A model generated the notes under the pieces. That model searched no databases, was not told where the DNA came from, and worked only from the letters and a program-made list of their open reading frames with translations. The translations under genes and the position numbers were made by a program. 64,000 nt of DNA. Source: Gekko japonicus. Lineage: Eukaryota. Location: positions 954,483 to 1,018,482 of the forward strand of contig NW_015160843.1 of assembly GCF_001447785.1 (NCBI RefSeq), given 5' to 3'. Positions 1 to 64,000 of the stretch are shown piece after piece; position 1 is the first letter of the stretch; the number at the start of each line of letters is the position of its first letter.

Positions 1-1092
1 AGTTTGTGAGTCACTTTGGATACCCACTAGGGAGAACAAATGGATTAAAAGGCTTGAATAAATAAATCAGTGGATAACATTTTAAATTAAGATTTATATG
101 ATCAGCCCTGTTCTAAACTTTAGTTTGATGAAACAGACTGGAGCTTTAAAGTCCCTTTCATTACAATGCATATACTTACTCTCATCAAAATGAATGGGAC
201 TTAAAAGTGCTTGGCTTTGGTTGAATGGTGTTTTATGCTTCTTGTTTTACAACCTTCAATGAAGCCACTCTGTGGCTCTCAACCCTGCCATTTTTCACAT
301 TCTTTTTAGTTACCTTACAAAGAAAAATTAGTTGAATTGCTTCATGTGATCCTTATAAAAGTGTTCCCTCCCCCAGAGCAACATATTGCAAAGACCAAGC
401 AGAACAGTTTGCCGATCTATTTTTTGTGTGCCCCAAATTCCAGAGGTGTTGAAGATAAAAGTCTGCATTCACTTTTGCTTTAGAAGTTTCTCCCTGCAGG
501 GCTATTACTGCTTATTCTTTTACTTGTTCATCTTCTTCCTTTTGTACCCTTTCTCAGTCTTGATAGTCTTGAATTGGAGCACAGAACATACAGAAAAGGT
601 CACATTCCTTAGCTAAAAATAGGGTTTCTATAACTCTTCGGAGCATTTCTGGGTCATAAATAGTGCTTCTGTCCCCCCTTCTCACTCATATTCAGAGCAT
701 CCATTACCTTAAAACTGAAGCACTATTTGTCTCACAGAAACCTTCCGTCTTAGGGGATGTGAACTATGTCTGCAAGACAAGGGTATCTGGGATGTAAGAT
801 GACATAACTATATAGATAACAGACCATGTCCTAAATAAGAAAGGATATAGATTAGTGCTGCACATTTATGATAACACTGTCATTCGTCAGCTGAGCTGTA
901 GCAAGCGGTTCCATCTGCCCTTGTCCCAGAACCCCATTTCTTCCCACTGTAACTGGCTTATTCATAGAAATACCTACAACAGATGAGATACAAAAAACAG
1001 AAAGCAGGAGGTAAAACATCTTCTTGGATCTAAGCTGAATACTTAAGAGATATCTGAACAACCATTAAGAGCTGGTTCTTCATTTGGATATT

Positions 1093-1489
1093 CAGGGCTA
1101 TTTTTTGGGCAAGAACGCACAGGGACGGCGTTCCGGCTGGCTCCCAAGTTGGCCACGCCCAGCAGGAACTCATTAGCATAATAGACCACACCCAACAGCA
1201 GAAACTCATTTGGACTGGCTACATTAGGGGTGTGTGGCCTAACATGCAAAGGAGTGCCTGCTCCAAAAAAAGCCCTGGGTTTTGACAACAAACAAGGTAA
1301 ACAGAATAAGAATCAAAAGGTGGGTGTGGCTGGATGACCACATGTCTGATAACATGGGGGTGTGGCCTAATATGCTAATAAACTGTGCTGTCAGGGATGT
1401 GGCCTAATATGCTACTGAGTTTCTGCTGTGGGGTATGGCCTATTATGCTAATGAGTTCCTGCTGGGCTTTTTCTACAAAAAAAGCCCTG
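1093..1489. mobile_element. Non-autonomous hAT-type MITE (CAGGGCT-T-rich TIR family)
   Basis: Ends cagggctatttttt / aaaaaaagccctg. 8-bp TSD tggatatt (1085-1092) / gggatatt (1490-1497). Internal repeats gtgtggcctaatatgc. An extra internal terminal motif aaaaaaagccctg at ~1265-1277 suggests a composite. Confidence 0.8.
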
Positions 1490-1750
1490 GGGATATTCTA
1501 CCCATACAGAGGAAATGGGAATACATGGACATCTCTCTCCACATAATGTAACAGTGTGACATAGGTGGTATGAACATAATTTGCACACACAAGGTTGACT
1601 CATCTTTACTCTTTTTTGAATGTCAAGATAAAGAACCTTTGCTCAGGTTTTGGCTGCTTCTACACTGTCAAGTAATTAACATGTCTAAAAATATGTTGTG
1701 GGGAAGTGAATTGTTGGTGACAACTTTTGAACTTGCCACCTGTATGTCCT

Positions 1751-1950
1751 GGAGGGAAGGCAGCATTGTACAGCCCAATTTCATCAGATCTTGGAAGCTT
1801 AGCAAGTCCAGTCCTGGTTAGTACTTGGATGGGAGACCTCCAAAAGAGATTGCAGAAGAAGGCAGTGGCAAATTTCTTCTGCTTCTCACTGGCCTTGAAA
1901 GCCCCTGGCTGGGGTCACCATAAATCAACTGCAACTTGATGGCACTTTAC
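1751..1950 (+). mobile_element. 5S rRNA-derived SINE (SINE3) with RTE-type tail
   Basis: gcccaatttcatcagatcttggaagcttagcaag...ctggttagtacttggatgggagacc matches the 5S rRNA A/C box region. The tail ccttgaaagcccc...ggggtcaccataaatc...acttgatggcac resembles RTE 3' ends. Confidence 0.85.
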
Positions 1951-2114
1951 ACCCTACCCCATGCCCCTTTTGCTGTGACATAAAGTTATGAGGTAAGCAT
2001 CTTCTACTCCCATAATATAGGTGGATGACAATAGATTGCATACAGAACCTTCAAAGGAGTTGAGTCTATGAGATGATCATAAAACACAGCAGTGCACTTT
2101 CTGACATCCTTGCA

Positions 2115-3190
2115 GGCTGTGGTCACACGGCAAGCTAATTGTGATATGTTCCCACTATAGATTTGGTCAGAAATATTTTTTGGGGGGTTGGGATGACCAC
2201 ACATCCCTCCCCAAACTGCAAGCATTGCGTGACGAACTGTCTAGATAGTGGCATGAGGTTTTTTTAACTGCTTTGCGCATGCACATATGCAAAGGGGCAC
2301 ACAAGACAGTTAATGAGCAATGAATGATCACATTACAAACCAGGAAAGCAACAAATGCAGATTTCCATCCTCAATACACTGGGAGCGGGGTCATTTCCCT
2401 CCATGGTATCCCACAGCACTTGATGATATTGGGAACACATTTTAAAAGCTCTGAAGCACATATCCTATTGCGGGACACACCATCCAGCTTGATGGACTTT
2501 AATTACTCTTTGCTGCAGTCTTCTAGCTAGGGGCTCCCTCCCACCACAGCTATATATGCGCTTGAACGTTTGAATTTGTTCAGCGCAGGATTGCTCATGC
2601 GCTTAAAGGAGGAAGCTGTAAAAAACACCTCATTGTGAAGGAAGGTCAGACGAAGCTTGGGGGAAAAAACCCTCTCCACCGCCTGCTCGCCCCCCCTGGC
2701 AACTTTCCATGCCGCCTCCTGCTGCCTGACCAGCCCTAGCAATGCTGCTGGCAAGCTGGGCGCACTCTGCTCCCCAGCGCCAGGGGCTCCCTCCCTCCTT
2801 CCTTCCTAACGCCACAGCTTCGGGGACTCCTTGGGCAGGTTCCACCACCCGCGCGCCCACAAGCCTGCCCGGCACTTCCTTCCCCGCCCACCCACCTCCC
2901 CCCCAGCAACTTTCCACACCACCTCATTGTGCGAAGAATGGTCAGACAGCCCTAATCACGATCATTGCGAGGAGATGGCTGTCCAGATGGGCGAAATCAC
3001 GGATTCAAAGTGCAAATACCCGGAAAGTACTTGATTTTCCTGGTGTCACAAAACTTGCTAGGGAACCGGGAGGATCGCCTGACTGAGCCCACTTTGGTGC
3101 GGAAGGCGGATTTGGCTGTCTGATCAGCAAATTTAAATGCGAGAGGGAACAGCAGTGAATCCCAATCAAAACAACTGTGTGACCACACCC
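2115..3190. mobile_element. Non-autonomous PIF/Harbinger-like DNA transposon
   Basis: TIR ggctgtggtcacac / gtgtgaccacaccc (13/14 match). CpG-rich interior with no coherent ORF. TSD degenerate. Confidence 0.6.
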
Positions 3191-3966
3191 TTAGCTGGCT
3201 GATATTTCATTAAATCAGTCCCATTCAGGAAACAAAGACAAATCATGGTTCCAGTTTAAGGAATGGATGCCTTTTTTTGTGAACTGGAAAGTGTATGTGT
3301 GAGCATGCATGTGCATGTTTTCCTTCATTGCCATAGAAGGAGCATTCACTCTGCAGATGGCTTGCCATATGCTAAACTCCCCTTGCGCTATCACCTTGTA
3401 AGCAGATTCTGTCAGGTTTAAAGAGGAAAAGCTTAATTAAGGAGTTGTGTGTTTACAATGATGTACTTAATTATCTTCGTTTTTTACTTCTTTGCTGTTT
3501 CTTGTTTTCTAAACTTCTATAACAATTAGAGGCAACTATTCCCTCAAGCTGTATTCTTGGGCTGTGGTTGTGAATTTCAGGGGCTGGCAGACTTGCAAGT
3601 TCTCAAACAGATTTTCCAAAGAGCTTTGGGACTGATTTTTCAAATGCTGAGCCCCTCTTCAGGTAAGAAATTTAGTGTCATCTGGAAAATGCCAGGGGCT
3701 GAGATTTTTCTGAAAACCTGGCCTCCTAGATAGGTAGTGAGTTCTACAGGAAAAATTAGAAGTCAAGACCATTTCTTTCCTTTTGCACCCAAAATTGTAA
3801 ATTGAAAAGGAAGCTTTGCATTCCTCTTCCCTCAAGTGGTGGTAAATCTGAAGTTTTATAGTTCACCATATGGTGGCTTTGTAGTAATATTAGTTTACAA
3901 ATGAACAGGCTGACCAGGTATTATACAAGTGCAGCAGCATTTAGCAGAGCATGCCAATATAGTATG

Positions 3967-4382
3967 GGCTTGGATCCAGTGCAAGGATTGCAAATCTTTT
4001 CCTTGTTCCATTCTGTCCCTAGGAACATTAATTCCAAGAGTCACTGGACTCATGCAGCTTGAGGGGCTTTACTGAGGAAATGGAAGGAGGGGAAATTGCT
4101 CCTCCTAAATCCTCTATTATCAGAGCTGCATTGATGAAAGAGAGAAGAGGGGTATTTTGGTCCTTGCCTTCTTCTCAGGGCATCCCCACAGCCTGCATAT
4201 CTCTTAGTTGCTGTGGGTCCTGCCCCCCTGGGAATTCACTTTCCTGGAGTGTTACTGCGGGTCCTGCTGCCCCCCTGGGAATTCACTTTCCTGGAGGTGG
4301 AAGGAACTGCAGGGAGAAGGGGAAGAAGGGGGAGATCTTCATATGTCAGCGCCTTCTGCTCAAAAATCATTGGATCCAACCC
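3967..4382. mobile_element. Harbinger-like MITE (GGGTTGGATCCA TIR)
   Basis: ggcttggatcca / tggatccaaccc with 3-bp TSD atg/atg. Contains a short internal tandem duplication (gggtcctgc...gggaattcactttcctggag x2, ~4215-4296). Confidence 0.65.
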
Positions 4383-5184
4383 ATGATCACCAGTTCAACT
4401 CTCCACTCTCAAGTCCAAGTAGTTCTCACAGCACAGGAATATAAACTCCTCTTTTCTCAACTCTCTTAGGGCTTTTACACTCATCCTTAGTGTCCATACA
4501 AAAGCTAGCTTCTTTCTCCACATACGAGCCTTTTGCAGTGGCTGTTCTCCTGTCTTCTCCCTGGAAGGGAAAGCTTTGCTCAAAACACCTCAAATAGGTC
4601 TGGAAGCAAATAGTTGGTACCAATGCATATTTTGGATTCTTTCTTGTCCTTTCCTTGACAGAAACACCCTTGACATGCAATGTGTTTGGCTAAATAGGAA
4701 TGGAAGTATTTTGGGTCATCAAATGGATGATAAATATTACTCAAGGATTAAGCCTTATCTAGACTGGATTATTCCCAGTGCAGCCCATTCTGTTTGACAG
4801 TGACTGCCTAGCTTTCAGGCTGGAGCTTCTTCCAGCCATACCTTGGACTGAGCTTGAAATTTACATGCAAAGCAGGTGTTTAACATCATGCTTTTAGCCC
4901 CAGTGTTTGCATCATTTCTCAGGAATGGGAATAAAATTTTAAGAGCCATCTGGTATATGAAAGAAGTAACATGCAAATCTGTCTTCAAAGGTATGAATAC
5001 TCATCAGCAACAATCAAGGAAAATGCTTACCTGATACAAATCTGGTTTTAAATGCAAAGCGTATATTGTTCTAACTGACTCTGAATGAGTTCACACAGAT
5101 GAATGGCTCCCAAACTGTTTTATACTACCACAAAAAGAAAGTTTGTACACCTTTTTTGGCCCTTGCTAAATTTTCCAAATTTGT

Positions 5185-5377
5185 AGGGAAGGTGCTGTGG
5201 CTCACTGGGAAAGCAACTGCTTTGCAGACAGAAAGACTCAGGTTCAATTCCTGGCATCATTAAAGGATTCCAGATAGCAGACATTTCTCTTCCTGAGACT
5301 CTTGTTACCTGATGCCAATCAGAGTAGACAACAGTGAGGTAGGTGGACCAATGCTTTGACAGCAGCCTCCTGTGTTT
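5185..5377 (+). mobile_element. tRNA-derived SINE with CR1-like tail (Squam2-like), decayed
   Basis: A-box tgtggctcactggg and B-box ggttcaattcc. Body gagtagacaac...ggaccaatg. Related antisense fragments near 4750-4900, 39085-39176 and 62790-62860. Confidence 0.6.
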
Positions 5378-6721
5378 GAGTTGTAGCTTCAGCTCATCAA
5401 TAACTAGCCTGAACATCCTCAACTTGTATGACTCTTTATACTCAATAACTCTCACTTAACCATCCCCCTCCACTGTCATTCCTGCACCATGCTCTTTATT
5501 GCAGTTTCTTGCATTGTACTGGATCTTGAAACCAGAAGTAGGAAAAATAATGAAGTTACTTTGTAATGGTACTTTATTTGTGTAGAAAGCTGAAGTGCTG
5601 TGAAGACTTGGAACTGAATGTTAAGGTTAGTGGCACTTTTCATAACTTTGCATGTCTTAGAATTCTGCGGTGCTTGTGAACATCTGAGAACTTTCCCAAT
5701 GCTGCTGCTGAGTCTGGAAGCATGTATGGATTTAAATATACTGATATATTTACTACATGCAGTTAGATTTTATTTACTTGGTCAAGAGATCTTGTTTTAG
5801 TCCAAAGGTCGTGTTTTTCTCTGGAATCAGTAGATCTCACTAACAGGCAAACCTTTGGCATATTGATTTTCAGATTTCACTAGATGACCCCCATCAGCCA
5901 TAGTAAAGCCAAGAATGCTGTTGGTAGCAAGCCATTGGAGCTGGCCAAAGGCACTTTGCCACCTGGACTGCTGTGCTGCCCAGTCCCAGAGATGTGTTCT
6001 AAGGCTGTTAGCTATGTTACGGAAGATACAGGGATGCAATTCCTAGATTGATACAGTTTCTTGATCCCAGAATATTTGGGGGGTATGGAAAAAAGTAATG
6101 CTAATGGTATCTCTCAGCCTGCAAAGTAAATGACGCCCCTCCCTGTCTCCTCCTACAAATTTATCCTGCAGCATAAAACCACTGGCCAACTTAAACTGTC
6201 TCCTCCCCCAGTTCACAATGCTTTCTGTAGGTCATTAAGTCACCATTTTCTAACAGACGGTGTTAGATTACTAATCCAGCAGGGATTTCTAAAATTAACT
6301 ACTGGCCATATTCTTCCCTATCTAAAATGTCCACAAACTCATAACAGTTTTAGCTAATGTTGTGCTAAGTTGCTGTAAAACCTGCAGGCTTTTTGGTTTT
6401 CTCTCTCTTGGAACTGATCCAAGTTTTCTCAGCTTAAATATAGGGTGTGTGTAAGGGAGTGAAAGTATTCCTTCATTGCCATGGGAACTTATGGTGTTTC
6501 TGTGATAGCGCAACCCCCTCCCCAACCCTCACCAAAAAGTGTTTCAGTTATTTGAGCATCAGAAACTCATTTTGAGCTCAGCTGGCTGAAAGAAACAAGA
6601 AGAGAAATGTCAGTTTTTAGAAGCCAGCAACATGGTGGGAAGGAGAGGAGGAAATGTATTTTCATCAGAGAGGCTTTCCCCCCTCCTTGCTCTCTTTTCC
6701 CCACCCTGGGTTTTAAAGGAA

Positions 6722-6725
<4 letters not shown>

Positions 6726-6757
<32 letters not shown>
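6726..6757 (+). repeat. (GT)n microsatellite
   Basis: Direct reading. Confidence 0.95.
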
Positions 6758-6759
<2 letters not shown>

Positions 6760-8944
6760 CTTCCTTAAAGAAGAAGCACCACAAAAATCCTCAAAGAAAG
6801 TAAGAGTCTATTACTGTTCAAAGTCCAACTGGAATCCTTTTAATGTTTATTATGTTATATTGCCCAAACCAGAAAAATCTGCCATATATTTCAGGAAATG
6901 TAATCAAGTCATTAACAGGCTGTCTACAGACAAAGCCTCTCCCTTTTCTGCTGTCATTCAAATTGATTCGTAAGACTGCTGTAACAAAAGACTAGGAATG
7001 TGCTGTATTTGATACTGTGTTACTAAGAGAACGGGCTTAATCATTTGTCCCTTTCTCACAAGCAAACTCATATGTAAGCTATTCAGTATGACAATCAATG
7101 TACTAACTGCAAAATCCATTAACCCTTATGTACCTTTAAGTTATTGTTCAGTGCAAGGCTCATCAGCCATGTGCTAAGTGGATGGATAAACTACTCTCTG
7201 TCCAATCCAGAATTCACCTGCTTTTACCAAATTAATTCCCAAAGCAAGGCATCTGTTGGCTGAAAGAATAACTTTCTGCATAGCTTCAGCTAAAATTTGA
7301 AACCAGCTCTGTTCAAGGCAGCAAAGAGTCTTGTTTGAGACTCCTATCCTTTGGAAGGAATGGGACTAGAACTCTGATAACAGTTTGATATACATTAGGG
7401 TCTGTCTTGGATTATGTGTCATAGAAGCTCTAAGGGCTAAAGATCTTCTAAGGGCCAGATAACTTAAAGATTTATGTGTGTATTCCAGGCCTGCACCACC
7501 TAAAGCTTGCATTTGATTGCAGCTTCTCCTTATCCTATTCTCCCAGGTTATAATTACAAATATCTATTGTTTGAGGCCTTTCCAATATCTTCATAGGAAT
7601 ATTAGAGGCCTGACCAAACACAAAGATACGTATGTTACCATTCATTTTCAATAACTTAGTTTCCTGAATCCCAATGAACAAAGAGTTTAGTTTAAAACTT
7701 CTGGAGGTATTACATAAATGTACTGAAGCAGAGAAATCATCTTTTAAAATATTAAAACTTTTTTTTAAAGTAGCCCTGTGGTACAGATATTAAACAAATT
7801 ATTCTTGCACAGCTTATCTTTAGCTTCAATAATGGTGGTTGTTTTACATTAATTTCTTACAGCTGCCTGCCATTACCAGGCAGGACACATCTAATTATTT
7901 TGTGCTGCTATATTAATATTGATGGCTTCAGTCTTCACTTTACCTTGGAGCAAATGCAAAACTCCAGGAAGCAGTCATAGGTGGTGGTGGTGGGAAGTGC
8001 CATTAACTTGCAGCTGACTTATGGGGACCCTGTATATAACATTAAATGGGTCAAAGAGAAATCTGGCGGTGAAACTGCTTGTACCTACTATTGGCACATT
8101 CACTTAGTGGCTTTTATATGTTTACAGTGGCAGTGCAGTTACACCCTTCTAAGCTCATTCACTGGAGTGGGCTTAGAAGGATTCTTAGGATTGCACTGTG
8201 GATCAGACAAATAGATGATTTGTATGTGGAAGATTATGGAAGACAACAACAGCAAACAGACCACAATCTATAACAATAGATGGGTGTCTACCTTTCCAGA
8301 GATCCTACACATACAGGTGCATATTTCTGAAGAAAAGTTGTGAAACCAGGCAGTGCAGCTGCTAAAACCGTAGACAACAGTGTTCAGTGGCATGTGGAGA
8401 TTGCTATCATTTCAGCTGTTCTGATTTTCCATCCGTTCCTCATGCTGATGACATAGAATATTAATTTTAGTTTTACTGAAAGAACAGTTTCCATCATAAT
8501 GTTTTGCATGGCCTACTGACAAAGTATGAACCATACCGTACCATTCTGAAGGTATGTTTTTTGGGGAAAACCACATACTCTCAAATTTCCTTAATGAAAA
8601 ATCTTTAGGAACATAGTTATTTTCAAATATACACAGATTTTTTATGACAAAGGCCATAAATAACAATTACACTTTAAACAGGCTTATTATTCCTAGCATC
8701 TCTGAGCACATTTTTGTTACATTTATGGCAGTTATTAGCCAAATTATATATTCTTTGTGTCACTAGAAAGCTATTATTACTGAAAGTGAAAAGTAACAAA
8801 TGTGTTATGTTAGTGCATGTGATAGTTCTTGATGTATTTGTCAAAGTTCACATTAAAGAGGTAGCCATCTTTATGTCAACATTTTGGAAACGTTAGGCTG
8901 AATAATTTTTTTCTAGATCTTTTTATAGGCTGAATAGCTTTATA

Positions 8945-9498
8945 GGTGGTCCCTCAGCCTACCTGAGGGACCGCCTTTCCCCATATGTTCCCCCAAGAGC
9001 ACTACGGTCGGGGGCCCAAAATTTGTTAACTATCCTGGGCCCCAAGGACATCAAATTAACTGCTACTAGGGCCAGGGCTTTTTCGGTGGCGGCTCCTACC
9101 TGGGGGAATGAGCTCCCAGGGGAGATCTGGGCCCTGCGGGACCTTATGCAGTTCCGCAGGGCCTGTAAGACGGAGCTCTTCTGCCAGGCCTTTGAGTAGG
9201 AGCCGCCGCCCCTACTATACCACCACCGCCATGAGGAAACATCTGAATATTGAAGAAGCCCTAAGCCGTGGGAAGTACTACTCAGAACTTCGGACCTATG
9301 ATCTGCCATCTTTGGACTGATGGAAGTATTGAGCACCATGTTTTAATTGAGGATATTTTAAGATGTATTATATGTTTTATATTATTATGCATATGATGTT
9401 TTATTATGGCAATGTTCTGCCTTGCCTCTGTAAGCCGCTCTGAGTCCATCGGGGAGGGCGGGGTATAAATGTGAAAAATAAATAAATAAATAAATAAA
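8945..9498 (+). mobile_element. 5'-truncated L2-clade LINE (ORF2 C-terminus + 3' UTR + (AAAT)n tail)
   Basis: Encodes AYLRDRLSPYVP...RAFSVAAP.W.ELP...ELF.QAF. Tail gtaagccgctctgagtcc...gggcgggtataaat(aaat)n. Confidence 0.85.
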
Positions 9499-9761
9499 TA
9501 TATTGTATGAAACAGTTTTGGTTCTTTTTTGCAAATAATTTGAAATGAACCCATTTTTACTGGAGTAGCATCCAGAGGCTGACAGTGAAACTGGTGTAAG
9601 TTTTCCCAGCCTGTTGCATCCAACCGGCCATATTCCATGGCCCAGATGGATTTGAAACTACTTCTCTGGTATGGATTATTGGGAAACTGAAAGCTTCCTG
9701 TGCTGCTGCTGCTGAACATGGTGATGATGATGGGGATTAGAGAGAAGGTGAAAGGTGTAGA

Positions 9762-9798
9762 AGATGATGATGACGATGATGATGAAGAAGAAGAAGAA
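9762..9798 (+). repeat. (GAT)n(GAA)n microsatellite adjoining an antisense RTE-type tail (~9800-9895)
   Basis: Direct reading. The following caactgactcatgtcaaccc...gaggtggtttggcattgccttcc is the reverse complement of an RTE/SINE tail. Confidence 0.75.
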
Positions 9799-11559
9799 TG
9801 TGTTGTTGGGTGGCAACTGACTCATGTCAACCCAAGCTTGGGGTGTTCAAGGCAAAAGATGAGCAGAGGTGGTTTGGCATTGCCTTCCTCCACATACAGA
9901 AAACACAAGGAGAACTGAAACCGGGGGGGGGGGACTGAAGTAGGAAAAAGAATGGAGAAATAGGGGGGAAAGAAACAAAGAGGAAGAGAGAGGGGGATGA
10001 GACAGAGGACTGTAGCAGTGCAGAAAGACAAAGAGAAGATAGGTGAAAAATGGGGCTGCAGATACCTGTGGACAGAGAAACAGAAATAAATGCGGGTAAC
10101 CCAAATGTGGTTGCAGAGAGACCTGTGAGAGAAAAAGCAGAACAGTATGGTGTTTGGTGTGCATGAGAAAAACAATAACAGAAAAAGGGTTAAAAAGAAA
10201 ACCCACAGTTAAAACTACTTTGGCATATTGAATGTAGCAATGCAGCCCTCTTGAGTTAGAAAAAGTATAGAAGTGGCCCTCAGAATGATTTGCATTGTAA
10301 CTGGGTTTGAGTGTCTGGCTCATCTACTAGATAAACTCAAGGACTTGGGAATCTGTGGATGGAGACATGTCGGCCCCCCAGCACAGAATTAGCATCAGGC
10401 CTCTCTTTCATTCCAAGAGTTGCCTCGAACAAAGTTCTTTGTTCTCTCACTCTTTCTCTGTAACTTACTTTTTATGGATGGTAACAAAATTAAAACAATA
10501 TATCAAAATATCTCATCTAAAAAGCAGTGAGAATTCATTATATTTCACTGGGGTGTACAATGATTCTTAGAACTCCTTAACGTTGTTGCATTTCTTGCAT
10601 AAAATGAATGGAGGAGCGATCTATAAATAGCTTCCCCAATAGTTGCTCATTTACATTATTATAATGTGAGCTATAATAAAGGAATTCCAAGTACTGGTAT
10701 TTGCTGCTATGATTCCCCCACCCCACCCTGAAACGATACAAGAGGATTAATTGAGGAAACTGCTCTGGGACTGAGCTGCTGACTAAGAAAGGGCATTGCA
10801 CCAATTCACTGTTTTACATGGTAGGGGCCCCAGAATTGGACTAATGAAGGGTCTTTGAAGCTTATTTCATTCTGCTTACAGTGGCAGTGCAGTAACATCC
10901 CTCTATGCTCATTAGGTGGTTTTTTTTACAGGTGTTGTTATTATCAGTAAAATTACTCAAATCACACTAATCAACTTATGTTTCAGTCTGTTTTAAATCA
11001 GGGACAGCAGAGATATTAAGTATTTCTAAGCACCGTAATTGCACCCCTAGTGCCACGTAATGTTTCCTATAGATCTGTGTTGCTGTGATTGTTGCAGTGG
11101 ACAGTGTGTGTGGATGTGCAGCTGTTACACCAGCATACTACGTGAGGAAAGTGGAGCTGCCCTCTCAGGCTGAATCCCAGTGCACACAAGTTTTATCTCA
11201 GGACTGCTTCCATAATAGCAACAAAGTACACATTTTAATTGTAAGCTACTCAGCAGCACAGAAATCTCCTACATAAAAAAAACAAACGTGTCCTCTTTCA
11301 TTTCTTTTGCTTTTGTATGCTGTCATTATGTATCTTTAATTTCCACCCATTTTTCAGAGCTGGCGTTCTTGATTAATCTATTTCTTTTGTCACATTATAT
11401 ACCATCCTCTGCCATTTAGTTATTTAGAATGGTAGTTATCTCCACCTTTCTCCTCAGTGGGGCCCCAAAAGTGAATTTGTACAAATAGCATCCTGTACAA
11501 ATAGACTGTATCTGTTCAATCTAAATATTTACCAAACTTCAAAGCAATGGGGGTTGGAA

Positions 11560-11956
11560 CTTGGAGGGCATGCAGAGGAACAGGGAGGTCCCCTGAGACT
11601 TTAATGACTCTAGCTTGCACAGGGTCCATTCTGTACACTCCTGAACCTCCTGAACCTGTGCCTGTCATTTCCCCAGAAAGCACTTAGCTAGGGACAACTT
11701 CTTCAGGGGTTAGTAACTTGGACACCATAAATCCAATCCTCCCCAAACTTGAAGGACAAATAGAACAGAGTCAACTGGAGATCTCCTCTGAGATTAGTGT
11801 CTCTAACATGTGGGGCCTCCATTCTACCACATCACAAACCTCATGAACAGATCTGGTTCATTTGGTGGCTAAAAGTTAATGACAGTTAGTGATTTGTAAA
11901 CCGGGCATGCTACAAACCAAACCAAACGGCATTCTCCCAGTTTGTGCCCATCCCTA
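11560..11956. mobile_element. hAT-like MITE fragment (TAGGGATGGGCAC TIR family)
   Basis: Terminus gtttgtgcccatcccta. Internal modules (tctagcttgcacagg, ccaaacttg) shared with 47490-48281 and 62862 onward. Confidence 0.6.
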
Positions 11957-12402
11957 GGCAGCAGCTGGCTTGCTTTTCTAGCTGAAACAGAAGCAGATAG
12001 TTCCATGAGGACAGAAATCCATCTTCCACAAAGCTCTTATAAATGCTTCTTCATTAAGTCAGTGCAAAGCAGATTCATTTAAAAGTAAGAAATTATCTAT
12101 ATTTTGCATATACCATGAAATATTTCTGTGTGGTAAGTTGTGTGTATCATCAACATCACCATGTGCAACACCAGTAAGTATAAATGTGAACATGTCCATG
12201 CCACGCTGTGCATATTGTTGAAAGGAGTGGTAATGGTATGAAGACTTCCTTCCCCATACTTTCCATGCTATGTTAGACCTCTATAATCAGGGAGTTTATT
12301 TATGTGGAGTCAAATTGAAAAAATGTGATGCTCCCACCTGTCATCTGAAGCAGTCCAGTCCAGAAATGACTGTATCCTATGAGTTTGTTGAATATGTAGA
12401 TC

Positions 12403-13413
12403 CAGGGCTCTTTTTGTTGCAGGAACTCCTTTGCGTATTAGGCGACACACCCCTAATGTAGCCAATCCTCCAAGAGCTTACAGAGCTCTTCTTACAGGGG
12501 CTACTGTAAGCAGGGTCAGCCTGAGGTATTTCTGTGCCCTAGGCAAGGCCAGCTTGAGGCGCCCGCGCCACCCCGGTGATGCCAACCTCCCAGTGGGGCC
12601 TGGAGACCTCCCAAAAACACGCCCGGGGGGGGGCACCAGGTGCCACAAGCTAGTCTTGCCCCTGCCCGGGTCAGGCCCAGGCAGCTTCCTCCAAGAAAGG
12701 GCTTGGGCCGGCTGGGGGAGAGGGTGAGCATGCTTACTGGCACCCTGGGGTGCCCAGGGGAGGGGGGGCTACCATTGCCCCTGCAGGCCAGGTTGCAAGC
12801 TGAGCAGGGCCTGCAGCAAAGGTCACGGGCGGCGCAGAGGAGACCTGGAGTGGGAAGGAGCCTCACCTTGCCTCCCTTGCTGGTCCACCATTGAGGGGAT
12901 GGCCGGCCAGCCTCACCTTGCCTTTCACCTGGTCGGACCTCCCCCTGCTGCTGCGGGCTTCTTCCCCCTCCTCCACGGTTCCTCTGCTGCCATTCCCCCA
13001 CCTTCCTCATGGGGCCATGGGTGGTGTGAGAAAGGCACCCCCTCCCCCCGCAACAAAAGCTCATGCAGCCAGTGCGGCGGGGGAGAAGCTGTTGGCGGCA
13101 GTGGGGCAGTGGATGAAGGCCATGGGCAGCACCAGCGCCCTGCTTGAGAGCCACCATCATCACAGTGGTAGTCCCGCCGGCAGCGAGGAGAGCATGGAGG
13201 GGGGAGGCACAGTTTGGCGCCAGCACCCTGCACGAGAGTGGGGGCAGGGAGGCAGGTCCACTTTGGCACCCTAAGGGCCGGCCCACGCTCTAGGCGAATG
13301 CCTAGTTTGCCTAGCGGGTGAGCCGGCACTGACTGTAAGCTCTTGGAGGATTGGCTACATTTAGGGTGTGTCGCCTAATATGCAAAGGAGTTCCTGCTAC
13401 AAAAAGAGCCCTG
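12403..13413. mobile_element. Palindromic hAT-type MITE, split by a nested element
   Basis: TIR cagggctctttttgt / acaaaaagagccctg. The arms are near-perfect reverse complements. Degenerate TSD tgtagatc / taagatca. Confidence 0.85.
12511..13331. mobile_element. GC-rich non-autonomous hAT element nested in the MITE
   Basis: Perfect 8-bp TSD actgtaag (12503-12510 and 13332-13339). Ends cagggtcagc / gccggcactg. Confidence 0.85.
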
Positions 13414-13689
13414 TAAGATCAATGTTTACTTCCAACTGAATATGTGTGATGATCCCATCTCCTCCTCCAGGCAAGACATGGGGAGTTTCATAAAGGCTCC
13501 TGGGTTCAGTCATGATATTGGAAAGTCCCAGGAAAGATGAGGAAGGGTGTGGTGAAGTTAGAGACTGATTAAGTGCAATCTCCCCCAGCTCAGTGGCATA
13601 TCATTTTCAATAGCAAAAGACTTTTCAACACTGGAGACATGACCCAATATCCTGGCACACACCAGAGGTGTCTGCCGAGCTCTCTCTGT

Positions 13690-14162
13690 GTGAAGTGCCA
13701 TTAAACCACTTCCAATTTATGGCAACCCTATGAATTAACGTCCTCCAAAACATCATGTTGTTAACAGCCTTGCTTGGGTCTTACAAACTGAGGGCCATGG
13801 CTTCCTTTACTGAGTCAGTCCATCTCATGCTGGAGTGATCCATCACACATCTTTTCCTGCTGCCTTCAACTTTTCTTAGTATTATTATCTTTTCTAGTGA
13901 CTTTTGTCTTCTCATAATTTGACCAAATTACGGTAGCTTCTGTTTAGTCATTTTAGCTTCTAGTCCTCCTCCTCCTTTAGTCATTTTAGCTTCTAGGGAG
14001 AGTCCAGGCTTGAATTGTTCTAGAACCCACTGATTTGTCTTTTTAGTGGTCCACAGTATCCATAAAACTCTCCTCCAACACCACATTTCAAACAAATCCA
14101 TTTTCTGTCCAGCTTTCACAACCATACACGGTAATGGAGAATACTATGGCATGAATTAACTT
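13690..14162 (-). mobile_element. RTE (BovB-like) LINE 3' fragment
   Basis: Translates to DLFEMWCWRRVLWILWTTKKTNQWVLEQFKPGLSLEAKMTK, like the RTE/BovB ORF C-terminus. Has an internal duplication ttagtcattttagcttctag x2. Confidence 0.85.
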
Positions 14163-14599
14163 GACAGCTGGGCAACAAGTATCACTAATCCAATCCAGTC
14201 ATTGATAAAGGCAGCCTAACATCCGAGCCATCAAGAGGATGTTTAAACCCATCATTCACACCCAGTTCTTTGTCAATATGCTAAAACCGTCCAATGATCA
14301 TCCCACCTTGGCATGTTAGGTAATTCCTACTAATCTTCATGCCAGATTTTGACTGCAGTTACCTTCAAACTGCCCAGTCAAATTCAAGCCTCATATCTTG
14401 GACCAGTCATGTTCCTGGGAGAGCGGGTTCCCGTCTCTAGCTATGGGACCCTTCCCCATAAAAAGACCATCCCAAGTCTGTGGAAACTGTGCCAGGTTTT
14501 CCCACTGCCTGGACACCTCTGCAATGGCTTTGCAGGCTCCCCTTTTCCTCCTCCATGCTCTGCTCCTTGGACCTCAAGCCCCAAATTTACACTTATATG

Positions 14600-15800
14600 C
14601 CCCTTCTCTAAAACTTCCCAATTTCTTCTCTTCTCCTTTTTACAAGTGCACCCTTTTGTTGGAGTATGTGTGTGTACTTAAAGAATCAATTCTAAGGTGT
14701 CTAGTATAGGTTCTTTACATTTTATTTTAATTTTATTCTGTATACAATAAAGCTGTTTGTGTTTACAATCACTTCCTCTCTCTTCATATTTATGTTTTGG
14801 GGTACCCCTACCCTGGTATACTCAGACTACAAGGTCTTGCATAAGTCCTTTCTGGAACTCTTTTTTAAAGCTGATTTCCTGTTCTCTGGGTCCAGTTTGG
14901 ATGATATAGGATCAAAGAGTTCAAAAGTAAAGTCCTTTAGTCCAACCAATAGAGATTCAATTCTTTTGGACTTGAAGCTAATGAATATCTCTGGTGGAGG
15001 GACTGTCATGAACCCATACAAATCAGAACAGCAATTTAAATACCAAAGGAATTTTGAAGCACATCAACAATATTAATCAACTTTAGCCTCTGTTATCAAG
15101 GCTTTTCTTGAAAAGTCAGAAAATGAGCAAGTCGCCTAGTCTTGCTTGAGAAGTTTTTTTCTATCCTGGATCAAGGTCACAAAAGCAACACAGGGGGAGT
15201 GCTCACCTTTCTCTAATCCTATGTATCTTTTTCATTCACTGAACATCTCAAAACCATTCTCCATCAGACAGTGCAATAGGCTTTCCTCTGTATCTTGGGC
15301 TTCTGTAACAGCACCAGATATTTAAACGTCATAAGGTAGATTTCAGTGACGCTCAAAATTATACCTGGAATCCATTTCTGGAATTAGAAATGGACTGCAA
15401 GATTTATGAGGTTGTCGGTTGACAAACACGATGCGGATGGCTGAAGTTTACAAAGACGAATGGATTCTGGCAACTTCTTAATAACATTTATGCAAATGCA
15501 GGCTCATCTCTATTAAATCACACTGCCATGGGCCATGGAAGTCTGTTGCTGGTAGAGCTCTGAGTATATGAGGCAGGGAAGCAGGAGACTTGGACACAGT
15601 GAAATTACAGGATAAGCTCCATGTCTGCCAAAAAAAATGTGATAGGGTAACAGTATGAAAATCAGTCTTACCTTGCTTGCAATGCCTTTTTGCTCTTTAA
15701 TCAAACATCAAATTCATTTGCATTGATAATTTGGTCACAACTTAAAACAAGTGGTACTTCATGTACTGTTTCTTCTTTACAGTTGGTGCCACTACAGTAG
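14600..15800 (-). pseudogene. Decayed rve-type integrase/transposase (Ginger2/KRBA2/SCAND3-like)
   Basis: Manual minus-strand translation across stops and frameshifts gives, in order: LRALPATDFHGPWQCDLIEM (WQCDLIEM at 15528-15505), INVIKKLPESIRLCKL, AIRIVFVNRQPH(K)/ILQS..NG, RLNIWCCYRSPRY, and a C-terminal KGCTCKK...KC remnant near 14650. Confidence 0.55.
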
Positions 15801-16586
15801 CCAGGTTAATTTGATGGATTACTTGGATTACATAACCCTGGGGTCATTGTGGACAGGTTGTACATAATTTAAAATCAGCTATATTGAAAGCTAATATGTT
15901 GTCTTTGCATCTACAAAAAGGCAGCATTAATCAATATTTATCATATGGGTGCATATTCAGAATTTACCAGACTGAATTACCATTTCCAAATGGCAGTGCA
16001 AAAATTCCAGAAACATTTCTGATCCAGTTTCGAATACTCAGCTAACATCAACATACTTGGTTTTTTCAAGCAAAATGTCCAAGGAACAGAAAAGATATGT
16101 CATACAGCTTCCTTTCCCATCCCGCTGGTTCTACTAGCAAGAGTTAGTTAATACTTTTAAAGTAGTTAATGGTTGTTAGTTAATGCTTTTTCTGTCAAAT
16201 TGAGTGGATGAAGAAGAGAGAGGTGGACACCAATTGGCAAGCACTGCAAGAACACACATGCATAATATATTTGCAATCCAATTTAGAACCATTTCAAGCC
16301 TTTGATAGAAATCAGACCCTTGTTTTTTTGAGTGTTCAAGGATGCAGCTTGCAATTTACAATCAAATCACAATTTCAGCAGAAGAGTGCTAGTATCACTG
16401 ATAGTTTTCTGGCAGGGCCCCTGTGTCTTTGAGAACAAAAATCCATCAGGTGAAGCACACAGATACGGTGGTAGGGGGAAAAAAACCCCTTTATCTATAG
16501 AAATCCTTATTCTCAGCATCTCCAGGGCTCTGGGGGAAAAACAACCCCAAGACCTGTCAAGGTGGACAGCTGTATTGATCTGAAGC

Positions 16587-16748
16587 ACCAGAATAGAGTC
16601 CAACGGCACCTTTAAGACCAACAAAGTTTTAGGTCAAGATGTGAGCTTTTGTCTGCATGCACACTCAAAGTGTGCTTGCACACCAAAGCTCACACATTGA
16701 ATAAAACTTTGTTGGTCTTAAAGGTGCCATGGGACTCTAACTTTGTTC
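16587..16748. mobile_element. Head-to-head Penelope terminal-repeat palindrome
   Basis: gagtccaacggcacctttaagaccaacaaagtttt ... aataaaactttgttggtcttaaaggtgccatgggactc is the typical reptile Penelope end, present in both orientations. Confidence 0.7.
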
Positions 16749-17889
16749 CCAAGACCTGCCTTTAGCCTTATTTATTTTACTTTATGTATAGTCTGCCTTT
16801 CTCACTGAGACACAAGGAAGAGAACCTAGTGTAAGTCAATGCAATCAATAGAATGAGACATCTGATAAGCAATGCAGTAGGGCTAGGATTACAAAAATCT
16901 GGAATAAAACATGAAGTATTAGACATGATATGTTACACAATGTAGAAAGTGGCAGTACATAAAAACAAAACAATACAGTGAAAGAAGGGTAATATATACG
17001 GCAAATAGATAATACATAGTAAACACAGGTTCTGGTTCACAGTCTCATTCCTTTTACAAAAGTGCCTTGCTGAACCATTTCATTATAATAAAGCCTTAAT
17101 ATCTTTATAAAACTGGCCTCCTGAACAATTCTGTATTACATAAATGAAATGACAAAAGTGCGGGAGCCTTCCTAACCACCTTGTGTGGGCCATTCCACAA
17201 GGTGGGGGCCACAACAAAGAATGCAGGTGTACAGGCAGTTGTTGATTTTACCCATTTGTAGGTTGCTAAAACTCTACCAACGACAAAGAGAACCTGGAAT
17301 GCTCAGCCTCCCCTCAGCAGCATTCCCCATGCATATAAAATGTGCAAATAGTTAATGGGAATGTTCAGTCATCTGAGTTTGGCATTCCACACCATTTTTT
17401 TCCTGCAGATAGCTGCTGGATCAGACTGAGTTTCTATGCTTCTGGTTCAATGAGGAGCTGCATGCTACTGAGCCGGTTTCTTTAGACATTGGGTGAGGTC
17501 ACAGCGGGTTGAATCTGCTTTGCTCTTTGCAGTCAAAGCCCAGCCAAGCAAGCAGAACCAGGAACGAAGCACAGCTGGTGGCGATCGATAAATCAATAGA
17601 TACATCAACACACAAATAAACAAAGACAGGCACAAGGGAAGAGAGAGAGAAGGAAAAAAGAATTACAGAGGCAGGAAATATATCTAAACAGTTTGGCTAA
17701 TGTCAGAAGGGCACTGGGCATAAAGATCAGAGAAGCCCAGCCCTTAGGCAAATCTGTACAAGGCTTGATGACTTAGCTCACATTAAGCACTGTACTTAGC
17801 AGGCATGACATTTTAAAGTGTGTAGGCAAGAAAGCTCTTTTTTCACGAGTATCTCAATGGAAAAAATACCTTATTTCTTATCTGCCAGA

Positions 17890-18088
17890 TGCCCAGACTA
17901 GCCCAATCTCATCAGACCTTGGAAGCTAGGCAGGGTTGGCCTTGGTTAGTATTTGGATAGGAGACCACCAAGGAAGTCCAGGGTTGCTACGCAGAGGCAG
18001 GCAACAGCAAACCACCTCTGAATGTCTCTTGCCTTGAAAACCCTGCGGGGTCACCCTAAATTGGCTGTGGCTTGATGGTGCTTTCCAC
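17890..18088 (+). mobile_element. 5S rRNA-derived SINE with RTE-type tail (second copy)
   Basis: gcccaatctcatcagaccttggaagctaggcaggg...ggttagtatttggataggagacc, then aaaccacctctg...gccttgaaaaccc. Confidence 0.85.
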
Positions 18089-18398
18089 TACTATCAATCT
18101 GCCAGATTGGGAGATTGGGGGGGGGGGGTGTTTCTAATTTTTCTAACGCCTAATTCTGCAGTCTCAAAGATGTATCCAATGGCAACTTTACAAGATCAAT
18201 TTTGTTAGGAGGTAATTCCTGTTACTTTACAAACGTAGGGATCGAGCAAGTATGTAGCAAGCAGACAGAGAGGCAGTGCCTGGGACTGGGATGGACTGGG
18301 ACATTCAAGCCTCCCTGGCAGTACTGCAGGGACCACTCAGCTGAAACCTGGACTGCAGTGGTGATGACAACAGCTGTAGGCACTGTTTTTGTCAGTAG

Positions 18399-18615
18399 AG
18401 AGCAAGTGTGGTATAGTGGTTAGACTGTCAGACTAGGATGTGGGAGCCCCAGGTTTGAATCCCCACTCTGCCATGGAATTCATTGGGTGATTTTGGGCCA
18501 GTCATACACTCTCAGCCTAGCCTACCTCAATGTTGTTTTTGAATATAAAATGGAGGAAAGGACAATGATGTGAGCTACTTTCAGTCCCCATTGTGCAGAA
18601 AGGTGGGGTAGAAAT
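18399..18615 (+). mobile_element. tRNA-head/CORE-like SINE with L2 tail (Squam3-like)
   Basis: A-box tggtatagtgg and B-box ggtttgaatcc. Body tgattttgggccagtca...ctcagcctagcctacctca. Tail aaggtggggtagaaat. A related partial copy lies at ~42155-42335. Confidence 0.7.
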
Positions 18616-18751
18616 GCCATAAATTGTAAGCTTCCTTAAATCAAGAAGAAAGGTGTTTTGTAAAGGTTTTAATAAATAAATAAAATAGTTGTTGAGGGCT
18701 TTCATGGCTGAAGTTCATTAGTTGTACATTAGTTGTTATAGAACCTTCTCT

Positions 18752-18995
18752 GGAAAGCTCCTCCATTAGCATGTCACAGCCTGGGAAACTCCTACAAGAT
18801 AATGACTCAGCCCTATCCCACCTTCCTGAGTAGATATAGATTACCTGCCTACCATTTTCCTTCTCACCTTGACACAGAGAGTACTCCATCTTTCTGTGTT
18901 ATACCTCTGAGGATGCCAGTCACAGCTGCTGGTGAAATGTCAGGTATTACAATGCCAAGACCACGGCCATACAGCCCAGAAAATCTACAACAACT
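18752..18995 (+). mobile_element. Penelope-like (Poseidon-type) terminal-repeat fragment
   Basis: Near-identical to the reverse complement of ~60750-61005, which is attached to a GIY-YIG/RT ORF. Confidence 0.85.
18901..18947 (+). ncRNA. Minimal type I hammerhead ribozyme motif (degenerate)
   Basis: Stem I atacct/aggtat, core CTGAGGA, stem II gccag/ctggt, GAAA, then tgtc (canonical cgtc). Confidence 0.7.
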
Positions 18996-20434
18996 AAATA
19001 GTTGCTGCAGTCCAGGTCTGTGCACTGCTGGAGCCATTTGGCTCAGCTTGCTCATTGCTGCCAGCAGCTGTCCAAGACAGCAGTTCACCAGGAATGTTCC
19101 CACTAAGTTAAAGGGACAGTCCAGTCCAGTGTCAGGATCCACAGCAAGACAATGAAGTACACACTTCTAGGAAGGTTTTACTTTTATTGAAAAGCCATAG
19201 ATGCAGTAACATGAACACTGTTAGGAATGGCGGGTTACCTATGTGCATAATAGGATAGAGGGCATTCGTATGCGCCCCCCCAACTACTACCCAATTAGAT
19301 GGGCTCTCGCATGTGGGCATTAGGCAGATTCTCTAACGGCTGGCAAGCTGGGAAAATAAAAAGCTTCCCACGAAACCTAGACACACCAACTCCTCCTGTG
19401 ACCTTGAGAGATACGGCGTTAGGAATGCAAAGCAATTAGAAACGTACAACACACTTATGGCAGCTATAGCTGACACCCAGGTTTGTCCAAAAAAAGCATC
19501 TGTCCCCCAAAGCAATATTAATACCCCGAAGCCTTAAGGCATAAAACCTTATAATGGCTTTTTTCTCTCTGGGCCAGTTCAAATCTGCTCCTTTTATGGA
19601 TCTCACTTTCTCCTCCCATTTACCAGTTACAGGCTGTTCCTACCATGCAGGTAGGTGTTAGCAGACCATCCTAATGGCTAAGGCGATTTGCTGCCTTGCT
19701 TGTTTATAATTAGAATTCATTATTAGAGGCCAAGTCATGGCAGTGCTAAAGGGAAGCTTGGAATAAGGGGACAATATGACCCCTTATTATAGTACTTGGG
19801 TGAAGATCTGAGAAGTTGACATGACTCTAGAATCCAATATTTTAAGGGGAAAAACACAACTTTTATGACAAGTGTGAACACAAACATGGAACAAGATGGG
19901 GTTGCTTCCTGATTCACTTAAATGGGGCCAATATAATTTGCAATTATGTAAGTTAAAGCAGGAAGATGCTGCTAATGAGGCAGTAAACGGCAAGGGAGCT
20001 GTCCTTGTTAAGCCTATAAGAGCAACCAATCGCCAGTCTAGACAATAGTTCTCCATGATCCCAGATTTAATGCACCCTTTAATTAATAGCAGGAGGTTAC
20101 TGTTAACAAGAGTAGTCTCTGCCTGTGTGTATAGTACTAGTTAACAGGGCATGTAATATATTCTAGTGACAGTGAGACCAATATAATGTGAGCTCAGAGG
20201 TTTCTGGGGTACAGGATTTAATACAAACGGGATTAATTTATGCCAGGTGATGCACTTGCAGATGGCATACAAATAGATCCACTGGTGGGCATTCCTTGCT
20301 TTTGTGGTCTATGCTACTTGTATATCCATTTCCCTGTCAACAGCTCATGTATGAGAAATATACATCCTCCTGGTCATGGTTCCACTCCTGCAGTTTATAA
20401 TGGACAAAAATTGAGTCACATCAGGAAAATGAAC

Positions 20435-21747
20435 ATTTATTTATTTATTAATTTATTATATTTATACCCCGCCCATCCTGTGAACAGGCTCAGGGCGGCT
20501 AACAAGAGCGGTACAATGTACCTAATTAGCATAAACCATAAAAGTTTAAAACAACATAAAAATACATACTAACTCATATCAGCATTATGAAAATAACAGC
20601 AATAAAGTGCTCGCAGTGCTAAAAGATTAGATGGCATGCTCTTCCAATCTAAATCTACGTTGTCCGTCCGGTCATTATTCCTCGAGCAGATAGAGGCCTA
20701 GTGATGCATCTGGGCCAGTCCTAGGTAGGGATGTGCATTCGGTTCATCTGAACCGAATGCACCCCCGAAAATGGCCTATTCAGGAAGAGCATTGGACCAA
20801 GGGATACTTTTTTCCCACCATAGAGAACAATGGAGGGGATGGGGGCAACCTGTTTGGGGTCCTGTAGAATTGGACCCCCTGGTCCAATGCTCTTGAAACT
20901 TTCTTTGTATCTTGGGGAGAGGCTCCAGCAGCTACCCTGCGAGTTTGGAGTATTTCCCTCAAGCCCCCTCCCCTCCAGCCCCCAGAATATACCCTATGTT
21001 TTCGCCTTTGACTTCAATGGCCCATAGGATATAATGGGGCTGAAATTGACATTCAGCTGGCCGACTTCCCAGCTCCTACTGACGAAACTGACACACGGGA
21101 GTCTTACTGCAAGCCGAAATTAATTCTGCCCAATTCGGTCAATCCGAATGGGCCGAATTTTTTTTTTTGCACACCCCTAGTCCTAGGTTCCAGAAGTTCA
21201 ATGGAATCATTGATGGTAACAGTAGTGGCGGCTCCTATTTGAAGGCCTGGTGGAAGAGCTCCATCTTGCAGGCCCTGCGAAATTGTAAAAGGTCCCTCAG
21301 GGCCCTGATCTCCTCCAGGAGTTCATTCCACCAGTGAGGAGCCGCCACAGAAAAAGCTCTGGTCCTGGTAATGCGAGCCTTGCATCCTTGGGGCCCGGAA
21401 TAGTCAAGCAATGTTGGGCCCCTGACCATAGTGCTCTCTGGGGTACATATGGGGAAAGGCGGTCCCTCAGGTAGGTTAGACCCTGGCCATATAGGGCTTT
21501 AAAGGTAAGTACTAGCATCTTGAAGTGAATTCGGTATGCTATTGGCAGCCAGTGCAGTGACATAAGCACAGGCTGGATGTGCTCCCGATGTGGGAGATCC
21601 GTCAACAGCCTGGCTGCAGTGTTCTGCACCAGCTGAAGCTTCCAGATTTGGGACAATGGCAGCCACATGTAGAGAGCATTGCAGTAGTCAAGTGTTGAGG
21701 TGATCGTCACATGGATCACTGTCGCCAGGTCGTGGCAGTCAAGGAAG
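20435..21747 (-). mobile_element. L2 LINE 3' segment (ORF2 C-terminus, 3' UTR, tail), interrupted by a MITE
   Basis: Encodes DLATVIHVTITSTLDYCNALY...KLQLVQNTAARLL...SLHWLPI. Antisense tail tttatttattt...tttataccccgccc at ~20435-20500. Confidence 0.9.
20726..21179. mobile_element. hAT-like MITE (TAGGGATGTGCA TIR)
   Basis: Ends tagggatgtgca / tgcacaccccta with perfect 8-bp TSD gtcctagg (20718-20725, 21180-21187). Confidence 0.9.
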
Positions 21748-24700
21748 ATAACAAGAATCAAGATGGCGGCACGGTGAGGGAGCTTGCTCACGCTCCCTTG
21801 CCTGAAAACCTGAAACTCAATATTTTTAAAACAACTGAAGCCCCAGGTGGAGGTAAGATGGAGCCCCAGTTGCTGCAGCCATTGTGGGGGGGGGAGGTAC
21901 GCCACCATCCCATCTGAAGAAGACCTAACCAACTATGGGGCTTGCGCTGGGAAGTGGCATGGGACTACCTCAGAGAATGTTCAGCATCACGGCCGGGCGT
22001 GGGATCTTTGCTGACGCGGGTGAGACTGGAGATGGCTCTGCGGCCACGGTTTCACTGACACAGCGGCCATCTTGGCATTTTGGCTGCGGTGGGGTCCCCC
22101 TTCAAATGGTGGTGGTGGTTCCTGAGGTGGCAGTGTGTTTGACAATGCTACTGGTGAGCTCACGGAGTTTGGTGGGGGAACCTGGGGTGGGTCTTGGCCA
22201 GCGGGCGTTTTTGCCAGCATACCATTGATCTGCCATGAGCCTGGAGCAATGCTGGCTGCTGGATTACTGCAGTCTTAGGGCTCATCAGCAGGCAATGACT
22301 GTCCCAGGATCACTGCAGCTGACCCATGCAGAGGGATTAAGACATTTAGATCTGTCGGAGACCCCTCTGCCTGGTTGGGAGACTGTGGCTCAATTCAAAC
22401 GTGGAGTGGGGCGTGGAACTGAGAGGAGGTTGATGAGTGGAGCACCCCCAGTGGTCGCATATGATACCAAAATTGACACTGACCATCGAGAATGGTGGGC
22501 GACTGTCCCCTCCCTCTAGTGAATGCAGAATTGGAGGTGACCTTGCTTCCCTGTTGGTGATTGGGGGCGTATAAGGTGGAGGACTGCTGACTCAAGGCTG
22601 GAGGAATAGCCCAATTCTATTGGAATCAAGTGGGTTGAGGTGGGAGGGAGTGTTTTGAATTGGGTTTAATTGGTTGCTTCTATGAAATGCCAGGGAACTG
22701 TTGCCCAACTGTTCTAAAGGATTGATAATGTTTTAAATTGCTAGGAATGATATATCTTGTATTAGTATAAATTTGGATTGCTGCTTACAATTGGGGTTTC
22801 TTTATTTGTAGCAATTGTTGGGAGTGTATGCTTTTGTAGGACGGGAGGGTTAATGTAAATTGCCAGCTCCAGAAACAGCAGTTTCCTCCCAGAGTATTCT
22901 GGGCAAGTAGTTCATCACCCGCTAGCAGTCTGTGGCTGATGCGAAGATGGGTGGGACAGTGATGTCTGCACAACAGATTTAGGTGCTCCTGGGGAGGGGG
23001 AAGTATAGCGGTGGGCACAGGCAGAGAACTAAGGGAAGGACACAGAGAAATAGATTGGCTCGGTGCCCTTCCAGCCTGCGACCCATCCCGGAGGTGGCCA
23101 GTGGAGGGGCAAGGATGGTTGACTCCCCTCCATCATTGGTGTTGAGCAATGCCAGGTCCATAAACAATAAGACCGCAGTCCTTCGGGACTTCCTGCTAGA
23201 GCAGAGAGTAGACTTGGTGTGCATGACCAAGACCTGGGTGCGAGATGGGGAGACCGTAGCTCTCTCCCAACTTGCCCCTCCCGGGTTTTTGGTCCTTCAC
23301 CAATCACGGACTAGGGGTCGGGGGGCAGAGTGGCTGTTTTCATTTGGGAGGCTTATTTCTTTAGGGCATTCCCGCCATTAGAGATCATGGGCATTGAGTG
23401 TGTTGGCCTACTGTGGGAAGCCGGGGAGAGTGTGGCGATTTGGCAGGTGTACCGACCACCTAATGCGCTGTCCAATAGCCTACCATCCCTGTTGGAGGCC
23501 GTATCAGGCTGGGCGCTGGAGCACCCTAGGCTTATAGTCTTGGGTGACTTCAACATCCATGCTGATGACATGACCTCCATACAGGTTGCGGACCTGGCAT
23601 CGTCCATGGCGGCACTGGGACTCTCCCAATTTATAATGACCCCCACTCACTGGGCCGGACACACGCTTGATTTGATCTTCGCAGCTGGGGTAACAGTGGA
23701 CCGGATTACTTCCTTGGCAGTACCATGGTCGGACCACCATGTCCTGAAGGTCCGTCTAAATGTTCCACCCCAACCCTGTTTAGGTGGTGAGCGTATTTTA
23801 GCTTGCCTGTGGAGCCTAATGGACCCACTGCGGTTTCAGAGGGCCCTGTGGGATCCGATGCCCCCCCAGTGATGAGCTTGTTGAGGACTGGTGTAGCTGA
23901 TTCTCTATGGCCATCGACGAGATCACTACCTGGCTCCCTCTGTGCTCCCGCTCCAAACTTGCTCCATGGTATACCTAGCAGCTGAGGGGCATGAAGCGGG
24001 AGTTAAGATGGCTAGAGAGACAGTGGCGACGTGCCCACGACGAAGCTACAAGAGCATCTTATAGGACGTTTATGAGATCCTATGAGATGGCAGTCAAGGC
24101 TGCAAAGAGGGTGTTCTTTGCAGCTGAGATTGTGTCCGCCAGCTCACGCCCAGCCCAATTACTTAAAACGATTTGGTCCATTACAGCTCTGCCTCAGGGC
24201 AGCCCAAATGCGAGGGAATTGGAGATTGGCTGTGAGGCTTTTGCGAGCTATTTTGTGGATAAAGTCTTGACGCTTTGCCGTGACCTTCCCGCCACATTTG
24301 AAACAGTGAGTGAACTCGAGGCCCCTTGCATGTCTGCATCAGTTTTGGATCATTTTGACCTGCTCAGCCTTGAGGAAGTTGACAGATTACTCATAACTGT
24401 ATGCCCAACCACATGCATCCTTGATCCATGCCGTTCCTGGCTCATTAAAGTGGGCCATGAAGGGTTTCGAGGAGTTCTTAGGGAGATTATTAACAAGTCC
24501 CTCGCTGAGGGACAGTTCCTGGGGGCTCTCAAGGAGGCGATGGTCCGTCCTCTCCTGAAAAAAACATCTTTGGATCCGGCTGAATTGGCCAACTATTGGC
24601 CCGTCTCCAATTTGACCTATTTGGGCAAATTGATTGAGAGGGCGATGGTGGTACAGCTTCAGGGTTTTCTGGATGATGCTTCCATTTTAGATCCCTTCCA

Positions 24701-25446
24701 GTCTGGCTTTCACCCAGGTCATGGGACAGAGACAGCTCTGGTCGCTCTTACTGACAAACTCCGTAGGCACCTTGATCGGGGTGGTTCAGCAGCATTGTTG
24801 TTGCTAGACCTGTTGGCTGCGTTCAACATGGTCAACCAGCAGCTGCTCGCCCACTGCCTCGCTGACGTTGGGATACAGGGGCTCGCTTTACAGTGGCTTG
24901 GCTCCTATCTCCAGGGTTGGGGACAAAGGGTGGTGCTTGGGGAACAGCACTTCGGGAGATGCCCACTTGAGTGTAGGGTACCCCAGGGTGCAGTGCTGTC
25001 CCTGATGTTGTTTAACATATTTATGCACCCCCTTGCCCAGGTGGCTCGGAGGTATGGGTTGGGTTGCCATCAGTAAACTGATGACACCCAGCTCTATCTG
25101 ATGTTGGGTGGCCAGTCGGACTCCGGACTGGAAGACCTGGACCAGGCGTTACTGGCTGTGGCTGGTGGGCTTTGGTTGAGCCGGTTGAAACTGAACCCGG
25201 TGAAGATGGAGGTCCTGTGCCTGAGTCATGATGGCTCAGCGTTGGGGGTCCCACTCCCAGCCTTCGATGGGGCACCTCTCATGCCAGCATTGGAGGTTAG
25301 GAGTTTGGGGGTGCTCCTGGATGCCTCCTTGACAATGGAGGCCCAGGTAGCGGCCACTGCTAAATCGGCCTTTTATCATCTTCGGCTGGTTCTGCAGTTG
25401 GTTCCCTTCCTGGACCACTGCGACCTGGCGACAGTGATCCATGCGA
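21748..25446 (+). mobile_element. L2 LINE 5' segment: 5' UTR plus disrupted APE-endonuclease/RT ORF2
   Basis: APE motifs NARSINNK, LGDFNIH, HTLDLIF, WSDHH. RT motifs QSGFHPGHGTETAL, LDLLAAF, PQGAVLS. The catalytic YADD has decayed to *TDDTQLY. Several frameshifts. Confidence 0.92.
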
Positions 25447-26310
25447 TCCATTACATCCCTCATACAGTCATTTTATAAACATTTATCTAAAGCAACACAC
25501 AAAAGAACTGCAAACATTAACTGGCACAGAGCCCAATCCTATGCAGGTCTGCTTTGAAGTCCCATCAAGTTTAATGAGAATTAGTACCAAATAATAATAC
25601 AATCCTAAAAAGGGTTGTACCTTTCTAAGTTTATTGACTTCAATTAGTTTGTATGTAAAACTAGTAGATTTAGTGTTTTAGGATGAAACCAAGATTGCTT
25701 TCAGTGGGTAACTGCAGCTGATAGTGCTTGGCTGACATTCAAACAGGGCTTTGGAATCTGGATCTTCCACAGTACTGATGGGAACTGAACTCTTTAGCTC
25801 TGTTGTATTGCTGTAATGGAAAATATTCTATATTCCAAATTGATGAAAAAAATGCTTTGCTTTCTAACAATGAGGTAGCAATTGCTTAGTAAATTATAAG
25901 CTATCTCACACATAAGGGAAACTATCTTTGCAAAGGCAAAGGTTATTATGGTTTGCGGTTGTGGTAATATACAAGTTTATTTACTTTTTTAAAATATAAT
26001 TTTTATTGCATTTTACACTACAACCTACAAGGTAAAGGGAAAGGGATACATCCTAAAATCTAGAGTAGCAAGGATCATTGTTATGTTATACTTCAAATTA
26101 CTGATGTTTCCCTGTTATCAAAATAGTAAAAGATGAGAACTAGCTATATATAAATAAAATAAACTGTTATCGAAATAGTAAAAGATGAGAACTAGCTATA
26201 TATAAGTAAAATAAACAATCACAGTTATACTTAGCTATAGTGGGTGTATCTTAGTATTAAAGTTGTTAATTAAAAATAAAAAAACAAAACATTAGACTTT
26301 CAGGGTTAGA

Positions 26311-27603
26311 TTACTTTGCAGCTTTCTTTCCTCTAAGCTTCTTTTTATCAAAGCCTAATTTGACTTTTCGAGGTCTAAGAGCAGCATCTCCTAATTCTGC
26401 TTCAGAGTCAAATGATTCTTCAGAGGAACTGCTCGAGGTGCTATCAGAGCTTCCCATGCCTTTATCATCATAAGGGGAAGGGCGGGGTATAAATTTAATA
26501 ATAAATAAAATTAATAATAAAATAAATCATTGTCTTCTGCAACCTTACTGTCCTCATCTTTCTCAGATCCATTCATAGCTTTCTTTTGCTGCTCCAAAAA
26601 AAATTCTGCTTTAGTAACAGAGTCAATCTTTTCTTTTTTCCTGTTGAAGTTGAAGATAAGACATTCAGGCATTATCCATCTGTGGGGAGTGGTATTTTTC
26701 TGTAGAAATAGTATTAGATCTCTGTATTGTTTCCTCCTCTTTCTAATCTCAAATGGAACATTCTTCAAAACTTTAGTTTCTTCTCCTTTGATTTTTAGGG
26801 TTATTCCACATGTCACTTTCAATACTATGTCCCTGTTGACCTTTTAGAGAATTACATGAAAACTTCACCAGGAAGCTTGTTTTTTTAATAAATTCTGGAT
26901 AGGTGCGGTAGACCAAATCCATATCGCTTTGCAAAGTTTCCGCTGTACAGCCCACCACGGGAGCTATTCCTTTGCTTAAGATCTCTTTCAAGTTTTCTCC
27001 TTTCTTTTCCTGAATACCTTGGAATCTTAGGACATAAGAACATAAGAGATGCCAATGTTGGATCAGGCCAAAGGCCCATCCAGTCCAACACTCTGTGTCA
27101 CACAGTGGCCAGAAATACCAGTGCCATCAGGAGGTCCAGCAGTGGGGCCAGGACATTAGAAGCCCTCCCACTGTTGACCCCCCCCAAGCACCAAGAAGAC
27201 AGAGCATCACTTGCCCCAGAGCCCCTAGCTATACCTTGTGGCTAATAGCCACTGATGGACCTCTGCTCCATATGCTTATCTATGCTGATTTTTCCATATG
27301 AAGAAGAAGCAATTGTTGTTTCTCGGAGATTTTTTCTTTTTCCACTGCCTCCAGTCTTTGTTCTAACAAATTTGACTTAGCAACAACTTTTTTGAGCTTC
27401 TTAGCTGTTTTCTCTGTTCTTGCTGAGGTTTCTTTCAGTTCCTTTTGCAGCATATCAAAGTTATTATTAAGATTGGTCATTTGGTCCAGTAGAGGGTGCA
27501 GTGCTGTAGCAATCATTTTAGGAAAGTCTGTGGTTGCTTCTGGTTTAGTAACTGGAGTCAATGAGCTGGCAGTTCCTGAAGAGAATTTCCCCTTAGCTAC
27601 CAT
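26311..27603 (-). pseudogene. L1-type ORF1p (coiled coil + RRM/CTD, transposase-22-like), disrupted
   Basis: Heptad-rich N-terminus, LRFQGI.E motif, then LKIKGEETKVLKNVPFEIRKRRKQY..RWIMP. Interrupted by CR1 and L2-tail insertions. Confidence 0.8.
27034..27280 (-). mobile_element. CR1 3' fragment inserted in ORF1
   Basis: cataagaacataaga...ggatcaggccaaaggcccatccagtcc is the reverse complement of a CR1 terminal hairpin plus (TTCTTATG)n tail. Confidence 0.8.
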
Positions 27604-28313
27604 TTTTTCTGCCCGATGTGTCATTGTTTACATTAAAGGAAAAGTTTTTTTTATAAAGTCTCTGAAAGTCCGATGGCTTGCAATCCTCTTACTAGTCCTC
27701 ACCACACTCAGCCAAGTTATCAATCTCCCTTTCAAGCCACTCTCCTGCCCCTCGCTTTTCTCTTACGAATCAATCTTTCCTGGATCAGGTGAGTTCCCCT
27801 CCCCCTTCCGCTTTGTTCAGGGCTTTGGTGCAGCTTTATTAGTTTGCGAGTGGGCGGTTGTTTGGAAAAGCAAACATCAACTCATGTTTTATTTCATGCT
27901 TCAGTTCAGAGTGTAGGGGGAATCATTTTTCCACCAGATCACTTGTGCACTGTTCCCGGTGTGCACTTCTGTGTACCATGGCTGATCTCATGCCGTGGGG
28001 ACCTTTCAGGGCAAAAAGAAGCATTGATCCTTCGACTCATACCTCGGGAGAGGCACCTCTTGTGCCCCAAGCTATGAGCCCCCTACAAGGGCTCGAGTGG
28101 GTCCAAGATCAACTCGGACCCCTCCCCGTCGGCACGATTTGTGGGGTGCTCACATCAGAGCTGTGATGGAGCACACCCGCCAGCAAGTCGCCAGAACCTG
28201 GAAGTCACAAGTTTATTTACTTTTGATCAATCAATATCTAGACCTTTATTTGGTGGGCAGTTGTACATATGCTTAACTTTCTCCTGTGGGTTGATGCTCA
28301 TCTAGATCACACA

Positions 28314-28504
28314 GGGTTGGATCCAGCCAACTTTTTCATGCAGTCTCATCTAGTTCCCCTCCTTATTCTGGCCCCTGTCACACATGGCTTATTTTCCCTT
28401 TTTGTTCAGGAAGGTCCCATGAGCCCCATCAAAACTTCTTTGTTAGACAAAGGGAACCCATTTATCTCTTTTTCACCATTGTAAAAGCTGGTTGAATTAG
28501 ACTC
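28314..28504. mobile_element. Harbinger-like MITE (GGGTTGGATCCA family)
   Basis: gggttggatccagcc ... gctggttgaattagactc with 3-bp TSD aca/aca. Confidence 0.5.
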
Positions 28505-29551
28505 ACATTGTCTTTCTGCAGAAATAGCCCTTAGCAATCATCCAGAAGATATAGTGCAGAAAGTTCTGATTTTTCATACTGTAACTGTGACTTGCATGGC
28601 TGTGTACCTTCATCTTAAATTCACATCAGATCTGAATTTTTTTATTCATTATGCTGTATCCAGCATGTTATAAAAATCAGCATGTTCTGCCTCTGAACAG
28701 GGCATAATTTTGGTTGAAACATGGCACAGATTTCTGAATCCTTAACTGATGAATCACCTTCAATTGTAACAAAGTCAGTTGTTTTCAGCTTCATTTTCAT
28801 TAATGGAAAGGAGGTATTGATAGGGGGCGGCTGGTGGAGAACACACCTTGCCAGAAGGAGCCCGCACAGCTGTGATAAGCTAGTCATGCACTCCCCACAT
28901 CAATGTCCTCTGGAAAGGAGCAGAGCTATTCTGCTACAGTCTGTGCTACCTGCTCCAATGATGCTAAAATATCTGGGGAAAGAGATTAACAAACTCTGTG
29001 CTAGTCTGCTAATTTTCTGTTGGCATCAGTTCCTGTAAGGCCTCTAAACCAGTGTGCTGGACTGTCAAAAATTATAGAAATATAAAAATCTAGGTTGCAC
29101 ATACCAGAGGTATGTGTATGTATTAAAATCACATGGAAAATTGTGTGACTGTACCAGGTTCATTGTAAAGATAAATGTGCAGTTCCATATCAACACATTA
29201 AAACCAATCAGTAAATGGGAGAACTAGGTATTCTCCTTCCTGCAAAAGCAGGTTAGTTTCTTTAGCCAAGCAGCAGCAGAAATAGGTGAGAAAGCATCTG
29301 GTCCTCCATGCAAGTTCTGTGCTCAGTGATCCAAGCTACACTGAATGTTTCTGTATTACATTATATTGTTTAGAAACAGCAAGCGAGTCATGTGGAAAAC
29401 TGTACACACCAGAAGGTGGACCTGCCACCAGTCAAAACAAAAGAGGTGCATAATTTAATTGGCAAGCAAAAGAGGGTCGGAAGAGAGAAGCAAATAAAAG
29501 TGGATGAGAGTCAGGGGTAATAAAATATTCCAAACAAGATTAAGAAATTGT

Positions 29552-31384
29552 GAGGCTTCTGGTTTTGGCATTCATTATGGCAGTCGCTTCTCCCGATCCT
29601 CTGGGAGAAGACCGCCAGAACCCGTGCTGAAGAGGGGGCGTGATTGTCTGTGCCACCCCTGGAGCCTCTGCAAGAGGCTCCCAGCCATGGGGCACTAGGA
29701 GGCTCTTCCTCTGCTGAGCCTGCCAGCAAAGAGGGGCCTCCCCATATCCTGAAGGTTCCACCGTGGAGCGTCCCATATGGGAATTAGAAGCGCACACCGG
29801 AGCAAGTGTTTGGTGGCTGAGCAACTGGAAAAGAAAACCGGATTTATCGTTGAAATGTGAGCTGAAGTTTAAGCAAGAACCACCAAAAATTTAAGCGGAC
29901 ACCTACCCTTATAAAGTGAGGGGGGGACTCTCCCCCGATAAGAAAAATGAAGTAAACATTGCGATCATACAAAAGGGGGTGGAATACTGAAGCAAGATAG
30001 ACTGAAATTAAAAGCATTTAAGAACTTACCAAGCTGTTTAAGGAGTATCAGAGACTGTGATAACTTTTATAAAAAGTAAACAATCTCAAACATGGCGCCC
30101 ACAAGGAAGGATGAGAAAGACACACAAGAAAAACCAAAGCTTCTTGCTGGAACTGCTGGTCCAGCGAGTCCTGTTCGTAGACAGGACACAACAATAGAGC
30201 TACAAAAGATGCTGACAGAAGCACTGTGACTCCTGCTGGAACAAGCGATGGCACTGCATAGCAAATTCGACGCACAGCAACTGCAACTGACTGAAATAGC
30301 AAAAAACTCCAGATAAAACTGAAGAAAAAAAGTGGATACCAACACCAAAAAGCTTAAAAAATAACTCCAGGTGATGGAAAAAAGAGATTGATGGAGGAGT
30401 CTCAACTGTTACAGCTACAAATGGAGAGAGCAAGCTATGTCTTAAGATTTCAAGGTGTTCCTGAAGAAAAATCTGAGAATCTGAAACAGACTGTGTGATA
30501 CATTAGGACTATGGCAGATATAAAAACGGACATACTACAAAGCGAAATAGATATAATCTATAGATCATATCCAGAATTTACAAGAAAAAATAATCTGCCT
30601 GGGAAAGTGATTATAAGATTCTCAAAAAGACAAGTGAGAGATCAAATACTTAAAGTGTCAAATGGATCTACCTTGAAGATCAAAGACAAAGAAATAAAAG
30701 TGTTAAAGGACATCCTGTTTGAAATAAGAAGGAAGAGGAGGAAATATAGAGACTTGATGACATTTTTACAAAAGAAAAGCATCCCTTATAGATGGTTAGT
30801 CCCCAAACGTACAATCTTCAAATTCATGGACAAGAAAGAAAAAATTGACTCTGTTGAAAAGGCACATGAATTTTTGCATCTACATAGTCGTCCATCAGGA
30901 GAGGTAGAAGCGGAGAAAGAGGTCAGCACTAAAGACAGCAAAGAAGAAGGAGCAGAGGCACCTTCAGATGAGGACTCAGAGTCTAAATTAGGGGCAGCTG
31001 CCCCAAAGACAAGTTACCATTTGAGAAAGCAAATATTTTAAAAATGTGATGTTATTACACTCTGAAAGCTCTTATAATGTATTATTATAAATAAGTCTTA
31101 TATTGCTTTTTAAAAAGTCAGAAGTAGAGGTGTTTAAAGTTATATTATCAGCATAAATGGATTTTTAGAGGACCACATTCAATGAACTTGAAGGGAATTA
31201 TGAGCTAAAAGCTAAATTTGTTAAGCAATATGTATGACCACCATCTCTTGGGGTTTTAGTGGGTTTTTCTTTACTTTCTCCCATAGTATGTAGTTCCCTT
31301 CCCTAATTTCATTGTAGTTTTAATAGTTTGTAGTTTATAAAAAATGCAAATAAAAAAATCCCCTATGGGGGCACAAAAAAAAGA
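29552..31384 (+). mobile_element. Full-length ORF1-only L1-dependent retroposon (HAL1-like), copy 2
   Basis: TSD core aagaaattg (29542-29550, 31385-31393). Disrupted ORF1 at 30092-31041 (MAPTRKDEK...LRFQGVPE...VIIRFSKRQVRDQILK...YRWLVP). aataaa and an A-rich end. Confidence 0.8.
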
Positions 31385-34300
31385 AAGAAATTGCAAGCAG
31401 GGGAAAGGATGGATTTTGCTTTTCATTTGGCCATGCTGTAACCATGACTGTAAAAATGCAGGCATCCCCAGTAGCATTTTGTTTTTTTGGACCAGGCAGC
31501 TTGCCATCCTGCTGTGAAAATGAATATGCTTTTTGTGTGTGATTAAAGTCAATTGCTCCCACTCCCCTTGTTTGTAAAAGCTTAGGAGGCCTTTCTAAAG
31601 GAACACCTGTTAGAAGGATCTGTTTCATAGCTCAGTTCTGGAATCCATAAAGTTCCTCTGTGTTTAACTGGTTCCCAAGGGGAATGAGGGTAAGCATTCC
31701 TCCTGAAATAATCACCTCTGTTATTGGAAAGATGGCCAAATTCTAGGACCGTCATATTTGAACAGACTGTGATATGAAGGAAAGAGTTGGGAAAAATAAG
31801 GATGGAAGGGAATTGCCAGATTTATTTGCTCTTGTGGAACATACATTGTTACCCTGCTTCCATGTTTGCCTTTGAAGACATAGCAACTAAACCTTTCTTG
31901 ATGAAAACAAAAGCTGGTTTCCTGTGACATCTATCATCAATATTACCATTTTAGCTTACAAGGAACTCCAGAATTACATGACTTGCAGGAGAGCAAATGA
32001 AGATTGTTATTAAGGTCTAAAAATGTATAAATAGTGAGTATTTTGCAAGGAGTTCATGAACCAAAGTTTTCTGTTTACTCAAAGAGTCTGTTTGATCATT
32101 TCCAAGGCCATTTACACTTACTGAAAAGCAATATTTTTGTTCAGTTCTTTCAAGTTCCTGCCCAGAATTGTTTTCATTTTATAAGTAAAATAAAGGATTC
32201 AGTATTCATGAGATGAGAAAGGGGTACATGATGAATGGATGAATGGAGGAGACAAAGGATTGAGGGAAAGATGAGTGGGGGAGGGACAGAATTGTGATGA
32301 AGAAGCCAGGAGAGAACCTCTTCCATGGCCTGCCAACTGGATTCTAGGGAGTGTTGAACCTGTAGGAAAGTTGAGGATGAAAAAGGACCGGACAGAGAAG
32401 GCAGTATGCTAAGAAGAAAGGCCCAGGTAGCACAGTGGAAGCCCTAGTCGGTCACCAGACAAGTCATTGCTAGGTACCACTCTATAGCCTATTATTTAAA
32501 TAAAGAGTGAGCAAACCATTCAGTCATTTATAATTTTTTTAAGTTGCCATTTGGTGTTCATGCACATTTTCTTACAGTCTTATGGTAGCCATAGCCCCAC
32601 CCATCATTAATTACTTAACCTAATCTCCATGATTATGGGGAAGAATCAATTCCATCTGTTGTGCATAGTGTAGATGCAAGGGAAGAGGAAATTAACTCCA
32701 CCAATGCAGTTACTGCGCAGTGGCAAAGCTCATTCAGTACACTGTCTCAAGTCAAATGACAGTGAGGCAAAGAAATATGGCTCATGAGGGTTCATGTGTT
32801 GGAGTTCACTGCAAAGTTCAAAGCACTCCTGCTTGGAGGTATATTCATAGAGCAAATATTGTGAGGTAATATAAATTGTACAGAACAGATAAAAAAGCAG
32901 ATACAATCTCATGATTGGCACCTTAGACTGTAACTTTCTTGTTTAAATGGCACTGTGGCTCTGACATCAAAGTTCATTATGAGACCCTCCACTGAAAACA
33001 GTGAAGAATAATTTGTGAGTTATGAAATATTGTGCAATGCTAGATATTACATTGTTTAATATATGTGTTACTAATTATCTCTTGAATTAGTGATAGAACT
33101 GCTAATCAAAGTTGAATCTACTGGTAATTACAAATCAGAACATAACAATTTATACTTGGAACAGAAAGCACACCAGCATCCTAAATTAATGAGAATGTAC
33201 ATTCAAGTGATATAAAAACCCTATAGTCTAGAAGGATAAAAAATTAAAGCATTTTCCAATTGCTTAATCACATATTTAATAATAGGAGCTCATATATGCT
33301 TTTATAAATTCATTACAAATCCGATCTGGAGGCATGCAAGGAAGATGCTGAAGTAACGGAGATGAAGGAAATCTGTTATTAAGAATGTAGCTTATATAAA
33401 AGATCCACCAGCCATTGCCTCAAAGATGAGAGGGCATATTCAGGCTTTTGCTCATTGTATACGATTTCTTATTAGAAATGCAAATTGTCCTGAAATCTCC
33501 AACTGTCGAAATGAAGGAACACACGTTTAATTTAAATCAGCACTGAGGAAAACTCAAAGCAGACTTCATTTGCTCTCTTTGTGCCCTTAAAAGGCTTACC
33601 AACAAATGCATTTCCAGTGAAAGAAGGTAAATTTGTGACAGCTCTGCAAAGACTTTTGAGAAGTTACTGATAGGGATTATTCACGTAAAACAGGTGAAAA
33701 CCTGCTGGGATTTCTGAGACAAGTTTTGCTGGAAGTACATTCACATGTACACACTTATTTGCCCACACCCTGGAAAGAAGAAATCAAACAGCAGCATATG
33801 GGTTAAACTAGGTTTCATTACTGGACAATCTGCCTAATTATAAATCACTTCCCTTCCCCTTTAGTGTAGATGTATGAGCAATCCCAATCCGGCTCTAAAC
33901 TCAGCCAGTATCTCCATCATGCCTTGTTTATCTTTGCCTCTATAGAAACCAAGCCTCACCCCCTCTTGCCTCATATTGCAAGCAGGGGTGTCAAACATGA
34001 AGCCTGTGGGCCAGATCTGGCCCCTGCAGGACTCAAATCTAGTTCGCAAGCAACTGGCTCTCTGTTGCTTCCTTCTCTAGGGCTGCTGCCGCCACCGCAT
34101 CACAGCTTGCTTTTGCCCAGCTCCCTCTTCCTGCTTCCTGCGGGAGAGAAGCAAGCCAAACCTCCCTTCTCTCCATTGGCTGAGCTCTCCTCCTTTTATT
34201 CATTATTTATTTATTTATTTAATTGGATTTTTACCCCGCCCTCCCACCGAAGCGGCTCAGGGCGGCTTCCTTCTCTAGGGCTGCCGCCGCCACCGCATCA

Positions 34301-34399
34301 CAGCTTGCTTTTGCCCAGCTCCCTCTTCCTGCTTCCTGCTTCCTGCGGGAGAGAAGCAAGCCAAACCTCCCTTCCCTCCATTGGCTGAGCTCTCCTCCT

Positions 34400-35375
34400 T
34401 TTATTTATTTATTTATTTATTTAATTGGATTTTTACCCCGCCCTCCCACCGAAGTGGCTCAGGGCGGCTTACAACAATTTAAAGCAAGCAAATACAAAAT
34501 ATAAAATGCAATGAATACAGCAAAACTAAGTAAATACGGCAGCATCCTGTGGTAAAATGCTAGTGTGACCCAGCTGGTGCAGTCAGTTCTTATTTGAACG
34601 CTTGGTGAAACAGCTCAGTTTTCACCACTCTACGGAACTGCTGGAGGTCCCGTAGAGCTCTAATTTCATTAGGGAGCTCATTCCACAGCGTTGGCGCCAC
34701 CAGGGAGAACGCCTTGGTCCTAGTTACCTGGCCTCCCTAGGCCCGTGGGGGTGGGGCAGGTGTTGTTGTGATCCAGACCGCAGTGCTCCTGGGGGAATGT
34801 ATGGGGAGAGGCGGTCCTTCAGGTAGGCAGGCCCCTGACTATTTAGGGCTTTAAAGGTCAAAACCAGCACCTTGAAGTGAATCTGGAACGCTATTGGAAG
34901 CCAGTGAAATGACTTCAGCACAGGCTGGATGTGCTCCCACCTGGGGAGACCCATCAACAACCTGGCTGCCGCATTTTGCACCAGCTGCAGCTTCCGAAGT
35001 TGCCCCAAGGGCAGCCCCATGTAGAGAGCATTACAGTAGTCTAGCCTCGAGGTGACCATAGTGTGGATCACTGAAGCCAGATCATTGCATTCGAGGAAGG
35101 GGATCAACTGCCTAATCAGCCAAAGATGGTAAAAGGCTGCCTAGGCAGTGGCTGCTACCTGGGCCTCCATTGTCAATGAAGCATCCAGGAGCACACCCAA
35201 ACTCCTGACCCTCGGCGCTGGCACCAATGGTGCCCCACCAAAGGCCGGAAGAGGGGCCCCTACCCCCGAGCCACTCTGATTCAGGCAAAGGACCTCTGTC
35301 TTGGTTGGATTCAGTTTCAGATGACTCAACTTAAGCCATCCCACCAAGTCCTGCAATGCCTGGTCCAGATCTTCC
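34400..35375 (-). mobile_element. 5'-truncated L2 LINE
   Basis: LKLNPTKTEVL...VRSLGVLLD...SRLDYCNALY...LQLVQNAAARLL, with the tail at ~34400-34470. Confidence 0.9.
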
Positions 35376-35611
35376 GGGGTAGGGAGGGGGAGGGAAAGCA
35401 AAAGCAAGTCTTGTGCAGGAGAAAGCGCAAAGCCTGACTCCTGTGGTTCCTTTAAGACCAGCAAAGTTTTATTTCAGGTCTAAGCTTTTGTTCTTCTTCT
35501 CCTTCAGAGAGAGGAAGGGAGGGAGGGAGGGAGGGAGGGGTGGTGGTGGTGGAGGGATTCTTCTGAGTTTACATTGAGAACACCCTGCTCTGCTGTTTTC
35601 TTTAAGACTTG

Positions 35612-35623
35612 CTCTCTCTCTCT

Positions 35624-35688
<65 letters not shown>

Positions 35689-35703
35689 GCACACACACGC
35701 ACA
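35612..35703 (+). repeat. (CT)n(CA)n compound microsatellite
   Basis: Direct reading. Confidence 0.95.
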
Positions 35704-38700
35704 TGCACACGTGTATGTGTATTAAAAGGAAGGGGCACGTTGGGATAAGGAGAAAGGAGAATTAAAAGGAAAGTATTTTGGCTTATTTTGAAAAAGTTTT
35801 TTTAAAGATTAGACCCTGATTAGGGATTAGAACACTTGAATTGAATTCCATTGTTTAATGACTGGAAGTAGATGGCTAAGTATTTAAAAACTGTGTTCCA
35901 GTTCAACATGTCTCCCTCTCTGGCTTCCTTTCTTCACTCCCTCTTTGCTTTTGATGCACTAGCACTGATTTTGCCCAGTCTGAAATCAATGCATTATTTC
36001 ATTTGGAGAGACCCCCCCCCTCCATTTTAAACAGATGAAGGGGAAAAAAGAAACCTAACAGCACAGCCTGACAAAGTGATATTTAAGTCCGATCCAGCCC
36101 TCGTAACAAATGAGTTTGACACCTCTGCTGTATAGCAATTAGAGTTCAGCTGATGTTGCTCTACACTAACACGCATAGCTCCACAGTCTATGAGTGGCAG
36201 GATTAAGTAAACCTCACATCAATCTACTGTGCTTCAGGGCACTTTATAGTTATCCCAATCTATGCCACAACAACGCACGCTTTTCCTGCTATCCCTAGTT
36301 ATGGTTTATCCAAATCCTAATGACCAGGCCTAATTATCAGTCAGCCCTGTGAAATAATGTAGGGAAGGAAGGAGGGAGGGATGGCCATGAACCAGTTCAC
36401 AAACCAAAGTTTAAATGGCTCTGAACCAGCAGAAATCTGGGAGTGATATGCCTCCCCAGGGGCATTTCACCCCTCCTGTCTGCTGGCCATGGCTTTCCCC
36501 TGCTAGCAAGCAGGAGGGTGCGAAGTACATCCCTGGGGGCATTTCAGCCCCTCCTGTCTGCTGGCCTCGGCCCTCTGTGGTCAGTAGAAAGGAAGGGGTG
36601 AAGTGCCTTCGGGGAAAGCTGTGGGCAGCAGAAAGGAGGGAGTGAAATGCCCCCTTGGAGGTACTTCATCCCCATATTTAACCCTCTGGTTTTGTCCCCC
36701 CTCGCTTCCAAGCAAGGGTGAGCAAAATCGGAGGGTTAAATGGTTCCCAACCATTTAAACTCTCCTGATTTGAGGGGGGAAGCAGAACTGGAGGGTTAAA
36801 TGGAACAATTTAACCCTCAAGTCTTACTCCCTGCCATTTTGAAGCAGCAGAGAGGAGAACCAGAGGGTTTAAATGGTTCAGATCCATTTAAACTCCTGGT
36901 TTCTGAGCTGTGGGAGCTTCCGGGTGCTCAGCTGTTAGGTTTAAATGGCTGCAAGCAATTTAAACCTTACAGTTCTGCTCCCCTCCACTTGGTTGGATAT
37001 TCTGGCCCCATAATTCACAGCAATCAATGAGAATTTCATTGAGACTTTAAAGAACTTCTGTGAATGCATTTGCAAGGCAGCTGTCTTAGAAGCTCGTGTA
37101 GTTTCACCGTGACCGTTTTAAAGAGAGCAAGGGATTTAAGATTAAAGAACTTTGATGCATTAGCCTACAGAGCAGCTGGCTTTGGATGCACAGACTGCAG
37201 ATGTGCAAAATCTCATTTTCATTCTGAACTGAAGTTCTTTAGGGCAAAATGCCATTCTGCATAATATAGCTGAACACTCTGAGTGGGACAATATTTGAAC
37301 TAGGTTATTAAGAACTCTAGTGACATCACTACTAAATGGCCTACACAGAGTAATCCAGAAACTCTGCTATGGGGAGAGGGCAACTGCTTAGCTAGATCAA
37401 CACAGCCAACAGGCAGCCAAGTCCTACAATACCAACCAAACCTATAATTTTAAGAACATTCTCCCTTTCCCTTTAAATGGATAAAATATGCCTCAGCCTC
37501 TGAGAACAATGGGAAAAAGGTGTGTTTGTGGTTAATCCTCTTTACAATGTACCCAGACCTGAACAATGTCTAATTAAAAGTTATACATGTATGTGTGAGA
37601 GAAATGATAGAATATAAACCCTTCTGCCAAGCCACTTAGATCATGGGACCTAGACAATGAAACTGAAAGGAGTACTAGGGTTAAGGTCAACTAGGTTTAA
37701 GATTCTTGTACTCTGCATAGAAAGCAAGCTTTCAATTTGTGTGTATTGTGATGTTTTGTTCACATATTTGAAACAGGTGATCCGTTGGGTTCTGCTTGCA
37801 TATATTGGAATTCAATTGAAAATAAATATTTTCATCTGCTGATAGAGATTGGCTTTCAGCCTGCTTGTAGTCAATATGGCAAAGCCTTCTTGCCACCCTC
37901 ATGGGCCTCAAAGTCTATTCAGAACCCTTATAGAACATGCCAGTTCTAATAGCCTTAACTTGTTCAGTGCAAGTGGGTGCTGTATTGTCCAGGTTTTTTT
38001 GCTCTGCATCATGCTCCAATTTACCAAACTTTAATACCTAGGACTTTGACAAAGTCCAGAGTGCTCTAAACAGCTGTTAAACATTGAGTGACAGTGTAAG
38101 AATTTAACACTGCTGATTTTCTATTAATTGCCACAATGAAATTAAGGCTTGTGACTGAGTTGATAAGCCTACATATACTCACTAAAGTACATTGCCCCCC
38201 TTCTGATCCTAGCAGACTCAAGACGTTACCCTTTCATCCATAATTAAGCTGGAATTGTTGCAGTCCTTGCACAACTTACACAAGAGCACATGTTTGTAAT
38301 TTGTGTTAGCTGGAAATAATTACTACTGCCAGTTAAAAATCACTAAAGTGGATTGGAATTCTCACCTCCCCCATAAGCAAGCAGTGAAATGGTAGGGAAA
38401 ATGCATCTTCAAATCCCAACTGTAAAACAGAGGCTGAGAATGTTGTGAACTTCAAGTATGGGCTATACCCACCATTACTGAGGATCAGTATGTTTTCTCT
38501 ATATTAGCATGTACTGAGGCATTAGAAAAGAGTAATCTTTTTATCACAAGCAATGATAATTTGTTCATCAGTGGTACAGATTTGTTGTGAAATGGCTATA
38601 CCAGAACAGTTGAGTTTCATGCCATTATGTTTAATGCCACAAACACAAAATGGATGTGGGGCAACTTTGCTACTCATCTTCCTTAGAAATGTAAAGGCAG

Positions 38701-39496
38701 CAGATACAGGAGGTGGGAAACGAATGGTCACCTGATGCAGCACGTTCAACAGAGCAGGAAGAGAAGGGACAAGGCTGGTTAAAGCCATCCCACCATGCCA
38801 AATGTGCCTTGTTTCTCAGAGCTTCTCACCCTTCCTTCACTGTGCAGCAGTGTGGGAATAGCTGGTCATTAAGGAGTCAAGTAGGAATTTTTTGAGTTCT
38901 ACTCTGATTGGTTGGGTGGGGAACCTTTTTCTAACATTGTTGTTTTGGGGTAGGGTTTATTAAATAGTTCTGACACTTAGGGATGGAAATAGCAGGATTA
39001 ATCTGGCTTTGATTTTTGTGATTAATTCAGACTGGAGAGCACCCTGAGGCATCCAAGGCAGCCAAATTCACATCACGTATAACATGGTTCTTTTAGCTGC
39101 AGATGCAGGGGATTAAACTGGGGATTTTCTGCATGCCAAGCTGATGCTCTACCACTGAGCCACACATGGCTGAATGGTCTCAAGGGGCTGCATTGGATGG
39201 TATGGATTGATGGGCAGCAGCATGTGCTGCATTGAATGGTATGGATTAATGGTGCAGCATGTTTGGTGCAGGCAAGGCGAAGCAAAGTGTAGCCTATAGT
39301 CATATTGAGCTTTGAGCCAGGGTGGATGTACCCAAATACTTGCTGACCCAGTTGGGCAGCCTTGTTAGGGAGCCCATTTTAAAGCAGGGAATGTGGTTAA
39401 TAAGTTGTGCAATACTAAACCCTAGTTAAACCCATGCACTGAGTATGTTGCCTTCCTTTCAGGATATGAGGATAACACATCCTTGTGTTACATGGA

Positions 39497-39782
39497 GGGT
39501 GATTTCCCACAAGCGCTGCTCTGCGCTCACTCTTTTCTTTGCCGCGATGGTACATGTCAATTTCCCACAAGCTGCTGCGTGGCCGCATTTTGCCCCGCAG
39601 CTTCGCGTGATTTCCCCCGTGTCTACTCAATCCTGGTTTTTTGAGGATTGAGTAGATGCGGGGGAAATCGCGTGAAGCAGCGGGGCAAAATGCGGCTGTG
39701 CAGCAGCCTGTGTGAAATTGACATGTATCATCGGGGCAAAAGGGAGGAGTGAGCGCGGAGCAGCGCTTGTGGGAAATGACCC
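39497..39782. mobile_element. Fully palindromic PIF/Harbinger-type MITE
   Basis: gggtgatttcccacaagcg ... cgcttgtgggaaatgaccc. The arms pair along their whole length around a short loop at ~39635-39642. 3-bp TSD gga/gga. Confidence 0.85.
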
Positions 39783-41929
39783 GGAATTAATCCAAAATTG
39801 GTATAAATGGTATAATCTCAGTTACCAATGAGCAGCAGATAATAGCAACACCCAGAGCACGCCCCGTCTGATGTCCTCCTCAATCTCGAATGGTACAAAA
39901 GGAAGTTCTTCTATTTCTCTCTTTACATTTTTCTGTGTCACTGTTTGTCCCAGGTGCTCAGTGTGGCATACACCTGCCACCATAGAGAGACCAACCACAC
40001 CAATCAAGGAAGCCTCATGATATCAATAGGCCAGAGCAGGTGCTTTTATAGCCTCTAGATGCTATTGTTTGCCTTTGTAAGGAACTTGGTGACTTGACAG
40101 TTATAAAGTTCCACCCCCTGCAGCTTTAAAGGAGGCCAAGGAACTGAATTTTATATACTGAACTAAGGAGCCAAATCTGGGCTGGCAAACATCGACCATG
40201 TGATTCTTATTCATAATATAACAGTGGCAGAAACTATGATCCAGTCTTATGTTATTTAAAAAAAATGGGATAGACCAGATTATGAGATATGAAAATGCCC
40301 CCCTTTATAGCTCAGAAAACAAACTGGTCGATCTTCAGGAAATCTTTAGCTGAATGCCTGTACAAAAATACTAACAACCCTAGACCATTGTCCCTTGTGC
40401 TTATATTGTTCTTTCCCATACAGTTTGTAATCTGGGTGTTTTGAATGGGCTTGTGAATGGGCTTGTTGTCCAATTCAGAACTCTCTTTAGTGTCCCACGA
40501 AATCTTTTAAGCTCAGAAAACTGTAAGTCTGCCAAGGGCTGATCTCAGTTTAGCCTGTGTGAAATCTGCAGCTGTGATATTGTGCCACTGCTTGAATTGC
40601 AGGCTTGATCCTTGTTCCTTCAGCTACTGTCAAGAGGTGTGATCAGGCATCCTGACAGGTTGGCATCCTTCATATTGCACAGAGAGATTTGACAGGTGCT
40701 GCCTGCCCAAAGTGAAGCCAGACTTGACAGATAATTAAGGGCATGTTACTCGACAGTTAAATGGAAAAACTGAGATAACATTGGCAGCAATTGCATCTTG
40801 AGTGTGTCAGTAATATTGTCTTACATTTGAGTCCCAGGTGGTCTATCAGGAAAAATCAGCACTATGCTATATTATGAGGAGTTTTTGTGTGGCACCTATT
40901 CCACTGATGCTGTGAGATCACATGGCTGGGTATACATAGAGTGACTTCCTAGGAAATTAAGCATTTTGCTGTCTGAGGCAGAAAATGGCAGACATCCCGT
41001 ATGACTGACAGTTTGTCATGATGTCCCAAACCTGTCTCCCAAGAAAGTCTGTTGGTGAGGTTGCCCCTGCTTGAACATTTATCAAATACAGCAGCCTGGG
41101 TTCATTTTTCAGCTACATTGGACATGATGCAGGTGCAGGTTTGTTATCTATGGTGTCTTGATTTGGTTGTACAATGTGGTGGTATGAAGTTTTGTCATAT
41201 ACTTCATGGTTTATCTCAAATATGGACAAGGGCAAATTTAGGCTGACTGAATGAGGGCCAAGAAACTGAAACTCAGTCTGGATACTGGGGGGGGGGGTGT
41301 TACTGTGTCTGGTAATAAGGCTAGTTGAGGACTGGAGGCATAGCATGTAGAGCCTGTAGCCAGCTTCAGTGCTTCTTTGAGAGGCATGGTTGTGCCATAT
41401 TTACATATTCTCTGATTACATTCAGGGTGGACTACCATGAGCTTTATATGGGTCTACCTTGTTCAGAACCACAACAGTTAGTCTGACAGTAGGTTTAAGT
41501 TAACAGGATCATACTTTACCAGTTTTAAAGGCTCTACTGCTAGCTTGCTTCTTCACACAATTCAAAGCAGTAGTTATCCTATATAATTCCCTTACATATT
41601 GGCCATTTCCAGCTCTCTCATTTGCTGTGCAGTGCGCTCCATCAGCCATTGGCCCAACCACCACCACTCAAGAGTACTTGCATGCCATTGGCTGGGTGCT
41701 GGGTTCGCCCCTCTCCTTCACCCACTGCCAGCCTGGACATTCTTCCCTCACAGAATAAACTATCAAAACAGCTGTCTCTCCTGACGAAGAAACTTCTTCT
41801 TGGCTCCTGTGGGACTAACTTTTCCCTCAGTGGCTGTTGCTTGGCAACCAAGCTTGGTTGTCAGTAAAAAGGCAAAGGAAGGAAGCCCTTTCTAGGCCTT
41901 TGTGGGGAACTCATTGGGGCCAGTCCTGA

Positions 41930-43085
41930 CTAGGGTTGCCAGCTCCAAGTTGGGAAATTCCTGGATATTCTATGGTGGAGTCTAAGGAAGCCAGAGTTTG
42001 GGGAGGGGAGAGGCCTCCACTGAATAGAATGCCATAGAACCCACCCTCCAAAGCAGTTATTTCCTCCAGAGGGTGGAGAGATCTGTTGTCTGGAGTTCAG
42101 TTGTGATACCCGGTGATCTTCAGGCTCCACCTGGAGGTTGACTACCCTAGACATAGCACTTAGCACTTCAGAGCAGGGTCTCCTAGACCCATGTTCTTGC
42201 CAGGGAAGTTGAGTGGGTGATCTTGAACCAGTCACAGACTTTCAGCCTAACCTACCTCACAGGGTTGTTGTGCAGATCAAAAGAGGGAGAGGAGAATGAT
42301 GTAAGCTGCTTTGGTCTCCACTGTGGAGAAAGACTGTACTTTTCCTCCACGGGAACCATTGGTGCCAATCTCCAGGTGAGGGCTGGAGATCACTCAGAAT
42401 TAAAACTGCTCTCCAGATGGTAGAGATCAGGGGCAGATGAAGGTAGGTTGATAGTTGGTTGGGAAGGAGGTAGGGTTGTTAGCTCCAGGTTGGGAAATTC
42501 CTGGAGATTTGAGGGGTGGAGCCTGGAGACGGTGGAGTTTGAGGAGGAGTGGGACCTCTGGCAGGTACAATGCCATAGACTCCACCCTCCAAACCAGCCA
42601 TTTCCTCCTGGGGGACCATTGCTGCCATTCTCCAGGTGAGGGCTGCAGATCACTCAGAATTAAAACTGCTCTCCAGATGGCAGAGATCAATTCCCCTGGA
42701 GAAAACAGCTGCTTTGCAGGGTGGACTCTGAGTCATTATACTCTGAGGTCACTCCCCCTCCTGCTTGGGTCCCCACTGAGGAGGAGAAAGACTGTACTTT
42801 TCCTAGGTAGAGGCTCCAGGTGTGTGTGTGGGAGATAGAAAGCTGAAATCAGAGGGGTAGATAATGGTATGTTGATGGTTGGCTGGGATCTCTGTGTGGT
42901 TCTGTGTGATCTCTAGCCCTCCCCTTGATATTGGCAACACCATTTCCTTCTGGGGAACCAGTGTTACCAATATCAAGGGGAGGGCTAGAGATCACACAGA
43001 ATTAAAACTGCTCTTCAGATGGCAGGGATCAGTTCCCTTGGAGAAAACGATAAGCTATGTGTCATTATACCCTGCTGAGGTCACC
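41930..43085. mobile_element. Cluster of TAGGGTTGCCA-TIR MITE copies and a SINE fragment
   Basis: Full copy at ~41930-42149 (tagggttgcca...actacccta), another from 42471, and partial opposite-strand copies at ~42356, ~42616 and ~42957. Confidence 0.7.
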
Positions 43086-44382
43086 ACAGCAAATTGATGC
43101 TGAGTGCCCAAGGCCAGGGCACCCGCCCAGAGCCTCTTTCTAGAGCTCGTTGTATTTATTTCCACAATGGGCTGTATTCCTAGTTTTCTATAAAGCTCTT
43201 TATGGCTTGAGACCAGGCCACCTGAAGAAGTACTTTGTCCTGTTTCAGGCTGCTCATCAAGTAAAATCTTCACTGGAGGCCATGCTCTTCCTGGTCTCAC
43301 TTTTACAGAGACAAAGGGTTTTTTTTTCTAGTGGTACTCAAGCTTGAAAGCTCCCTCTATACATAGAGCTCACCTGGTGCCAAACATGTATGTCTTTTGG
43401 CACCAAGTTGTGTAGTAGTGTTCTATTTTTCAATCACTAAATGGCACTCCTTTTAGTAATAGAGTGGATAGAGTTGGGAGGTTCTTGGTTGTCATTCTAT
43501 TCCTGTTACTCAGCAAGATGACAAAGTTCATGTTTGCATATTGAAGAGTGAAGTATTCACATCATATGAATGAAAGTCTTTTTATTTTCTAGACCTCTTA
43601 AATTCCCTCCAGTATCATTTTGTTGGTTTTATCAGATCATCCTGCTTTCATTCCACTGTTCTTTTAATAGTCTTTTTCCAGAACGTATATTGACTATGTT
43701 AGGATTTTAAGGGTTTACTAAGTTTATATCTGATGTTATTTTAAATTATTTTATTGCATTTTCCTGTTTTTATTCTTTTAGCTTTTTAAAAAAATGAATT
43801 CTGGTCATATCGCAGAAATAATAGCATGGCGGGGGGGGGGATTAATGAATGTTTGGGAGCTGTCTGCCTGCAAAGATGCATTCAACACAGACTGAGCCCA
43901 TATTCAATACCTTTTTCAGTATTTAAGTTCTTCAGTAATTCAATCAACATATGACAGTATTGTAGGCAGGCTGCTGAGAAGAAAAATAATGCTACGTCTA
44001 GAGGAAGAGATTTGTATAGATATGCAGCATAGCTGAGGAAACAGGAAATAGCCATGGGAAAGGAATACAAAACAATGGAGGATACTGAAAACTCACTCTC
44101 TAATTAATCTCTTGTTAAACATTTTAGGGTCTGGCTTCAACAGATGAGGATTAACTGTTTCCACGGGTTTATCTGTCATATGTAAAGAGTGGCCTCTGGC
44201 TCATGAAAGGATATGCCAGAATAAGTTTTTTAGTCTTTAGGGTGCCACAGGATTTTGTTGTGTTCATAAGTTGTTGTTCATTGTGGACTGGCTGACAGCC
44301 TGGGGTTGTGATTTGGTTCTCTTGCAGATCCCATTCATTTCAATAGGACTTGCACAGAAGAAGAACTTCCTGTTGAACAGAA

Positions 44383-44463
44383 ATCATAAAATCATAGAAT
44401 CACAGAGTGGGGAAGGGGCCATACAAGCCATCTAGTCCAACCCCCTGCTCAATGCAGGATCAG
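44383..44463 (-). mobile_element. CR1 3' end
   Basis: atcataaaatcatagaatcacagag...gccatctagtccaacccc is the reverse complement of a CR1 (ATTCTATG)n tail and hairpin. Confidence 0.75.
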
Positions 44464-44993
44464 CTGCAAAATAGCATCAATCCAAAAGTAAAATGAGCTT
44501 CAGAAAAAACTAAATTAAAGAGGTGAAGCCTTGGTTTTGCTTCTTATCTGTTCTCAAGGACTTGATGCAATGCTATGAGATTTCACCAAGGAGTGTTGCA
44601 AGAAAAGACTTGGCATGCTCTGAGACACAGAAAAGCTCAGAAGCAGAACAAACAAAATAAATGTGTTTTTAGGGCCTGACATCTGGTAGGGAGACCTTTC
44701 ATACTCATGGTTAAATGTGCATTGCCTCCAAGATACCGTACACTTAACACAAAACTCATTTGCTACAGTATATAGAGATCAATTTTGTCCTAAGATAAAT
44801 TGTATTTGCTACAGTTTACAGATCACTTCTGTTCTAAGATAAATTGTGTTTCCTAGGAACACTTTCCCCATTGAATAAAACAAGACTTCTAAACAAATCT
44901 CCTTAGGAACACTCCCATCATCAGGCTGTTTGGGAGTAAACTTTGGCCTCACAGTGGACAACTGTATCAGTACCTACCTTCCGTCTAGGGGTG

Positions 44994-45185
44994 TTATTGT
45001 TCAGTTGCACAGTCACACAGTCGAGTCTGACTCTTTGCGACCCTGTGGACCACATCACGCCAGGCCCTCCTGTCTTCTGTCATCCTCCAGAATTTGCTTA
45101 ATTTCATGTTTGTTGCATTGATAATACTGTCTAACCATCTCATTCTTTGCCATCCCCTTCTTCTTTTACCTTCAATTTTACCTTT
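44994..45185 (-). mobile_element. RTE-BovB 3' end
   Basis: GKIEGKRRRGWQRMRWLDSIINATNM.LSK..RMTEDRRAWR..VHRVAKSQTRL matches the BovB ORF C-terminus. Confidence 0.9.
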
Positions 45186-46223
45186 AATCAATCTTAATTA
45201 CACTAATCTAGAGGTGTACACTTCAAAAATACATTTTAGTGTCATTCCAAGATTTTGAAAAGATTTTGTTATACTGAAATTTCACATGTGTTGATACCGT
45301 TATGGGAGTCTGTTTCAAGGACATTTTGGGGGGTTGGGGAATAGCGGCACCCAAAAATCATGCCCTTAAAAAGATGAAATTAAAATTTAAACTGGCCCCC
45401 TCTCCTCTGCGAAGCTGCAGTAGTGGCAAAGGAGGAGGGAGAGAGGAACTGAGCATGCCCCAGCTGGGTTGTGGTGCTGATGCTGCCATGACCTTTTAAA
45501 CACCCTTTAAACTTTAAAGAGCCAAAGTGGTAGTCCAGGTCTATGAGTGGTAGGTCTGATGTTGGACTTGGAGGTACACATTCTATTTATCTCTCTGAGT
45601 TCCCCTTCAATAACTTGACTTACTAGTAAGTTCAAAGAGTTGTGAATTCTTCTGTTCAATGTCTTATTGTTTGAATGGAAGCTGAACAAGAGTGACTTGC
45701 ACACAAACTGTACAAGAGTTGGTAGCAAGTGTACATAGGAAAAGGCATGATGATGGAATCTTTAGAGTTTGTCAAATCTATAGAGTCTTTTGCATTCCGA
45801 ACAAGTTGGCAAATGCTGTTAAATTTCCAGGTATCTTGACAAACAAGGTGTTGCAGTAAGTCAATCTGGGAGCATCCCAGAGGCACATACAGATCAACCA
45901 CTCTGTATTAGACAGCTCATGACCTTTTGCAGTGCTTTGTTATGAGCAATAACATGAGATCTCATCATTTCCTTTGTAATATGAATTCTTGGTGAAAGAT
46001 CAAACTCCACAGGGCTGCAAGTAAGGACCTTGCCTCTTATCTGATTTTAATTTCCTAGTGTAAGTTGATGCCTGTGTCTGCTCAGTTGTTTCCAGTACGC
46101 AAAGGGCAATGAATGAGGGCACAAGAATGTTTTCAATTACCACAGTTTTAAGCTCATAGACTGAAAAAAATATTTCGTCCCACAGAAAGAAGTTTATGGG
46201 TGCTTCTTGCTAGAATTCATGAT

Positions 46224-46980
46224 TGCCCCCCAAGCCGGAATAACGAGGCAGACAACCATAACGGGCCACTTTATTAACTATCATAAAACATAACGGCAAA
46301 TACAGGAAATAACAGAATTGCAGCATGGCAAGGCTACGGGTCAGCTGACCCTTCCCTTGCCATCATGATCAAGGGCGAGCACCCAGCTCCGAAAGCAAGG
46401 CAAGGAATTGCCTTCCCTCCGGCCAGCACGGCTGAGGTAATTGCAAGGGAGAACCCCCCCCCCAGCCGCGGGGCTCAAAGGGAGGCAAATCCCAGGCAAA
46501 ACCTTTAGGCGGTCTGCTTTCCCCGCCCCGGGCCGCAGGGCCCAAAGACTGTACCGACAAGACCCCTACTCCCCAATGGGTTATACGCCTGTGCTCCCCG
46601 TGCCGCAATCTGTTCAGACTAACCAACCTGCCCACTAAAGTGACCACCTATTTATAACTCCACCACACACCTCCAAAACCTCGCTACAGCTACAGTTCAA
46701 AGTAGGCAAAAACACCCCCACCCCAGGCCAATCGAGAAGAGGGCGAAAAATTCCTACTTGGCCCCCAACAGGACGACCAGCAAATGCCTGAACTGTAAAC
46801 TGGGCGGGAGGGTGGGCCGAGTGCAGCGAGGCAAGTGAAGGAGGGGGCGAGAGGCTGAGGTACAAAACCTCCGGCCCCGCCCCCTGCTAGTCCCGGAAGC
46901 CGGCTGCCTCTCTCCTCGCAGGGAGGCAAAAACGGCCCGTCAAGGCACGCCCCTTTCAGGGCCGGCCTCATCCGAGCCGG
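46224..46980 (-). mobile_element. Probable solo terminal repeat of a DIRS/Ngaro-type (tyrosine recombinase) retroelement
   Basis: Sharp CpG-rich island. The minus-strand end reads aataaagtggccc...gtctgcctcgttattccggcttggggggcaa. gatt occurs at both junctions. No ORF. Confidence 0.45.
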
Positions 46981-47489
46981 ATTACTAAAATGGTAAATCT
47001 GAAACAGCAGATCCCATGACGGTGGGCCAAACTTTTAAAAGGTATTTTAAAGTTTACACCTCAAAATGTAAAGTGTGAATGTGACATTCATGTATCAAAC
47101 TGGTACAGCTATTAGGGAGTTGTGATTGGCTACAACTCCCTATTGAATGTACACAGTGCGTAGTGTAAAACAGCCCTGATTCACACTGTATGAATCAAAG
47201 TCATTTGTTGTATTATGAATACCCATGAGGCAGGTATGCAGTCTCAGCCTGTAATCAAGCTATTAAATAAAAAATTAATGAGATACACAAGTGGTGCTGC
47301 CAACAGTGAATAGTGAATACATTTTTCTGGCTGGAATTTTGGACCTGCTGTGTTTATTATTAGAGAAACTCAGCCATTTTAATATTTGTGACAGCCACAA
47401 TTTGATGATAACTTATGTATATTTTATCATTAAAGCCTGAGTACTGTTTGCATTCAGATTTTAAAAACAAACAAGGGAACCTAAATTGA

Positions 47490-48281
47490 CCACCAGGCAC
47501 GAACTTTCCACGAAATTTCAAGCTGTTCATTGAGTTTCATGCCATGCCAATCTATGAGTGAAGATATTTCCAGACAGACTGTCTCCACTCAATCAAAATG
47601 TTTATATAACTTCAAAGCAACAACATGGAGGGCATGTAGAAGAGCATGCGACTATGATATCTCTAGCTTGCACAGGATCCATTCTATACATTCCTGAACC
47701 TTAGTCATTTTGAGAGGTGCAGGTTCAGGAGTCTATAGAACAGATCCTGTGCAAGCTAGAGACACTAAACTTACAGCAAAACTCCCCCGGATGCTCCTCT
47801 ACATGACCTCAAGTTTGGTGTCTCTAGCTTGCACAGGATCCATTCTATACATTTCTGAAATGCTAGACACACCAAACTTGCAGGGGATTTCCAGGTGGCT
47901 CTCTTCTATCTGCCCTCCAAGTTTGGTGAGGATTGGATTTATGGAGTCCAAGTTACTTCCCCTTAAAGAAGGTGCCCCAGGAAAGTGCTTTCTGGGGAAT
48001 GACAGGTAGTTGTTTTGCCATAAAGCACTTTCCTGGGGGTACCTTCTTTGGGAGGCTGTAACTTGGACCCCGGAAATCCAATCCCCACCAAACTTGGAGG
48101 GCAGGTAGAAGAGAATCACCTGGAAATCCCCTGCAAGTGTGATGTCTCTAACATGCTGGGGTGTGTGTTCTACTGCCTCACAAACCAAACCAGTTTGTGA
48201 CGGTCTGTGGTTTGCGAACACAGCACTCCATGAACCACGAACCATGAACCGAACCACATTTTTGGTTTGTGCCCATACCTA
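47490..48281. mobile_element. hAT-like MITE with internal inverted/direct modules
   Basis: Terminus ggtttgtgcccataccta. The module tctctagcttgcacaggatccattctataca occurs twice forward and once inverted. Confidence 0.65.
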
Positions 48282-48569
48282 CCTGTAATTTTCCTTAATA
48301 ATCTGTACTAAACATGTGCAACAGAATGCTTTATAAGAACTTATTTCCTGTGACAGTTAAAAGTTTGCTACAAACTATATAGGAAGTCAGACCTCCCCTA
48401 AAGACGTGGTTGGAAATGCCTAGCTTAGAACATAATAGAATAATAAAGAAGTACTAGTCAGTAGCAATATGAAACAGTCATCGCATTTATGCTTTTGTAT
48501 TTAGAAGGATGAAGTGAAAATGACAATATTAAAAATAAACATTCTTGTTTTATTGATGTTATTTTGGCC

Positions 48570-49310
48570 ATGGGTTGCATATTTGGCTCATGGACCAGGG
48601 ACCCCTTTCTGGCTGCTGCAGGCTGATTCAGATTCTCTGATCTGAATCGGCTTGCCACCGAATTGCTGCTGAATTTTGGTAGCAATTCGGCCCCATTATA
48701 TCCTATGGGCAATTGAAGTAAATGGTAAAAACATAGGGTATATTCTGGGGGCTGGAGGGGAGGGGGTTTGAGGGAGAGGCTCCAAACTCACAGGGTAGCT
48801 GCTGTAGACTCTCCCCAAGATACCAACCATGTTTGAAGAACATTGGACCAGGGCATCCAATTCTACGGGCCCCCAAACAGGTTGCCCCTATCTCCTCCAT
48901 TGTTCTCTATGGTGGGAACAAAGTAACTCTTTTTCCCACCATAGAGAACAATGGAGGGGATAGGGGCAACCTGTTTGAGGGCCCGTAGAATTGGATCCCC
49001 TGGTCCAATGTTCTTCAAACATGGTTGGTATCTTGGGGAGAGGCTCCAGGAGCTACCCTGTGAGTTTTGAGCCTCTCCCTCAAGCTCCTTCCCCTCCATC
49101 CCCCTGAATATACCCTATGTTTTCACCATTGACTTCAATGGCCCATAGGATATAATGGGGCTGAAATTGACATTCGGCTGGCCAAAAGACTCCCAAATTC
49201 ACTGGTACTGACGAAACTGACATGTGGGAGTCTTACTGCTAGCCGAAATTGATTCTGCCCAATTCGGTCGAATCCGAATGGGCCGAATCTTTTTTTTTTT
49301 TGCACACCCC
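48570..49310. mobile_element. hAT-like MITE with a ~470-bp internal palindrome (same family as 20726-21179)
   Basis: Right end ccgaatgggccgaat(t)ngcacacccc as in the 21179 copy. Arms 48691-48918 and 48932-49160 are reverse complements. Confidence 0.8.
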
Positions 49311-52004
49311 TTCTTCAGTTCTCATAATTCAATTTTTCAAAATGTGGCCAGTATGGAAAAGACCTTCTTGGTCATGGAACAAATTCCCTTCTCAGGGATT
49401 CATCTTTTCTCTTCACCAGTGGGTAAAGACTTTTCTGTTTTGTTTGGTGTGCCCTTACTGACTCTCACTGACCCTCCTTCCTCTTCATATGTATATGTCT
49501 TTTATTTTAATTGTTTACATACCCACAGATATGTGTGTGTTTATTATTTGGAGACCCTAATTTGGGTGGAAAGGCAGCTTAAAATATGTTAAATTATTAA
49601 TAAAAACAATAATATAAAAATAGGCTATATGATATGTATTCCAGCTTTGGAACTAACTACTGAGTTGTTGGTTGCTCATATCCTGCTATCTTTACAGAAT
49701 ATCACAACCTTAAAATGGTTCAATATTAATCTGTTCCTCTCTGGGGAACTTGAGAACTTAACTGGGGGGGGGAGTCCTAAGAATATCTAGAATTCTCTAC
49801 ATACTCACCAAACTACAGTTCCCAGAATTCTTTGAGGGAATTTAGAATAAATATATGCTTGTGTTAAAAGGCATCACTACACAGACAGGTGGCCCTAAGT
49901 CCTACACAAGTGAGCAAATATTACTCTGGCACTTCCACTAGGAGATCCACTAAGCATTGCCAGATGCGCTATTCATAGGTCAGTTCACAAATATAAATCA
50001 GCTACTGAATGGAATTAAAAGAGACCTTAAAAGAATCGCAGAATAAACTTTATTGAAAGCTGTTCAGGGAGCACCCCAGTCTCATTTCTTTCACAGTCTA
50101 TAAAGCCAGCCAGCAGCCAGGGGTTGATTCTTTGATGGACATCTATGATGCCTCAAGGCTCAGAATAAAAGGCTTAATTACCTGCTGAGCAGGAAAAGGG
50201 AGCTCTGCGAGCAAAAGGGTGGGGTGTGCATTCCACTCAGCTCTTAAGAAGTGAAAACGTCCTACAGAAAGAGCCATTTTCTTTTCATCTGCAGAAGGCC
50301 ACAGTTCCTCCAAAGAATCTTTCAAGTGAACATGGAGGGACTCCATGCTTCAGACCTTTTCACCTCTAGATCTTTATATTCCAGTTTGTCTTTCCTTTAC
50401 TGATACAACTATCCCATTTCCCTCACACATCCTTGTTTGACTTTTTTCTTTACCTTAGACTTTTTTAAAGGAGGCTTGAGGAATGAACAATGAATGTAAC
50501 TATGTAACAATGATGGCTTTTCAGTGGCTTGAAGATGGTGTGATAGGATTGTTGTTGCCTTCAGGAGTACTTAACAGTCTACACAAACCTTTTCAGTTTT
50601 TTCCCCTTTAAAAATAATTTTTATTGTTATATTTGTGTGTATGCTTTTGTTATTCTGTTACATGTTTCGATTAGTTTGAATGAGTAACTCATTCCCACTT
50701 CAAAACCTCCCCCATTTTGTGGAGTGAAATTCTCAAGTAAAATACCTCTTGCCCAAGGCATGTAGGCTAAAGGGTTCCCATTCTATAGCCCCCCCACAAT
50801 GTAATGGTTTTAATGGGTATATTGGTTTTAAAATGTGATTTTATTATTTGTTAGTCACCTTGGTGGCCCTTATGAGGGTGGAAAGGTAGGATATAAATTT
50901 TGCAAAATAAAATAAAATAAATAAGTGCAGAGAGAGGCCTGGCAGTCTTAGGAGGCAACAACAAGGAGGGGAAACTGTTCTGTGTTAGTGTAAGCCAGCT
51001 TGGCACAATGTTACCCAGTGCTGGGAGAAAACTCTTAAGTAGAGTTCCTTCATACATTCTTTTTTCTCCAGTTGAAGAATCCCCCTTTGAAGTGGCTAAA
51101 TTGACGGAGGTTGCAGGTGTTGTTGGTACAAAGCAAAATCCAGTGAGAATTGTTATAATAACTGTATTAAAGAATAGGATATGCTGAGTTCATATTTTGA
51201 TTAGTTAATGTACATCCCTAGAGTGCACATGCATATACAAACATGTACACAGTTTGTAATCAAACAGATTTTGCAAGTTTTTGTAGTGCTTTGGACTGGA
51301 TTCTGGCAACTTGGAGCCATGTGTTAGCTGTTAAAGATACATGGGGGAGGTGGCAGTTATTCAGTTCCCAATGTGGTTATTCCTTTGTTTTGCCAAATTT
51401 ATGAATGGCTGTGGAAGGATAGAGTAGTATAGGGATGCTCAAACACCCTCTGGCTTAGCTCACTGTTTGTTTGTTGGTTGCAAACAGGGGGCCAACACTG
51501 TGAGCAGTTCAAGCCTATTCATTGGGGATTTCAAGTATTCAAATGGTATAGACCAGGTGTCCCTAACCTTCTGGCACATGGGGGCTGCATTAGTATGCCC
51601 AATACCTAAATAGGACCGCATCTTAAATCAAAATGTAACAAACCTATTAATCTACCTATTTAGAGCAAAAGTAAACATTCAGAGGTCAAAGAAGAAATGT
51701 TAACTTGAATGCAATCCATTTTGGAACAATATTTTACTGTGGAATCCTTTTATCTAGCTACACATGCTTACCTAGTCAGTATGATGTTTGTGGCTGTTAG
51801 CCAAGGCATTAATGTCTAAGTCAAGGTCTGTGACAGACATCCTTAAAATGTTTTGTAAATGTTTGTCTGTAAGTCTTGACCTACACTTGGATTTCACAAT
51901 TTTCATATTGGAAAAAGTTTGTTCAAAGATGTATGTGGTGCCAAAGACTGTGAACATGCCTGCAGCAAATTTCTTTAGGTTGGTAAGTATATCAGGAAGA
52001 CCAG

Positions 52005-54589
52005 GAAAAAAGGTTCTGGTATGGTGCGATGAGTGGGCATTTTTCAGGATGCTCCCGAATCGCCTGATTCCCCTTCGTTCTTTTTGGAGCCTCCTGGACG
52101 ACTGGGTGGGCTCCGCCTGTGCTCCTGGAGAGAGGGCTGGTAGCAGGGGGCTTTCTTTTTACCACTCCCACATTTGGCAAATGTGGGGGTGTGTTCATCA
52201 GTGTCCTGAAGCAGGAGCTTCAAGTAGAGTAAGGCATGGACGCCATGCTTTATTTAGCCATGACCATCCATTTTAACCACGTTTGGATTTATAATTTATT
52301 ACGCAGTAGCACAAAGAAGGAGAAGAAAATAATGTATGTGTATCTTTACTTGCAACTGGGGGGGAAAATGAAAAAAATCTTGGTAAAAAATACCCCAGGC
52401 TGTATATATCCAAAATGGAGATGAAGACTGGCCAGGAAAAATAACTGACTGAGTGTTCCTTTTTTCTTGGGGTAAAACTGTGCTGTTGGTAAGGATTTGT
52501 GACTGATAGAATAGAGTGACATGTGTGTGAAATGGACACTTTAATTTGAATAAATGAGGTGGAAAGATAAAGTATAGTAAAATAGAAATGGCACTCCATG
52601 AGGAAACCAAGGAAGAGGAGAAGATTAATGAAAATACAGAGATTGGAGAACTGTCTATAGAACAATTTCAGAGATTATTGAGGGAAGAGATACAAAAGGG
52701 TATTGTGGAAGCCTTTGGGAACTTTTCTGAAAAAAAGCAGTGTGTGAAAATGAGGAAGAGTTACTGCAGAGTGAGCAGAATGCTGAAGAGGACCAGGAAC
52801 ATGATCAAGAGAAGGTGCTTTTTGACATACAACCTTTATTTACAAGAAGTGTGGAAAACGTTAATAAGCAAATGAGTAGCCAAAGGGAGCCAAAAAGATC
52901 TCATTACTTAAAGACAGATCTGATAAAAAGAGACTTTTTACTAAAAATGAGAAAAATGGTAAAAAAGAGAACAAGTCAAAAGGAGCCAAAGAGACTTGAT
53001 CATTTAAAGATAGAACTAACAAAAAAAACCCTCCAAAAACTTTTGACTAAAGAGATGAGAACATTGTCAAAAAAGAGAACAAGAGGAAGGGCGTGGAAAG
53101 CTAACAGTGACAACAAGAATGTGAACATCCTGTTGAGATCTGGAAGGGGACACATTAAAAGAGAATATAAAGGGGACACATATAAAGAGAATAGACATTT
53201 GGCTATGGTCGTAAAGAAAATAAAATTACAGATTTCCGGGAAAACATTAAGATATATGATTGGGGTCATGTAATGTCTTCTTTTTTTCTCTCTGATGTAT
53301 CTTTAAATGAGAAAATGAGACTCAGGACTGATCCTTTCTGTGTATATTTATATTTTATTTTTATTAGCTATCAAAATTATGTTGTTTTCCTTTAGTTTTT
53401 GACTCCTATTTAACGTGTGTATGAATATACTATTTAGGCGTGTAGTAATAGAGGATTTAAATAATGATTTAAAATGAACCAATAAGAAAGGGGAAAAATA
53501 GTATTAATATAGAGTATAGTTTAGTTTAGATAATTAAAATGTAAGAAGTAGGTTGGCCCATAGAAGGAGGGTGGTGTAACTTGATTATGTGGTCTGTAGG
53601 GGGGGGAAAGGTGTCTGGATAGAAAAATGTAAAAAATTATAAAGTATGGGTGATTATATAGAGGTAACTTGGATGCTGAAGTAGATAGTATTGTAATGGA
53701 ACCTTTATTGGCTAAGCAATTTCTAAGATATGGAGCTGCAGTGGCTCAAGTGGTTAAGACGCTGAACTGCAGGCTGTGGAAGGTCAGTAGTTCAGCAGTT
53801 CGAGACCCGGGTGTGCCACATGACGGAGTGAGCTCCCGTCTCTAGTTCCAGCTCCTGCCAACCTAGCAGTTCGAAAGCAAGAAATTGCAACTAGATTAAA
53901 TAGGCACCACTTCGATGAGAAGGTAACAGCGTTCCGTGCGCCTTGGTGTTTAGTCATGCCGGCCACATGACCACGGAAACATCTTCGGACAGCGTTGGCT
54001 CTTCAGCTTGGAAACAGAGATGAGCACCGCAACCCTTAGAGTCGGACTCGACTGGCTTTCGAGCAAGGGAACTTTTACCTTTACCTTAATTTCTAAGATA
54101 GGATAGACAAGAAAGTAGGCTTCCTTTGCGATAACATGTTTAATAATAAATAACTGGTTTGAAGGCTATGGTATATCTTTCAAAATGGTAAAAATCTTAC
54201 TTAGACAACAATGGTAAACGTGAATTGTTGGGTATAAGAACCAATATGGGTTAAATAATCTTCAAGCTAGACTGGAAAAGTAAGCAGGTTTCCTTGGTGT
54301 TATCTGAGCCAACAGTAAATAATCTATTTGAAATAATTAGAAGGGTATGATACATCTTTGAAAATGTAAAAAGCAATGTTAACTGCAAATTCCTTTTTGT
54401 AAAAGTAATATTAGCATATTATAAATGAAATACACGTACAATCGAAAGTTGTTATAACTGCTATAATTGTAATGCCTAGAGAAAGAAAGATATTTTTTTC
54501 TTTTTTCGGATGTGTTATTGTATAGAATATATGGATGTTGGTTTATGCACTTTTTGTTTGGAAAATAATAAAAAAAACTTTTTTAAAAA
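52005..54589 (+). mobile_element. TSD-flanked non-autonomous retroposon with an unassigned ORF
   Basis: 11-bp TSD aggaagaccag (51994-52004, 54590-54600). GC/CpG-containing 5' end. Frameshifted ORF at 52588-53273. AT-rich 3' region ending aataataaaaaaaacttttttaaaaaa. Confidence 0.8.
53731..54087 (+). mobile_element. Full-length Sauria SINE
   Basis: tRNA-like head (gtggctcaagtgg, gttcgagacc), body cctgccaacctagcagttcgaaagca, tail (accttt)n, 13-bp TSD aatttctaagata. Confidence 0.93.
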
Positions 54590-57500
54590 AGGAAGACCAG
54601 AATAAAAATTTGAGAGAGATATTTTTTTTTGTAATTGTCTCTGAGATGATCACTGGCTTGCAAGTCAATTAGTTCCAACTGGGAAAAGTTACTGGTATCT
54701 TCAGGTTCTACTTCAAATGGATTCTGAAACACTCTTTTCCTTTCCGTGGTTATGGCAATCAGTCAATCTGTTCTGGAATTCCACCTGCAAAAGGTTCAGT
54801 GCTTCTACAGAATTTTTAGCAGAGCAGCAGTTGCAGAGTTTCAATATAGTCCTTGAATAAATAGAAATATGAGAAGTATAGTTTTAGAGGCCTAACTCTT
54901 CGCTTTCCAATCAAATCCACCCCACTTTAGCTGCTATTAGCTGGGGATTTTCATTTTGACTATGGCAAAGAAGAGAAAAGCCCCCTGCCTCCCTACGCGC
55001 TACAGTTCTCAGGAGTATTGGGCCACATGCAGAGGCTAGGAAGAATTTTTTAAAAATGGATTATGAATCTGACCTACCAGATGGCAGAGTTGCAATCCTA
55101 AATGCATTGAATACTATGAGATTTATTTCTTAATAAACACACAGCCTTGAGGTTTAAATCTACACATGATAGTACTTTAAAAATTGGAGGCCCTTCCAAA
55201 AAAATGACAGGTAGAGAGAAAGAGCTAATGAAATGGCAGCCTCCCACCTGGAGAAGAGGATAATTTGAAGCAGGGTGCACATACACATCACTGCCTGCCA
55301 GCCAAGCCTCAACCATGAGAAGCAAAATGACAGCTGGGGTAGGGGAACTTGCTGGAGGAAGATGTGGGAAGGGGAATCCCATAAGTTTCCCTGCTAAGAG
55401 AGTAGTCCTTCCCTCTCAACCCAAGGGGCCATTCCCTGGCTCCTGCAATCACAGATGCCTGAGAAGACTTCTAGCTCGAGTGAGTGGGGGAGGAGAGGCA
55501 AAAGCAAGCAAGGCAAGAAGTTAGAGCAACCAGCTCTTGCGGACGAAGAAAGCAGCAACCTCACCAGTAACCTTGGAAGCCACTCAGAGGAGCCTTGATG
55601 GGTGGAGCCTCTAGAAATGTTCAGTATGCAAAACACTTTGTATCCTTTCTTTGGCAAAAATACCAGCCCTTTTACTGTCCTTTTTTGCAAAGCAGGCCAG
55701 ACATCTCTTGTACCCATTCACATATATAGCCTTCAACGCGGCAATGCATGGAGAGGGGGAGCAAAGAAGCTGAGTGGTACAGATACCTGAGCTTTGCTTG
55801 CTAGCAAAGCACCCAGAATGGTCCCAGTGCTAGTATGGAGGACAAAACCAAGAGAGGGCTGACAGAAGGAACCAATGTTGCTGTTGTGTTTTTTGCAAAA
55901 AAGGGACAGAAGAACAGCAGTAGATGGTGCCTGTTGAGGCACAAAGAACAGTGGGTCTGAGGGAAAAACCTTTGAGGGTGATAGCAGTAAACAAGGAGGT
56001 TGGAGAGCCACACAGAAAGAGTCTGGGGGGCACAGGTTGTAGACCCCTGGTGTAGAGCAATTGGGAGTGTTTCATGCCTGAACATTCTCTCACATTCTGA
56101 TGGCAATTCTACTTCGCCCTTCTCCAACAAACCTGTTCTTGCTGCGCACTGCTTGGCAACCAATAAACATTGAACAAATCAACCAGTCAGCAAGTGATGA
56201 TAAGTAAACACTTTTTTAAAAAAGGATTTACAATTTTGTATTGGTTTAATTTTATTTATTTATTTATTTATTTATTTTTGGGATTTCTATCCCGCCCTAC
56301 CCAGAGGCTCAGGGTGGCTAACAACAGTTTTTAAAAGTTTATAGCAATAAAACAATAATATATACAATAAAATCTGGTGCTACAGTCCATCCCGCACCAC
56401 ATTGCCAACTTGATTTCACGCCAGTGCATTTTCACACAGCCTTGTAGGTGGCATAGGCCCCCCCATGTTGTTTAATGAGCTGACCTGATGATCCATGACC
56501 CCAGGAAGAATTAATCTCACCGTCTGCACAAATGCAAAAGCCCCTGCAAGGTGCTGTCACTACCATTGCTGTGCAGCTGCAGAGCTGTTCGACAGCTATT
56601 TAAGGTGGTCGATGGACAAGCAAACAAACTGAATGTTCAGCTCAAGGTGACCACTTCCATTGAACATAGTACATTCAACTATTAAGTGTGTCTGCCGTGA
56701 AATTCATGGTACCTGTTAAAGTTAAGTTTCTAGATTCAATCTGGGAGTGAGCATTTGGCCTGAGATTGACCTGTCTGTGAGTGACAGCAACAGGTGCAAT
56801 TAAACTGGTCTGAACTAATTCAGAAACTGGGTAAAAGAAGAGTCACATGCCTAAGCAACAGCATAGATCTGTTAGACCACCAAGTTCTTAACCAATCATA
56901 TGTTTTCCCACCAAAACGTGTATGTTGGAAGTTGTAATAAAGTTTCTTTCTAATTTCTATAAATGTATTGTGGAAACTCAAATCAGGGTCCTTGAGTCTG
57001 CTTTTCTTGGACCCGTGTGCATTAAAATAAATCCTGTTTTTCTGTTCTGTTTAAGGAGTCTCTGGTTTTGCAGGTGGTTATTTCCAGATTCAGCCTTCAG
57101 GGTGACCCAGAATGCCAACAAATTCCAGGACATACCTCTAGTAACACTGAGTTGAATAGTATGGCCAGAGGCTAAAGGCAGTTCTACAGGGGCATCTAAT
57201 CACTCACCAAAGAATCCAGACCTTCATCAAATTGCACTGAATTACTCTCTCAAGTTACATGTGTAGAAGATATGGAAGACAGTGGGCAAAATGGCCCAAA
57301 GCTCAGGGACCCTTGAAGGAGTGAGAGAAATAGGTTCCCTCCCATGCTTTCTGAGTCCAACCAGAAGGTCTGCAATGTACTTTATCATTTTTAGAAAATG
57401 CACTGAATCAGAATTTGAATGAATTCTCCTTTATAACCCAGTTCTCAGGATATTTTTACTGTGTCTCATAAATTATATCCCCCCTTTTTGTTTGTGTTTT

Positions 57501-57657
57501 ATTGCCTGTCCCTGGATGATTCAGGTGATATATGCTTTCATTCTCCTCTATTATTTTAGGAACAAGCTCTTAATCGACTGAGAGACAGAAAGGTAGTTGT
57601 CTCCGCTGACCTCTCATTAGGATGCTTCTTCTGATGGAACCACTCTACATACACAGT

Positions 57658-58122
57658 GGCCGAGTTCAGACTGGCAGCTTGCCCCGATATAGGCACGTTT
57701 CAGAAATGTTCCACAACTGGATTAAAAGGGCCATTCATACAGACACATCTGTCAGGCGTTCCCCACCTGTACTCAACCCGTCTTGTAACGCTTCGCTCCC
57801 AAGTTTAAAAGATACCTGGGGAAAGTGGTAGCAAACCCTGGAAAGCGCGATTATCTTGTGTCCATCCCGCACCAACAAAGTGTGAACGCCAAAAGCTGCA
57901 TTTTTCTTATGCGCATAACCGCATTTCTCCAGATTACCAAAAAAGAAAGCTGTACCTTATAGCCGTGCCTCCAGGCCAACAGTGTGAACGCTCCCTTGCG
58001 CCTCTTCCTGATATGCTCCCACATCAGTTGCTGCAGTGTGAACGGGAAAACCCAGAACAGTTTGTTCCGGCTCTTTTTTGCCACGACTCGTCCCGCTTCA
58101 AACTGCCAGTCTGAACTCAGCC
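57658..58122. mobile_element. Non-autonomous PIF/Harbinger element
   Basis: 20-bp TIR ggccgagttcagactggcag / ctgccagtctgaactcagcc, 3-bp TSD agt/agt, internal gtgtgaacg x3. Confidence 0.85.
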
Positions 58123-58706
58123 AGTGTCTCTGGAGGCTTCAGAGTCAGAGCTGAGACTTACTATGATGTCTGGGGATCAGAAAGTCATGATACTCAGACT
58201 CTGATTTAGGGGCTCAAATTGTTGTACCTGTTTGATCTACTTACTTAAATTTATATCTTGCTGTATTGCATGTAGGCTCAGCACAACTATCACAGCATTA
58301 TGTTGTAATAATAAGCGATAACCCAGTGTTGAATAGGAGAGGAGCTGAAGGCTTGACCTTGTATAAATCCAGCCATATATGATAGTGTGAATTGCAGATA
58401 TCTAGTAGGGAACAGAAAGCACTCTGAACATGCTCACAAACACTCATGGGGAAATCATTAGTGTTGCCAACATGCCTGGAGAAAAAATGTCCCGTCCCTT
58501 TAGTAGAGGCTTAATGGATGTTATTTACCAGGTGAAATTTACTTCCATGGCATGAAAAGCTTTAACTTATTAAAAAGACAGGATTCGTGGATGGTAGGGC
58601 ATCAGTGGCTACTAGCCATGGGAACTAAAGGGAACTTCCATATTCAGAGGCAGCAAACCTCTGAATATCAGTGCTAAAGAAATTATATGTACCTCAATGC
58701 TCTGTT

Positions 58707-60525
58707 GTTCTTTTAATTTGTATTACATTTTCATTACATACTACAAAGGGCAGGGAACGTGGAAAAGCTAACTATAAAATACAGATAAACAGGGATCTAA
58801 TACGATAAAGAATGACTTTTTCCAAAATTTCCCTTAGCTTTAACATTCTACATGATGAAGAGTGGGATTAGCTGATTCAGATATATTCCAGTACAAACAA
58901 TATTAGCCAATAAAGTGTATTATGGTATATTAAGCTAAATATTATTAAACTTTCAGGGTTAATTCACTTTTAGTTCTTTTTCCCTTTAGGCTTATTTTTA
59001 TCATAGCTCCATCTGACTTTAAGGAGTTTGGGGGCAGCTTCTCCCAAATCAGATTCAGAGTCTTCTCCTCAGGAGCTGCCCGCTGTAGAGCTGTTTCCTG
59101 ATCCAGTTCCGCTGTAATCCTCTTCTGCATTGTTGTCCTCCATTTTTCTTCTTTCTCTGTTTTTTTGATGCTACTCCAAAAATGCATTAGCTTTTATAAC
59201 AGAGTCTATTTTTTTATTTTTTTCTCTTTGAAGTTGAACATAAGACCCTTTGGCAAAATCCATCTGTAGGGAGTGGAATTTTTCTGTAGAAATGTTGTCA
59301 ATTTTTGTATTGTTGTCTCATCTTTCTTATCTCAAATGGAATGTCATTTAAAATTCTTATTTCTTCACCTTTGATTTTTAGAGTAATCCCGTTAGTTCCT
59401 TTGAGTATAGCATCTCCGATAGACCTTTTGGAGAATTTCACAAATATTTTACCAGGTAGCTTATTTTTCTTGAAGTAGTCTGGATAAATCTGGTAGATTA
59501 CATCCATTTCACTTTGTATATGTTCCGCTTTAAGGTCCACTACCGGTGCCAAGGCGTCGCTTAAAATCTCCTTGAGGTTTTACCCTTTTTGTTCTGGAAT
59601 ACCATGAAATCTCAGGATAAATGATGAATTTTCAATTTGTAGTTGTAACAGCTGTTGTTTATGAGAGGATTTCTCTTTTTCCATGGCCTCCAATCTCTGT
59701 TTCAATGCTTTTGTCCTAGCATCGACTTTTCTCACTGACTTTGCTGTATTCTCTGTTTTTATATTGACTTCTTTTAGCTGTTTTTGGAGAGTCTCTAAGT
59801 AATTATTAAGATGAGTCATCTGGTCCAGTAGAGGGCACAGTGCAGTGGTTAACATGCTTGGAAAGTCTATGGTTGCTTCCTGTTTGGAAGCCGACGCTGT
59901 TGAGCTGGCAGTTCCTGAAGGAGAAAGTCTTACTTTCGACGCCATTTTTTCAGTCCAATGCAGGATTGTTTACATTAAGAGAAAGGTTAAAAAAGTCTCT
60001 GTAGTCTCATGCTTTTTAACCAGTCAGCACTCTATTTGTGCTAAACAATGCTTTTTAATCAGCTTCCCCCCCTCCACCTCTTACAGTTGCTGATTTTTCC
60101 TCGCGGGATGAGACCAGCTCAATTCCCTCCACTTTTGAATTTAAGGGGTTGGGGGAAGCTGTCTGCTTAGATTTTTGTCTGGATTAAAAGCATATGGACT
60201 CAATTTTCATTGGCTGCTTGCTTCAGTAAGGTAACCTTTAAACCTTTAAATCACTTGATCTCCTGTTTGCCTGTCTCGGTGTGCGTTTGTGTCGCCATTG
60301 CTGGTCTCGCAGTGGTGGGACCTGTTGAGGCAAAGAAGAGCCTCAATCCCTCAGCCGTGCCCTCGGGAGCAGCACCTCTCGCGTCTCAGGCTACGGGCCC
60401 CCTGCAAGGGCCCTGGGGGGGACCAGAATCATCCGATACCCCTCCCAGCTGCTATGGTCCCGGGTTGCATTCATCGGCGCTCAATGAAATGCACCTGTCA
60501 GCAATTTGTCAAAGCCAGAAACCCT
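58707..60525 (-). mobile_element. Full-length ORF1-only L1-dependent retroposon (HAL1-like), copy 3
   Basis: 14-bp TSD ctcaatgctctgtt (58693-58706, 60526-60539). Disrupted ORF1 at 59945-58970 (MASKVRLSPSGTA...LRFHGIPEQK...LKIKGEEIRILNDIPFEIRK). ~260-bp 3' UTR. Confidence 0.85.
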
Positions 60526-60747
60526 CTCAATGCTCTGTTTGTTGGCTCTCCAGAGTAACTCTTTGGTTGCAATGTGAAGTAGGTTGCTGGAGTAGATGGA
60601 TAACTGGTCTGTTCCTGTCATGTTCTTATGACATTTTTTTTTCCAGGCCAGTTGGTAAACATAGATAATGTATTTAAGGTCTGAAACAGGTTTGGGGCAA
60701 ATTTGACCCTCAGTTTCTGGCTAAAACTGTGCTTGATAAATAAAAAG

Positions 60748-61927
60748 GTAATAGTTGTTGTAGATTTTCTGGGCTGCATGACGGTGGTCTTGGCATTGTA
60801 GGACCTGACGTTTCGCCAGCAGCTGTGACTGGCATTCTCAGAGGTATAACACAGAAAGATGGAGTACTCCCTGTGTCAAGGTGAGAAGAAAAATGGTAGG
60901 CAGGTAATTTATATCTACTCAGGAAGGTGGGGTAGGGCTGAGTCATTATCTTGTAGGAGTTTCCCAGGCTGTGACATGCTAATGGAGAAGCTTTCCTGAG
61001 GAGGTTCTTTTGCATATGGATTGGCTGTTGAAATTCTAATCTTATCTGTAGTGCTATTGTAAGATGTAGAGCATTTTGTGTTTTTCAGGACAGGAAAAAA
61101 TGCCCTATTTATTTTTAAACTCTCTTCTTTCCTGTTGCAATTGTGTTTATGTTTATGAATTTTGATGGCTTCCCTGTGTAACCTGACATGGTAATTGGAT
61201 ATGTTTTGTCCAGTCTTTCAGTGTCATGGAATAAGATACTGTGTCCTGTTTGAGTTAGGCTATGTTCAGCCACTGCTGATTTTTCAGGTTGGCCCAGTCT
61301 GCAGTGTCTTTCATGTTCTTTTATTCTTGTCTGAATACTACAACATGTGGTCCTGATGTAAACCTGTCCACAACTGCATGGTATGCAGTATACTCCTGCA
61401 GAAGTGAGGGGGTTTCTTCTGTCTTTTGCTGATTGTAGCATCTGTTGTACTTTTCTGGTGGGTCTGAATACTGTTTGTAGGTTGTGTTTTTCATAAGTTT
61501 TCCCATCTGATCAGTGATTCCTTTGATATATGGCAAAACATTTTTCCTGTGGGAGACTGTTTTTCCTCAGTTTTTTGTTTTATGTTTGGTTTAATTGCTC
61601 TTCTGATTTCATTCTTGGAGTAGCCATTTGCTTGAAGTGAGTGGTTTAGATGGAGTAGCCATTAGCTTGAAGTGAGTTCATTGTTGAGAAAGTGTGGTTC
61701 ACATGTGTCTTGCACGGTCTACTAATGTTTTGATTATGCCTCTCTTTTTTTGCCGAGGGTGGTGATTGGAATTTTTGTGTAAATAACAATCGGTGTGAAT
61801 TGGTTTTCTGTAGACCTTGTGACCTAATTGAAGGTTAGCTTTGTGGATGACCATGATATCTAGAAATGGGAGTTGACCCTCAGTTTCTGTTTCCATGGTG
61901 AACTGAGGAAAAACAGTCTCCCACAGG
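60748..61927 (-). mobile_element. 5'-truncated Penelope-like element (RT thumb + GIY-YIG endonuclease + terminal repeat)
   Basis: LPFLDI...VYRKPIHTD.YLH..S.HHP, PYIKGI, and GVYCIPCSCGQVYI.TT...RIKEHERH...SAVAEH. Confidence 0.92.
60803..60847 (-). ncRNA. Minimal type I hammerhead ribozyme motif (degenerate)
   Basis: The minus strand reads acct-CTGAGAA-tgccagtcacagctgctggc-GAAACGTC-aggt. Confidence 0.7.
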
Positions 61928-62149
61928 CTCAGGCTGGATCACAAAACAGAATCTAAAACATGTCAGGTACAATATTACAGAATAATTAAAACTATTTAAA
62001 GAAACATAAATTAAAACAGGTTGTATTATTTGTCTCTGTCCAAAGTTTCCAAGGTGGTGCCATTGGGTCTCCAAGATCTTAATCTGGGCTGTGTAGAGGT
62101 GGTAAATTTTAGCAGATTTTTATTGGACGCCTGCTGCCTCAGCCAAAGG

Positions 62150-62500
62150 CCTGTCAGAACAGCTCCAATTTATACACTCTGTGGAATGGTAATAAGTCCC
62201 ACAGGGCCCTGATCTCAAATGGAAGCATTCTCCATCAGGTTGGGGCCAGGGCAGAAAAAGCCCTGGCCCTGGTCAAGGCTAAGCATATGTCCCTTTGGCT
62301 GGGGACAACCAGCAGATCTTGATCGGCAGAGCACAAGGCTCTCTGGGGCCCATATGGGGAGAGATGGTTCTTCAGGTTTGTTGGTCCTAGCCCACACAAG
62401 GCTTGAAACAGATCCAGTTCTCAGTTGGTAGCCAATGCAGGTGCACTACTGCAGTTTGCACTAGCTGGAGTTTCTGGATCAGCTGCAAGGGCAAGCCTGC
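62150..62500 (-). mobile_element. Older L2-like fragment
   Basis: Antisense remnants of the YL...LSPY.P.R.L and RAFS..AP..WN motifs (ggccagggctttttctgccctggccccaacctgatggagaatgc). Confidence 0.55.
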
Positions 62501-62861
62501 AAAGGATTGCTAAAAAATCATCCCTTTTGTCTCCTTTTCTAAATATCTATCAAATTTGTCATTAATGAGCTCTCAATATATGTATAGATTTTTGCATTGG
62601 ACTATGTGACTCCCAAAGAGATGATTTAAGGGAAAACTGCATGGTAGATGAAATTTCATACAATTTCCCCCTAGTTCATATAAAGTAAAAAGCAGCTGCT
62701 GAAGACTTTATTTAGGAGTGGAAGAAGGGCAGGTGAGGAACAAGTACTCAACCCAGCTCTCCTGGGTCTGAGGTTGAATTTTTTTCACAGCACTTAGCAC
62801 CTGGTCCTTTTAGCTGGAGATGCTGGGGACTGAACCTGGGATCTTCTGCACACTAAGCACT

Positions 62862-63760
62862 AGGAATGGGCATGAACTGGGAAAATGCAGTTCATTTCAT
62901 TTTGTGGTTTGTGGCATGCCTGGTTTGTGAGGCACAAACCATCAAGAACTTTTAAGAGACACCAAACTCATAGAGGATCTCTGGCTCGCCTATACCTGCC
63001 CTCCAAGTTTGATGAGAATTATATTTACATGGTCCAAGTTACACTCCCCTCAATGAAGGTACCCCCATCCTCTATTGTTTCTAATGGAGGGGGAAAAAAA
63101 GCAAGGGCAATAGAAGCCCAGCAGAACAGAATCAAAGTCCCCAAGAATCACTGCAGTAGAAGCTGAAGGCGGGGGGCATTTTTGCAAGCCCAACAGAACC
63201 AGTGCAATGTGTCCAGCAGAACCAGTGCCACTGTGGCACTGCAAACCCAACATGACTAAGGTCAGACCAGAGAATCTCTGCACTAGAAACCAACGGGGGG
63301 CATTTTTCAAGGCCAGCAGAATCAGTGCAATGTACTAGTGCCCAGCAGAACCCAGTGCCATTGTGGCAATGCCAGCTCAACTGGGCTGATGCCTAGCACA
63401 GAATCACAATCCAAGCAAAGGGGGCAGGGTTGGAAGCCCAGCAGAACCTGTGCAATGTACTAGTGCCCAGAAGAATCCAGTGCTGATGTGGCAATGCCAG
63501 CTCAATCACAATCTAAGCAAGGGCAGGGGTCATTTTGCAATCTCAGCAGTACCAATACAATATACAGGGTGCCCAGCAGTACCACTACAATTAGAGAGTG
63601 CCCAGCAGAGTCCAGTGCCACTGTCATTGCAAGCTTGAAAGGACTGATCTCAAAGCACAGAGTCACGAATCCAAGCAAGGGTGGTGGGATTTTGCAAGCT
63701 CTATGCAAGAAAATGGGAAGTGAACACAAAGGAACACCAGCATGGGGGAGGGTGCGCTCT
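62862..63760. mobile_element. hAT-like MITE with internal degenerate tandem units
   Basis: Start taggaatgggcatgaac. Repeated units cccagcagaac(c)agtgc from ~63115 to ~63640. Confidence 0.6.
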
Positions 63761-64000
63761 TGAATCTGACAACAGTGGAGAATTCCAATCCCTGTTGCTT
63801 TGAAGTTTAATAAATATTTTGTTTGAGTGGATACAATCTGTCTAGAAATGAATCCATTCACAAATCTGCATAAACCTCCACAAACTGCTTGAAACTCTGT
63901 GGAATGTTTGTGCTGGTTGACCTGCCACAAACTTCAGTTCACTGTTGCCATGCAAGGTGCTTGTAGCACTGTTATGGACTTAAAACTTGGACTATGCGAA

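Follow-up and report, generated by a model that had tools for sequence, protein, structure and literature searches.

The window analysed here, a 64,000-nucleotide stretch of the Gekko japonicus genome (assembly GCF_001447785.1, contig NW_015160843.1, positions 954,483 to 1,018,482 of the forward strand), contains three retroposons that encode ORF1 only, each flanked by a target-site duplication (TSD). Their features, in window coordinates, are as follows.

25989..28206, minus strand: copy 1, a full-length ORF1-only element of subfamily c1a that carries two secondary insertions
28207..28224, minus strand: upstream TSD of copy 1, 18 bp; TC precedes it, giving the target TC/AAAA
25971..25988, minus strand: downstream TSD of copy 1, 18 bp
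26311..27624, minus strand: broken ORF1 of copy 1 (336 aa in the consensus), with insertions, stops and a frameshift near 26843
27037..27282, minus strand: later insertion of ~246 bp in the ORF1 of copy 1, SINE/LINE-tail-like, a gap against the c1a consensus
26469..26526, minus strand: later AT-rich insertion of ~58 bp in copy 1
26002..26007, minus strand: AATAAA signal of copy 1
29552..31384, plus strand: copy 2, a full-length ORF1-only element of subfamily c2b, with 94.4% identity to the subfamily consensus
29542..29550, plus strand: upstream TSD of copy 2, 9 bp
31385..31393, plus strand: downstream TSD of copy 2, 9 bp
30092..31041, plus strand: broken ORF1 of copy 2 (321 aa in the consensus), with stops and a frameshift near 30380
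31349..31371, plus strand: AATAAA of copy 2, then a predicted G:C hairpin directly before the A tail
58707..60525, minus strand: copy 3, a full-length ORF1-only element of subfamily c3a, with 94.5% identity to the subfamily consensus
60526..60539, minus strand: upstream TSD of copy 3, 14 bp
58693..58706, minus strand: downstream TSD of copy 3, 14 bp
58970..59945, minus strand: broken ORF1 of copy 3 (324 aa in the consensus), with stops and frameshifts near 59300-59220

The three copies had been recognised in a sequence-only reading as TSD-bounded units, and exact duplications of 18, 9 and 14 bp were indeed found at the ends it proposed. The 9-bp duplication of copy 2 is weak on its own, because control windows give 3-9 bp; yet over 1.83 kb this copy shares 94% identity with a subfamily in which most of the other copies have TSDs of 10-18 bp. 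Copy 1 is 93.5-94% identical to the c1a consensus over its first 1,444 bp, and the ORF1s of copies 1-3 are mutually homologous (68-73% DNA identity). The common layout and total length of ~1.8 kb were recovered in the subfamily consensuses, with a 5′ UTR of ~540-590 bp, an ORF1 of 308-336 aa and a 3′ UTR of ~250-360 bp. The ORF1 frame that each copy was thought to have kept is open in none of the three, all being interrupted by stops and frameshifts, and the window elements are decayed, dead copies. Two motifs noticed in all three copies, DSExxLGxAA in the protein and ctgaaag after the stop, are present in the c1, c2 and c3 lineages (the second also in a ctgaaag-like form in n107) and are missing from c4 and Y, which are younger lineages. 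Pieces similar to the ~58-bp AT-rich insertion of copy 1 occur in the window at 9451-9503, 20437, 34195, 34400 and 56251.

Genome-wide, the expected discrete length peak was observed: the 126 full-length copies have a median length of 1,817 bp (IQR 1,788-1,834), with 94 of them falling between 1,760 and 1,900 bp. TSDs of at least 10 bp with at most one mismatch flank 107 of the 126 full-length evaluable copies; overall, TSDs were found in 114/156 evaluable copies versus 16/156 control windows, 8 of 164 loci being omitted from these counts (contig ends or gaps), and their length across the clade is 10-24 bp with a mode of 17. Three loci were dropped, L118 without an ORF1 match and L055 and L170 excluded from clustering. 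The absence of a continuation into ORF2 was borne out, as an ORF2 start follows ORF1 in 0/164 loci and in 0/15 more, compared with 19/20 autonomous controls, and 119 of the 179 loci were retrieved with 5′-half or protein queries, which are unable to select for the 3′ UTR. No ORF2 remnants were found in the consensus 3′ UTRs (best E 0.5). Matches to ORF2 downstream of L036, L045, L141, L147, L149, L150, L169, L196, L197, L212 and L213 were rejected as continuations, starting in mid-ORF2 or lying on the opposite strand; such matches are read as probable insertions of clade copies into older elements, and a TSD confirms this for L107 and L141. Upstream of L147 there is a gap, while L212, which is cut within its 3′ UTR, has a repeated upstream flank. 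The consensus ORF is open over 308-336 aa in 13/16 clusters, and the family, which makes up 1.5% of a 388-kb sample, is an abundant one, its mobile copies numbering in the thousands and decaying in place. The genome searches scored only the top 40-150 candidates out of thousands, so a rare ORF2-bearing parent could escape, particularly as the assembly has gaps.

In the proposed comparison with the Transposase_22 profile, Pfam returned only coiled-coil noise on the window fragments and a weak match on an intact copy (E 0.045, below the cut-off of PF02994). The identity of the protein rests on PDB and fold searches: the clade ORF1 matches L1 ORF1p in a profile search (E 1.3e-16) and human ORF1p in phmmer (E 5.5e-6), and its structure model (pLDDT 86) has a fold like that of human L1 ORF1p (Foldseek E 1.4e-10). 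A single-sequence fold of ORF1 (pLDDT 51) was discarded. As modelled, the clade ORF corresponds to an L1 ORF1p with a predicted coiled coil, RRM, CTD and acidic-basic tail. Among 1,828 candidates of a word-index protein search none reached E 0.001 or better; an HMMER search of representatives found 473 proteins, and the exact sequences of two intact ORF1s had no match in the protein collection.

At least six lineages with 33-51% mutual identity lie on one branch (SH-aLRT 98-99 in two trees, both quick searches in which long branches can attract), and the best identity of the clade ORF1s to 32 ORF2-linked ORF1s is 36.5-39.4%. One protein from outside this genome falls within the clade and snake relatives fall outside it; a spread of the family across squamates is not supported. 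Different lineages have 3′ UTR motifs in common, and five share a Y-x-L-R-x-R/K tail spacing that is missing from c1 and c3; the ORF1 tail of copy 2 is acidic and then ends in Y-H-L-R-K. Structural alignment gives the clade ORF1 16-17% identity to human ORF1p, used as the mammalian reference for testing descent against HAL1, HAL1b and HAL1M8, versus 33-39% to the L1 ORF1s of this genome, and on these sequence comparisons the half-L1 design here appears to have arisen independently of mammalian HAL1.

Purifying selection on ORF1 was evident among the subfamily consensuses, where dN/dS (NG86) is 0.10-0.25 in the 20 estimable of 24 pairs; with CpG sites left out, 8 pairs gave 0.13-0.42. The pooled private substitutions gave 0.85, which is near neutral, with two clusters low on private changes too (0.43 and 0.52). 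A first neutral control, using all copy-versus-consensus differences, gave 0.13-0.67 instead of 1, a deviation attributed to subfamily substructure and CpG decay. Indels in inserted copies are mostly frame-shifting, for example 34/46 and 44/66. Selection acts on propagating master lineages and not on inserted copies, and constraint on the branches between propagating subfamilies fits selection for mobility. The earlier suggestion that the retained ORF1p might interfere with L1 particles finds no support here. The fixed locus and conserved ORF of a domesticated gene were not seen, the window copies being broken and private changes near neutral.

The clade includes very recent copies. In the young subfamily at least 40 copies are identical over 321 bp (40/40 scored matches at 100%), the ORF1 is intact with a core distance of 0.000 among 20 loci, and none of these 20 is ORF2-linked, though the identical copies may have been partly homogenised by assembly. 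RNA reads from one study span the whole unit and are absent over the flanks, apart from a few running in from them; because the reads lie on both strands and these few enter from the flanks, read-through is possible. Among the indexed runs that contain the young copy none is recorded as RNA, which counts neither for nor against its expression. Young autonomous L1s coexist with this subfamily, having an intact 1,249-aa ORF2 with EN and RT and 99.75-100% identity.

At the GACTTCCGG end of the element, the consensus 5′ starts match, with slightly different spacing, the lizard clade 1 L1 terminus type GACTTCCGGTGN8ATGGCG, and they match the autonomous loci L267/L269 as well. Beyond this terminal motif no 5′ UTR similarity to autonomous L1s was found, and the 3′ UTRs share nothing beyond A-rich words with the sampled autonomous L1s (7 ends; loci L260-L319; a subset of L1 families). 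The L1-endonuclease-like target preference noticed at copy 1 extends to the clade, whose target sites (TC/AA 15, TC/AG 13 and TT/AA 9 of 114) are similar to the sites used by autonomous L1s of this genome. Five lineages retain, in differing sequences, a predicted hairpin that lies between AATAAA and the A tail (18/28, 19/25, 7/13, 14/14 and 5/15 copies with z below -2 against mononucleotide shuffles); it is scarce in autonomous L1 ends (3/42), in c1 (0/6) and in c3 (3/25).

HeT-A is a telomere-specific element. Together with Ag-Sponge (CR1 clade), HeT-A (Jockey clade) is an ORF1-present non-autonomous LINE of insects, as described in the available part of PMC5786205; both resemble the gecko clade in having only an ORF1/Gag-like protein, proposed there to multimerise with the helper's proteins, but belong to other LINE clades and insect hosts. 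The closest design is HAL1 (half-L1) of placental mammals and marsupials, portrayed in the accessible text of PMC5753468, PMC3627910, PMC5786205 and PMC13756887 as L1-derived, non-autonomous, ORF1-only elements with maintained ORF1 coding capacity and several independent origins. The gecko clade is likewise L1-derived and ORF1-only, with coding capacity maintained in the lineage; unlike HAL1, it has a lizard host and lizard-L1 ancestry, near-identical young copies, RNA, at least six deep lineages and, in five, a 3′ hairpin and YxLR tail. With lizard clade 1 L1 (Boissinot and Sookdeo 2016; available part of PMC5381506) it shares the GACTTCCGGT..ATGGCG type of 5′ terminus, the coiled coil-RRM-CTD ORF1 and the AATAAA plus poly(A) end, but it is without ORF2 (EN, RT), measures 1.8 kb versus ~6.4 kb and has a 5′ UTR of ~0.56 kb versus 0.8-1.5 kb. 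Among the sampled L1s no autonomous parent was found. L1TD1, in the accessible portion of PMC4161310, is also an ORF1p-derived protein without ORF2, yet a domesticated host gene as opposed to thousands of mobile copies that decay once inserted. The Y-x-L-R-x-R/K tail matches the spacing of the Tyr and anchor Arg in the Gag chromatin-binding sequence of prototype foamy virus (PMC10450195 and PMC12125541, as far as their available text goes), a putative likeness of 4-6 residues that c1 and c3 lack. In the literature, as distinct from Repbase and Dfam, no reptile HAL1 was found and the ORF1-only LINE-1 design was found described only in mammals; as the design is already known, the surprise is limited.

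The three window elements are very probably dead copies of a multi-lineage, ~1.8-kb ORF1p-only L1 clade, likely of a single lizard-L1 origin. The clade's own ORF1p likely packages its RNA, and autonomous L1s likely lend the ORF2p that copies this RNA into sites of the T(C/T)/AA type. That this is an ORF1-only family, as had been proposed, is supported by the lack of continuation into ORF2, the length peak with TSDs, the selection on ORF1 between subfamilies and the L1-like target sites. The L1-type 5′ end, to judge from its motif, likely serves as an internal promoter, and RNA of the youngest subfamily is indeed present; master copies would need their ORF1p, as the selection suggests, presumably binding in cis. 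An L1 likely supplies ORF2p in trans, and target-primed reverse transcription would start from the poly(A) tail, consistent with the TSDs, tails and targets. Inserted copies decay neutrally, as their substitutions show, and a few masters seed successive subfamilies.

An improbable alternative is that each subfamily is a separate by-product of an unsampled autonomous L1, generated by premature polyadenylation or internal deletion, with the ORF1 constraint incurred in the parents. According to the accessible text of PMC4859970, 3′-truncated ORF1 RNAs are able to retrotranspose, only best-scoring matches were examined here, long L1s often stop in N gaps, and a one-off ORF2 deletion does exist in this genome (L268). 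That locus, however, is a single copy whose junction is spanned by 1/39 matches, its ORF1 is 79% DNA-identical to an autonomous family and nested among autonomous ORF1s, and it keeps the parental 3′ end at 91%; all these traits are missing from the clade, whose lineages have 3′ UTR motifs in common and whose near-identical young subfamily yielded no ORF2-linked locus among 20. It is also quite unlikely that the reverse transcriptase was borrowed from a non-L1 LINE recognising the 3′-terminal hairpin. The retention of the predicted hairpin in five lineages and its scarcity in autonomous L1 ends would suit such a helper, but the poly(A) tail, 10-24-bp TSDs and TY/AR targets agree with this genome's L1s, and c1 and c3 spread without the hairpin.

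That ORF1p was retained to serve the host, or to inhibit L1 particles in an L1TD1-like, dominant-negative way, rather than for mobility of its own RNA, is very unlikely: a dominant-negative model was proposed for L1TD1 (available part of PMC4161310) and the young subfamily is transcribed, but the near-neutral decay of inserted copies, their mostly frame-shifting indels and the constraint between propagating subfamilies oppose it. Chance deletions or assembly artefacts, for which a gapped draft assembly and a few odd loci (L205, L212) might be cited, have next to no likelihood, being refuted by the discrete length peak, by the TSDs in differing flanks and by the end-to-end coverage of the unit in independent read sets.

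A bolder extension of the borrowed-ORF2p reading, possible though doubtful, is that an ORF1p-only parasite lineage outlived its parent L1, hopped between helper L1 families throughout its history, now exceeds the autonomous L1s in number of ORF1 copies and continues to jump, beating L1 cis preference by means of its own ORF1p, a hairpin at the 3′ terminus of its RNA and a nucleosome-binding tail like that of foamy virus. If true, this would be the first living HAL1 system for testing the role of ORF1p in ORF2p capture. The need of HAL1 for its own ORF1p and a borrowed ORF2p has been inferred from old mammalian copies (available text of PMC3627910); the intact, near-identical, transcribed ORF1-only subfamily beside intact young autonomous L1s therefore allows that inference to be tested without sequence repair, together with what underlies L1 cis preference. 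The clade further shows that the half-L1 design has emerged outside mammals, and that surveys based on ORF2 or RT can miss a family that, from a small sample, amounts to roughly 1-2% of a reptile genome.

The three elements of about 1.8 kb marked by the sequence-only reading do lie in the window where it placed them (copy 1, 25989-28206 on the minus strand; copy 2, 29552-31384 on the plus strand; copy 3, 58707-60525 on the minus strand), with exact target-site duplications (TSDs) of 18, 9 and 14 bp. The ORF1p-like frame attributed to them is present in all three, but none is intact: stops and frameshifts interrupt each one, copy 1 additionally carries two later insertions, and the window copies are dead elements. 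Their ORF1 regions share 68-73% DNA identity, and the copies belong to three different subfamilies, with about 94% identity to the consensus in each case. Other elements in the window are the following.

23315-25478, plus strand: non-L1-type LINE remnant with EN (PF14529) and RT (PF00078) matches
52300-54300: decayed stretch rich in A, holding acidic-basic frames at 52558-53273 (plus strand) and an AT-rich tail
17877-17992: 5S rRNA-like match just above the Rfam cut-off
5191-5262: tRNA-like match just above the Rfam cut-off

Fragments similar-looking to the LINE remnant occur near 8900, 21300 and 34700-35470. The A-rich stretch, which matched neither Pfam nor the ORF1 sets, is possibly another retroelement remnant, and the 5S rRNA-like and tRNA-like matches are probably SINE heads or pseudogenes. 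Frames at 61115-61510 (minus), 51772-52158 (minus) and 63464-63933, which we take to resemble GIY-YIG (Penelope-type) and hAT transposase fragments, had no Pfam match.

Searching the gecko's own genome (2.49 Gb) gave 3,911 first-look candidates with copy 3 as query, 7,182 with copy 2, 1,887 with the 5′ half of copy 1, 5,272 and 1,150 with the 5′ halves of two other copies that sit inside L1 bodies, and 30,547 with a database protein, totals that are not copy numbers, as only the best 40-129 candidates per query were scored. Among 164 loci analysed, 156 were evaluable for TSDs, and 114 of these had one of at least 10 bp, versus 16 of 156 control windows. In the 126 loci with both ends, a selection of best hits biased toward full-length copies, the median length was 1,817 bp and 107 had such a TSD. 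An ORF2 start 3′ of ORF1 was found in none of the 164 loci (900 bp or more could be read in 153 of them) and in none of 15 loci of another lineage, whereas the same test was positive in 19 of 20 autonomous loci. A discrete, TSD-flanked unit lacking an ORF2 start recurs across the loci, which argues for an ORF1-only family rather than chance deletions. What a chance deletion looks like can be seen in L268:546-3110 (G000:C8334), a single-copy L1 with a 15-bp TSD, a full 5′ UTR and an intact 356-aa ORF1 joined directly to the last ~70 bp of its parent; it nests among autonomous L1s and retains the parent's 3′ end. It is an ORF2 deletion that occurred once and separately from the clade, and a natural control that the clade does not resemble at all.

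Forty 10-kb stretches, sampled from large contigs at round coordinates and totalling 387,880 non-N bases, held five clade segments, three near full length (1.5% of bases), no autonomous ORF1 and four L1-type ORF2 fragments; Poisson extrapolation from this small sample, on contigs with earlier matches, gives ~32,000 segments genome-wide (10,000-75,000). ORF1-only copies are often nested within older autonomous L1s, mostly in the orientation of the surrounding L1, individual cases being L102:4110-5790, L107:3120-4940, L141, L147 and L234. Copies L009, L208 and L210 end early in the 3′ UTR, yet have 18-23-bp TSDs on both sides, possibly through early polyadenylation or internal priming.

The identification of the protein as ORF1p held in sequence comparisons and in the predicted fold, although Pfam by itself missed it. 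Human L1 ORF1p was matched by a naturally open 321-aa ORF with E 5.5e-6 and by a 95-sequence profile with E 1.3e-16, and the model of the young subfamily's 308-aa protein (pLDDT 86) shows a long helix, an RRM and a CTD, human ORF1p filling its top ten Foldseek matches. Named database relatives of this genome's L1 ORF1s come from geckos, snakes and one agamid; one protein with a gecko name sits on a short branch within the group of the genome's autonomous ORF1s. Public databases label squamate L1 ORF1 proteins (P0003, P0017, P0004) as ‘apolipoprotein A-IV-like’ or ‘myosin-6-like’.

The copies form sixteen clusters, which make up at least six lineages (c1, c3, c2, n107, n102, c4/Y), the deepest sharing 33-51% ORF1 identity. 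They form a single branch in two quick trees (SH-aLRT 98 and 99) that took in 16 and 32 ORF2-linked ORF1s, respectively, as outsiders, to which their best identity is 36.5-39.4%. The suggested dN/dS comparison among subfamily consensuses gave 0.10-0.25 (20 estimable of 24 pairs), or 0.13-0.42 without CpG changes (8 pairs), versus a pooled 0.85 for private substitutions (7 clusters, range 0.43-1.17); a cruder control using all copy differences gave only 0.13-0.67, so the contrast hinges on splitting private from shared changes. The lineages appear to be one old clade, and their ORF1 is under selection. Another run has a 1,540-bp contig encoding P0001, a 305-aa protein that groups within the clade with 57-67% identity to c4/Y copies, and the clade is likely present in another organism.

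At its 5′ terminus the clade agrees with the consensus of lizard clade 1 L1 (excerpts of PMC5381506) and with autonomous loci L267/L269, and its insertion targets are rich in TY/AR, as at autonomous sites, the A bias being partly a tail effect. In the proposed comparison of 3′ ends, motifs common to several lineages' 3′ UTRs were not found in the sampled autonomous L1 ends. Five lineages have retained a predicted hairpin, with differing stem sequences, that separates AATAAA from the poly(A) tail, in copy 2 as follows.

31349-31371: predicted 3′ hairpin of copy 2, between AATAAA and the tail

The hairpin-bearing lineages also end ORF1p in Y-x-L-R, an ending found in 1 of 96 database relatives, namely the one inside the clade, and resembling the foamy virus Gag nucleosome-binding motif (excerpts of PMC10450195, PMC12125541); c1 and c3 have neither. 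Since lineages with both traits are related, the co-occurrence is not independent, and both traits are leads.

The family is apparently still active. The ORF1 core is one and the same sequence in twenty loci with different flanks, and all 40 scored matches were 100% identical over 321 bp, giving the young subfamily at least 40 identical copies, an identity that may come partly from assembly homogenisation. The youngest subfamily (L206:925-2776; L195-L214) has an intact 308-aa ORF1 crossed by RNA reads: three RNA-seq runs of one study placed 328, 157 and 540 reads over the unit and 0 in that locus's flanks. The reads map to both strands, with a few running in from flanks elsewhere, which leaves transcription from its own promoter putative. 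Young autonomous L1s are candidate helpers, among them L310-L316, seven copies with 99.75-100% identical ORF2, five with both ORFs intact, in which a 363-aa ORF1 overlaps a 1,249-aa ORF2 with EN and RT domains. L260/L261 and L264/L265 are further young-looking autonomous families.

In the most probable mechanism, RNA would be transcribed from the L1-type 5′ UTR as a presumed promoter, packaged in cis by its own ORF1p, and reverse-transcribed in trans by the ORF2p of an L1 helper. Mammalian HAL1, as described in excerpts of PMC5753468, PMC3627910, PMC5786205 and PMC13756887, works alike, and the clade has its sequence-checkable features, but it does not descend from mammalian HAL1. No reptile HAL1 turned up in the literature searched, excerpts of PMC5203782 make no mention of HAL1, and Repbase, Dfam or genome-paper supplements may list the repeats, perhaps as plain L1. 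The family is real, its HAL1-like design was already known, and the lizard version is independently derived.
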